NCBI GenBank assembly: GCA_951406725.2
Contig: OX597822.1
Coordinates: 18,662,001-18,726,000, forward strand
Source of the DNA: Octopus vulgaris
Taxonomy: Eukaryota
Length of the DNA stretch: 64,000 bases
Direction of reading: 5' to 3'
Below the pieces are notes generated by a model. The model was not told the origin of the DNA. It was given only the letters and a program-made list of their open reading frames with translations, and did no database searches. Positions within the stretch are counted from its first letter, which is position 1. Each line of letters starts with the position of its first letter. Shown here in pieces: positions 1-64,000 of this stretch. Position numbers and translations under genes: made by a program.

Positions 1-429
1 AAAACTGCAGGCATTACTGGAAAATTTTACTGAAAAGTAGACATTTGATTACAGAAACATCTGAAGAATGAAGAACTCTTGGAATGTTTTGTTTTCTCCT
101 CCTTTTCTCTTCTTTTTTTAAAAAAAAAATCCACATTATGCACTACTAGCAATTGAATAATAGAAATGAAACCATCTGCAGCCATGCCATAGTTCTGGTG
201 ATAATCGTTATAACCTGCTAAACTAATCAGCAGATGGAATATCATCGTCTGGCAACAAAAACAATTACCATTGGTTCTTCTCTGAAAGGAAATTAAACCA
301 CTAACTTTAAAAAAGTACCAACACTACTGTCTCTTCTCTCACTCGACTACAACAGTTTCTGCTTTTCATAATGGAGTTAACGTTCTACAAGCTCACAATT
401 AATATCTCTCTCTCTCTCCCTCTCAAAGT

Positions 430-722
430 GTTAGTAAGTAGGAGAGAGCAGACAAATCACAAATCCCTTCAGGTAGATGACCCTGCTCAATCTGTAGGAA
501 AGGCATTGGTGGTAGAAACTCCATAAGATGTATCCAGTGCAAGTTATGGACGCATAAGAGGTGCAGCAATATCAGAGGACGGTTACTTGGGAAAATAGCT
601 TTTATTGTGTGGACGGTGCACAGGTATGATAAACATCAAAACTATACAGAAGATAGACTCCATCAGCTGCCAGGGGTATAAGCTAGAGGTAGTAGATAGC
701 TTCTGTTACCTAGGTGACCCAA
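430..722 (+). mobile_element. RTE-clade LINE fragment (PHD-finger/post-RT segment), degenerate
   Basis: Colinear with about 29190-29462 of the long RTE copy (PCSICRK..GRNSIRC..CKLWTHKRCSN...CGRC...VDSFCYLGD), with stops and frameshifts. Confidence 0.85.
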
Positions 723-3667
723 GAGAGAGAGAGGTTCTACCTTAGTGCCATAAAATTTAATCCACATTTATTTGAAATTACATGTAAATTAACCCTTTTG
801 CTTAAGATTCTACTACAGGAATGTAGAACCAATGAGAGGCCTCTACATAGTCACATGACTTGCTCAATACAAGTGGCTAATGTTTTTCCCCAGGTTCTGC
901 TGTAGAAATGTGAAGCCAACACATTCACTGCATTCCTAGTAGACTTCCACTCATCTCAGTCAGCCTTGCTATTGATGCAGGAAGTCAGGGATGAGATAGT
1001 GAGGCTGGTCAGTTTATGCAATCTCCCCTCCTTGTAACACAAGATCATCTCAAGTCAGATCTCATCCCTCACACAACAAAATTCTACACCTCCTGAATTC
1101 TCAAGATGTTTCTCAAAGGCAGAGGGATGGTTCACATTTGCAGATACTGTTATAAAGAAAAGAAAACTTGGTTTGAATAATTCTTCAGTTTAACTTCCAC
1201 TTTAGCATGTTTGCATGAACCAGATGGAATTCATGGAAGCAAATTTATTCCTACGAATTTATTGAAACTTTATCATGATCATGATAATCTTCTTGTTAAA
1301 AGAGAAGACAAGAAAACCGAGAGTCATGCATTATGCTTATAAATAGGAAGAGTCAGACATAGTGCCTTTTAGTATTTGCCCCCAGTTTCTCTGGCCTTAG
1401 TTCAAATCCCGTTTAGGCCAACTTTATACGTCCTCATTTTGTGACAATAAAGTGCCATTCTACAGAAGTAGACTGGTAGATTTGTTCTGGTGGCAGAAGA
1501 GGTGTTTTGCAATGTTTATTGTGACTCTTTGCTTTCTGGGTTTAAATTCTGCCTCTGATCAGCAGCTTCCACCTGGTGGGAAATAAGTTCTTCAGAACTC
1601 TGAGATATGTGTTTCAAGCTAAGACATTTATGTCTCAATGGTTCAGTTCATCCTGACTGTCAGTAAAGAATGTAGAACAGCAGAAATTCATACTTCACTA
1701 CTGGTACCACTTGGCAATCACAAGGGTTTGGATTCAATCCCACCATATGGCATCTTGGGTTGATTTCTTTCACTATAAGCCTTGGATTGAGCCAAGTCTT
1801 GTGAATGAAATTGGGTCAATGGAAACAGTAAGGAAGCAGATCAAGTAGATTGTACTTGTGAGTTGAAAGGGTTGGTCAGCCATGTTAGTCTGTGTCACAA
1901 TGATTTTCCCCAAGAAATATCATAAGGGACACATGTCTATGGAATACTCAGCTACTTCCAATCAACTTCAATGAGAAGATCATTCTGTTAATTAAACATT
2001 TGGACTGAGGTAACAATGATGGACTCCCTAACGTCAAATGGACAAATGCACCAATTGCTGCAACGTTTTTCTTACAACCCATGTCAGCATTGAAAACAGA
2101 CATTAAAGGAGGAGTAGGAGGAGGAAGAGGAGGATCTTGTAGAAATTAGGATAAATTTCTGCTTTGTATGAGGCCTAAGCTGGATCGTACATGGCATTTG
2201 TATTCACCCTTGTTAGCAGCTTTGTTGGAGATCAACAGTGCATTGGATGAGCATCATAAAATCCAATGTTCATTGAGAACTACAAGAGATCAGTTTCCAA
2301 AATTACAAGATACCTGTTAACACAGACTGTCATGAAGTTTAATTCATTCATCCAGAATAAATTGTGTCAGACTTGTTCAAATAAGTTACATATTATGCAA
2401 GACAGAACCATTCAGACTCTTGCTTGCATTTAGTTGCCAGACACTTTTCTCGTGTGTAATCTCAAGATATATAATTGAAGAGTACAGCAATTACTTATGT
2501 TTCAACACTGTCCAGGATTTTTTTCTTTTCCTTTTCTTTACTTTTTCTCTATTTGTGTTTATTTGTTTCTCCTTCTTTCTTTTCTTCTTTTCCCATCAAG
2601 TTATGTAGGAACAGGCTATTTATTGCCTCAAGATATCATAGATGAAAATAAATAAGTAAAAAAGTATAGAATCTGTTGATTCTTTACGTTAAATGCTTAA
2701 TTGTTAAAAAACAGAAATAAAAAATGAGTTTTAAAAAATGCAAATATTCCTGAAAAAAATAGTAACCTTTCATTTCATGACATGAAATTCTCATGTTTTA
2801 TTTTATGTCTCTGCATTTTCAATGAGGAAGGCAGACTTTCTCTCCTGCCAGTCTTCTTTTACAATATCTTCATCATTTTTCTGTACTTACAAAATATAAA
2901 ATAGTTCTATAGATAAGTTGTACCATATCACAAAGTTTGCATGACATCATGACAGAGTGCAGACTGTATCTGGCTGTCTACATTCAAAGTGCTTTATTGA
3001 ATTATCAACACTCCAGAATTTCAATGCTAAAACTTAGGATTTGAGAAAAAGGTAGATATGAACATAAAACAAAAGACTAGCACGGCATCTTCCAAGATGA
3101 CCCACTTGCCAATATCATTTGACAAAAAGCCTAAAATATTGCAGATTTCTCTAAGTGATGGTGAAATCTTCATGCTTTCTGAGCCTAATCATGCAAGAAC
3201 TAATATAATATTGTGAAAGTGTTAGAGTGTTCAGTTAACACATTGGAAAAGTGATGCTATCCAAAGGAATACAGCTCATCTATCTGGGATGGTTCTGCTG
3301 CAGACAGCCAAGACTATTTTTAAAAATTAGAAAGACATCCAATTGGTTGACGTGCTGCCCATTGCCAATACATTCCTACCATTGGCCTCCTCCCCACAAC
3401 TGTACTATTCCCTCACTTTCCCCACAACTATCAACTACCAGTTGATCTAGACAAATATCAGTTGTGTCTTGCTAGTCTTGGTGAACTTGTGAGGGCCAGG
3501 GGTAGAAACCCCTCCAACAGATTGAACTGTTAAAAAAGAAAAAAGATAATCAAGATACAAACTTAAGAATTAATATTTCAATAATTACTTTTGGGTTGTC
3601 TGCCTGATACCCTTGTGGAGATAAATTGCACCAAACTCTATCTTGTTTACATTATAATTGATGAGGA

Positions 3668-3752
3668 GCTTGGTGCAGCCGCTGGCTCTCCAGACCTCAT
3701 TCAAACCGTCCAACCCATGCCAGCATGGAAAACGGACGTTAAACGATGATGA
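3668..3752 (+). mobile_element. RTE LINE 3'-end fragment
   Basis: aaccgtccaacccatgccagcatggaaaacggacgttaaacgatgatga matches the 3' terminus of the RTE at about 30430-30478. Confidence 0.75.
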
Positions 3753-3956
3753 GGTATAAGCAGTGTGGTTAAAAAGTATGTTTCCCAAGGGCATGGTTTT
3801 AGGTTCAGTCTCACAGCACAGCACCTTGGGCAAATGTCCTTTAGCTTAGATCTGGTCCAACCAAAATCTTGTCAGTGGATATGGTAGATGGTAACAGAAA
3901 GAATTTCATTGTGTATATACATAATTTACACACATATATATAATATATATATATAT

Positions 3957-4176
3957 TCAATATGTGACCTCGTGAGTACCGCTGGCGATTTTTTTCCCTC
4001 TGTCTTCCCTTCTCGGGATCTTTCCTTCTCCTCTGCTTCCAACGAAGAGCTCCGCTCGAAACGTTAAACCTTCCTTCTTCCCTTCTTTCCTGAGTGTCCA
4101 ATAATACTTTATTTGTTCCATGTCTTCGCGTTGCTGTGTTTTTTTTTTTTTTTTGTGTTTTCTTGTTTGGATTAAC
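3957..4176 (+). mobile_element. Short TA-flanked non-coding element carrying a hammerhead-like motif (Penelope pLTR-derived?)
   Basis: About 220 bp CpG-containing block bounded by (TA)n on both sides; contains the motif at 4035-4069. Confidence 0.55.
4035..4069 (+). ncRNA. Minimal hammerhead-ribozyme-like motif, degenerate core
   Basis: GCTT-CCAACGA-A-GAGC-TCC-GCTC-GAAA-CG-TT-AAAC. Stem II is GAGC/GCTC, stem III is the palindrome AACGTT, stem I pairs 3 of 4. Core CUGAnGA reads CCAACGA. Confidence 0.55.
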
Positions 4177-4795
4177 TATATATATATATATATATATATA
4201 TAAATATATATGTATATATATATGTGTGTGTGTGTGTATGTGTGTATATATATGAATGCGCGTGTATGTATGTATGTATGTAAGTAAGTGTGTGTGTATA
4301 TGAACTTGTGTGTGTTTATTTGCAATTCCTCTACTTTGAAAATCAGTGGTTACAAATGGTGACATTATTGACATTTTCTTTGTTAACTAATCATTTGCTG
4401 GCTGAGCACTTTAGGAGATGTGAGGAACATAAAATCACTTAGTTGAAAAACAAGCAAGGGTTAGTGAAAGGAAGGGCATCCATCTATAAAACAATGGCTC
4501 AGTATTATATTTGTCTAACCTATGCTACCATGGAAAAATTATTAATGTTTGGCGAGTTGAAAAAGAGGGGATTGAATCCTTATGAGTTGCCTTTAGGATG
4601 GGAAACCTTACCAGGCATAACCTTCACTGTCTTGCAATGAAGGATTTATTGTTTATCTGTCTTCTCCAAACACTGCAATACATCACTGCAAGCAAGAACA
4701 CTTATATGTCAGTGGTCCAGTTCACCTGAACAGCAATTAAACAATGTAGAGCAGTAGAGATTCAAACTACATCACTGTTAAGTGTTTTGTTAGTT

Positions 4796-4860
4796 TACAG
4801 GTGTAGATAAATGGTAAAGAAATTCTACAGGTGTAGACAAATGGTAAAGAAATTCTATAG
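4796..4860. repeat. 30-bp tandem duplication
   Basis: tacaggtgtaga(t/c)aaatggtaaagaaattc occurs twice. Confidence 0.85.
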
Positions 4861-6539
4861 GTAATCATAAGACTCCAAATTCAGTTTCAATGCAAAGCAA
4901 CTTGCACGAATGTCTTTTACTATAGCCTGGAGTCCACCCAAACTTTACAAGTGAATTGGGTAAATGGAAACGGTTTGAAAGTCTGCTGGATAGAATGTAC
5001 TTGTCATTTCAGAAGTTCATGTTTCTTCAAGCTGGATGCTGTATACCACCTTTTTATCTCTTCCTTTTGTCAAAAATATTTTCTCCATCCCCACCTTCAC
5101 CTCTAACTCCATTAATTATTGTATTATTTACTTCACCGATCCCTTCTTCCCCAGAACATTATCTCTTTGGAATTCCTGTACTGCCCACAATGTGTGTGTG
5201 TTTTGGGTGGGTGGTGCAGGGTTTTTCTCTGCAACCATCAACTGAATCAACTTCAGTAATGCCAGTAAGTGTTGTCACAATGTGTCAGACTGATTTTCCA
5301 GGAGAATTCCATTAATGGTACACATATCCATCAAATATCCAATCACAAACATTCTAGTTTAATAAGAACATTCCGTTCATGAAAACATTTGGAACAGTCA
5401 TATTCAAAAACCAATGAAGACCTCTGATTAGATGTTTTGCAGCACTGAGCCAAGAATATTTTATTCATCTCAGACAAAAGATAATTCCTGAAATATCAGA
5501 ATCCTCTTCTCTTCACAGCATACTAACTTATTCAGTTCACAAACAGCATTGCCCCCCCCCCCATAAGGACCCCCAGTAAACTGCTTTGCCCTAACATACA
5601 CCATACAACCACAACAATGTTGAGGTGTGTCCTGACAATCCATTAAGACCAAATCTATGGTACCATATTTATTCTATTTAGAGCCGCTCGACATTTTTGG
5701 TCAGTGGGGATATTAAACATTACTGCTAACTTAATATAATCTTGTTCTGTACACATTTCCATTATTCATGACCATGCCAAATTGTCATTATATTCCTCAC
5801 ACATACGCAGCATGAATATTAACCTTCTAATCAGCTGTCGTAGTTTCTTACATACATTTCATCCTTCACCACTCATTGATTTTTCAGACTGGTTAAAGGA
5901 CCAGCTGCTTACTGACTTAAGTATCAATCTATTTATTTCATTGATTACAAAATTCCATAGGGACCAGCATGTAATTGAAGGTAGCTTTCTGCAATAAAAG
6001 CCTGATAGTTATTCCCCTCGCAGCTGGCTAAACTAAAGTAACGCATGATTGAATGTCCTTCCCAGAACATTCAATCATGTGTCACAACATAACATTTGCA
6101 ATGGATGTAAATTCTTGGAGCAAGAGTTTATAGTCTAGAAGTTTACTCATTCAGTTATTTTGCTTTTAATTACTGATTTAGAGAAGATGCATGATTGAGT
6201 AGTAAGGCAACTGGACTCTCAGACATAATGTTGTGAGTTCAATTCTCTGTTTATGAGTGTTGTATTGTCTGTAGGCAAGGAACTTAACTGCATGTTTTGT
6301 GCCTGTCTCCTCAACTGGAAAGAAACAGAATTAAAAGAGAATGCCCAGTTGACATCAAGCTAGTGTCATAACCCCAAACCTTCAGGCCCAAAGAGTGATA
6401 CGTCCAGCAGTGAACTGCCATATCCAATCTTTACCATTTTTTTTACTGATTCTACTATCATTAATTGAACCACATGGAAATCTTTTTTTTTTTACTTTTT
6501 TTGATGAGAAACATTAATTTACATAGCATTATTCTTATA

Positions 6540-6750
6540 GGAAGCTGACAGAATCATTAGAACATTGGCCAAAATGCTTAGCAGCATTTCTTCCAGCTCT
6601 TTATGTTGTGAATCCAATTCCTTCCAAAGTCAACTTCCTCTTTCATTCTTTTGGGGTTGATTAAATAAAGTATCAGGCAAGGACTGGAAGTGATGTAACT
6701 GACTTACCCCTTCCCCTCAAAACTGCTAGCCTTGTTTCAAAATTTGAAAC
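6540..6750 (+). mobile_element. Degenerate SINE (family of 61187-61417)
   Basis: gctgacagaatcattag...aatgcttagc...tttcattcttttggggttgattaaataaagta parallels the younger copy. Confidence 0.65.
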
Positions 6751-7162
6751 CATTATAACTCGTTAAAAATAGTTAATGATTTTAGCATTGATTAGGTTTC
6801 ATTAGGAAGAGAATGCAGCTGAAAACCACTTGCCACAATAATTCAAGTATATCACCATTGTGATTGGCATGTCTGTGTCCACTTTTTCCATGCTAGCATG
6901 GGTTAGGCAAAACTTCTTGAGGCAGTATTCTACCACTAGACACTCTACTGATTCCAGTGAGGAACTGTATTCCATATTTTTATATGATTGACTTGCCAAG
7001 TTACCAGACATTTTGTTTATGCTAGAAATAATGAATGTCACAATTGGCACAATTGCTCAAATGGCTCCATTTTCCTCTGTAAACATGCAGAGGTAAACAG
7101 ACACATACATGCACACACACACGTGTGTGTGTGTGTGTTTATATATATATATATATATATAT

Positions 7163-8150
7163 TGATATGGAGGTCAGTTCGGAAACTGAGTGCTACGACC
7201 CACTTTTGTGATTTGGTGTCAGGGAGACGGGTAGACCTTTTGTCCTGTCGGTTTTTGGGGAGGTTTATGTATTCGGAAGAGACCTTTGGCCCTGTTCCAG
7301 TCAAGGAAAGTTTGAGAAACCACCCCTTTAAAATGCGACGCACTGTGAGCTTGCGGTCAGTCGGAGTCAGTCGTCAGTCGGGAACAGCGCGAGTCAGCAG
7401 CTGGCAATGGGGCAGTTTTGGCCAGTGACAGGAGTGATACGGATGGTCAGCCAAGAAGGTGGCAATGGCGAAGGCAACTACATCGTTGAGAAAGACAGAC
7501 AGACAGTGAGAGGACTGAGAGCGAGAGAGAGGGATTACGGCGGATAGAGGGCAGTGGCTATTATGGTAGGAGTTTCTGAAATTGTTGCAGACTGGAAAGA
7601 AACATTCGGTAAAGTTTTGTTTGTGTCTTTTGGTTGTTGTATTTTGATGTGAAATGTAAAAGAAAGAATTGATGTGTTAAAAAAAAAAGGGGAAAGAACT
7701 GTGAATTAAGGAAAAGAGGAAGAAAAGAAATGAGATTATGGCGTAAATTGTGAACTGTGTTGAAAAAAGAGAAAGAGAAAGACTTTAATGTATCATGAAC
7801 ATTATTTGATTGAACTGTTCTGATTTGTCTCTGAACTGTATCTGCATGCTTTGATTTTGTTGATTCTGCTGCATGTATTTTCTTTGATGTATTTGATGTT
7901 GTAATGATTGTCATAAACTGTTTTTAAATGTAAGCCAATTGCCTTCCGCCGTGTCTCTGTATCTCTTCCTGCTGTTGTTGTTCTCTCCAGTCGCCGGTTC
8001 GTATCCGTTGCCCCCCCCTCCCCCCGCACCAAGTCCTCTCTTTCTGTGTGGCGAATTCTCCGTTCGATTGGGCCGGTCAATCGTCGTCACTCGACTTGGT
8101 AGGGTCCCGGGTTTCCGAAGAGTTTGGGCGACGGCAGGTGGTACGTAACA
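7163..8150 (-). mobile_element. Putative solo LTR (988 bp) inserted in a (TA)n microsatellite
   Basis: TG...CA termini (minus strand TGTTACG...ATATCA), ATAT on both flanks, CpG-rich relative to its surroundings, no credible coding capacity. Strand is tentative. Confidence 0.6.
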
Positions 8151-8515
8151 ATATATATATATATCCCTGAATGGAGGGATTGTATATTCAATTTACTCAA
8201 TGAGTTTCCATGCAGTTATTATTTATCAAATTCTCTTCATAGGGCATTGGTCAACTCAGAGTTGTAGAAGAAGATATCCCCCCCAAAAAGCCATACAGTG
8301 AGGTCAAGCCTAAAACCTCGTGGTTGCAAAGAAAAATTTTTAATCACATGGCCATGTCTTCACCTTTTAACTTTGAAGAGCCAATCCAAACCATGCTGGT
8401 TTCAAAAACTCATGTAACAATTATATTCAGTCTTTTCACTTCATTTCATTTCTTTATTCATCATCCTTGCTTATATCATTCATTCAATGGCTTTCATTCA
8501 GATGTAGGTTTTATA

Positions 8516-9937
8516 GCATAACTACAGATTCCTGCCCCCCCCCCCGATTTTTGGATGTTCATAACTTTCAGAAAATTGGATATGTTTTAATGAAATTTTC
8601 TACTACTATGTGTTATATCATGTAGATTCCGAATATACAAAACTTATGGGGGAAAGTGTTTTAGGAGGGGCTGGGGCGGGGAAATTTCACCGGTGTCCAC
8701 TTCAATTCGTCTTAACTTTCCAGAAAATAGATATTTTTAATGACATTTTCTATAAATATACCTCGGACTATGTAGCTTCCGAGAACATAAGAATTTTGGG
8801 GGAAAACAATTGGGGGTTACTTTTGAGGACCGTTCCCCACTCGAGGAACGCATAAAACGGAGAAAATGAAATTCATTTTTTCTGTTCTGTGCGTTTGTGC
8901 ATCCGTAGATTTCGACTGACACCGCAGGCAATGAAGCTGTCACCAGGAAACTCGTTATGCTAAAAATACCAGCTAAAGGTCCAAACGTTTCTAACAGAAA
9001 GACACTGAATGGAATAATTCTCCGTTTGAACTTTTTTAATTATATATATAGGATCGGATCTTTTCTTTTTGAAGGCCAGATTTTCCTAGTTAACTAAAAA
9101 ATTTGAAACTTCGTATACTGGTAGAATGTGTCAAAAGAAAACATTATTGTAAATGAAATTGAAAACAAAATTGTTATTCATAACTTAAACGTAGTTTAAT
9201 TTTTACGAATTTTAACCAATGAAATCCCAACATCTTCGAATTTTAACCAATGAAATCCCAGCATTGCTGCGTTATCGATATTGATAAAGAAATATAGCAG
9301 ACGCACCACACAAACATTTGCACGAGCACATAGTAATTAATATATAAGCGTACACACACATACAAACGGACATATACATATACGCACACAAGCAAAAATA
9401 CACGTTTTGCCACTTGCCGCAACAAATTTGCACAAAAGGTAAATAAACCAGAATGTTTCATCGTTTCGGGGTCGTTTTTAGCATAACGAGTTTCCTTGTG
9501 ACAGCTTCATTGCCTTCGGCTTCAGTCGAAATCTACGGATGCACAAACGCACAAAACGGAGAAAAAACAAAACATTGACGACTTGTTCCGAAACACACCC
9601 GAGTGGGGAACGGTTCCCAAAAGTAACCCCCAATTGGTTTCCCCCAAAATTCCTATGTTCTCGGAAGCTACATAGTCCGTGGTATATTTATAGAAAATTT
9701 CATTACAAAATATCTATTTTCTTGAAAGTTAAGACGAATTGAATTGGACTCCGGTGAAATTTCCGAATTTCCCCGCCCCAGCCCCTCCTAAAACACTTTC
9801 CCCCCATAAGTTCTGTATATTCGGAATCTACATGATATAACACATACTCGTAGAAAATTTCATTAAAACATATCCAATTTTCTGAAAGTTATGAACATCC
9901 AAAGTCGGAGTGGTGGGGCATGAATCTGTAGTTATGC
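8516..9937. mobile_element. Non-autonomous foldback DNA transposon with about 450-bp terminal inverted repeats
   Basis: 8516-8966 is the reverse complement of about 9475-9937 (gcataactacagatt... / ...aatctgtagttatgc; aggaaactcgttatgctaaaaa / tttttagcataacgagtttcct). Confidence 0.9.
9056..9265. mobile_element. One-arm fragment related to the GGATC-terminal foldback MITE, nested in the 8516-9937 spacer
   Basis: ggatcttttc...aacttcgtatactggtagaatgtg...ttttaaccaat matches 13499-13680. Confidence 0.7.
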
Positions 9938-11091
9938 CGGTTAAATTATTATTTACATCATGATCTGACAATGAAGTTTTTTTGGCTTTTTTACAGCCGG
10001 TGTGTTTGTGTAACGCTACTTTTATATGTTTCCTATTTGGAAATAGATAATAAATATATTTTATTTTCGAAGAAGGAATCTATATTGATAAACACGTCAC
10101 TTATAACTTACTTATTATAAGCTACATAAACGCCATGGCCAGAAATATATACTCTGAAATGCTAACGGACATTTTTTGCGTGCGTGTATGGCGAAGATAA
10201 ATAAATTCGTGTTCTTTTAACCGCCATAAAAAAATACAGTCATAATTGCAGAAATAAATTTCACTAACAAGGTGAAGAAAGAGAAAATAATTACTACATT
10301 AGTTTTTTTAGCATTTATAGTACAATTGGAAAGTAAAGTCATTTTGTCGTAGAGAATTACGATTTAAAATCCACACTAAGCTAATCCCTCATACTAACGA
10401 CTAGAGTTCACAACAGTTCAAATAAGTCTTGTTGGATTTTTAGACATGGCGTAAAAAAATAGCCAATGTGTCAAGGAGTGAGTGTCATGGAATGTAGTAA
10501 CATCCAAATATAACTGAGTAATTTCCCCAAAATCAGGGATTTTATAACTGCTCATATCCGAATTCTAAGAACCGTATTTCATGAAAGATTTCATTGACGA
10601 AAGTTTAGAATTCGTATCTGGGCAGTCATTTTAACCAATAGCATTACCAACAATTATGCTTGTTCTTCGGGCAGACGACCATTACGCAATATTGCCGCCT
10701 TTTGTGACTTGATACACATTTAAGAAGACTGATGGAGATAGAAAGGTTAAGTCAATGTTTTTTCAATTTGTTTCCTGCCAACTATGCCTTGGATGTTGTA
10801 CAATTGTCATAAACTTTTCAAATAAATAGAATAGGATGTCTGTATTCTTATGTGTAGTCTAGTTCCAGGTCTTAATATTCTTCATGATAAAGCACAAAAG
10901 TTAAATGATGAAGTTAAAACAGATTACACTAACAATAATTTTTTTAATGATGGTAATTACACATAGTATTAATGAAGCATTATTTAATTTCAATGTCTCT
11001 CCTTTTGATCATGTGTTTCAGTTCTAGTAACTCAAAAGCTGTCCATTTCAATCATTTTATAGTTCAGCACTTCCTTTCACAGAAAGGCATA

Positions 11092-13479
11092 TCTATATAT
11101 ATAAAACTGTAGTTGTGTGAGTGTCTGTCTCCTACGATTTAGATTCCTAACTCCTCCCACATTTTGCGGTGCAGTTTAACCAAATTCGGGTATCTTATAG
11201 TCGTGATTAATATCGAGCCCGTCTGGCTATTAGCGCGCGTCTACGATTTTAAAAATAATTTAACATAATTTTTTATTCCATTTTAATGCATAATTTTTCG
11301 TGTGTCGATGGCGGCGGAGTTGGCGTCCACGCTCAAACACCTGCACCTGTGTTTGCTTCTCCCCCTTCTTCCCTCCCTCGTGAAGCTGTGGGGAAGGGAG
11401 TTTAAGGAAATCAACGTCGTAATGCGTTGTCGAGGAGACCAGCGTTCTTTTAGAACAACGACTTCATGGCTTGAAGACACCAAAACAGAAATGGCTAAGA
11501 AAGCCCGAATTGGCATCTATAAGGGAAGTAAGTCTCTAAAAATGCTTATATAGTTATTTCCCTTACAAACCCGAGCAACGCCGGGCGATACTGCTAGTCT
11601 ATATATATAAAAATGAAGTTGTGTGAGTATCTGTCTCCTACGATTTAGATTCCTAACTACTCCCACATTTTGCAGTGCAGTTTAACCAAATTCGGGTATC
11701 TTATAGTCGTGATTCATATCGAGCCCGTCTGGGTATTAGCGCGCGTCTACGAAATAATTTACCATAATTTTTTTCCATTTTAACGCATATTTTTTAAATA
11801 AAGGGCTCACACCTGCACCTGTGTTGCTTCTCCCCCTTCTTCCCTCCCTCGTGAAGCTGTGGGGAAGGGAGTGTAAGGAAATCAACGTCGTAAAGCGTTG
11901 TCAAGGAGACCAGCGTTCTTTTAGAACAATGACTTCATGGCTTGAAGACACCAAAACAGAAATGGCTAAGAAAGCCCGAAAGCAAATTCTACAAAATCGG
12001 GAAACACGCCACACAGGGAAAGTTTCCCGTGCAAATAATTTGCACAACCGAATGTTATAGTTGTTGCACAACTTTTACTTAAAAAATATTATCCAAACAC
12101 AAACTTTTGAAGGCAATATTGTATGGCGATGGTACTTGTGAAATATGGTAATGGATTTAGTAGCCAAAAGGAGAGAGCAGAGGCATAGTGTGGAGGCGGT
12201 GGTAGTCGCAGCGGTGGTGGCGGTGGTGCTGGTAGTGGTGATGGTGGTCATGGTCGTGGTGGTCGTCGTGTTTGTAGTGGTGGTGGGGGTGGTGGGAGTA
12301 GTGATGATGGTGGTGGTGGTGGTCGTGGTGATGATGGTGGTGGTGATGGTCATGGGCATAGTGGTGGTGGTGGTGGTGGCTGAAGCTGTCGTCTGGGTTC
12401 TTCCAATTTTTTCGTGTGTCGGTGGCGGCGTTGGCGTTCATGCTCGCACCTGCACCTGTGTAGCTCCTCCCCTTCTTCCCTCCCTCGTGAAGCTGTGGGG
12501 AAGGCAGGGTAGGGAAATCAACGTCGTAAAGCGTTGTCAAGGAGACCAGCGTTCTTTTAGAACAACGACTTCATGGCTTGAAGTCGCCAAAACAGAAATC
12601 GCTAAAAAAGCTGAAACAGATCCACAAAAACAGCAAAAACTGCCACACAGGGCAGGTTTCCTGTGCAAACAATTTGCACAACCGAATGTTTTAGTTGTTG
12701 CACAAATCTTTATATATAAAAGTGAAGTTGTGTGTCTGTCTCCTACGATTTAGATTCCTAACTACTCCCACATTTTGCGGTGCAGTTTAACCAAAACCGG
12801 GTATCTTATAGTCGTGATTCATATTGAGCCCTTCTGGGTATTAGCGCGCATCTACGATGAGTCTACGATTTAAAAAAAACTTACCATCATGTTTTCCATT
12901 TTAATGCATTTTTTGGCTATTATATAAGGGAAGTAACTCTCTAAAAATGTCTGCGATGAGTCAACGATTAAAAAAAAAAATTACCAACATTTTTTATTAC
13001 ATTTTTAATGCATTTCTTTGCTATTTTTTTGCTATAACTCTCTAAAAATGCTTATATAGTTATTTCCCTTACAAACCCGAGCAACGCCGGGCGATACTGC
13101 TAGTCTTTATATATAAAAGAGAGGTTGTGTGTCTGTCTCCTACGATTTAGATTCCTAACTACTCCCACATTTTGCGGTGCAGTTTAACCAAAACCGGGTA
13201 TCTTATAGTCGTGATTCATATCAAGCCCTTCTGGGTATTAGCACGCGTTTATGATGAGTCTACGATTTAAAAAAAAATTTACCATCATTTTTTCCATTTT
13301 AATGCATTTTTTTTGCTATTATATAAGTAATGATGAGTCAACGATTTAAAAAAAAATTTACCATAATTTTTTTTCCATTTTTAATGCATTTTTTGGCTAT
13401 TTTTTTGCTATAACTCTCTAAAAATGCTTATATAGTTATTTCCCTTACAAACCCGAGCAATGCCGGGCGATACTGCTAG
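11092..13479 (+). mobile_element. Head-to-tail array of non-autonomous Helitrons (4 5' ends, 3 3' ends)
   Basis: 5' TC(T)TATATATAAAA at 11092, 11598, 12707 and 13104. 3' hairpin CCCGAGCAA(C/T)GCCGGG followed by GATACTGCTAG ends at 11597, 13103 and 13479. Flanked by A and T, no TSD. Confidence 0.9.
12185..12380 (+). repeat. (GTG)n-like degenerate trinucleotide tract inside Helitron unit 2
   Basis: Direct reading; source of the poly-V/poly-H/poly-T ORFs. Confidence 0.9.
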
Positions 13480-13498
13480 TTACAAATATTCCTGTCAC

Positions 13499-14291
13499 GG
13501 ATCTTTTCATTTTGAACAGCACTTTGTAACATAATTTCTAGGTAACTAAAAAGTTTTAAACTTCGTATACTGGTAGAATGTGTTTATAAAACATCATTTT
13601 CTCTTGGCTTTATTGAGAAAATTCTATATGTTGTAACATATTTCGTCTTTAATTTCGAGCATTTCGGCAATTTTAACCAATCGCTGACCTCCATTTAGGT
13701 AAATAACATTCTGTGCATAATGAATATGTCCCCCCTTTAAGAAACAGATTGGGTTTATTTACATTTGTGAAGAAAAAAAGATACCCTTCCTCAATCCCTA
13801 ACCCTAACTAACCCTAACTCTAAAATAGATTGAAATGCAATAGATCGATACTAGGGCCATAATTATGGGTGACATTTTCATTTGACACCGCTAGAAAAAA
13901 ATCCCATTTTCAGTAGCAGTGTCGTATGAAATTGTCACCCATATTTGTAACCCTAGTATCAATCTATTGCATTTCAATCTATTTTAGATTTAGGGTTAGG
14001 GGTGGGGGAAAGGTATCTTTTTTCTTGACAAATGTAAATAAACCCAATCTGTTTCTTAAAGGAGGGACAGAATGCACAGAATGTTATTTACGTAAATGGA
14101 GGTCAGTGATTGGTTAAAATTGCCAAAATGCTCAAAATTGAAGACAAAATATCTTACAACATATAGAATTTTCTCAATAAAGCCAAGAAAAAATGATGTT
14201 TTATAAACACATTCTACCAGTATACGAAGTTTAAAAGTGTTTAGTTAACTAGAAATTGTGTTGAAAAGTGCCGTTCAAAAGGAAAAGATCC
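13499..14291. mobile_element. Foldback MITE with GGATC...GATCC ends and 8-bp TSD
   Basis: CCTGTCAC at 13491-13498 and 14292-14299. Arms of about 370-380 bp are reverse complements around a spacer of about 45 bp. The arms contain CCCTAA/TTAGGG runs. Confidence 0.92.
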
Positions 14292-17015
14292 CCTGTCACA
14301 GAATTTCCAAAAGTAAAACAATAAACACAGTTGATTATCTTAATCAGTAGATTACCCTTATCCAACAGAAACTGGTTTTGCATTAGGTTATATTATCCCA
14401 TTAGAGTTTACTATTAACCCATCCAATTTGTGTCACTTTTTAGATATTAATGTGACTATGGTAAATTTTGAAGACTCGCAAGGCCTTATGTAATGAAATC
14501 TTTCTGGACCATTAGTAATGCTTCTGCTCACTGATAACATTTTGATTTGGGTTTTAATCTTGGTAAAGATTTTCTTAATATGCTTAAAATAGAAATGTTA
14601 CATTTCCTTTAAATATTTTATTTCTAAGAAAATCATGATTCCTTTCCTCAAAACACCAAGCACATAATGCTCCCTGTGAGCTCATAATACTTTTAAGGGA
14701 GCTACACTCCTGTTAAAAACCACTGTGCTACAGTAATTGTGCTATATTTCAAATGAAATACAATGTCTAGGGTTTTTTATTTATTTATGTTGAGAAAATC
14801 AAGAAATTAGTTAAATAACTAACATGTTATTTTCTCAATTAAGCATAAAAATTAAATTTTCATTGAAATTAGTTCTTATTTCTTGAAAATACCTTCTTTT
14901 TTTTATTTTACTTTGGAAAGTCACTAAGAATTGCAGCTAGATTTTGTTTTCCATTCTCCAAGTAGGAAGCAAGTTTGAATTCATTGAGAATTGTTTGCAT
15001 CTGTCATTCAGTACATCAGTACCTACATAAATATTTTGTAATTAATAAGTTACTATTTGGAACATAATTTAACAAAGAGATTCTAACACTAAAATATGAT
15101 AGGAAGAATTAATGCGAGTGCAAAACTTTAAAATGAACTAAAAGTAGTTTCAAGTGGATTGGTATTGAAAAGAGTTAAATTTGTTCATTTTTGATAAGTT
15201 TGCTTGTGAAGATTCTTCATTTAGTCTGGAGAGAGGGTAGAGCTTAGGATTCCGTAAAGGATCTCCAAGACTGGTGGGAATGATGGAAGGAAGAAGGTCT
15301 TCTCAAACCAGAGACCTTGCTTGAATGCTTGCAACTGAGTTGGGTTCCACTTAGGGTACCCACAGGCCAATCAGTGGTGTTAAACTGATTGAAATATTCA
15401 CTCTACCCAATATATTGATTTGAAGATGCCCTATCACGAAAAGTGTTCTGGTTTATGTGATTCCTCCAACCGTAAAATATAACTAGAAAATATCTTTTAA
15501 CCAGACTTTTTTTTTTTTTCATTCAGTCTCATTTGGTCAGATAGAGTTCTGTAGAGAAAAACAATCTCAGATTTTTAGCTCAGTACTTTTGACTTACTGA
15601 GCTAATATCTAAGTGCAACACAAATTACTATGAAGTGGAACTTTTATTTACTACTTATTATCTTCCAAACATCTTTTTCAAGCTGCATTGCTCTTGTTTT
15701 ACCTTTCTACCTTTTCCTTTCCTCTTTCTATTGAAGATGTATTCTTTTCAGATTTCTTAACAATACTTTCTTTACTGTGGACTTTAATTTTCATTATTTT
15801 TATTTGTTTCATTTTCCTGTTTTTCTTCATCTTTTTATTTCTTGTTTTATTTATTTATTGCCAGTTTTCAATCTGGCTTCTACCATTTCTGTATATTTCA
15901 GAATTTCGTGGTTTGATTACTTGATTACTTTAAGTATTTCTCTCTGTCTCGGTGATAACAAAAAAAAAAAAAATGATTTTTTATTGTTGCATTTATAATG
16001 CTATGCTTCAGGCTTATGTTTTTTCCTTTCTCGATAATACTGTTTCAAAACGATTATTAACCCATAAAAAATATTAAGTAGATTCGTGTAATCTTTTGTT
16101 TATTGTTGTCTATTTGAAATGATTGATATCTCTCACATGATGTGGTAAAAACCTGTAGCATAGAAATCTGTTTTTCACTCTAAGAAGCCTATCTCTCATT
16201 AAAGGAAAGCCTGTAGAAAATTAACAGATGGTATTTCCTTGCAATGAGGCACAGGAGAATAACACTTATAATTATATTACAAAAAAATAATTGTATCGGT
16301 TCATTGGTTGTTAAGGGAAAGACATCATGCCACAACTAACTGTTCTTTCTTTCTTATTTTTTTTTCTGGAGCAAATTTAAGTTTGATGGAAAGTAGTATA
16401 TCATATAATTTGGATGCATTTATTTTATTTAATTTTCTTTTCTTCTTCTTTGTTTCAACTATAAAGTCCTTTAATATTCATTGTATAACTGCTATTGCGA
16501 TTCTCTTCAGTACAAAACAACTAAGGCTTTATCAATTGTACTATATCATTTCATTAAGGAAAGAAAGAAAAAAGAAAATATTTTGGCAAAGAGAAAGTTA
16601 GGAAAGCTCTATGATGTATGCTGCATTTCATTAGGAAGAAGTTTTTTTTTTTAATTATTAGTTACGTAGAAAGAGTGACAGAGACAAGTAAATGTAATTT
16701 TAAATTTATATACAATTTAATAAGAACACTCCAATGTTATTTTTTCCCCCGCAGAAATAACCATTGTAACTGCAGGTGCACTACAGCTGCAGTTGTTTCA
16801 TAGACTATGTCTTAGGTTGTTATAAGAAGAATAATATGGTTTGTTGTGTAGTATCTACCATGTCATTGCCATCATTAATTTATGCCAAATCATGGCTCTC
16901 AACCTGAAAATAAATATACCAACTTCCAAATCTTATTCTCATATTTTTTAAACTGAAGGATGCATATTACTTCTTCAGGAGCCTTTTTTAGACAGGTACA
17001 ACTCCTCATATACGC

Positions 17016-17400
17016 TTTTACTTGTTTCAGTCATTTGACTGCGGCCATGCTGGAGCACCATCTTTAGTCGAGCAAATCGACCCCAGGACTTTTTCTTTGT
17101 AAGCCTAGTACTTATTCTATCGGTCTCTTTTGCCAAACCGCTAAGTTACAGGGATGCAAACACACCAGCATCGGTTGTCAAGTGATGTTGGGGGGACAAG
17201 CACAGACACACAAACATACACACACATACATATATACGACGGGCTTCTTTCAGTTTCCATCTACCAAATCCACTCACAAGGCTTTGGTTGGCCCAAGGCT
17301 ATAATAGAAGACATTTGCCCAAGGTGCCATGCAGTAGGAATGAACCCAGAACCATGTGGTTGGTAAATGAGCTACTTACCACACAGCCACTCCAGTGCCT
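17016..17400 (-). mobile_element. tRNA-derived SINE (most abundant family in the window), near full length
   Basis: Minus strand: tRNA-like head gagtggctgtgtggtaagtagc...gggttca, CORE-like ccttgggcaaatgtcttct, internal TA/TG tract, tail gactgaaacaagtaaa. Many paralogues in the window. Confidence 0.9.
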
Positions 17401-18707
17401 ATTATAATTTATTTATAATTTTTTTTTCCCTTGATAAATCTGGAGGTAGGGGCAGTGTGCATGGTCTCTGCATACCCTCTGAGTTAAAGCCATTCATTGA
17501 AATTGTTACAGATCAAAGACATGAACAAGAAGAGGATTCCTGAGAGCTGATATTTTGGGGAGGAAGGATAAGGAATAATAGTTAAGGCAAAGCCAGGGAG
17601 GAGGGGATGTTAGATAGAACAAGGATAATAAAAGGTGGAGGAGTAGGTTGGGTGGACAAGTGGGTGATGTAAATGAAACTTGTAACGGACACCCAGCTTG
17701 CCAGATCAATTTCAGTAAATGCTTGTAAAGTTGCAGGTTGTATCAGAAAAGATTTCCTTTGCTGACAATTAGAAATTTTAAATTAGAAAGTAGCCCACAT
17801 TAAATTAAAAGAAAATAGTAGGTTGTCTTGAAAAGTAGAAAGACTTGCTCCATGCAAGATATTTATAGACAAGAATTAATGAGATTATGTGGCATTGATG
17901 CCTTTCATGAGAACATTAGTGACACAACTAAAGAGATATGACTTCAATGGCTCCCACTTTCTATCCTTTATTTGAAGTCTTAGATTTTTTTTTCCTTATT
18001 TTTTCTTAGATTATTCAAGAAGAATCTGATGCACTTTTATATTTCAAAATATGATTTAAATAGTTTACAGTTTTATTTTTTATTTTACTTTTAAAATAAT
18101 TTCTCTATTCATCAAATCAACATTTTTACTTTTAGCAGTGTTCTTTCAGAAGATTATAAATAAATACTTTGTTTTTTACAAATTAAACATTTTATATATT
18201 TTCTACCATATTCGTTTTATCTTTTGGATCTTCCAAACTTCATATTTCAAAGTTTGATTTTTATCAGAAGAGTAAGAGAAAAAACAAAGAAATTTCTTAT
18301 ACAAATGGGCTGTTGTGCTATATTTGGAAATAATATTTCTTTGCACTAAATAACCTAGACTCTCTCTCTCTCATCATCATCTACGTTTAATGACAATTTG
18401 TGTGAAATGTTTCAGCTGTTCCATTTTTATTTTATTTATATATTTATATAGTTATTGGAAATGTAAAACAATACCTAAATGATTCCATATTGAGATTTTG
18501 CAGTCTTATCTAATGCCAAAAGGTTTTTACTTTGTGAGTTCTTCCTTTTCCATTTCTGTTATTCTTTAGCTTTTGAGTGTAGACTTCACAGAGGAAGAAC
18601 ACAAAGAAAAGAAAAAAAAAATGAGAAAAAACAAATACATGTACTGTAAGCATATTCATGCAGCAGCTTCAATAAAAAAAAGGCAGGAACTAAAAACCAT
18701 TACACAC

Positions 18708-18757
<50 letters not shown>

Positions 18758-19044
18758 GACAGAGTGTTTGTGTACCATGTGTAAGACACCATTTTTCTTC
18801 ACTATACTTTTGAAAATTTTGACATGCTTATGAGCCACGTGTTAGTTCATTGCAAAGCTTTTCATTTTTTGTTTAGAGTATTAAAAAATTTTTTTTGTTA
18901 ATATTTTCACCTACACTATAGTACATTTATACTTCTGTGCAGAAAAATGAGATTTTTGTGGAATAATGACAATTTTTTTTTAACATGCAAATTTCTTTGA
19001 GAAATTTCCCTGGGGAAAAATGTCCCAGCCAGTGCCATGGTAAA

Positions 19045-19362
19045 AGGGAAAGAGCCTCTTCGGTCATGAATGACCATGGAATTGTACTTAGAAAGTTTCC
19101 ATCCAAGGCACAAGTCCAGGCAAGGTTTTTATGGAAGACCAGCAGTTGTCCGTACTACCAGCCTCTCCTCTCCAAACCACCAATGTTATCTAAGGGAAGG
19201 TAAAGTCCACTTCAGCTTGGTTACAGCTCACTGCTACAGCTGAATGAACTGGAGCAACATGAAAAGTAATATGTCTTGCTCAAGAAGCCAACACACAGCC
19301 TGATTCAGGAATCAAACTCACTACCTCTTGATTGTGAGTCCAAAATTCTAACCACTGAGCCA
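19045..19362 (-). mobile_element. tRNA-derived SINE, degenerate
   Basis: Minus strand head ggctcagtggttagaattttggactcacaatc...gagtttgattcc, followed by ttcttgagcaagacat. Confidence 0.6.
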
Positions 19363-19496
19363 TAGGTGTTTAGGGTAAATCCCAGCTGTTTTCTCTCAAA
19401 ATACATCTGCTTACTCCATTATTACAATCAATATGTATCCATTATTATTGTTGTATGTAAATCAAAGCACATATTGAAATTGAGATTATGGAAATA

Positions 19497-19878
19497 CTAG
19501 CAGTATCGCCCGGCGTTGCTCAGGTTTGTAAGGGAAATAACTATAAAGCATTTTTAGAGAGTTATAGCCAAAAAATAGCAAAAAATGGAAAAAAATGATG
19601 GTAAATTTTTTTGAGAGTGAAAAAAGGTGGAGTTGCGTCCCCTAGACAGTTTGCGGTTTGTGTTTCTGATTCTCGACCCCATGTCGAATTTATCGATTTT
19701 TTTCAGAACTGGGTGAACTTTTCAAAATTTTCGCTACGTTAGTTTTGAATTATGACATTGGGCTATGTGTGTGTCAAGTTTCATCAGAATCGGTTGAAAG
19801 CCGTGGTCAGGGTGAGGGTACAAGCAAACAGACACACAGAAACACCCACAGACAAACTGCCGTTTATATAGAGAGAGA
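19497..19878 (-). mobile_element. Non-autonomous Helitron sharing its 3' end with the 11-13 kb array
   Basis: Minus strand begins A|TCTCTCTCTATATAAA and ends ...GAGCAACGCCGGGCGATACTGCTAG|T. Confidence 0.85.
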
Positions 19879-19919
19879 TTATTTGCAGAGTTGTTGAATA
19901 AAGAAAATGGGAAAACGTT

Positions 19920-20030
19920 GGTATTATTTATTCTCCATTACATGTGTTTCATTTTCTAATAGGCATCACAATGAAGCTTTGTGATTCCTAATAGAAAATG
20001 AAACACATGTAATGGAAAATAAATAGTACC
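19920..20030. repeat. Near-perfect 111-bp palindrome (52-bp arms, 7-nt loop)
   Basis: The arms differ at 4 positions when reverse-complemented. Confidence 0.9.
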
Positions 20031-20040
20031 CAAAAATTTG

Positions 20041-20130
20041 GCACCTTGGGCAAGTGTCTTCTACTACAGCCACGAGCTGACCAAAGCTTTGTGAGTGGAT
20101 TTGGCAGACAGAAACTGAAAGAAGCTCATC

Positions 20131-20175
<45 letters not shown>

Positions 20176-20625
20176 GTGTGTGTGTCTGTATTTGTCCCCC
20201 CACCAACATTGCTTGACAACATCCCTGTAACTTAGCGGTTTGGTAAAAAAAGGCTGATACAGACTGTGACCATGGTGGAGCCTTGAAGATTTTTACTTGA
20301 ATGAACTGGCCCCAGAAGTTATTTTTTAAAGACTGGTGCTTATTTTATCAATCTCACCTACTGAACTGCTATGTTACAGGGACATAAACACACCAACACC
20401 AGTTGTCAAGTGTTGGTGGTGGGGGACAGACCTAGACACAAAGACACACACATACATACACCCCCCCACACACATATATATACACAATGGGTTTCTTTCA
20501 CTTTCCATCGACCAAATTCACTCACAAAGCTTTGGTTGGTCTCTGTTTATAGTAGAAGACACCCAAGGTGCCACCCAGTGAGGCTGAATCTGAAACCATG
20601 CAGATGGGAAGCAAACTTCTTGCCA
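20041..20625. mobile_element. Two degenerate copies of the abundant SINE in opposite orientation
   Basis: About 20041-20260 (+) and about 20270-20625 (-) both match parts of 17016-17400. Confidence 0.75.
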
Positions 20626-21789
20626 CACATCATCATTTTAGCATCGACCTTTCTATGCACAATTAGCAAAGCATACTTCCTTTAATCACCCGAAGCCTTT
20701 AGCCATGACTCAGTGAGTTCTGCATGTGCATGCTTCTTCAGAAAGCTGCTTGTCTGGAAAGGGCATGAATGCCACAACCTCTCATTTCCTGTTTCCTCAC
20801 ACTTCATCAAATATAGATCTTTTGATCCTACTTAGAACACAAAATAGAAAAAAAATAAAAACACAATCTATATTAGAATTCCAACCTCAATATCAATGTG
20901 AAATCGTTATAAAGTCTACTGGTTCTTTTACAGGAAAAAGTGATTAAATAGTTATATAATTGACTGCATTCTTTCTTCATACTAAGTAAAGTCAATATAG
21001 AAGAGATTAGTTGTGAATGGCAATTAATTCTCTTCTATCTGTGCAATCTTTGCTAGATCCACTTACTTGCAATGGAAAAATATGCAAAGTTTTCTTTGGA
21101 ACATATAACTCAATTGTATTTAGGAGATTATTCAATAATGATTTCTTTCTTTTAGACTTCTCCACTAATTTCTTTTTTCTCTGTCTATGTCTCTGTCTCA
21201 CCATGTGTGTGTGTGTATTGCATAAAAAAGGAAAAAAATTAGCCATACATCTATATATGGCTAACATTTTGCTTTCTAACTTCTATAGAATCGCTTATTA
21301 TACTGTTCTTAAAAATTATATTGACTGATTTAACATTTTTCTTCTCATACACCCTCTACAGCTTCCTTCTTTTTTCTTAAATTTCCTGTCTCTGTTGCAC
21401 TACAGCACCTCACCTACCTCACTTCAAAAAAGTCTATTTGTCTGGTAGTTGCTTTCTGGTAGCCTTCATTTGCTTATTGTTATCATATACATGCTTTGTA
21501 TTGCCCAATAGTTGCTTGCTGTCATCCTGTTCTTGCTAGCTGTTGTCCTAGAATTGCTTTTTATTTTGCTTACTGTTGTCTTAGAATTGCTGTTTGTTAT
21601 TCTGTTCTTATTGCCCAATACTCTTTAGTTGCTGGCAGTGATTCTAATTATCAAACTCAAATGACAGGAAGATTAAGATGCTGGATTACTTATGACAAAT
21701 GTTGTGTTCCTGAGTGAGTGAGTCCCTTAACTTTGCTTCATTCAGGTTACCTATCAAAACAGATTTTCCTTTTCTTCAGGGATAGTGAC

Positions 21790-22390
21790 TACCTTTGTAT
21801 TGGCCTTTCCCTATGGTGTGGTCTCCAGATCCATGAGCCTCATAAATGCCACTGCAGATCCTCTGTGGATTCTTTCAGCCCCTACCCACTGCCCTGCCAT
21901 CATAGTGCTGGCTGTCTTCCCTGCTATCCTACCTTAACAAGATCCTAAAGCAGAGCTTTGACATCACAGGATTCCCTGCCCAGCTTGAGCCAGTGGAGTT
22001 AGACCGAGGGGATGGTAAAAGGTTGGACAGTATTACAATTTTCAAATTCTTTGGTAGTAGGCACCTCACCTGGGATGCCACATATTGTAACATTTCCAGA
22101 GGCAACTTGGTGTTGTCAACCACCATCCCAGCCTCCATTGTTTATCAGGCTGAGAAAAACAAACTGTCAAGATATTGATCACTCACCAACAATTTATGGC
22201 TAAGCTTGTGACATTTGAGACCCCCAACATTCTCCCCCCCCCCATCCCCGGACCATATCCCTGTTCCCTGCTATCAGAGTGGAGATTGCTGTCTGCAAGG
22301 GCAAGCCCTATGAGTGAGAATGGCTGTTTGAGCACATCTCCCTATCCATCCTCTGAGGCAACGCCTTTTCTGTTTTGTTTGTTGGTGCCA
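21790..22390 (+). pseudogene. CRE-like non-LTR retrotransposon C-terminus (Zn knuckle + restriction-like endonuclease), decayed
   Basis: Frameshifted translation PHKCHC..VD....LPC..SAG...LN.ILK...PAQLEP..LDRGDGKRLD.IT...GRHLTWDAT...AEKNK..RY...ET. Confidence 0.75.
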
Positions 22391-22669
22391 TGAGAAATGT
22401 CATTCTGTGACTTTATCAAAGAGTTTAATGACATCTGCTTAACTGTGCATAAAATTATATCATAACAGTGCTTACGGAACTGCTGATGGCTGTCTTGTAC
22501 AGCCTTGAAACAAGAACAATGGTTGACTGTAACAAGATCAACAAGTTGTATAGAGCAAAAGGACAAATAAAAATAAAAGAAAAAAGAAAAAAAAGGAAAA
22601 ATTCATAGGTGCAGAGAGTGAGAGAGACAGACAGAAGAAGAAAAGTAAAGTTAAGAGTGCGCATCATAA

Positions 22670-23810
22670 TTATTAAGATAAAACTTACTTGGAAGTGGAT
22701 GCATGGCATTCGATCATGGTCCTTTCTAATGCAGTGTTATAGTGATTTTATCAGAGGATAGATTAGAAATGTGCTTGCTAATGTCATTACCTAATTGTTT
22801 TATGATTGACAGTGGGTGGTTGGAATTTATGTCAATGTATGAGGTATCCTCATTTGGTTTGTGGTATGGTTTAAATTTGTTTGTACTAAGGTTTTTGTTA
22901 ACACCTAAGAAATTGACTTCTTTAAGATTAGTATTGTGGTTCTTAGATTTAGTTGCGTAAATATCCTTAACAGCGGGGCATCAGCATGGCCACAGCTCTG
23001 AGCTGAAACTAGAGAAAGAAAAATATATTCTCCTTAATTTTTTCCTTATCCTACTCATATCGTGTCCATTTTTGATCTGCATCACTCCTAAGTCATTGTC
23101 CCTATATAATCCTATGTCAGCTTTTATTCCCTTTTTAAGGATATCTAGACCTATTATTTCTGCACCATCATAGCTCTCCATCAAGACATCAAATAGTTCA
23201 TCCCTATTCTTTTTTACCTAGTAGGGATTATCATGAAAATTAATGACTTCCTTGCATTCATATTTATATCTATACCAGTATTAGTTATGGTAACATATGC
23301 TTTACTAAACTCAAGTGCCTTTTGGAGCAAGGTTTTCAAGATTGAAGGGTAAAACTCCATCATGTCAAATTGGATAAATTTGCATTTGGGATTTTCTTAA
23401 ACCATTTAATAGTTGCACTGCTACATATCCAGTGAGTAAGATTTGAGGAGGCTTTGATGTGTTATATGATGTTAATATAGATTACCTATTTCACTTTTTG
23501 TAGGAATTATCAATCTACAGTAAGGGTTTTGTGTAAAATTGTCTTTATGATCTTACAAAAGGATGTCATGGAATGAGTCATTCTGTCATTGATTTGTAGC
23601 TTTATAGTGAAATTTTTTGCCTCAACATTGATTAAATTATAAATGGTGGGGTTTGTTTTCTTATATATTTTGGTTATGTTATTGGTTAGTAATTTGCTAT
23701 GTGTGTGGTTGTTTACCTTATGAGCAGTTTTTGTTTTATGTGCTTCAATAAATGTGTTTGGGAATGGTTTAAAAGGTTCAAGGTAGGTTTGTAGTTTATG
23801 TTGGAAACTG
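22670..23810 (-). pseudogene. Penelope-like retroelement reverse transcriptase remnant
   Basis: MESYDGAEI.GL...IGLYRDNDLGV...RIRKKL (PLE MGSYDGAE / GLYRDDGL motifs), plus VNFLGV and KPY.KPN...YIDINSNHP segments. Many stops and indels. Confidence 0.8.
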
Positions 23811-24108
23811 TTGGATTTATGGAGAGAGAGAGAGAGCATGAGATTTCAGACGCGTGTATGAATTTACTCTTTACATCACTTCCTTTTCATTTGGTAAAGA
23901 TAATAAAAAACTAGTTGTGGGTCACCATTATTGATTAGCCTTGGAAATTCTTGGTGATAACTTACAGAGACTGTCTATTTCATTACTACTGATTTCATCC
24001 ATCACCAGATAAAACTTTGTTATCGTGCAAGACAATTTCTCTGCATATGAGTCTAGCCAACAACTTTTGTATTCACTCTATATTAGTAATGTAAGCATTA
24101 AAAATATT

Positions 24109-24300
24109 CTTTTCTACTCTAGGCACAAGGCCCAAAATTTTGGGTGAGGGGCCAATCGATTAGATCAACCCGAGTACACAACTGGTACTTAATTTATCAA
24201 CCCCAAAAGGATGAAAGGCAAAGTTGACCTTCGTGGAATGTGAACTCAGAACATAAAGACAGACAAAATACCGCTAAGCATTTTGCCCAGCATGCTAACA
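24109..24300 (-). mobile_element. SINE (Meta-domain-like family)
   Basis: Reverse complement of the gttagcatgctgggcaaaatgcttagcggtattt...ctttgcctttcatcctttt...aagtaccagt family. Confidence 0.8.
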
Positions 24301-24609
24301 CTTTAAAAATATTGACTTTGCTCTCAAAATAATATTTTGAAGATAAAGTTACATTGAGAAGGTTTCTTTTTTTTTATTTTTATTTTAGTCTGCAGTTGTT
24401 TAGTTGCTGGTCAGCATTGGTTTAGAAGACCTATTCTTCAAGTTGTTCCATCAGTGACCATCTCCACTAAATATTCAGATGGGGCATATGTTAGACAAAG
24501 GCAATTTTTGCAATGCCCATGCAGTAGGTTTTCATTTATTCAAAGACAACATTTCAGTTTTCTGTTTACAATTTTTTTTTTCTTATATCAAAATCCTTAC
24601 AATTAGTTT

Positions 24610-24925
24610 TGGGAGGTGAAAGAAAAGGAGAAGGAGGACAGTCGTAAGAATTATTCTTCTAGAGATGAAGTGATGGTTACAGAAATGATGATGATGATGG
24701 GGGTGGGGATGGTGATTGTGGTGTGTGGTGGTAGAGATAGTGGTGATAGAAATAGTGGTGTGATGACAATAGTAGAGGTTAAGTTAGTGATGGTGATGGT
24801 GATGATAACAGAAATAGTAGTGTTCTGTTGGTAATGGTGCCGATGTTAGTGATGGTTGGTGGCAGCAATGGTGGTTGTGGTACAATAATGGCTGTGGTGG
24901 TGGTGGCAGTGATGGTGTTGAGGTT
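24610..24925. repeat. GTG/ATG low-complexity tract
   Basis: Direct reading. Confidence 0.8.
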
Positions 24926-25629
24926 GAACTCTCAGAAATAATTGTAATTATCACCTTTATTACCAGAATTGCAATAACAAGTCACATTTACCATTACAAT
25001 AACAGCAACAACAATAACTGCAATAACAAGCCACTTTGCTGAAACATCAATAAGAAAGTTCCGGACTTAAAGTCTACCTTAATAGGCCTAAATAGCTAAT
25101 TAATGAATGTGGCTGCCAGATTTTATAATTTTGCTGTGTCATAATTAACTAAAGAGGTTAAGGTTTATCAAACTGCAAGAAAAGTAATTCGATGTAAGAA
25201 AAGAAATATTTCAGAAATATTTGCTTATTATTAGTTTTAGATTTACTTTGATTAGTAAAAGGTCTTACTTTTAGAGATTCTTATTTAAAGGAAAAATTTT
25301 ATAAATTTTTATGGCCATTGAATTTAGAAGATTGTTTCTGTATGGTTCCCGGTTCAATCCTATTGCACAGCAAACACTTTAGGCAAGATTCAGACTGAAT
25401 AATGCTTTCTGAACAATATTTTGTGAATGGAAATTGCATACAACTTTATTTTGTATGTATGCATAGATATCTCATCATCATCCTCGTCATTATCATTTAA
25501 CATTTATCTTCCTTGCTGGTGAGAGTTGGATGGTCTGACAAAATCCAGTCAGCCGCAGGGTTGCATCATGCTTCATGTCAGCTTTGGCATGGTTTCTATT
25601 ATTGGATGCCCTTCCTAATGTCGACCACT

Positions 25630-25840
25630 GTGTTTCTTTAAAACTAAACTGGATCTCTTCTTGTCGGGGGTCCCAGATGAACCTACCTCACGACAGGAGA
25701 CACAGATGCAGGCAGCAGCATTGAACTCTCTTGTTGACCAAGTACCACGTATCAGAGGTGGATTCATATATTAGTGTAGCTCATTCAGCGGTGGTTCCCC
25801 AGCATGGCCGCGGCCTTCGGGCTAAAACATTTTTAAGGAT
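25630..25840 (+). mobile_element. CR1/L2-type LINE 3' end
   Basis: Translates FKTKLDLFLSGVPDEPT...[11 protein letters not shown], typical of a CR1-group ORF2 C-terminus. Short 3' UTR with catggccgcggccttcgggctaaaac, resembling the SINE tail. Confidence 0.7.
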
Positions 25841-25842
25841 TT

Positions 25843-25913
<71 letters not shown>

Positions 25914-26085
25914 TGTATGTATGTATGTATGTGTATGTATGTATGTATATATATGTATGTATGTATATATATGTATGTATATATGGATGTATGTATATAT
26001 ATATATATATATATGTGTATGTATGTGTATATATATATTTTTATATATGTATGTACATATATATGTATGTACATATATATGTATG

Positions 26086-26116
<31 letters not shown>

Positions 26117-26153
26117 GTATGTATATATATATGTATATATATATATATATGTA
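25841..26153. repeat. (TA)n/(TATG)n microsatellite
   Basis: Direct reading. Confidence 0.97.
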
Positions 26154-27400
26154 TAAAATTACAAATTGAGATAGGGTTGTGAGTGCAACCCACCATAGGA
26201 TAACATATATCCAATATACTGCCAGTAAAGCACCCACAAAGTTAATACATAAATGTTAAGAATTGCGATGCAGTTAATTCATTTATAGTATTATGAAGGT
26301 AAAATGTTTTACCACAAATTCATAATACAAAATAAGAAAATGGAGAAATATACCTTAATCAATAATCAACTACCAGATAATACCCATTCACATAATTTAT
26401 TAACCAACTACATATGAACATCAAGGTCAAACATAATAGTACAGAACAAAACAGTGCACATCAATGAGTAATATGATACAATAAGTACAATATGTATAAA
26501 TAAATATAAATAAATATTAATATAAACTTTATCTTACAGCTGTTTCAGCCATATAGATATGAGTATCTCATTATGCTCATATTAGCCAGGTGTGATAAGT
26601 TAATATGTGGTTATAAATGAGACACTTACAAATATATGCCAAGGCCTCTTCAGAGATTATAAAGTACAATCTAAATATGAATATCAGAGAAGGTACACCC
26701 ATACAAGAATGAGTACATATACATAATATACACATACATATAAGTGTATATACACATGCACCTATATATATATATATACGTATATACATAATAATGTATA
26801 ATAACATACATACATATATATATAAGGTTACAGTTAGTCAAATCAATATATTAGAATATTACAATATACAAACATACACATATCCATATGCAAATGTACA
26901 TATACAAAGTCAAGAGTTCATTATATCAAGTTACAAAATGCCATTAATATTATTAATATTATTATTATTATTAATAATAATAATAATACCAGTAAAATAA
27001 TATGTGCATCACGCCGTTCACAGTACATATTACATGGAAAAAATCCCATAGAATACATCAACAGCATAATATAGTAAAATAGTAACATAATAATACTAAT
27101 AATACAGTACAATACAAAACATTATAGATCAGCAATCACATATAAAATGAAAAATGAAAAATATTGATTTACATCATAGCAAAATCCAGAAGTGTACATG
27201 CATATAAACGCATACAAGTCAGAGTTTTGACGGTGATATATATATAGTAGTAAGTTACTCATTGATGTGCACTGTTTTGTTCTGTACTATTATATTTGAC
27301 CTTTATGTTCTTATTTAGTTGGTTAATAAATTATGTGAATGGGTATTATCTGGTAGTTGATTATTGATTAAGGTGTATTTCTCCATTTTCTTATTTTGTA
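26154..27400 (-). mobile_element. TA-flanked Penelope pLTR-like element with a 146-bp inverted repeat and a hammerhead
   Basis: 26326-26471 is the reverse complement of 27255-27400; hammerhead at 26532-26656. Confidence 0.65.
26532..26656 (-). ncRNA. Type I hammerhead ribozyme with about 90-nt loop II insertion
   Basis: Minus strand TCT-CTGAAGA-GGCC-(about 90 nt)-GGCT-GAAA-CAGCTG-TA-AGA. Core intact, GUA cleavage triplet. Confidence 0.75.
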
Positions 27401-27402
27401 TA

Positions 27403-27447
<45 letters not shown>

Positions 27448-27450
<3 letters not shown>

Positions 27451-30400
27451 AAATGCGAGTATTCTGCCAAATGCGAACATTCTGCCAAATGTGAATTTTC
27501 TATTCTGCCAAATGCGAGTTTTCTTTTCAGGTACTTGAAGCTAGTGTCCCCCACCACAGGGTCTTACGGGCCCATACCTCCCACACCCTCAGGGTTGGCA
27601 CTCTCAACGTTGGCACACTGAAAGGTAGGTCTAGTGAGATTATTGAGATGCTTGAATGGAGATGTGTTGATATATGCTGCATCCAAGAAGTAAGGTGGAG
27701 AGGAGGTTCTGCTAGGTTCCTCACAGGCAAAGAACGCAGGTACAAGATTTTCTGGGCAGGGAACACTGACGGGGTCGGGGGTGTTGGTATATTTCTTTCT
27801 GAAAAATGGGTAGATAAAGTAATTGAGGTAGTCAGTGTATGCGACAGAATACTTAAGATTAGATTAATGCTTCACCATGGGTTAGCAACCATTATATCGG
27901 CCTATGCCCCTCAGCTGATGGATAGAAACACCAATTCTATGACACCCTACTGCAGACTACCTCGTTGACAAACGACAGGGACCTTCTTTTTGTGGCTGGT
28001 GACTTCAATGGACATGTTGGACAGCATACAGGGGCTTCCATGGCGTACATGGAGGCTACGGCTATGGTTCCTGCAACGAGGAGGGAACCAGGCTGCTGGA
28101 GTTCTGCGATGCAAATGATCTTATGGTTTGCAATACTAACTTCAGGAAAGCTACCAGTCACCTAGTCACCTACCAATTGGGCCGATATACTAGCCAAATT
28201 GACTACATCCTTGCCAGAAAAAGAGAAAGATGGTTGCTTATAAATGCCAAAACCTTCCCAGGTGAAGAATGTACCCCACAACATAGACTGGTAGTTAGTG
28301 ACTTTAGGATCAGGACTAAGTGGACGCTCAGAAGATGACCAACATGGAAAAGAAGGGTCTGGAAGCTTAAAGATCTTGCGAATGGACAGAGATTTAGAGA
28401 CATATTACTCGAAACCTTTGACGAAATAGATGAGGATATAGATTCACATAGTGTAGAAGACAACTGGAGGTTTCTACAGGACAACCTGCTGAGAGCCACT
28501 GACCAGATCTGTGGATGGTGCAAAGTCCTCTCTTGACCCAAAATAACGTGATGGTGGAACAATGTTGTAGACAGGGCTATTAGAGAAAAGAGACAGGCTT
28601 GGAAGGACTGGAAGAATGGAGGTAGCAGGGAATTATATCAGACTGCCAAAAGAGAAGCTAGGAGACAGGTTTATTTAGCCAGAGGGAAAGCAGATAAGAA
28701 AAAATTTGCCAATGTTCTGCACCGCGAGGACCAAAGATTTGAGGTATTTCATGTTGCAAGACAGTGTGTGAGAGAGAATCGTGATGTGTTCGCATGGATG
28801 ATGGTACCCTTCGACAGGGTGCCCTGATCCCTTGTCTGGTGGTCAATGAGGAAACTAGGGATAGATGAATGGTTAGTGAGAGCTGTGCGAGCCATGTACA
28901 GGGACGCTGTTAGTAAGGTGAGGGTTGGCGACGAGTACAGTGAAGAATTCCGGGTAGAGGTAGGGGTCCACCAAGGTTCAGTCCTCAGCCCCCTCCTATT
29001 TATCATAGTCCTCCAGGCAATATAGGAGGAATTCAAGACAGAATGCCCCTGGGAGCTCCTCTATGCTGATGACCTTGCTCTAATTGCTGAGTCACTATCA
29101 GAACTGGAGAAGAAGTTTCAGGTGTGGAAACAAGGATTAGAATCGAACGGCCTTAGAGTCAACCTAGCTAAAACTAAAGTCCTAATAAGTAGGAAGGTAG
29201 ACAAATCACAAACGCCTTCAAGTAGATGGCCCTGCTCGATCTGTAGAAAAAGCGTAGGTAGAAACTCTATAAGATGCTCCAAGTGTAAGCTATGGACACA
29301 TAAGAGGCGCAGCAATGTCAAACGAAGGCTAACTAGGAAGATAGTTTTTGTATGTGGCAGATGCTCAGGAGCAATAAACATTGAAAATGCACAGAGACCA
29401 ACTTTGCCACAATCCAGGGAGAAAAACTAGTAGTTGATAGCTTCCGTTACCTAGGTGACCAAGTCAGTAGCGGGGGCGGGTGTGCTGAAAGTGTAACTGC
29501 TAGAGTAAGAATAGCTTGGGCAAAGTTCAGAGAGCTCTTACCTCTGCTGGTGACAAAAGGCCTCTCGCTCAGAGTAAAAGGCAGACTATGACGCATGTGT
29601 ACGAACAGTCATGCTACATGGCAGTGTAACATGGGCCGTGACTGCTGAGGATATGCGTAAGCTTGCAAGAAATGAAGCCAGTATGCTCCGATGGATGTGT
29701 AATGTCAATGTTCATACTCGACAGAGTGTAAGTACCTTGAGAGAAAAGTTGGACCTAAGAAGCATCAGTTGTGGTGTGCAAGAGAGACATTTGCGCTGGT
29801 ATGGTCATGTGGCGAGAATGGATGAAGATAGTTGTGTGAAAAAGTGCCACACCCTAGCGGTTGAGGGAACCTGTGGAATAGGTAGACCCAGGAAAACCTG
29901 GGACGAGGTGGTGAAGCATGACCTTCGAACTTTAGGTCTCACCGAGGAGATGACTAGAGACCAAGACCTTTGGAAGTATGCTGTGCGTGAGAAGACCCGG
30001 CAGGACAAGTGAGACCATAACCCATGGCCTCTACCTGGGATGTAGCCAGTCCACTTATGCATACCTTTCCTTCTTGGGACACAAAACTCTACTTGCAAAG
30101 ACCTGTTGAAGCAAGTGAAAATCAAAATCAAAATCGATCAACATGAATGGAAATTGTAGCTGTGATACCAGTGCCGGTGGCACGTAAGAAAACCATCTGA
30201 TCGTGGCCGTTGCCAGTGCCGCCCAGACTGGCTTCCGTGCCAGTAGCACGTAAAAAGCACCATCCAATCTTGGCCATTGCCAGCCTCGCTTGGCCTCCGT
30301 GCCAGTGGCACGTAAAAAAGCACCCACTACACTCTCGGAGTGGTTGGCGTTAGGAAGGGCATCCAGCCGTAGAAATATTGCCAAATCAGACTGGGCCTGG

Positions 30401-30478
30401 TGCAGCCTTCTGGCTTCCCAGACCCCAGTTGAACCGTCCAACCCATGCTAGCATGGAAAGCGGACGCTAAATGATGAA
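27448..30478 (+). mobile_element. RTE-clade LINE, near full length, internally deleted and inactivated
   Basis: APE endonuclease, RT, C-terminal LRWYGHV...GRPRKTW and a long 3' UTR ending gctaaatgatga. The insertion region is flanked by (TA)n. Confidence 0.95.
27531..30012 (+). pseudogene. RTE ORF: APE endonuclease + reverse transcriptase + PHD-like finger (frameshifts, stops)
   Basis: TLNVGTL, CIQEVRW, SAYAPQ, AGDFNGHVG, SQIDYIL, QHRLVV (APE); FDRVP, GVHQGSVLSPLLF, LLYADDL, VNLAKTK, FRYLG (RT). RT N-terminal subdomains are missing at about 28805. Confidence 0.93.
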
Positions 30479-30850
30479 GGCTGCATCAGGCCCAGTCTGA
30501 TCTGGCAGTGTTTCTACGGCTGGATGCCCTTCGTAATGCCAACCACTCTGTGAGTGTAGTGGGTGCTTTTTACATGCCAGACGGGGCTGACAAATGGCCA
30601 CGGACAGATGGTGCTTTTTACATGCCACCGGCACGGGTGCCAGGCGAGGCTGGCAATGGCCACGATTGGATGGTGCTTTTTACGTGCCACCGGCACGGGG
30701 GCCAGGCGAGGCTGGCAACGGCCACGAACGGATGGTGCTTTTTACGGAGGTCAGTCTGTGTGGCGCTGGCAACGGCTACGATTGGATGGTTCGCTTACTT
30801 GTCACCGGCACTGGTATCACAGCTGCAATATCCACTGATGTTGATCGACT
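30479..30850 (-). mobile_element. Inverted copy of the RTE 3' UTR abutting the LINE tail
   Basis: Reverse complement of about 30133-30408, including the gccagtggcacgtaaaaagcaccatcc subrepeats. Confidence 0.88.
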
Positions 30851-30875
30851 TCGAGTTTGGTTCTGCTTTCTGATG

Positions 30876-30922
<47 letters not shown>

Positions 30923-31096
30923 ATACAAAAATAATACAAAATCTAATTATATATGTTTTTATTATTTTTTTGCAATTTACTTAATCATTGACATTTTATT
31001 GTTATTTTAATTTTAATATTTCTGTTATATGTAATTTTCTAGATGGTGTAATTTAATTGTTCATTTTGAATTGATAAAAGGTGTTTTTTTCTAATT

Positions 31097-31279
31097 TTAT
31101 ATATATATATATATTTATATATGTTTGTATGTATATATATATATGTATATATGTATGTATATATATATGTATATATATATATATATGTATGTATGTATAT
31201 ATATATGTATGTATGTATATATATGTATGTATGTATATATATGTATGTATGTATATATATGTATGTATGTATATATATG

Positions 31280-31318
<39 letters not shown>

Positions 31319-31346
31319 GTATATATATGTATATATATATATATAT
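31097..31346. repeat. (TA)n/(TATG)n microsatellite
   Basis: Direct reading. Confidence 0.97.
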
Positions 31347-32487
31347 AACCCACAACTTACCACAATTGCTTAATAAATATGAGCCCTTCACTGTGTAAGC
31401 ACAAATTCTTCTGCACTTTTAAATTCTTTCATAAATCTAAAAGTTCACCCCCCCCCTGAATATCACCCACATACAAACCAATGATCATTAACACATTCCT
31501 CTCTTCTATATCTCCTTATATTTCTATATCTCTTATTTCTACCTTATATCTTATATCTCTTTTATCTACCTTACCATTTATATCTCTTTTATCTCCCTTA
31601 CCATTTCACCTTATGAGATAAATATTCTATAATTTATCCTTAATTCATTTTTAATCCTCAACCCAATAAATCCCCTAATATCTAACTCCCACACATAAAT
31701 AAACATTCAACTAGCTCCTCCATTCTCGACTACCTACACACCCATAACCCCATTGCTAAAATTAAACTCTACAGCCACTGACCTTAGCCAGAAAGGACAC
31801 AAGTATTTACTACTAGATTTCCTCCTTAACATGTATAGACTTTAAGACTACCACAAACACCTACAGCTCTCTTTAAATTCCTTTCATTTTGCCCTATTTT
31901 TTTTTTTACCCTATCTTCCTCTACCTCCTCATCCTCTCTCTTATCTTCTTGACTACCCTGTACACAATTCTTAGGCACCATACACCTATACACCTTACTT
32001 TATCCTAAAGCCCATCCTTAAATCCCCCCCTCACTCTATCTACTTCTGTTTCTATTTCTTTTCTTTCCTTTTACCACTTAATAGCCACCTCTGCTACCAT
32101 TCTGTTATTGAATGCTGATATGTTCACGTCAATTTTCTCTGGATGTATATTATATCAGGATTTTAACCTACATGGATCTATGCAGGATTGCACCTAAGGA
32201 CTTATGCTCTTGTTTCTACAACATCGGAAAGTTGAACTATGAACTTTTATGCTTCTTTTTTCTTCTTTCTCTCCATCTCCTTATTCCTTGACTCCCTTCC
32301 TCTATGTCGTCATCTCATTAATATATACATTTCTCATTTTCCCAATTTTTCCCTGTTTATCTCTGATGACATGATACCCCATACTTGGGGATATCCCAGA
32401 AACAGCTGTAAAACTTTGAATTTTTTCTTATAATAATATTGTATATGACTTGAAATGTTTGCCTTGCCTTAGTGTTTGTTGTCCTCC
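31347..32487 (+). mobile_element. Penelope-like 3' end/pLTR remnant with hammerhead
   Basis: Begins with LLNKYE..[fs][12 protein letters not shown], resembling the end of the GIY-YIG ORF at about 58920-58990. Pyrimidine-rich UTR; hammerhead at 32360. Confidence 0.55.
32360..32413 (+). ncRNA. Type I hammerhead ribozyme motif (stem bases partly decayed)
   Basis: TCT-CTGATGA-catGATACCCC-atactt-GGGGaTATCcca-GAAA-CAGCTG-TA-AAA. Confidence 0.75.
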
Positions 32488-32491
32488 TTAA

Positions 32492-32708
32492 CCCTTTCAT
32501 TACCAACCCGGCTGAAACTGGCTCTGGCTCAGTAGAACAAATGTCTTGTTTTCATAAGTTTTGAATTAAAATCTTCCACCAAACTTTAGTCACAATTTAT
32601 GCTCCTAACACTAGCTGAATGATAACTAAGTTATTTTACTAAATCCTTTGTTAGATTTAAAATTAATTGAAAGAAACAAAGAACATCTCAAAATAAATAC
32701 AGTAATGA
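32492..32708. mobile_element. piggyBac-like MITE, right end eroded
   Basis: TTAA|CCCTTTC left end; TTAA at the right; size and style resemble 61889-62109. Confidence 0.5.
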
Positions 32709-33744
32709 TTAACAATCATATATCTGCTGCATGTAATGGCTCCATAACTGCTGTCTCAGCTATAATCTTGGAGACCTAGTAATCCACTGCAGCACTTACT
32801 TTGTGTACCTAATCATTTAGATTACCTCTGAACTAAACCCCCATACTTTGTATATATATACATATATGTTTAAGTTCATTTCATAGCCATGTAGATTCAG
32901 GTTCAGTCCCACTGTACAGGACCTTGGGTATCCTCTACTCCCTCCCCAGACAAACCACTGGCATATGAGGGAAGCTGGTAGATAGAAACTGCAGGAAGCC
33001 TATTCTGTGTATACATGTGTGTGTATGTGTTTGTGTGCGTGTTTTGTATGTATTATTAGGTGTAATTAATCAAGTGATTAACTAAAGCCCAATTTAGAAA
33101 AACTGAAAAAACTCAAAAGTGTAAGTAATGTTTAGAGAAACATCTCACCTAATTTATGCTTCACTGTCTGGGAACATTTGAGCAGGAACCACTTTCTCAC
33201 AATGGAACATTTTACAACTCAAAAATATGTCCCAATAATGTGTGTGTGTGTGTGTGTGTGTGTTGTGTCTGTGTGTGTTGAATAAGCTCTTGCACATTTT
33301 ATTAAGGTATTTCCATCTCTAAACAAATAGATCTGTCACTAACAAAGCATCGTGTCCCTGTTGCAGCAGTTTTGTGCATCTTAGCAATTCCAAACTCTTT
33401 AGTTAAGCCATTTATTTTGATTGCTTGAATCCAAGTTCATCTGAAAAGGATTCTGAAACGTCACAGTTTAAACCTTATTTTCAAATTCATCCACACTTGC
33501 ACATATTAAGAAACTGCACCCAGTCAAATCTGTAAAATAGTCGGTAACAAAAAGGGTGTCATTTCATAAGAGCTTTGCAGAAATAATATTGAAAAAGAAG
33601 GAAGAAATGTAAGAGAAATAGTTTCTACAAGTGGCAGTGAAGGCAACCAATACAGAAGAGCAAAAACTTGGAATAAAATCTTATACAAAGTAAAGGTGGC
33701 TCTTTAGTCTCCATACCTTGTATTAGTGGTATGGTAGAGTTTTA

Positions 33745-34100
33745 GGTGACGAGCTGGCAGAATCGTTAGCACACCGGGCGAAATGCGTAGCTATATTTCA
33801 TCTGCCGTTATGTTTTGAGTTCAAATTCCGCCAAGGTCGACTTTGATCCAATCAATACCTTGTGATGGAAACTGGGCAGAAGCTTGTCATATAGAGGTGT
33901 GTTGTGTGTGTATACATGTGTGTTTGTGTTTGCCTCCACCAACATTACTTGAAAACTAGCGTTTTCTTTATGTCCTCATGACTATGCAGTTCGGCAAAAG
34001 AAGATCAACAGAATAAGTAACAGACTTTCAAAAAGATTTTACTAGAGTCACTTCGTTTCACTAAAACTCTTCCAAGTTGGCGGCAGGACTGCAGTTCAAT
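33745..34100 (+). mobile_element. Composite of SINE fragments
   Basis: gagctggcagaatcgttagcacaccgggcgaaatg head joined to the body of the abundant SINE family. Confidence 0.7.
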
Positions 34101-34249
34101 GATTGAAGGTAAAGGGTGAACAGAGGATGACTATCTCTGATTGCAACAGAATGGAACAAGTGGTGAGATACCATACAAGACCAGACCCTAACCCTAACCG
34201 TCCTAGGAAAGGAAAGCAACAACATAAAATGACAAAGACAATGCAGCAG

Positions 34250-34442
34250 CATGTATGCACACACACACACACATACATATGTACATACATACATAAATAC
34301 ATACATACATACATAAACACAAACACACATACATACATACACGCATACATACATACAAGCATACATAAATACATACATAAACACGCACACACATACATAC
34401 ATACGTACATACATACACACATACATACATACATACATATGT
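34250..34442. repeat. (CATA)n/(CA)n microsatellite
   Basis: Direct reading. Confidence 0.95.
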
Positions 34443-36554
34443 AAACAATAGTCCCATTGCACATTTGAAATGAAAGAGGGCTGCATTTTCTGAGGAGTAA
34501 TTAACAAGGGAGTTTCCATGCACTTCGCTTTTGAAAGCTTCTATTCTTTCCCATGAGGTATTTGCAACTGTAGTTCAGTTATTTAAAAACACTATAAAAC
34601 TCAGCTAATGCGGTCTCCAGTGCCTCAGGTATGCCAGTTCAATAATTAAAAATTTTTCTGTTAATAAATTTAATCTAGTATAGTCAATATATTTAGTTAT
34701 TTATCGATAACTATTTGAAAGTTTAAGAAGTATGTTTTTTACTGAGAAGGGGGACATTATTTTAAAATTACTGTTTCAAAGCAAATGTGTTATGTTCAGT
34801 AAATTCTCACTGATTTTTGTTCCCCAATTTCATTTAATAAGATGCTCTCTATGTATCTTAACAGAGACTATGAACATTTTTTTAAATTATAAAGCAAAAA
34901 AACTAAAGGAAGCATTAGATAACTGGAGATGAAAACTACCTGTTAAAGAGCCACAACTCTGAAAAGCAGCTACTTCAAAAAGTCCTCTGTTCTACAAAAT
35001 TCCAGCTTGTTCAAAAATGCTTCCAATTTAACTTTTCTGTTCTCTTACATCATCTGCATTCTGCTATTACCTCTCTATCTAAGTCTCATTTCTCTCACCA
35101 TATTGTTTTAAGGATATATATTGCACTTGCGCGTGAGTGTGTGTGTGTTTGTATCTATGCATGAATGTTTTTAGGTATGTATATATACATGTGTATTATA
35201 TACATATATTTGGTCATGGAAAATGTGGCGCTGGGAATGGTGATGACAAAGAAGCATATAAAAACAGAAAATACACATCAACATGACTCAACCCCTCATC
35301 AGTCATTGACTAAATGTCAGCACAATTTTGACATCTTCCAGCAACATTGTTCCATTTGGCAGTGTTAACAACATTAGCTACTGGAGTAAAAATGAGCAGA
35401 CATTATAGATGAATAAGTAGAAAAAAATGGTCTTTAGGCCAAATAGTAAATAAGGATGAGTTATGAGGAGAATGGGAAAAATATATAATGGAAGAAACAA
35501 CTAGACAAGGACAGTGAAAGATGAAATACACATATATTCAGTAGTTTGTTTTAATGCGGTTCATATTACTAAATATCTCATATTCAATATTTACTTAGAC
35601 ATGCCACTTCTATACCTGTATACCATTGCAATTAAATTATCTATGCAGTGGTATGCTAGATTGTCAGAAACATGAGCTCCATGATATTTGAATAACAACA
35701 GAAACCAATTGTATTTAAAATACATTTTATGATATGCACATATCAAGTGGTTACATAATAAGCAATTACACAATCATCCACTTTCTTCAGTCATTTCAAG
35801 CAAAACGTATTTGTAAATCTATGTCTAACATTGTAGGGGTGTGTGCATGCATGTATCGATTTTGATTCTTGTCTGCACGCATACAAATGTGTGCGTTCAT
35901 GCATGTGCTTATGTTTTTCTCTGTGTTCTTTATATTTTTTATGATTTCATTCATTGGACTGTGGCCTTGCTAGGGCAATGCCTTGAAACATTTTAGTCAA
36001 TTTCTGTCAACCCAACTACTTTGGTATTTATTTCATTGTTTGTCAAAGACACACAATGCAAAGTAGAGATTGATGTAAGAGGATATAATCAAGAAATACT
36101 GCAGAGCTTTTCTGTGGCTGTGTGTTTCTGTTTTCAGTTATCAGTGTTCCCTCTATACTTACATAACCACACACTCACACATACTTACATACATACACTC
36201 ACACATACATACATACATATATTCATACACACACACATATATATCAAGTAGTAGTGACGAAAGTAGTATTAATACCAAATGACCATCTTTATAAACTACT
36301 TAACATGGATACATTGTTTGAATACCATAGTATTGTAGTATTTGCCTTGAAAAATCCTCTCATATAAATGTTTGGTGCTAAGAAGCACAGGGTACTGCTG
36401 CATCATGTGATTTTAGTGTGTTTGCACTTCACCACCAAGAGATCCACTCACCACATACTAGCCAAATCTTCTTTGCCACCATTGATATATGGAAAAACTA
36501 TGTTTGTGTGTGTGTGTATTCACAAATTTATACATATATGTGTGTGTGAGAGTA

Positions 36555-37322
36555 TGGTAACAAAGGGCCTCTCCCTCAGAGTGAAAAGCAGATTGTATGA
36601 TACTTGTGTATGAACAGCTGTGCTGCTGGTAGTGAGACATGGGCTGTGACTACTGAAGACTTGCTCGAAAGAAATAAAGCCAGCATAATCTGCTGGATGG
36701 TTAATGCCAGTGTGCATGTATGACAGAGTGTAAAGGATTTAACAGAAAAATTGGGTTATTTGAGGCATCAATTGTAGTGGGCAAGAGAAATGACTGTGCT
36801 GATGTAATCGTGTAATGCATATGGATGAGGATAGCTTCATCAAGATGTGCCGACTTCTAATTATGGAGGGAACATGTGGAAGGGGTAGACACAAGAAGAT
36901 GTGGGATGAAGAAATAAGAAAGAATCTTCAGATGTTGGGCCTCACAGAGGATATGACAAAGGACCAAGTCTTTGTTGTACTTGAGAAGATATGTCAAACT
37001 AAGTAAAATTGTGGTTGTCCAGGCATGTCCTGCACATCGCTCCCTCATCCAGTCTTGCAGACATGTGAGTGCTGGTACCGCATCGAAGCACCCATGCTGG
37101 TACCACATAAACACCTGTACTAGTTTTACATAAAAGCACCTTGTACACTCTGTAAAGTGGCTGGAATTAGGAAGGGCATCCAGCCATAGAAAGCCTACCA
37201 AAACAAACAAATGGGACCAAGGCAGCTCTCCAGATGGTCAAACTGTCCAACTCATGCCAGCATGGAGGATAGACTTTAAAAGATGATGATGATGATAGTA
37301 AGAATGATGATGACAATGATGA
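36555..37322 (+). mobile_element. Old 5'-truncated RTE LINE (C-terminus + 3' UTR + (GAT)n tail)
   Basis: VTKGLSLRVKSRLYD...MDEDS..K.C..L.MEGTCGRGR.KK.WDE parallels 29550-30478. Confidence 0.88.
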
Positions 37323-37729
37323 TATTTAAACAGAGAAAAAGAGACTGAGCGAGAGATATCTGCATTTACTATGCACAGCTTCTGCACAGTTTCCATCCAC
37401 CACAAGTTATATGTCAACCAAAGGCTATAGTAGAAGACAGTTGGTCAGAGTGATCAGAGCTGGATTGAATGCAGAACCCTGTAATTGTGCAACAAATTTT
37501 GGGCCACACAGCCTTGCCTAAACTCATGTGCAGTTTTGTGTAGGTTTTGAAGAGTAAATGAGAGATAATAATATGCACTTGGCATTTCCTGTAGTGTGTG
37601 AAAAAATACATAGTTTGTATCATAGCTTCTTCTAATGTGTGAAGACATGTGTGAATAGCAGTTTGTAGCCAGCTAATGAAGACAGAACTGTGTGCATTCT
37701 CATGCAATTTCATCATCTAATCTACACAA

Positions 37730-37764
<35 letters not shown>

Positions 37765-38954
37765 TGTATGTATGTATGTATGCATATGTATGTATGCATA
37801 TGTATGTATGTATGTGCATGAACACACACACACACACTCATTTGTGTGTATACGTTACAGCAATATTTGTGTGAAAATGAAATAATAAGGATAAGCATAA
37901 TAAAAGAGAGAACAAAAACAAACAAAAGTAAAAAATGTTCATGTTTAATTTTTATTTTGTTACCTTTGGCTATATTTACAATTCAATGCTGCTGCTGCTG
38001 TATTCCTGAAGAAAAAGAAATGTCTAATTGGTTCATAGGATGATAGTTATAGACTAAAACTGGAAACCTCCAACAGAGAAAAAGAGAAGAGGATGAGAGA
38101 GGATATCAGAAGGTATGATAAATGGAAAGAGGTAGAAAATGAAAGAGTAAATCAAAGAGAGGTGAAGGAAAAGAAAGAAACGATAGAACAAATGTAAGAG
38201 AAACTGAGAGAGAAAGTGGGGAGGAGAGAGAATAGCTGAAAGGTTGAGAGAAAAAGAGAGGCTACCATGGAAAAAAACCAGTGGAGTCGATGGTGGGGAT
38301 GTGGAGTAGATTGTTAATTAAGAGAGATGAAAACAAGGAAAGAGAGCAGAGGGTTTGTGTGTGTGTGAGATAGGTAGAGGGAGGGAGCAGTGTTAAATGA
38401 AAACAAGAATGGTGAGAGTGAGAGGCAGAAATGAAAGAGTATTGAGAGAGAGAAAGAGAGAGAGAGGGGTGGGATAGAATAGAATGGGTAAAGTACAAGT
38501 GAGACAGAATTTGAGAGAGACGTAATGTGAGGGATGGTTAAGTGAGAGATAGACACAAGAGAGAAGGAAGGTGTTGGTGACAGAAAGGTCATCATCATCA
38601 TCATCATCATCACCAGCATCATTTTACTGGCTGCTTTCCCCACACCTGCATGGGTCAGATGGAGTTTATTGAACCAGGCTTTCTGCTATTGGATTCTCTT
38701 CCTGCTGCCAGCCTTCTCAGTAACATTTCTGGCCAGACATGGTTTTGCAGAATACACCTTCTTCTCCTTACGACCCAGTTCCATTCTAACAGGTCCTATG
38801 TTGATCTGGTCATTTGTTGGATTTATATTTTTTGACACTATTTTCATTCAAATAGTTTATAAAAACATTAAAACACCAACATTTAATCCATAATTATTGT
38901 ACATAATGGGAAAATACATAATATGTACTCTACTGTACTTTAATTATTTGTTGA

Positions 38955-39470
38955 ATATTTGTTCTGGTAGATAACCTTCTTCAATTAATTCGTCAAAGCT
39001 ATCATTGAATTTTTGCACTCCATCTTCATCTGCAGTTCCTGTTTCTCCTATTACATGTACATTATGCAAAGCAAATCTATTTTTTAAAATGCATAAATCA
39101 TCCATTACTAGCCTGAAAAATCTTGTGTGTAATTATCTCTGAAGCATGATTTTAAAGTCTGAAACAGACTTCTATCCTTTGTTTGCCCTGTGTCAAGGCT
39201 CATGGGTGTCTTTTTCTGTATTAAATCTTCCATCCACATGAATAACAATTTCTCCATTCCATGAATGGGACCCTGTCGTTGTTTTGTTAAAATTGTAAGC
39301 TTCATTGGTGCAGAACCTTTCACAAATTCTACTTTGTCCTTAAGTATCATCAATGATGTGTGCTATTCACCTTTTTTCTCACCTTCATACTGCCAGATAA
39401 TTTTCATTTCACAGTCTAAATCAAAAGCCTTCCTCAACTTCTTAGCTAGCACATCTGTAATGAAAGCATT
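38955..39470 (-). pseudogene. Tigger/pogo transposase remnant (CENP-B-type HTH region)
   Basis: MEKLLFMWMEDLIQK...SLFQTLK...F...FKNRF.LHNVHVIGE..TADE...GY.PEQIFN. Confidence 0.8.
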
Positions 39471-39879
39471 TTCCTTCTACCAGTCATTCTAGGGGTATTT
39501 CAAATACAACTGTAACACATCCACATGCAGCTGATGTTTGAAAGTGACTGAGTGAGAGACAGTAGATGCCTGTGGTCTGAGGGGAGGGGCCTGCATTGCT
39601 GGATGCTGCCATAGTTATCATACGCACCACTGCTCAACATTGATTTTTTAATTTATTTGTTTTATTTGTTATTTTTTGTGGTTGTAAGTCGCAGAGACTG
39701 TGTATCAGAATTGAACAACACTGTTTGTATGACTGTGACGCTCATTTATAACTTTCACATGATGTCAAAGCAAGGAGATGCAAACTTACCCTTATTTACT
39801 CACATGTATACATACAGATATATATACATATATAAATATATATGTATGTAAATACACACACACACACACATATATATAA

Positions 39880-40045
39880 AACAGGCTTCTTTCATTTTCT
39901 GTCCATCAAATCCACTCGCAAGGCTTTTGTTGGCCCAGGTCTGTAGTAGAAAATATTTTCCCAGGGTGTCATGCAGTGGGACTGAACCTAAAACCATATA
40001 ATTTGCTAGCAAACTCCTTAACTACACAACCATGCCTGCGCCTGC
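39880..40045 (-). mobile_element. SINE 5' half (abundant family)
   Basis: Matches 17235-17400. Confidence 0.75.
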
Positions 40046-42199
40046 AGCACTTAATTGCAAAATGCTGCCTGAAATAGGCATCTGTCCAACCTGTACCTGC
40101 ATTAAAAAAAAAAAAAGACCTTGAAATTAGTGAATGAAGAAAACAAATGAAATATTTAGAGGAAATTAGGAAAAAACAGAAAAGCCTGTAACAACATTTC
40201 TGAACCATTATGTTGTGAAAATATTTGGCATAAAGACATAACATTTTTTTGTTTGTAATCATTTAATCAGGGGGCAAGACAATATCCATGATCTTTACAA
40301 ATGTTGCAAAACAAGATAGAGGGAGGAAAGTTTTGCCAAATGGAAGACCTATGAATTCTTGCAATGGAGTGAAATCTGCAAACGGTATCCAAACTGCCAG
40401 ATGGTGGTGTTAAATCAGGATTAAGTCTACCACTCAAATAGAATGTGGTGGGATTTGATCTCAAATGGCACAGCTGGAACAAATACCAGTGATGACTCAT
40501 AGGTCTGTAAAACTCTGTTGAGGGTTTTATGGGGCCAGAGTGCAAATCCCTATCTGAACCTCTTTTACTAGCCTTTTACGACACATAGAGGAAACATTGG
40601 GCTATTCTTTGATGTGCCTGTCCCCACACACCCCAGAGCACAATGAGTCAGAAAAATTGCCACTAAGTATTTCGTCCCCACTCTGCCAGCTCTACACCAC
40701 AAAATACCTTTTTGAAAGAATACAAAAACATTGATTAAATTTAATTTGAAATGTAGAAAAAAGCTAATATCAGTTGAGGAATTTAGATGAAAATAACAGC
40801 AGTGATCATCCTTACCCAAGTTTATTAGGACCCAAAATAAATACAATCACATGAATTCATTATATTTTTATTAAGACTCTGCTAGACTTTAATTGATTCA
40901 GGAATTTTGAATCACTCTGAATTATTGCATCCATCTAGAAAAATGATTTAAGCTGAGCTTCATAAAAACATAAAATAAACAAAACAAATAAAGAATATAA
41001 AACTGAAAGAAAATTTTACAATTAGATTTTGTTTCTTTGTTTTTTAACAGAATGACAGTTGGAATACTGTAGTTTTAACCATAGAATAACAGATGGGATG
41101 GTCATAGAGCACTTCTGGTCATTGGTCTGCTGGATCAGTCTTCACTTGGTGCTAAACGATAATAGCAATAATAGATACAGTATAGAGATGCAGTTAACAA
41201 GTGTACCTAGTCTACCTAGGCATGTATGAGCCCAATGTAGAGGTACAGTTTGTAGCTGTACCCAGTCCATTTGTTGAAGATGTGTACCCTATGGAAATAT
41301 GGTTGACTCCTGTACCCAGTCTACCAAGCTTTAAAAGGTACTATATAAAGGTAGAGTCCAGTGCTTGTGATACAAAGTCACTAACACACACGCACATACT
41401 TATAAAGTGGCACCTTCGTTTATGAATTTAATTCATTCCTGAAGCCTGTTCAGCACCCAAGATATTTGTAAACCCAAATAATTTTTTTCATAGGGAATTC
41501 AAGGCAGATTCAAGCAGGGATTTGTACTGAGTGAAAGCTAGATACCAACTGATACCCTTCCACTAATACCACCAGCCTATCTTTTGTTGCTGACTTGCAT
41601 GTACATTAGCTGAGACACCATTTGTTACCTGAGATATTTCATGTTCAAAAAATGGTTCATAAGCCGATTTGTTCATGATGAGCAACATTCATAGGCCAAG
41701 GTTCCACTGTATTTGTAAAACACCAAGTGTAACATTTTAATCTGTCTGCTTACAAACAGAGCAGTCGTTTATTCCTGGTTGCAAGAAAGGAAAACATTTT
41801 GATAGATCATTCCCATTAACAGATAAATATACTACATCATCAAAATGATTTATTTAGCATCATTCAATTAATTTCAATTCACATTTATTAACTGAGAGAT
41901 ACAATGATAAATGGGATTACATTGCAAGCTGCAGGAACAAAAACAGTAACAACAATAAAAGTAACTGCTGCAACCAAACTGCAGATACGTTTTCAGATGG
42001 CTACAACAACATACCATAATTCAGAGAGAAATAAATATACAATATAATATTAATTAAATTTAATAATTATGATAATACTAAAACAATACAATATTTCAGT
42101 GTTGTGCTTGTTTAGTGAGCTGATCAGAGATCTTGTTTGTGAAAGTGAGACAATCATATCATGGTAACATGCAAAAAATTGGACATTAAATGATGAAGA

Positions 42200-42240
<41 letters not shown>

Positions 42241-42246
42241 TATATA

Positions 42247-42647
42247 AAAGGGAATGACCAAGTTTTTAAAAATCTGCTGGATCTCACTCATAAGGGAATC
42301 TTACATTGCTTATAAACTCTATATTTGGAAGGACTCATATTAAACTCTGTTGGACTTTTGGATTTTACTCAAAGGATATTGGAAAATTGCATATATACCA
42401 TTATGCCTATAAAGCAGATTTACAAATTCAATACCCATACATAACTTACATCTATTTTCTTTCCTCCACCCCACTCTCTATTTTGTATCACATCGACACT
42501 AACTATGACTTAATTTTTCCTCTCACACCATCTCTGATGAAGGGATATAATTAATAAATATCCTGGAAACAGCTGTAAGACCTTCTATCTATAAATGCTC
42601 TAATATCTATACAGCCTTGGTTTTTTTATCTTATCACGCAAAAAATT

Positions 42648-42650
<3 letters not shown>
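42247..42650 (+). mobile_element. About 400-bp TA-flanked non-coding element with an intact hammerhead
   Basis: Bounded by long (TA)n on both sides; hammerhead at 42531-42580. Confidence 0.65.
42531..42580 (+). ncRNA. Type I minimal hammerhead ribozyme (best-preserved compact copy)
   Basis: TCT-CTGATGA-aGGGATAT-aattaataa-ATATCCTg-GAAA-CAGCTG-TA-AGA. Perfect core, stem I TCT/AGA, 7-bp stem II, palindromic stem III. Confidence 0.88.
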
Positions 42651-42721
<71 letters not shown>

Positions 42722-42999
42722 TCTCAGCCTGATGATCATTGAATACCATCTGATGGCATCAGTTCCTCCTGACCAAAGCCCCATTCACTTTGGTGAGTAG
42801 AAAAGAACCACCTTCTTCTGAGTGTTATCAATAACATATATATATCAACAATGCGTTTCTTTCAGTTGCCATCTACCAATTCTACTCATAAGGCTTTGAT
42901 TGGCCTCAGGGCATGCCCAAGGTGTTTCACAGTAGGACTGAACCTGAGACCACATGATTGGGAAGCAAGCTTCTTAACTTCATCACCATGCTGTGTCTG

Positions 43000-43053
<54 letters not shown>

Positions 43054-44879
43054 ACTAGTATTTTATATAAATATTATATAAGGTGCAAGCTGTCTGCCTC
43101 GGTAGTTCATTTAGTAGCCATATGGTTTTGATTTCTGAATCACAGAATGGCTTCTTGGACATTGACTGGACAAAAATATTTTATTGTTTTAATAGTTCAA
43201 TGCCCTTTTTGATGGTAACCCTTCGCTGTTTTTCAAGTATGAGATTTTATGGTTTCGTTTATTTTCAAAAGCATAGAGTTAGAGGTTGACTTGTTGGCTA
43301 GGAAAATCATCAAGCATCACTTATTTTTAGCATGGTCGTTTGAGGCAAAGGGCATTTTACCAATTGGTTTAACTCATGAATTAGGCAAGCTGGAGCTAAA
43401 CAGGATGAGACACTTGGTGGCCTCCTGTATCAGAGATCTGTTGGCATGTTTTCCATATCCCCACTTAGATGAGTGCCATCATAGTTTATCACCTAATTGC
43501 TTAATTCATGTGTGAAACTGATAAAGATCAGCTGAAGTAGATTTATAGTTCTGTGTAGTCATCATCATCATCATAGTATAAAGATTAATATACATATGTG
43601 TATGTATCACCATCATTGTTTCAGCATCTACTTTTCTTTGTTGGCATGGGTCAAACAGAATTTATGAAAACAAATTTTCTATGACTAGATGCCCCTCCTT
43701 TGGCCAACCCTCACTCATTTCCGAGTAAGGTAATATTTTCCTATGGCTGGACACAATTTTCAGCAAGATTGGAAATAAACAACACTACTCTTAAGATGGT
43801 GGTACTTGTTTACCACTAGTGCATGGTGTCAAGCTAAGAATCTCACAAATGCACACATATATTTTACATGTGTATGCACACATGCACCCCCCCCCACTCA
43901 CACACAGAGTTTCAACTGGCTTCTTTCAGTTTCCCTTTACCAAATTCACTCTCAATGCTTTGGTCAACCTGGGGCTATGGTAAAAGACAATTGCCAAGGG
44001 TGCCATGCAATGGAATTGAACATGGAGCCATGTGGTTGGGAAGCAAACTTCTTATCCACATAGCCATGCCTGGCACAGGTATGGCTATGTGGATAAGAAG
44101 TTGGACACACACACTACACCTTTTGGTCACTTATTTATCTAATGATTATTGATGTTGATATTCTGACTTGTTGACTATTGTCCAGGCGACTTAGCCTCTT
44201 TCAACACTTATCCTTCTCAATGTAGTGTCAACACTTTCCCAGCTGTTATTCATCAACAAAACCTTTAGAGGCCTGACATTAATTACAACACAATGGAAAT
44301 AGATATGCAGGTCAGGATATCCTGTGGTATATTCCTAATTAGGTTTGTCAGAAATCATAATTGCTCTCTCATCTTGGGGTCTTCAGAAAAAGATTACAAT
44401 ACTCTCTTTTATTATCCAAACAGAATGAATGATTTACAAATGCCACAACTACCATCACTACCTTCATCATCACTGATGCCTCCCACCACACTAACGTCTC
44501 AGCCATTTTGGCTCTGTAGTAATACACAAATATACACACACACACACACAAGTGCGTGTAAGACAACAAAAAGTTAAAATATACAAAAGTTTCTGTAATT
44601 TTTTAGGTTATCTTTTCTGGTTTCTGTCAAAATTATTGTCTGACCCTGTAATCGGTTGAGACTTTCTTTAACAGAATATTAGCCGCACACACACATCATT
44701 TAGCTGCTACCAGTATGTCCTGCTATCTATATGTAATAGCCTCTGAGATGCTTGTATATGTAGTAAGCTACGAAATTCTTACATGCTCTCAGTTTCCTGT
44801 AATTCAGACTGCTTCATGGTTGCAACAGACAAAATGGGGAAAGTGTTAATAAATGCCAAGTACCATGACTTAGGTGGAT

Positions 44880-45116
44880 CAGCAGTTCTCAACTGGGGTC
44901 CACATGGCCCTTGTGGGTCCACATAAGATTTTGTTGTTTAAATTTATCTGCAATAAACTGGTTTTACTTTTACAACACACAAAATATTTCAACAATTCCT
45001 AATTATATTTAATTATAAAACTATATTGGGACTTTTCAAATGTTTATTAGGGTCCAGTAGAGTAAAATAGGAATCAAAAGGATCCATAGGCAAAAAAAGG
45101 GTTGAGGACTCTGCTG
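44880..45116. mobile_element. hAT/Charlie-like MITE
   Basis: Imperfect TIRs CAGCAGTTCTCAAC / GTTGAGGACTCTGCTG, about 235 bp; TSD not clear. Confidence 0.6.
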
Positions 45117-45119
45117 AGT

Positions 45120-45262
45120 GAGATACTTTGGTTGTCTTACTACGAAGATGGCATCAGTAGTACCTTCTCCTTGGCGCAAAACCCCAAACTGCATCTCTTC
45201 TAGACTAATTATGTTCCTAATTAATGGAACTCTAACTTCCTCCATAATTTTCATGGAGTTTA
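45120..45262 (-). mobile_element. RTE RT fragment
   Basis: MKIMEEV...EMQFG....GTTDAIFVVRQ (RT subdomains 1-2). Confidence 0.75.
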
Positions 45263-45747
45263 CCAAATCATTAGAGTGTGAAACTAAGTGCCTTGTGCTA
45301 TTTGTTCTGGCCCTTTTTGTTTTGAGTTCAGTTCCTACTGATGTTGATAAAATAAAGTACCAGTCACCTACTAGGGTTGATGTAATTAACTAATACCCTT
45401 CCCTTAAAGTTTATGTCTTGATATCAGCATTTCAAATAATTAATATTAAAAGATACAAAATAAATTAATCATTGTTGCTTTTTTATTAAATTCCATAAAT
45501 TAAATAAATCAGCCATCATCAACATCATCAAATGTCCACTGTTCCATGCTTGCATGAGTCAGATGGAATATGTTGAAGTAGATTTTCTATGGCTGGATGC
45601 CCTTCCTGTCGCTAAGCCTCACCTGTTTCCAAATAAGGTGATATTTCCCTGTGGCCAGACATGCTTTTCATGTAAAGCTAGAAATGAACAACTTTGCTTG
45701 TATGACTGATGTTCATTTACAACCTTCACTGAGACAAGGGTATGCCC

Positions 45748-46060
45748 AAACACACACACACATGCATACATACCCTCACACAAACAAACACAGATGCATA
45801 CATACATACCCACAAACAAACACACAGATGCATACATACACACATGCACATACACACACACACATGCATACATACCCACAAACAATCACACACAGATGCA
45901 TACATACACACTCACATGCATACAAACCCACAAACAAACACAGATGCATACATATGCACACACATGCATACATACCTACAAACAAACACACACAGATGTG
46001 TACATACACACATACATACACACACACATGTGCACACACACACACACACACATGCACATG
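45748..46060. repeat. CA-rich compound minisatellite inside a degenerate SINE
   Basis: Recurrent unit cacacatgcatacatacccacaaacaaacacacagatgcatacata. Confidence 0.85.
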
Positions 46061-49000
46061 ACTTGTTAAAGTGTCTGTCTACCAAATCCACTCACAAGGC
46101 TTTGGTCGGCCCAAGACTATAGTAGAACACACTTGTCTAGTCCAAGATACTGTGCTGTGGAACTGAACTCAAACCCAAGTGATTGCAAAGCAAACTACTT
46201 AACTATTCTGCCATTCCTACACCTACAGCCAAAAATAAATTCCTGTCTGAAATACTGTTCCCATCCAACCTCTTTTTGTATGGAACGGCAGGCCTTAAAT
46301 GAACAAATGCACAAAAGAAAAAAAACCAACGCTGTTATTCCATAAATCAATATTGTTAGAATGCATGCGGCGTGTATAAATAATATTGAGATTATTTTGA
46401 TGGAATTCTGACTTTGGGACAGCATATTGTCCAAGATTGTTATTGATAAATCCATCAACGAGGCAGATTGTTAATATCTTTTTCTACAAATGCAGGTGGA
46501 GAAATCTTAAAGAAAAAGTTGAATAACTACAACAATGAAAAATGAGCCTGAGCCTCACATATTGAATGTTAACCATTGTTTGCATAAACAAAGATGTAAC
46601 AGGTACCTTTGAGAGATGCTTGCCATCTTGGAAAATTCCAGAAAATCCATCTGAGCACAATAAATTGCTGAGTGAAATAATCAATCGTTACAAAGTAATA
46701 AAATACTGCAATCGATACTGTGAAACTATATTCTCATTTATATAATCCCAAAATAGACAGCCTATACTTGAAAGACTTTGCTAGAATTTACCCTGCGTTC
46801 ATGAATGTATGGAAGCTTAGATATTACACAGACTTGCTAAACACAGAATTCTTGACAGAAGTTTTAATGAACTGGTCTCATTTTAAACAGAATATTTAGC
46901 TTGTAATGGATGAGCACAGGTAAAAGCACTCAAAGAATTAGATATTTGAACCCCGCACTCAAAAATCCCAAACATTTATAGACATTGTTGCAATTAATGT
47001 TATATTTTTGGTGCTGGAACGACTGTTGTGAAGAAGCTCACTTCCCAAAGCCTTGTTTGTGAATTTGGTAGATAGAAACTGAAAGTCTATCGTATATGTG
47101 TGTGTCTGTATGTGTGATGTGTGTGTGTGTTCATGTCCCCTTGTCCTGATACCTTGCACTAATTATAAATAAACATCACACTCACATAAAACAGTGACAT
47201 CTCTTTGCAGTCATCCACGAGATCATGTCCCAGCCACTGTGCTGTTCATGTTTGAGGAACTAGATGACATATTACCTTGCTTGAGGGTTAGTAGCAGGAA
47301 CAGCCGACAGCCAGAGAAATTCTGCTGCTTCAGCAAATCTCACATGAATCATGAAAGCATGGAAATGTGAATGTTAAAACAATGATAATGAATGATGATC
47401 CTTGAGCAAGTTACTTAACTTTATTTTACTTGCCTTACTTTATCTGGTACCTATTCTGTATTATGGTACCAGTTCTTCTTGAAAGATTAACCAAGATAAA
47501 TAAGTATCAGAGACCAAACTAGACTATATTTGCTGTAGGGGTAAGATTTTTTTGTCTTTTGTATTTTTCTGTCATACAGAAACCAACACTACAGCATTCA
47601 AAAATTGACTTTAACAACAATATGTCATATTGCTGAATGGCTTGAGGGAAATGCTATATATATATATATATATATGTGTGCATGCATGTATATACTCAGG
47701 AATATTAGAAAATGTGTGTGTATGTGCTGCTCTAGAAGACCTGCTGTTATTAAATTCAAACCAAGATATTTTAGCAAGATTTATCACTTTAAGATATATC
47801 ACTTGAAGAGAAAAGAAAAATGAGTTTTGTCAGCCAATCAGTAAATTTAGATGAAGAAAAACTTCACTTGTCTGCATCTGTATTGCCTTTGGGCATTCAA
47901 CGAAGGAAGAATAGTAATGAAAATTGATTCAAAAATATTGCTATAAAATGGCAAAGTAATATGGCCAGAAAGGTTTTGTTTACTGAGAAAGGGTTTTGTT
48001 TAAAGGAGAAGAATCTTGAAGATGTATGACTATCAAGATCAGCAATGGAGAGTTGTTATTTGAAAGGAGTGAATAAATTGGTGTGGTACATGGTGAAAAT
48101 GTTGATTCTTTAATTCAGGGGACCAGTCCCTCTTTATTTGCATGAATAATGCCTGATCTGACGAATCTACCTTTAATATGCAGCATAAACAAGCCTCTGT
48201 AGGCACTCAGTGAGGGAATACTCATAATACAACAGAGTATAGGTGGTGAGGGATTTTCAGATTGCTTGGTCAGTGTGTTTAGGCATGTAAGGATGCATGA
48301 GGATATATCTAGAGATGTAGATGTAACATCAGTGATTTAACAAGGTATTTGTGGTATAGTATGATGAATACACACATGCATGCATGCACACACACACGCA
48401 TATTTTCAATTAGATTATAATGGGATAGCTGTAGCTCACAGTATTTTGTAGTAAAGGTGTCTACCCATGTTTACCATTTGCAGCATTGATCTCTATCTTC
48501 ATTTCTATTGATCTGCCACTCTCCTTCCACCCTCTCTTCAGCTCACCTACCCATTCACCCCGTCTAAACAACCATACCAATTCTCTTATATTCACCTTTA
48601 TGACCTTGAGGGTGTGCTCTGACACATCATCTTTTCCTTTTTCCAACCTCTCATTATCTAGCATAAAGCCACCTTCCTTGATATTTTTACCCCCTCAACT
48701 GTGACTCTGTTTTGTGACTTACTCAGTAACCTCACAAGTGCCAAAGCTATGTTCAAAGCACCCAGTACATGCTGCAAAGTGGGAAAATCATCCTCTTGAA
48801 CTGTCCAACCCATGTCAGCATGAAACCAAACATATGTTAAATTATCAAGATGATGATGTATGTGGCCTATTTGTCAAAGTGTTCACCTCATAACCATAAG
48901 ATTGTGAGTTCAATTTCTGAACTGGACAGTACATTGTGTTCTTGAGCAAGACACTTTATTTCATGTTGCTCTCATCTATTCAACAACATGAAATGAGTAC

Positions 49001-49583
49001 CAGCCAAGTGCTGGTGTGGCTCTTACCCTTTCTGCTTTCACATTCTGGATGTTTTGCCAAGTCAAGTTTAAATGGGAGTCTGTATCTGTTTGCAACTTGT
49101 ACATAGGCATTTAAAATAATAACAAATGTGTAGTGTATGCCACCAAGTCATGCTTGCTTGCATAGAATGCCTGTGGTACTGAATGTGTTGCCATCTTGTA
49201 AAATTTCTGTATGAAAGATTGTATCCATTTTCACGTCCAACCCATGCCAGCATGGAAAGAAGGCGTTAAATGATGATGATGATGATGATATAGTAATTGT
49301 AATGTCTTCACCTATAAAGTGATTTGTGATTGTACAGCTGTTGTTCACAACCTTTCTTTTAATGTCAGGGCCAGATACAAAACCTGGATTTTTTTCAGGG
49401 GCTGCACCAAAAAATATAAAACACAAATCAGTAAAAGAAAAATTGATTCGATTTATTGAGAGAATATTGTTGAGGGCTGATGGAAGGTTGCTTGAGGGCC
49501 ACATGAGGCCCTGAGAGCCATAGTTCAGAACTGCTGTTGTAGTGTTATGAGATATATGTGGCCTTGTAGTGAGGTATCTCTAT

Positions 49584-50040
49584 TCATCATCATCATCATC
49601 GTTTAACATCCGTTTTCCATGCTAGCATGAGTTGGACGGTTCGACTGGGGTCTGGTAAGCCATGGAGGCTGCACCAGGTTCCAGTCTGATTTAACAGTGT
49701 TTCTACAGCTGGATGCCCCTCCTAATGTCAACCACTCCATGAGTGTAGTGGGTGATTTTTACGTGCCACCGGCACAGGGGCCAGAGCAGGCTGGCAAATG
49801 GCCACAATCGGTTGGTGCTTTTACATGTCACCGACACAGATGCCAGTCAGGTGGTGCTGGCATCTGCCACATTCGGATGGTGCTTTTTATGTGTCACCGG
49901 CACGGGTGTCTTAACTACAATTTCCATTTGATTTTTATTTTGATGTTGACTTACTTGACTCAGTAGGTCTCCTCAAGAACAGCGGGTCACTCTACGATCC
50001 AAGGTTAGCACAGCAGGCCATCCTGTGAGCCATGAATTCA
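49584..50040 (-). mobile_element. RTE 3' UTR copy with (GAT)n tail
   Basis: Reverse complement of about 30050-30478. Confidence 0.85.
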
Positions 50041-51395
50041 TGTAATATGATATCTGTAGTTATCTAGTGAAATGTCTGTGGCCGTGTAATGAATTATTTG
50101 AATGAAATGTTGTTGTGAAATGAATGCAATTAAATAGAGCAATACCTGTGGTCGTTTTTATATAGACCTAGATTAGCTTCATTGAGCAAACCTTTGGTCA
50201 AAGGCTTTCCAACCGTAACAATGTTTTTCATTTTTTCCCTTTTCTCAGTCATTGGACTCTGCCTTGAACGGTTTTAGTCAAGTAAACCACTCCAGTATTC
50301 ATTATTTAAGTCTGGTGCTGATTCTGTTGAGATTTATTGTTGAACTGTTAAAACAAAACAACACTTGTTGTCAAGCTGTGACAGGGACACACACACATAC
50401 AACAAGCTTCCACACAGTTTCCATTTACCAGTACCAAACAGAGACTTGTTGCAACTATGGATCACTGCTAACATGGTACTGTTATAATAAATATTTAAAT
50501 TTAGGTTAATATGTGTAATACGGTGGCAAGAGATAACTTGAAATTATAATTGTAGCAAAAATGAAAATCATGGGTGTTAATGGAAATTCTTTTCAAAAAG
50601 AATAAGGTAGAGCACTCTCAAATTTAAATTGATAAAAAATTAAATAAATGACACTGTGAGAAGGAGCATGAACCTGATGTTTGACAGTTATGGGAACACG
50701 TTTGGAGATATGTTAACCTTATCAGACCCTGTCAGGAAAGTCTAGTCAAACACATAACTATGAAACCACAATATTACTTAAAGAATACATTGTTTTGCTC
50801 TCTGAGTCATTCTGTGATCTAACAAGGAAATCTGCCTCAATGAATCTGTCTTATCCATGCATACATACAGACACACACACATAACATTTATATATATCCT
50901 ATTACTCTGTCACACTCTCTCCCTCACTCTTCCTCCCTTGCTCCCACATGAACATCGGCCATCTTTCTTTCTCTCCATTGTACCTGGAACAAGGAAGGCA
51001 TGTTCTTGTTTGTCTCTTGTCCAAGCTCGATTTATGAGTTCGCCATCACAACCTCAACATCACTGTCCTGTTTGTGTTACCAATTTCGACCCTCCTCAAA
51101 ATCCCAAATTTTATTTAATTTGCTTTGCAGGAGCAACTGTTTTATCAAAATATATATTGTTAAATGCTCAAAATACAAGACTAGGTAAACAGCCAATAAC
51201 TGATGAAAGATCATTCTTTATGTTCTTTGTTTTGTTTTCCATTTGTGTCTTTTGTTGTTCAAAAGAATAGTTCATGTTCCATGTACTCGTACTTCGTATT
51301 TTTTTGTTGTACACATCTTGTGACATACTGTGCCCACATATGCATATATATATATATATATATATATACGTATAGATGAAAGTATATACATATAC

Positions 51396-51440
<45 letters not shown>

Positions 51441-54144
51441 TTATTTATATTTATATATATGTATTTATGTGTATATATGTATGCATATATGTATATATAT
51501 ATATATTAGCTGAGCATCCTGTTGCTGTCAAGTAATTTCTGTGAGAGAAAGCTTTGTTACTTTTGGAATAGCAATATCATATAACTTGGATTTTCTCTGT
51601 TTTGATGGGGATTTTTCACTTTTTCTTTTCACTACACCCTTGCAAATGTTCTTCTCCCATCCCCTTCTGGTCTAATTTCATCCAGTTTTTTTGCACTACA
51701 CACTTAAAAATGATGAGAGATTCTTTTTCAGTTAATAAAAAAATTTTTTTAATTTATGTATGCTTTCAACAAACTCAGGACCAATTTTGACTAATATTTT
51801 TTTGCACTACACACTTAAAAAAAATGGGAGAAGCCTCAAGGGTTAAAAAAAATTTTTAGAAATCAGCAGTCACCATTATAATCTCTCTAGTTCCTTTATT
51901 TTCAAATAGATAATGAAGCATAATTTAGAAGCTATTTTTCAGTGACCCTACCTTTCCATAAATTCCAATTTTTTTAATCATAGTTTTAAAATGTGGATGG
52001 TCTGAATCTGTAATTTGTGTTAGTTTATAATTTTCAGGTGAAAATATGTGTGATTTAAGGGAAGTTTAGCAGCTGTCTTTAGCACATCTCATGACCACCT
52101 GGTACCTTCCTCATTTCTTTGTCACTCTGTCATGTATTGAGGTTTTTCAATATTTTTCTCCCCATGAGTACATTTTATGGAATGACAAAGTGGTGGTCCA
52201 CTGCTGAGATTTAAACAACAACAGAAAATTTGTAATTAACTCTTTAATCCCCCTCTCCCACTCTGCATCAAGTTGTTTTGTTTACATTCCCATTGCTTAG
52301 CAGTTTGGCAAAAGAAACCAGTTGAATCTGCAACAGACTTTAAAAATACTTACCAGAGTTGATTTTTTCCACTTCAAGGTTTTACCCTAGCATGGCTGTA
52401 GTCAATAGCTAAAACAAGCAAAAGATAAAAGAAAGGGAATCCCTGATTACATTACTCAATGAGAGATTTCTTAAAAACCCTTTCCGCTATCAAAAAGCAC
52501 ACTAATGAAATTTCTCTCCTAATGAACCTCTTTATTAATGAGAAGACAAAAATGATTTTATATATTCCTTGTTTCCTTTCCTAGTCATGAGGTTTAATAA
52601 ATTTAAAAGTTGGAATTACAGAAAGACATGACTAAATTATTTTTAAACATGCCAATTTGCCTGCTCCGATCATTTTTAATCCTCACAAATGCCCCTTCTC
52701 AATGACTGTTAATGATGAATATAATTGTTTTTAAATAAGAAAGAAGGTCTGAAATCTGGGGTGAGGGAGGAAGGGATGTTAATCAATTAAATCAATGCCA
52801 GTACTTGATTGGTACTTGACCGGTATTCAATTTTATTGATCTTGTTAAGATGAAAAGCAAAGTTGACCTCAGTGAGATTCTGTGTGGCTTCTTTTTTAAA
52901 GACAAGAAGGTGTAGTTTAAGAGGGATTTAACTGTTATTACTAGTATGTCATGTTACCACATAATGTTGGTTTATCAGATTGTCAACAGTACCAGTTATA
53001 CACTGGTTAGATCCAATCAACTATATACTGTTTATCTTTCTGAACAAATTTGTGGATTTGTGCCAGAAATTATAAATCAATATACCTCAATAAAGAGGTT
53101 TACCTCAAAAATATTTCCTGATAATCAATAATATTAAATGCATTAAATGTATATATTCTAATAACAATGCTTTTGTTATTTACTACACCATGTCTCCTGT
53201 GTTCAGCATAACTTTACCGACCTTATCTTCACATGCATGCTACTGCTGTTTTATATGTGTGATCAAACGAAATACCTTTAGCTTCAGATTTTTGCCACAT
53301 ATTCAGTAGGGATGAAAGCACTAATGCTCTGAAAGCTTTATGTTTGAAGTGACGTGTCATATTATCTTGTTCAAAATGCATTTACCAGAAGTCTCTCCGG
53401 TGCCCCACTTGCTTATAAATTACACAAATAGTAAAAGTCAGTCACACAGTAGTGAATGTTGCCAACATCCTCTTCATCATGTTGGGTGCCGTACATAAGC
53501 TCAGTACTTAACTCTGATTTTATAGAATTACATAAATGTGATAGAATATCAGTGCATTGTATATCTGTTCCTACTTGCGATAGAAGCCCTCAATACAGTG
53601 TTACTCAAAATGTTAGAAAATGCAACAAATCTCCCTCAATTCACATCCTACAATTTTAAAAATAAACTTCCTTAATTTTATCTGCAAACATTGAATTTGC
53701 AGAAGCTGTGGCCCACCCTCATCAAGCCTCTACACTAACCAATGAAGAACCCTCTATGTAATTGCTTACCCCGCTAGAATTAGTAGCCAAATTTCTTTTA
53801 AATCATACTGTCTCTTCAAAAAAGAAGGATGCATAGCATAATGTAGTCCTAGAGACAATATTCCTTAAAAATAAAGACAAGATACATCTCTCCTTCATAA
53901 GTTTGCTTAGTCAGAGTGACTGTGAAACTAAGCTACAATGATTTTGCCAGTGTGGGAGGGCTTAAAATGTTATGGACACTAACCTTCCCCTGTTCAGTGA
54001 GGATCTTAATAATGTTTCTAATATAGGTACAAGGCTTGAAATTTTGAAGGAGAGGTTAGTCAATTAAATCAATTCCAGTACACGACTGGTACTATGAAAG
54101 GAAAAGTCGACCTTGAAGGGAATTGAACTCAGAAAGTAAAGATT

Positions 54145-54561
54145 TGTAGTGATGATACTGTGTTAGGTTCAGTGCGCATGCGTAGAATGGGACTACTTCC
54201 GGGTGGCCACCGGAAGTCTTCCCCATGCGCATGTGTGGGAAACTGACCCCTAAGGCACAGTCCACTCACTCACTCTCTCTGGCCCTTTCAGCCCTCGTGA
54301 ACAGACATGCATTTGGTAGTCTCTGAGAACTCTACACCGGCTTAGCAATGGACCACATCAAATCACTTCAATCAACCAACAAGAAGCAGTACAAAGATTC
54401 GGCTGTCGTTTCCCCTCAGAAATACGTACACCATCACGAGTAATAAACATTTGCTATCTTTCCCAGATAACCTGACTTCGTCTGTTATATCTAACTAAAT
54501 TGAATGTGACGGGATCGGATCAGACACCCCTTCAGTGATACCAATTCCAGATCCTGTTACA
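54145..54561 (+). mobile_element. Solo LTR (417 bp, probably Gypsy-type) with 4-bp TSD, inserted in a SINE
   Basis: GATT|TGTAG...TTACA|GATT, AATAAA at about 54442, CpG-rich promoter-like segment. Confidence 0.85.
54172..54234. promoter_or_regulatory. Palindromic NRF1-like / ETS-like motif cluster in the LTR
   Basis: TGCGCATG...ACTTCCGG-GTGGCCA-CCGGAAGT...CATGCGCA. Confidence 0.5.
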
Positions 54562-54920
54562 GATTCCTGCTGAAAACTCCTCTGTCATTTTTACAGAACC
54601 AATGAAACAAAGTTGTCAAGAAACAATGGTATTGACAACCCCACATCCTCAAAAACTACTGGTCTCATGCCTAAATTCAAAGTAATAATAATAACAATAA
54701 ATAATAATAATTGTTTCAAACTTTTGTACAAGGTCAGCAGTTTTAGGGGAATGGCGTTAGTTGGTTGATTACATTAAGCCTAGTACTTCACCTTGAACAG
54801 ATGAATAGGGAAAGGCAAAGTTGACCATGTGGGGATTTGCATTCAGAACATAAAAAGCCAGAAGAAATACTGCTAAATATTTTGTCTGACACACTAATGA
54901 TTCTACCAGCTCACCACCTC

Positions 54921-54951
<31 letters not shown>

Positions 54952-55044
54952 GTAACAACAATAATATTGAGTTCATGCATGATACCCAAGCTGAACATCA
55001 TGAGGGAAGTGTGGCAACTGTTGTCGCAAAGAAGGTGAAATCAG

Positions 55045-56020
55045 TGTGGTAAGGAAAAGTCACGTGGAAAATTGGCTGTTCATGGCAAATATGTAAGCCA
55101 TAGCAAACAAGACATTATTGACCAGAAGGAATCCCATCAGTGGCTATGGAACTCAGAGCTAAAGGCAGAGAGTGAAGGCTTAATCTTAGGTGCTTAAGAT
55201 CAAAGCTTATTGACCTGAAACTAACAAGCCAATGTGATGAACAATGGATGTAAAGTCTTAGCACCACTGGAGTATAAATCAACATATGACAGAGTTGGCC
55301 ATTGAGAGTTAATATGTCGGCATTATAAAATAAAAAAAACTGTTGACAAACGGTATAATCACCAGCCTGAGGTTGTAACTGAGAGAGAAAATGTAACGAT
55401 TCATTGAGACTTTCCCATACATCAAAGCTAGTAAACTGGATATTGTTGTGAAAGACCAAAACAATAAAGTCTGTTTATTGATCAGCATGAGTATTTTTTG
55501 CAATCATAATATCTTGGCAAAAGAATTTGAAATGCTCAAAAAAATATAAAGATTTGTTCACTGAAATTGAAAATCTGTGGCATCTCAAGCTAGTTACAAT
55601 ACCTATTTCTTTACTACCCACAAGGGGCTAAACATAGAGAGGACAAACAAGGACAGACAAACGTATTAAGTCGATTATATCGACCCCAGTGCGTAACTGG
55701 TACTTATTTAATCGACCCCGAAAGGATGAAAGGCAAAGTCGACCTTAGCAGAATTTGAACTCAGAACATAGCAGCAGGTGAAATACCGTAAGCACTTCGC
55801 CCGGCATGCTAACGTTTCTGCCAGCTCGCTGCCTTACAATACCAGTGATTGTAGTTACAATCTAGTTACAATACCAGTGATTGTAGAAGCACTTGGAATA
55901 ATCAAAATCGGGGCAGAGAATTATCTGAGAATGATCCCTGGCTTACCATTCCTGCAAGAAGTGCAAAAGATTATTTTAACTGGTGCATCATACGTATTGA
56001 AAAGAGCATTGTTGCTATGA
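55045..56020 (+). pseudogene. R4/Dong-type non-LTR retrotransposon C-terminus (restriction-like endonuclease), decayed
   Basis: HGKY...SHQWL..SELK.ESEG...ENVTIH*DF...DIVVKDQNNKVCLLI...KYKDL..EIENLW.LK.VTIPVIV.ALG.IK...IPGL..LQEVQKI.L. Confidence 0.8.
55604..55833 (-). mobile_element. Young SINE with 10-bp TSD inserted in the R4-type remnant
   Basis: TTACAATACC at 55594-55603 and 55834-55843; same family as 61187-61417. Confidence 0.9.
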
Positions 56021-58178
56021 AAATGATTACAACCCATGTAAAGGTTTTCTTTTTTCTTTTTCCTGTGTCATTGCTGCAATGGATTGACAATTTACATTAG
56101 AACGTGTGTGCCAAATTTCATTATCCTACCTTAAGTTTATTTTGAATCAATGGATAAGTCTTTCTGGGACACCCTGTCTATGTTTGGGATAGTTCTATCC
56201 TCTCTAACCTCAGTCAACTACCCTGTGGCAAATTCACTAGAAGAGAGCACTTCCTATGTCATCATCACTTTCCTTTCCAGATGGAACTTGAAAAAATCTG
56301 TGAGGGCTTGACAAAAGAGGTAGGTGTCTACCCTCTTTTGCCTCAGCTATCACACTAAGAAAATCTATTTGCCCAACCATGTGGCAATCTTCATGCAGAG
56401 AGGAAGTCTTCATGATGGACTCAGTTAGCAGTCATATCTGCCCTTGACATGCCATAAATTAACAAGGCTTAGACACTGTACGAGCAGTAGTAGCATTAGT
56501 GTAACAAGCAAGAGAGATAAAAGGATGAACAATAGAGACATGGGTGAGAGTGGTGGGTTCTGCACATTTTTCTGTCAAAATGCACACAGAAGGTTTTGGT
56601 CATTTTCAAGCTATGTTTGATGATGCTCGCCCAAAGTGTTGCACATTAAACAAACTCTGAACTACATGGTTATAAAATGAACAATCATATCTGGCTCTAA
56701 CACCATGGTCCTATTACCTTCAGTCATCAGCCAGCACAACCACAGTGAAATAAAAGTAATTTGAACTTAAAACTTCATGACTAAGCAGACAGTCAGTCCA
56801 GCACTTGGTACATGCAGCTAATTCTGTAAACGAGAGCCTCAGTTCTAATAAGACAACAGTGATTATTACTTCAGTCTACCACTCGAGAATTTACAAAGTG
56901 TTAAAAATCACAATTGATTTTGCAGCAAGTATTACAACAGAAGGAAGCTTTCAATGTATCAGAGTTTAAAACATTGTGAAAAATAAATTACTTATTAACG
57001 CTTAAGAGATGGAAGAAATTAGCATGTGAACTCTCCTGCTATTGTTGTTCTGCTCTTTTAAGAATGACTGCACCAAGACAACAACTAATATTTTCCCCTC
57101 AGGAATATTTTTTTAATATTTTTCTCTTTTATTTTTTGTTTTTGTAGAAACCTAAAAAGGGAAAAAAATTGTAATTTTTCCTTGTTTTTTTTTCTCTTTT
57201 TCAACATTTCTATTTCTCTCACTCCCTCTCTCACACTTTCTCACTTTCTTTTGAAATGTGTATTTGAAATTCATTACTTAGTAATTAGCTGTTAATAGGC
57301 TATTGACATTTTTCAGAATGGAATTGAATAGAAAACTATTTCATCCTCTGGCAGAATGCAAGGAGGCAACAGAACTCTTCCTGTGTGTTACTGCATTAAC
57401 AACTGACTTAACAATTCAGACATGGTTAAAGCATTTCAAAAGAGGAAAAAAAAAATGTAATTAAATTAAATATAGGAACAAAAATTTTAATTTACATGTC
57501 TTATTTTTAAATGATTGCTGTAGGACTTGCCACAAGCAAGCTGCATCCTACTGAAAGAGGTTTTTTTACTGATGGTTCATGAAATATTAAAATGCAACTC
57601 AGAACAGAAGACAAGTGTAATGTATTGTCTTCTTTCTAAGAAGGAATCAATAATTATTTTTTTATGGTATGCAATATATACTTACATATATATACATATC
57701 ATACAAACATACATGCATATATATTGATAGATATAATGGATAATAAAGCGAATGGTTTACTGGTAAAGCATGGTCACTTTCAGAGTGATTGTTAGGTAAA
57801 TAACAAATGAAAGACAGAAGATGGAATATAAGAGAATTTATTATTAATCACAACAATTGTTTCAGCACATCTAGCATCGAGTCCTCTTGGAATGATGCTC
57901 TAGCTAGGGCTGGGTACCATGATTAAATTCAATATATACAAGAAACAGGCATAACCAACATTGATAATTCCTACAACTGCAATGCACATTGTATACCACC
58001 ACAATGTTATCATTTGAGAAATCACTTCGATAAAGAAAACAGGCCAAAAAGAATTGGTCATGTCAATGAACTACCAACAAAAACTCATAGACACATGCGA
58101 CATGATAATCCAACTGCTTGTTCCAATCCTGTACTACACACTCAATCAAATAAACCAAATAGCAGATATAGGAATCCG

Positions 58179-58999
58179 ATTGTCCTCTAGTTCAACCCAA
58201 TTTTTGGTTCGCGTGTTTCAACCAGGATTGCTGGAAAATTTTTTGCTGCTTTGGACAAATGTTCTCCTAAATCTAATTGGTATCATGCTATTTTTAATCA
58301 ACACTACGTGAAGGTATCCTACACCAACTCTGCTAATTTAGAGCAGCTTATACATTACATAAACAATAGCAAAATGCAGCAAAGGTTCAATAACCCACCC
58401 ACTGGATCTAGCAAATATTTGCATCTAAATACCAACCAAAGAGATGTAAACCGCATTGATAAACATCAACTTAAACCAATGTGTAGTAGTAGATATATTC
58501 ATGGTGCAGCTAGCGTGGTAACAATGCCGGTAAATAGAGTCGGGTCTGCCTTATATACAAATAAATATGATAAATGCTCATGCAGAGAGAAATCAAAATG
58601 TCCTTTGATGAATCCCTGTATGAGTAGAAATCCTGTATATAAATGCACCATGCACACAAGGGGAGGGCCCAATGTTTACATTGGACAGATGGCTAATTCA
58701 TTTAAGAATCGTTATCATAACCATGTTGCCAGCTTCAAGACAATCAATAAGAGACATTCAACATCTTTGCCATATTTTGTATGGTGACTGAAGGAGGATA
58801 AAATGAAGTACAGCATAAATTGGTCCATAGTAAGGTACGCGAAACCATTCAATATAATTTCCAGGTGATGTCATCTCTGCTCTGAGGAATCCCTGTCTAT
58901 TCTTTGGACTAACGAGAAGATCATTAATAGAATTTCTGAACGACTCTTGAGATACCTACACACATATAAATGTACTTTGGCACAATGCAGTGGGAATGA
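58179..58999 (+). pseudogene. PLE RT-thumb/linker + GIY-YIG endonuclease (in-frame stops)
   Basis: *FNPIF..RVSTRIAGKFF...IFN..YVKVSY...CSCR..KCPL..PC...VYKC...YIGQ..NSFKNRYHNH..SF...TSL..FVW*LK...WSI...*CHLCSEE. Confidence 0.88.
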
Positions 59000-59397
59000 A
59001 TTTTTGAGTAACCATTAACTTAATTAAATTAATTTAATTTAATTTAGGGTATGGATAACTTAAGTTTACTTTTAACCTCCTCATTCTTATAAACACCAAG
59101 TAAATAACTAACTCGCTTTGTGGACATGGGTACACCAAACCTTGTGTGTGCGTATGCTCACGTTTGTACTGATTCTTGTATGAGCATGTGTACTCATGCC
59201 ATGCAGCTTGCCCAACGGTTATTTTCAATACTTTTCTCACAGGATTACATGTTCGTTTTCCTTTATGTCATCTGCAATTTTATTTTTGATCTTCTATATA
59301 AATGAAGTTATTTCCTCTGTCTGGCTGTTTTCCTCTCTACAAAACAGAAAGTTACATTGTGGAACATTCATTTTAACGAGTTGTTTTTATTTATCTA

Positions 59398-59499
59398 TCA
59401 CCCAACGAGATTCATCTGCACCTAAATGCTCCTGAACTACTTATTGAGTGTCTCACCCAAGAGGATTCGGTGCTAGATGTGTCGAAACAATTGTTGTGA
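59398..59499 (+). ncRNA. Hammerhead motif in PLE pLTR, core mutated (CCAACGA)
   Basis: TCAC-CCAACGA-GATTCATCTGCACC...GGTGCTAGATGTGTC-GAAA-CAATTG-TT-GTGA. Confidence 0.7.
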
Positions 59500-59702
59500 T
59501 TAATAATAAATTCTCGTATATTCTATCTTCTGTCTTTCATTTGTTATATATTGATAGATGTGTGTACATGTGTTTATGCATCTATCTTTCTATTTATCTG
59601 ACCATCTTTCTGTCTGTCTTTCTATCGATTTACGATATATATATATATATATATATAGCAAATGAAAGACGGGAGGTAGAATATACGAGAATTCATTATT
59701 CG

Positions 59703-59806
59703 TCACAACAATTGTTTCGACACATCTAGCATTGATCCTTCATCGATGGAACAATCAACAACTGGTTCAGGAGCAACCAGCAGTGCAGATGTATCTCGTC
59801 AGGTGA
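59703..59806 (-). ncRNA. Type I hammerhead ribozyme with extended stem II
   Basis: Minus strand TCAC-CTGACGA-GATACATCT-GCA-(about 50 nt)-TGC-T-AGATGTGTC-GAAA-CAATTG-TT-GTGA. Core intact, 4-bp stem I, GUU triplet. Confidence 0.85.
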
Positions 59807-60193
59807 TAAATAAATGCAACTTATTAAAATAACACTTCCACAATGTAACTTCTCATTTTTTAGAAAGCAAAGCAGCCAGATGGAGGAAATATCTCCATTT
59901 ATAGAGAAGATCAAAAATAAAATTATAAATGGAAAAAAGAGAAATGAACACACAATCCAGCAAAAAGAGTATTAAAAATAATTGTTTACAAATATGGATG
60001 TATACACGTCTTTGGGGAAGCTGCATGGCGTGAGTACACCCACTCATACAAGCATCTACGGAAATGTGAGCATGTGCACATGTGAGGTTTTGTGCACTCA
60101 TGATCACAAAGCAAATTAACTATCTGCTTGGTTTTTGTAAGAATGGGAATGTTAAAAGTAAACTTAAGTCATCATTACCTTAAAGTAAATTAA

Positions 60194-60580
60194 GTGGAGG
60201 TGCAATGGCCCAGTGGTTAGGGCAGCGGACTCGCGGTCGTAGGCTCGCGGTTTCAATTCCCAGACTGGGCGTTGTGAGTGTTTATTGAGCGAAAACACCT
60301 AAAGCTCCACGAGGCTCTGGCAGGGATGGTGGTGGTCCCTGCTGTACTCTTTCACCACAACTTTCTCTCACTCTTACTTCCTGTTTCTGTTGTACCTGTA
60401 TTTCAAAGGGCCGGCCTTGTCACTCTCTGTGTCACGCTGAATATCCCCGAGAACTACGTTAAGGGGTACACGTGTCTGTGGAGTGCTCAGCCACATACAC
60501 GTTAATTTCACGAGCAGGCTGTTCCATTGATCGGATCAACCGGAACCCTCGTCGTCGGAACTGACGGAGTGCTTCCATCC
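60194..60580 (+). mobile_element. tRNA(Arg)-like-headed SINE with 12-bp TSD
   Basis: AAAGTAAATTAA at 60182-60193 and 60581-60592. A box tggcccagtgg, B-box-like gtttcaattcc, TCG at the anticodon position (reminiscent of the octopus OR SINEs; unverified). Confidence 0.88.
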
Positions 60581-61186
60581 AAAGTAAATTAAATTATGTT
60601 AATAGTTACTCAAAATTCATTCTCACTGCATTGCATTGTGCATGTAGGTATCTCAAGAGTCGTTCAGAAATTTTATTAATGATCTTCTCGTTAGTTCAAA
60701 GAATAGACAGGGATTCCTCAGAGCAGAGATGACATCACCTGGAAATTATATTGAATGGTTTCGCGTACCTTACTATGGACCAATTTATGCTGTACTTCAT
60801 TTTATCCTCCTTCAGTCACCATACAAAATATGGCAAAGATGTTGAATGTCTCTTATTGATTGTCTTGAAGCTGGCAACATGGTTATGATAACGATTCTTA
60901 AATGAATTAGCCATCTGTCCAATGTAAACATTGGGCCCTCCCCTTGTGTGCATGGTGCATTTATATACAGGATTTCTACTCATACAGGGATTCATCAAAG
61001 GACATTTTGATTTCTCTCTGCATGAACATTTATCGTATTTATTTGTATATAAGGCAGTCCCGACTCTATTTACCGGCATTGTTACCATGCTAGCTGCACC
61101 ATGAATATATCTACTACTACACATTGGTTTAAGTTGATGTTTATCAATGCGGTTTACATCTCTTTGGTTGGTATTTAGATGCAAAT

Positions 61187-61417
61187 TTAGGCGAGCTGGC
61201 AGAAACGTTAGCACGCCGGGTGAGATGCTTAGTGGTATTTCGTCTGCCGTTACGTTGTGAGTTCAAATTCCGCCGAGGTCGACTTTGCCTTTCATCCTAT
61301 CGAGGTCGATAAATTAAGTACCAGTTACGCACTGGGGTCGATGTAATCGACTTAATACCTATGTCTGTCCTTGTTTGTCCCCTCTATGTTTAGCCCCTTG
61401 TGGGTAATAAAGAAATA
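61187..61417 (+). mobile_element. Young SINE (Meta-domain-like) with 17-bp TSD
   Basis: GGTATTTAGATGCAAAT at 61170-61186 and 61418-61434. The empty site is visible in the paralogous PLE at about 58416-58432. Confidence 0.93.
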
Positions 61418-61716
61418 GGTATTTAGATGCAAATGTTTGCTAGATCCAGTGGGTGGGTTATTGAACCTTTGCCGCATTTTGGTATTGTTTATGTGATGTA
61501 TAAGCTGCTCTAAATTAGCAGAGTTGGTGTAGGATACCTTCACGTAGTGTTGATTAAAAATAGCATGATACCAATTAGATTTAGGAGAACATTTGTCCAA
61601 AGCAGCAAAAAATTTTCCAGCAATCCTGGTTGAAACACGCAAACCAAAAATTGGGTTGAACTAGAGGACAACCGGATTACTATATCTGTTGCTGGGCTTA
61701 TTGATCGAGTGTGTGC

Positions 61717-61759
<43 letters not shown>

Positions 61760-61888
61760 CATACACCACACACACACACACGTACACATATGGGTGTGGG
61801 GAGGTGCATGTTTGTGTATGTATGAATCATGAGTTTGATTCTTCATCAGGCAACCCAGTATGACCCTGGACAAAGGACTTCATTTTAA

Positions 61889-62109
61889 CCCTTTAGCATT
61901 TAAACCGGCCATATCCGGCCAAAAGTATTCTGCCTGTTTTATGGTCAAACTGGCCAGATCTGGTCTCTTACACCAACCCTACAATATTGTTTTAAAAATT
62001 AACAGCTACCTCATTAAAATCTCATAGCTACAAGATAATGCATGATTAATTCAAAACAAAGTGGATGAAGAAGCATTCATTTTGGCAGAATAATGCGAAC
62101 ACTAAAGGG
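61889..62109. mobile_element. piggyBac-like MITE
   Basis: TTAA|CCCTTTAG...CTAAAGGG|TTAA. Confidence 0.88.
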
Positions 62110-62504
62110 TTAAAAGGGAACAGTCTGTCAGTTGAAACAATTACTTGTCAAGTGCTGCTGCTATCCTCTCTCTCTCTCTTTCCTTCCTCTCTCTCTCTCT
62201 AGCTCTCTCTCCTCCCTCTCTTTCTCATTGTGATATCCTGGATGTTCTATCGATATAGGGTGGCATGGGCAAGATGGTGGTTATGTCTTCTTATGCTTAC
62301 ATAGCCATGATATATACTTTTAATTCATACTCACTTTCAAATGGTGGTTGTAGTTATATACATGTGTGTGTGTATTTATACATGTATTTTGTACGCATAT
62401 GAGTATACACACATTTATATGGTATTCTAAACACAGATATATATTTGTGTGTGTAAGAAAATATGATGACAAAGGTATGAACAATTATCTTATGACATTC
62501 ATTA

Positions 62505-62958
62505 GCTTACAGCTGTTTCTACTGCAAGATTCAGTGAACTCATAGATGAATGTTTACTCTTTACTCTTTTTTACTCTTTTTACTTGTTTCAGTCATTTGA
62601 CTGCGGCCATGCTGGAGCACCACCTTTTAGTACTTATTCTATCGGTCTCTTTTTTTGCCGAACCGCTAAGTGACGGGGACGTAAACACACCAGCATTGGT
62701 TGTCAAGCAATGCTAGGGGAACAAACACAGACACACAAACACACACACATATACATATATATACATATATACGACAGGCTTCTTTCAGTTTCCGTCTACC
62801 AAATCCACTCACGAGGCATTGGTCGGCCCGGGGCTATAGCAGAAGACACTTGCCCAAGATGCCACGCAGTGGGACTGAACCCGCAACCGTGTGGTTGGTT
62901 AGCAAGCTACTTACCACACAGCCACTCCTTGAGTAACATCTTATAGCTTCATCAGAGC
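62505..62958 (-). ncRNA. Hammerhead ribozyme split by a SINE insertion in loop II
   Basis: Minus strand GCT-CTGATGA-a-GCTATAAGAT-...[SINE]...-ATCTTGCAGT-a-GAAA-CAGCTG-TA-AGC. Stem II pairs 9 of 10. Confidence 0.75.
62553..62928 (-). mobile_element. SINE (abundant family) with (GAGTAAAA)n tail
   Basis: Matches 17016-17400 with a small internal deletion. Confidence 0.9.
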
Positions 62959-64000
62959 CACTATCATCTCATTTTATTATTACTGGTCTGTACTTAACTA
63001 ACTTTGTTCCGAAACATATGCATATTGAGTTCTACACCAGGTTTCACAATGCCTAAACAAAAATATGTACATATCTCTTATTATAAAAGGCAGATTTTAT
63101 CTGCCTCCCTTTGGGAGTTATACAAATCTACAATATAGGATTTCTTTAATTACAATTTACCTTGCATTTTTGAGAGTACAATGCATTGCGTCATGCCAGG
63201 TCCAGTTTTTAAAATTTAAACTCCAATTAAGCAAAATTTACAGAAAACTCACATTCTTGTGTGTGTGTCAAATGCTTTTCTTAGTCTGGTTTACACCACA
63301 CGCAAACGCACACACACAGTGGGCAACGAATAAAATGAAAGTAAATAGCGACAGAGTGATTTGAGGAAGCCTAAACTGAAAGTAATTAAACCACTACTCA
63401 AAAAAAAAAAAACACAGCAAACAGAAACAAATAAATACATAACCATTTAGTCCTCACACAATTTCTTCAATTAGAATTTACCTAAGATTTTTCAAAGTAC
63501 TCCATTCGCTCATGCCATAATATATTTCTTTCAATTTCACCCCCAATTAAGACAAAATTCGAGAAAACTCAATATTTTAACATATCACTCCGAAAGCATT
63601 GATGTACATGTGTGCTTGCGAGAGTGTGTGTGTGTCATTCCTCACACACACGCATACACATACATATACAACTACATACAACTACATACACATACAACTA
63701 CATACAAACACGTGTGTGTTTGTTATTAGTAAAAAAGGCGCAAAAACACAACTCACTTATCATTCCAACACATTTGCAAAGACACACGGAGGACAGAAAA
63801 GGTAAATTGGTTTTTATTTTACTCTGTATATATTTTATTATATAATATTATATATAGATATATGTATACATAATTGCAGTATGAAACAGTGTTTATGTAT
63901 AAACAGACGACACTTATATATAGTTACCAAGCCGCCCGAATTTACCTATTCATATTTAAATGAGAATATCAGAGCAAATCTCTTTAGTACATTCGTGAAA

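Follow-up and report, generated by a model that had tools for sequence, protein, structure and literature searches.

RESULTS

Features of the window

The window, the whole 64,000-nt stretch of octopus DNA analyzed here, contains relics of several families of Penelope-like elements (PLEs) with hammerhead motifs in their end repeats (Table 1). The sequence-only reading had listed seven hammerheads and one 3′ half. All eight stretches were found at or beside the positions given, but only three motifs (26653−, 42534+ and 59802−, designated by core position and strand) looked intact, the other five being broken. A G5A change, giving a CCAACGA core, was present at 4039+ and 59402+; stem I was lost at 32363+ (1 bp kept); 62955−/62519− was a single motif whose domain II holds a 376-nt repeat (429 nt in all); and 57863− was a 3′ half. 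The canonical type I core (C3 U4 G5 A6 N7 G8 A9, G12 A13 A14, A15.1-U16.1, H17) was detected in 26653−, 32363+, 42534+, 59802− and 62955− and was absent from the two G5A motifs. A three-helix layout open at stem I was observed, with stems I and II in the three intact-looking motifs and a stem III that is either of 2 bp or in need of a partner. Stem III had been described as always self-complementary, with AACGTT among the sequences quoted; at 4039 the palindrome is the 4-nt ACGT, the quoted 6-mer taking in A14 and the cleavage base, and the family has a GTTT/AAAC stem I and a GUU site.

Table 1. PLE relics, hammerhead motifs and associated repeats in the window
Positions	Strand	Feature	Remarks
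3956..4176	+	F12 end repeat, 5′-truncated, Neptune-type PLE	Flanked by (TA)n tracts; boundaries common to other copies; parent ORF in longer copies
4035..4069	+	Minimal type I hammerhead with 12-nt domain II, stem III ACGT and GUU site; CCAACGA core at 4039, a G5A decay product of the family's CCGACGA	Predicted inactive
26150..27200 (approximate)	−	Hydra-type PLE 3′ UTR/end-repeat fragment, inverted piece at 5′ end	Endonuclease remnants upstream in relatives L181, L191, L197
26531..26657	−	Hammerhead, intact-looking, rod-like domain II of 100 nt (z −3.1), stem I ATCT/AGAT, stem III ACAGCTGT, GUA site; CTGAAGA core at 26653	
32359..32414	+	Decayed hammerhead, core CTGATGA at 32363, domain II 29 nt, stem I of 1 bp	
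42530..42581	+	Intact-looking hammerhead, core CTGATGA at 42534, domain II 25 nt (7-bp stem, one unpaired base each side), stem III ACAGCTGT, GUA site	
57797..57891	−	Inverted 5′ end-repeat piece of composite PLE, hammerhead 3′ half only	93% identity to 59457-59550
58149..58990	+	Hydra-type PLE ORF, broken 3′ part (thumb, CxCX5C linker, GIY-YIG)	Open frame 58191-58787
59397..59500	+	77-nt-family hammerhead, core CCAACGA at 59402 (G5A), stem III ACAATTGT, GUU site (family GUC)	Predicted inactive
59702..59807	−	77-nt-family hammerhead, intact-looking, core CTGACGA at 59802, long domain II stem (z −3.7), GUU site	
60643..61702	−	Endonuclease region, inverted second arm, broken by another repeat	96-98% identity to 58149-58960
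62503..62960	−	54-nt-family hammerhead, stem I GCT/AGC, core CTGATGA at 62955, stem III ACAGCTGT, GUA site	Split by later insertion
62553..62928	−	High-copy repeat, 376 nt, within domain II of 62955−	Matched by 37-55 of fetched loci

All three ACAATTGT motifs lie in the composite PLE locus, and the repeat within 62955− is presumably SINE-like. A Pfam scan of the PLE frames of the window gave no match to these frames, the only match being an unrelated LINE at 27.5 to 30 kb. The window copies are ordinary decayed repeats and are likely passengers without a host role.

Frequency of the motifs in the window and genome

Frequency relative to shuffled sequence had been named beforehand as a check. 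A strict search, which required a CTGANGA core, a stem III that is palindromic, at least 3 bp in stem I and no more than 120 nt in domain II, detected 3 motifs in the window versus a mean of 0.067 (maximum, 1) in 60 block-wise dinucleotide shuffles. Raising the domain II limit to 600 nt gave 4 versus 0.28, and relaxing the core to CYRANGA gave 4 versus 0.23. Genome-wide, the 14-mer GAAACAGCTGTAAG had 14,584 matches versus 18 for its reversed control, and the core of F12, the family of the motif at 4035, had 16,266 versus 0, both far in excess of chance. The proposed density of one motif per 9 kb held as a local excess only, as five strict patterns predict 0.62 matches per 64 kb and 5 were seen (P = 5e-4, in a window itself picked for motif density). 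An Rfam scan detected no hammerhead among 119 matches at E values up to 5. The core search patterns held most core positions fixed, so that founders with other core changes were invisible to them. Strict descriptors undercount these motifs, as they would overlook most or all of the largest families counted here.

Linkage to PLE open reading frames

The results supported the proposal that several distinct PLE families share one type I scaffold, in which stem III is palindromic and domain II varies greatly in length. The motifs are end-repeat relics of Hydra-type PLE families (stem III ACAGCTGT or ACAATTGT) and of one Neptune-type family (ACGT), these clade names being based on motifs rather than on a tree including reference elements, with Nematis as another candidate for F12. 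In the window, at 58191-59500, an RT/GIY-YIG ORF is followed by a motif on its sense strand. The 77-nt family occupied this position in 13 of 20 protein-match loci, and F12 lay downstream in 27 of 30 loci retrieved by its upstream UTR, with an endonuclease end in 8 and an RT piece in 2. Of 50 fetched regions with ACAGCTGT motifs, 5 had Hydra-like endonuclease remnants upstream of the motif, linkage to an ORF not being seen for the other 45. The loci with ORF linkage come from the 77-nt family, F12 and part of the ACAGCTGT regions, with none from the 29-nt subfamily (32363) or the family with a U6 core described below.

Two Hydra-clade traits were observed. A CxCX5C linker with a C-terminal GIY-YIG domain was present in the window (CSCREKSKC), in L181 (CTCRSKNQC) and in L197 (CNCRIKENC), and the replacement of DKG by DKT was seen in L099, a relative of the 77-nt family, a basis that covers the ACAATTGT side only and not ACAGCTGT. 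For F12, the Neptune-clade CX2-5CxxC linker (CSRSRCNTC), DKG (PADKGG) and C-terminal GIY-YIG (YIGQT) were found in L266-L293. A Neptune-type ORF beside F12 in L221 and L224 was rejected as the F12 parent, since F12 was downstream on the sense strand in 0 of 25 copies of that ORF; this ORF family carries its own U3-A8 motif, and the true F12 parent was found separately in longer copies. Insertion was at (TA)n, and an inverted 5′-truncated copy lay beside the element (57797-57891 versus 59457-59550), with a similar arrangement in 26150-27200.

Most F12 copies are about 220 nt long with similar ends, and the retrozymes of animals originated from the end repeats of PLEs (bioRxiv 10.64898/2026.07.22.740005), as would be expected if these elements were non-autonomous, retrozyme-like units spreading as small circular RNAs. 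Such a mode of spread appears highly improbable, however, as longer copies continue into a PLE ORF and the copies are solo or in inverted pairs without head-to-tail arrays: no tandem head-to-tail hammerhead units were found in the window, and there were few close direct pairs among the fetched loci.

Founder cores of the families

U4C is the founder core in F12 and in three Hydra lineages, and A6U is the founder core in another large family. Among the first 100 F12 matches listed of the 16,266, a hand tally gave 71 CCGA, 25 CTGA and 4 CCAA cores. The CTGA excess was due to a separate, older set with linked differences (mean pairwise distance, 0.103 versus 0.067; nearest-neighbor p = 0.043). 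CpG decay was symmetric, turning CCGA into CTGA and CCAA; in a hand tally of the first 100 matches listed for the 77-nt family, 55 CCGA, 25 CTGA and 20 CCAA cores were present (p = 0.55 for asymmetry). Several window cores result from this decay of CCGA, and the canonical U4 of 59802− likely arose from CCGACGA in this way. The subfamily of 42534+ has CCGA in most copies and CTGA in the window copy. In a hand tally of the first 100 matches listed for the group with a domain II of about 100 nt, CCGA was present in 70 of 73 copies of derived subfamilies versus CTGA in 21 of 27 copies of the window's subfamily. In a tree of 30 of the 48 rows of this group, from which near-identical copies among L001-L030 were dropped, the C4 rows grouped in a single clade that branches from within the U4 rows (100/99, midpoint root); L015, a CCGA copy of the window's subfamily, was absent from this tree because its stem III is mutated. 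The A6U family had 7,512 copies versus 0 for the control, none of them in the window, and the first 100 matches listed had U6 in 96 and A6 in none. The CCGANGA founder core of several families and the origin of the GUU sites of ACAATTGT copies from a family GUC were absent from the sequence-only reading.

A-to-I editing as a source of U4C was dropped, as subfamily-diagnostic columns of F12 exhibited T-to-C and C-to-T differences about equally. F12 was covered by contigs of four runs, presumed to be RNA, in which T made up about 10-26% of the depth at position 4, strand, level and ends not being readable from contigs.

Folding of domain II

The length of domain II was fixed within each subfamily, ranging from 12 to 105 nt. 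The view that these domains are unrelated was too strong, as the 21-, 25-, 29- and 49-nt domains share outer arms. A folding z score below −2 was obtained for 36 of 46 domains of 91-110 nt, and shorter domains folded less clearly (5 of 20 domains of 36-70 nt and 4 of 14 domains of 71-90 nt). Covariation among paralogues, a second check named beforehand, was seen in both stem I and stem II among 22 relatives. In the long rod, double changes were detected in 13 of 31 pairs, amounting to 53 cells versus 22 in shuffled data (0 of 500), with 83.6% of cells paired and 52 of 500 for the count of pairs with a double change; the structure derives from folds of individual sequences in the same set, and the shuffle takes no account of relatedness. 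RNAalifold on the raw alignment A1 returned no consensus rod and 3 spurious pairs, and a tree of 28 short-domain copies gave no resolution. The domain II of about 100 nt is predicted from the single-sequence folds to form a rod, in which compensatory changes are present.

Predicted pairing through stem III

The reduced palindromic stem III was found as ACGT, ACAGCTGT and ACAATTGT. No monomer fold was obtained, and a stable homoduplex was predicted for the 8-mers. Predicted duplex energies were −11.1 kcal/mol for the ACAGCUGU homoduplex, −6.4 for ACAAUUGU, −2.2 for the mixed duplex and −1.7 for ACGU. Cross-dimerization of motifs sharing a palindrome had been proposed; these energies would allow pairing for the same palindrome only, but comparison of the three intact-looking window motifs yielded no pair with the same strand and the same palindrome.

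The further proposal that intact copies could cleave host transcripts was unsupported, as no host exon was found, five of eight motifs are broken and the intact ones are mismatched in strand or palindrome. The 8-nt palindrome ACAGCTGT does occur in more than 10,000 pattern matches, so scattered copies sharing it might in principle pair across families and cut read-through transcripts. This seems very improbable: same-strand ACAGCTGT pairs in the window are 10 and 36 kb apart, each with one broken partner, the CpG decay of the copies resembles that of neutral DNA, and 84 non-repeat frames of at least 62 amino acids gave no Pfam match above the cutoff, short exons falling below this scope.

DISCUSSION

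Our results are best explained by several PLE families that carry type I hammerhead folds in their end repeats and are present mostly as decayed, 5′-truncated copies. In the parent elements, the hammerheads likely cut the element's own RNA slowly, either as dimers paired through the palindromic stem III or with the aid of the element's protein; we assign this reading a probability of about 0.8. U4C and A6U would be expected to lower activity, and such variants may persist because transposition does not depend on rapid cutting. PLE hammerheads are weak and act as dimers (PMC4209133). One PLE hammerhead that was tested required the element's protein for cleavage and gave no cleavage-site reads in RNA-seq, and insertion in vitro did not need the hammerhead (PMC11167929). 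In a viroid, U4C was sufficient despite its lower activity in vitro (PMC3088659).

Slower cleavage could instead have been selected, with attenuated (U4C, A6U) or long-domain-II-gated hammerheads keeping more full-length template and out-replicating their U4 parents. The C4 sets are younger and larger in both F12 and the 100-nt group, two different PLE types, despite CpG pressure from C4 to U4; non-canonical cores occur in the two largest families counted; and the main in vitro substrate for another PLE was uncleaved RNA (PMC11167929). We nevertheless consider selection unlikely, as the branches leading to C4 clades are long (0.14 changes per site in the tree of the 100-nt group), so that across many lineages several T-to-C changes would be expected to become fixed neutrally, and many U4 subfamilies amplified too. 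It is rather less likely still that catalysis is no longer used and that the fold persists in a structural role (protein binding, priming or RNA stability) with an eroding core. A6U is carried by a family of thousands of copies, A6C reduced the Mg2+-dependent activity of another hammerhead more than 10,000-fold relative to Mn2+ (PMC7151607), and Naiad PLEs have spread without canonical hammerheads (PMC8557442). Against such erosion, the families seen retain G8, G12, GAAA and an NUH site, although ascertainment favors this, and a compensated U3-A8 core occurs in another family.

Hammerheads occur in nearly all canonical PLEs, yet they are weak in vitro, and insertion in the sole reconstituted system proceeds without them. 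The matched natural pairs found here (U4 and C4 sister subfamilies, short and 100-nt domain II on one scaffold, the A6U family) make the role of the hammerhead in PLEs testable by kinetics and lineage statistics. A bolder proposal, which we hold only tentatively and doubt, is that PLEs here repeatedly evolved slower hammerheads, with U4C dominant independently in Neptune-type and several Hydra-type lineages and A6U elsewhere, and with domain II grown into a protein-binding switch, a conserved rod of up to 105 nt. If so, the ribozyme would be a tuned, protein-gated retrotransposition timer, and tens of thousands of such motifs in animal genomes would be invisible to CUGANGA descriptors and Rfam.

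Comparison with known systems

A palindromic stem III has been described before in PLE hammerheads. Lunse, Weinberg and Breaker (RNA Biol, PMC5785218) reportedly described small PLE-associated variants with a reduced palindromic stem III and dimer cleavage. Domain II lengths fixed per subfamily at 12 to 105 nt and non-canonical founder cores were not found in the papers examined here, although the variants of Lunse et al. may include C4 cores. Hydra-clade PLE hammerheads (Craig et al. 2021, PMC8557442, File S2) resemble the motifs here in being type I and near the 3′ end, in the ACAG..CTGT stem III arms of several entries, in the unpaired base that many of them have on either side of stem II, in (TA)n targets and in a protein with DKT and CxCX5C. 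They differ in that 26 of 26 Hydra rows have CTGA, a loop 2 of 3-10 nt and a loop 3 of 1-3 nt, whereas here a loopless 8-nt palindromic stem III, a domain II of up to 105 nt and, in several lineages, CCGA were observed.

F12 fits the minimal hammerheads of metazoan PLEs (Cervera and De la Pena 2014, PMC4209133) in its extra A after A9, G10.1-C11.1, ACGU stem III and short stem I. Also shared are solo copies and inverted pairs that number in the thousands, high variability from family to family and a U3-A8 variant. The consensus core of those motifs is CUGANGA, in contrast to C4 in the dominant F12 subfamily and U6 in a similar family. Animal non-LTR retrozymes are likewise short, non-coding repeats that contain a type I hammerhead and are tied to PLEs, but no tandem arrays were seen here, and the copies were truncations of ORF-bearing elements where tested. 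The same core positions are altered in U4C of a viroid (PMC3088659) and A6C of phage Bcep176 (PMC7151607), described as rare single examples with lower activity; here, in contrast, families of thousands of copies were founded with such changes, and the base at position 6 is U.

Presence and state of the motifs in the window

All of the hammerhead-like stretches proposed by the sequence-only reading were located in the window sequence, which is AT-rich with a repeat content of at least 44%. A strict descriptor detected three motifs versus 0.067 in shuffled sequence, and four versus 0.28 when a domain II of up to 600 nt was allowed, while an Rfam scan of the window gave 119 matches at E values up to 5, with a hammerhead in none. 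Strict pattern matches numbered five in the window versus 0.62 expected, indicating that the density is a local excess rather than the norm of this 2.8-Gb genome. The hammerhead core position numbering is used for these motifs, and the G5A change is predicted to be inactivating.

Hammerhead motifs located in the window, by core position and strand
Feature	Position	Strand	Detail
Intact-looking motif	26653	-	domain II of 100 nt
Intact-looking motif	42534	+	domain II of 25 nt
Intact-looking motif	59802	-	domain II of 77 nt
G5A motif	4039	+	core changed
G5A motif	59402	+	core changed
Motif with reduced stem I	32363	+	stem I down to 1 bp
Single 54-nt-family motif	62955 and 62519	-	split by a 376-nt repeat
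3' half of a motif only	57863	-	

The repeat inside domain II of the split motif is SINE-like. The three ACAATTGT motifs belong to one composite locus, in which an inverted 5' piece is followed by an endonuclease remnant, the end repeat and a second, inverted arm. At the composite locus 58149-61702, the inverted arms of a Penelope-like element (PLE) were 98% identical in the endonuclease part and 79% in the UTR and end repeat, possibly due to inter-arm conversion, chimeric insertion or an assembly effect.

Three of the eight stretches were thus intact-looking and five were broken by G5A, stem I loss, splitting or halving. With so many broken and no host exon found in the window, where short exons could escape detection, the suggestion that intact copies cleave host transcripts received no support. 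Action of the scattered motifs on host RNA is hardly probable at all, as same-strand ACAGCTGT pairs each had a broken partner and lay 10 or 36 kb apart. Next to a low-complexity trinucleotide tract at 12142-12753, a stretch resembling coding sequence was duplicated directly over a short length on its flanks, and occurred at 11758-12060 as well.

Amplification and parent elements

Genome-wide counts were controlled with reversed patterns. GAAACAGCTGTAAG occurred 14,584 times versus 18 in the control; CYRANGA followed by GAAACAGCTGTA at spacings of 5-35, 40-70 and 75-105 nt, three counts that can double-count, gave 5,431, 2,940 and 2,251 versus 3, 11 and 5. The family of 4039+ (F12) numbered 16,266 and the 77-nt family (named, like others below, by domain II length) 375 with a strict pattern, each versus 0.

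About 0.7 kb 5' of the 77-nt-family motif lay an ORF that is broken but retains a CxCX5C linker and GIY-YIG, and 13 of 20 loci retrieved with its protein had a same-strand downstream motif of this family, a relative of which has DKT in the RT. The linker, GIY-YIG and DKT are among the features listed for Hydra-clade PLEs (PMC8557442). Of 50 regions fetched for ACAGCTGT motifs, 5 (L181, L191, L197, L237 and L238) had a similar endonuclease remnant upstream of the motif. F12 copies were mostly ~220 nt and bounded by (TA)n tracts; in longer copies a CA-rich UTR separated F12 from an ORF whose protein has DKG, a CX4CX2C linker and GIY-YIG. Of 30 loci retrieved with the upstream UTR, 27 had F12 downstream, and the endonuclease end was visible in 8. 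As judged from motifs, the only basis on which the clade names Hydra and Neptune were assigned, the layout of this ORF is Neptune-type. Retrozyme-like spread of these elements is highly improbable.

Remnants of other PLE families adjoined these hammerheads at L117, L136, L186 and L191, consistent with shared (TA)n targeting. A LINE in decay (27495-30012, +), still recognisable by remnants of its AP endonuclease and RT, had inserted just past a PLE fragment at 26.2-27.2 kb.

A third family (L241-L265; 18,483 first-look candidates) is a young Neptune-type PLE, its endonuclease copies being 94-99% identical. Its hammerhead-like motif, ~0.1 kb past the ORF stop, combined a U3-A8 core with the stem III palindrome CCGG.

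Core variants

Cores were counted by hand in the first 100 listed rows per family or group. F12 had 71 CCGA (U4C), 25 CTGA (U4) and 4 CCAA (G5A), while its other CpGs showed 3-5% decay in each direction. The CTGA excess was a distinct set with linked differences (20 versus 22 copies compared) and was older (mean pairwise 0.103 versus 0.067; nearest-neighbour p = 0.043). In the 77-nt family, with 55 CCGA and a symmetric 25 CTGA and 20 CCAA, this symmetry points to a founder with C4; the GTC cleavage site decays to GTT. In the 100-nt group, CCGA was present in 70 of 73 rows of derived subfamilies and CTGA in 21 of 27 of the window's own subfamily, and the C4 rows grouped as a single clade within the U4 rows (100/99; midpoint root; 30/48 rows). 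According to these tallies, founders carried C4 in several lineages and in two PLE types, the search patterns having fixed most core positions so that founders with other core changes were beyond their reach. Mixed subfamilies of the short ACAGCTGT group had 37 CCGA, 45 CTGA, 14 CCAA and 4 CTAA, and their tree had no resolved branching. CpG decay accounts for the two CCAA cores of the window and is the likely source of CTGA in 59802- and 42534+.

In the 100-nt group (L181-L192), the C4 clade additionally carried C11.1, which makes the closing pair G-C or A.C; its U4 relatives had U or A at this position. Two new CpGs therefore arose on nearby branches, a possible compensation.

An F12-like family with core CTGTAGA (A6U; L296-L307) occurred 7,512 times genome-wide versus 0 in the control, with no copies in the window. 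Position 6 was U in 96 rows, C in 4 and A in none of 100; stems were intact and the site was GUA.

Domain II

Domain II ranged from 12 to 105 nt across subfamilies and was constant in length inside each. As domains of 21, 25, 29 and 49 nt had common outer arms, lengthening was likely by tip growth on an old hairpin. Rod-like folding was characteristic of domains of 91-110 nt, where 36 of 46, many being close relatives, had z below -2; folding of mid-sized domains was less clear (5 of 20 and 4 of 14). Stem covariation among paralogues was detected in an alignment of 22 members with domains of 94-105 nt, with double changes in 13 of 31 pairs and 53 double-change cells versus 22 in shuffles (0/500) that ignore relatedness. 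The hand-set 31-pair structure, drawn from folds of the same members, had 83.6% paired cells, better than every slid control; RNAalifold, unaided, gave no consensus structure for this group. Further subfamilies were seen at L245 (85 nt; rod z -6.1), L240 (59 nt; ACAATTGT) and L071 (79 nt).

Mechanism and relation to known hammerheads

The architecture, ORF linkage, amplification and covariation of these families are established here. In the published accounts drawn on, PLE hammerheads cleave weakly, as dimers (PMC4209133), and the anole motif cleaves only with its protein, insertion in vitro not needing cleavage (PMC11167929); U4C lowers activity, yet leaves enough in a viroid (PMC3088659), and A6C strongly impairs activity in Mg2+ (PMC7151607). 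The 8-nt stem III palindromes had no lone fold, homoduplexes of -11.1 and -6.4 kcal/mol and a mixed pair of -2.2 kcal/mol. These behaviours and energies suggest, with a probability of roughly 0.8, that window-type motifs in the parent element would slowly cut its own tandem transcript, depending on a partner (through homoduplex pairing of palindromes) or a protein and tolerating mild core changes. That slower cleavage was itself under selection, which overlaps with slow cutting, is unlikely, and outright loss of catalysis in these families is less likely again.

The window hammerheads are real and of a known kind, and two variant features, long domain II and C4/A6U founder cores, appear undescribed. 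No literature report was found of C4-core PLE hammerheads, a point that work on small dimer-cleaving PLE variants could pre-empt, of long-stem-II PLE hammerheads, or of cephalopod PLE hammerheads beyond Hydra-1_Obim. The U3-A8 core is a variant already in the literature. In the published Hydra hammerhead table, loop 2 is 3-10 nt in 26 of 26 rows (PMC8557442), whereas domain II here reaches 105 nt.
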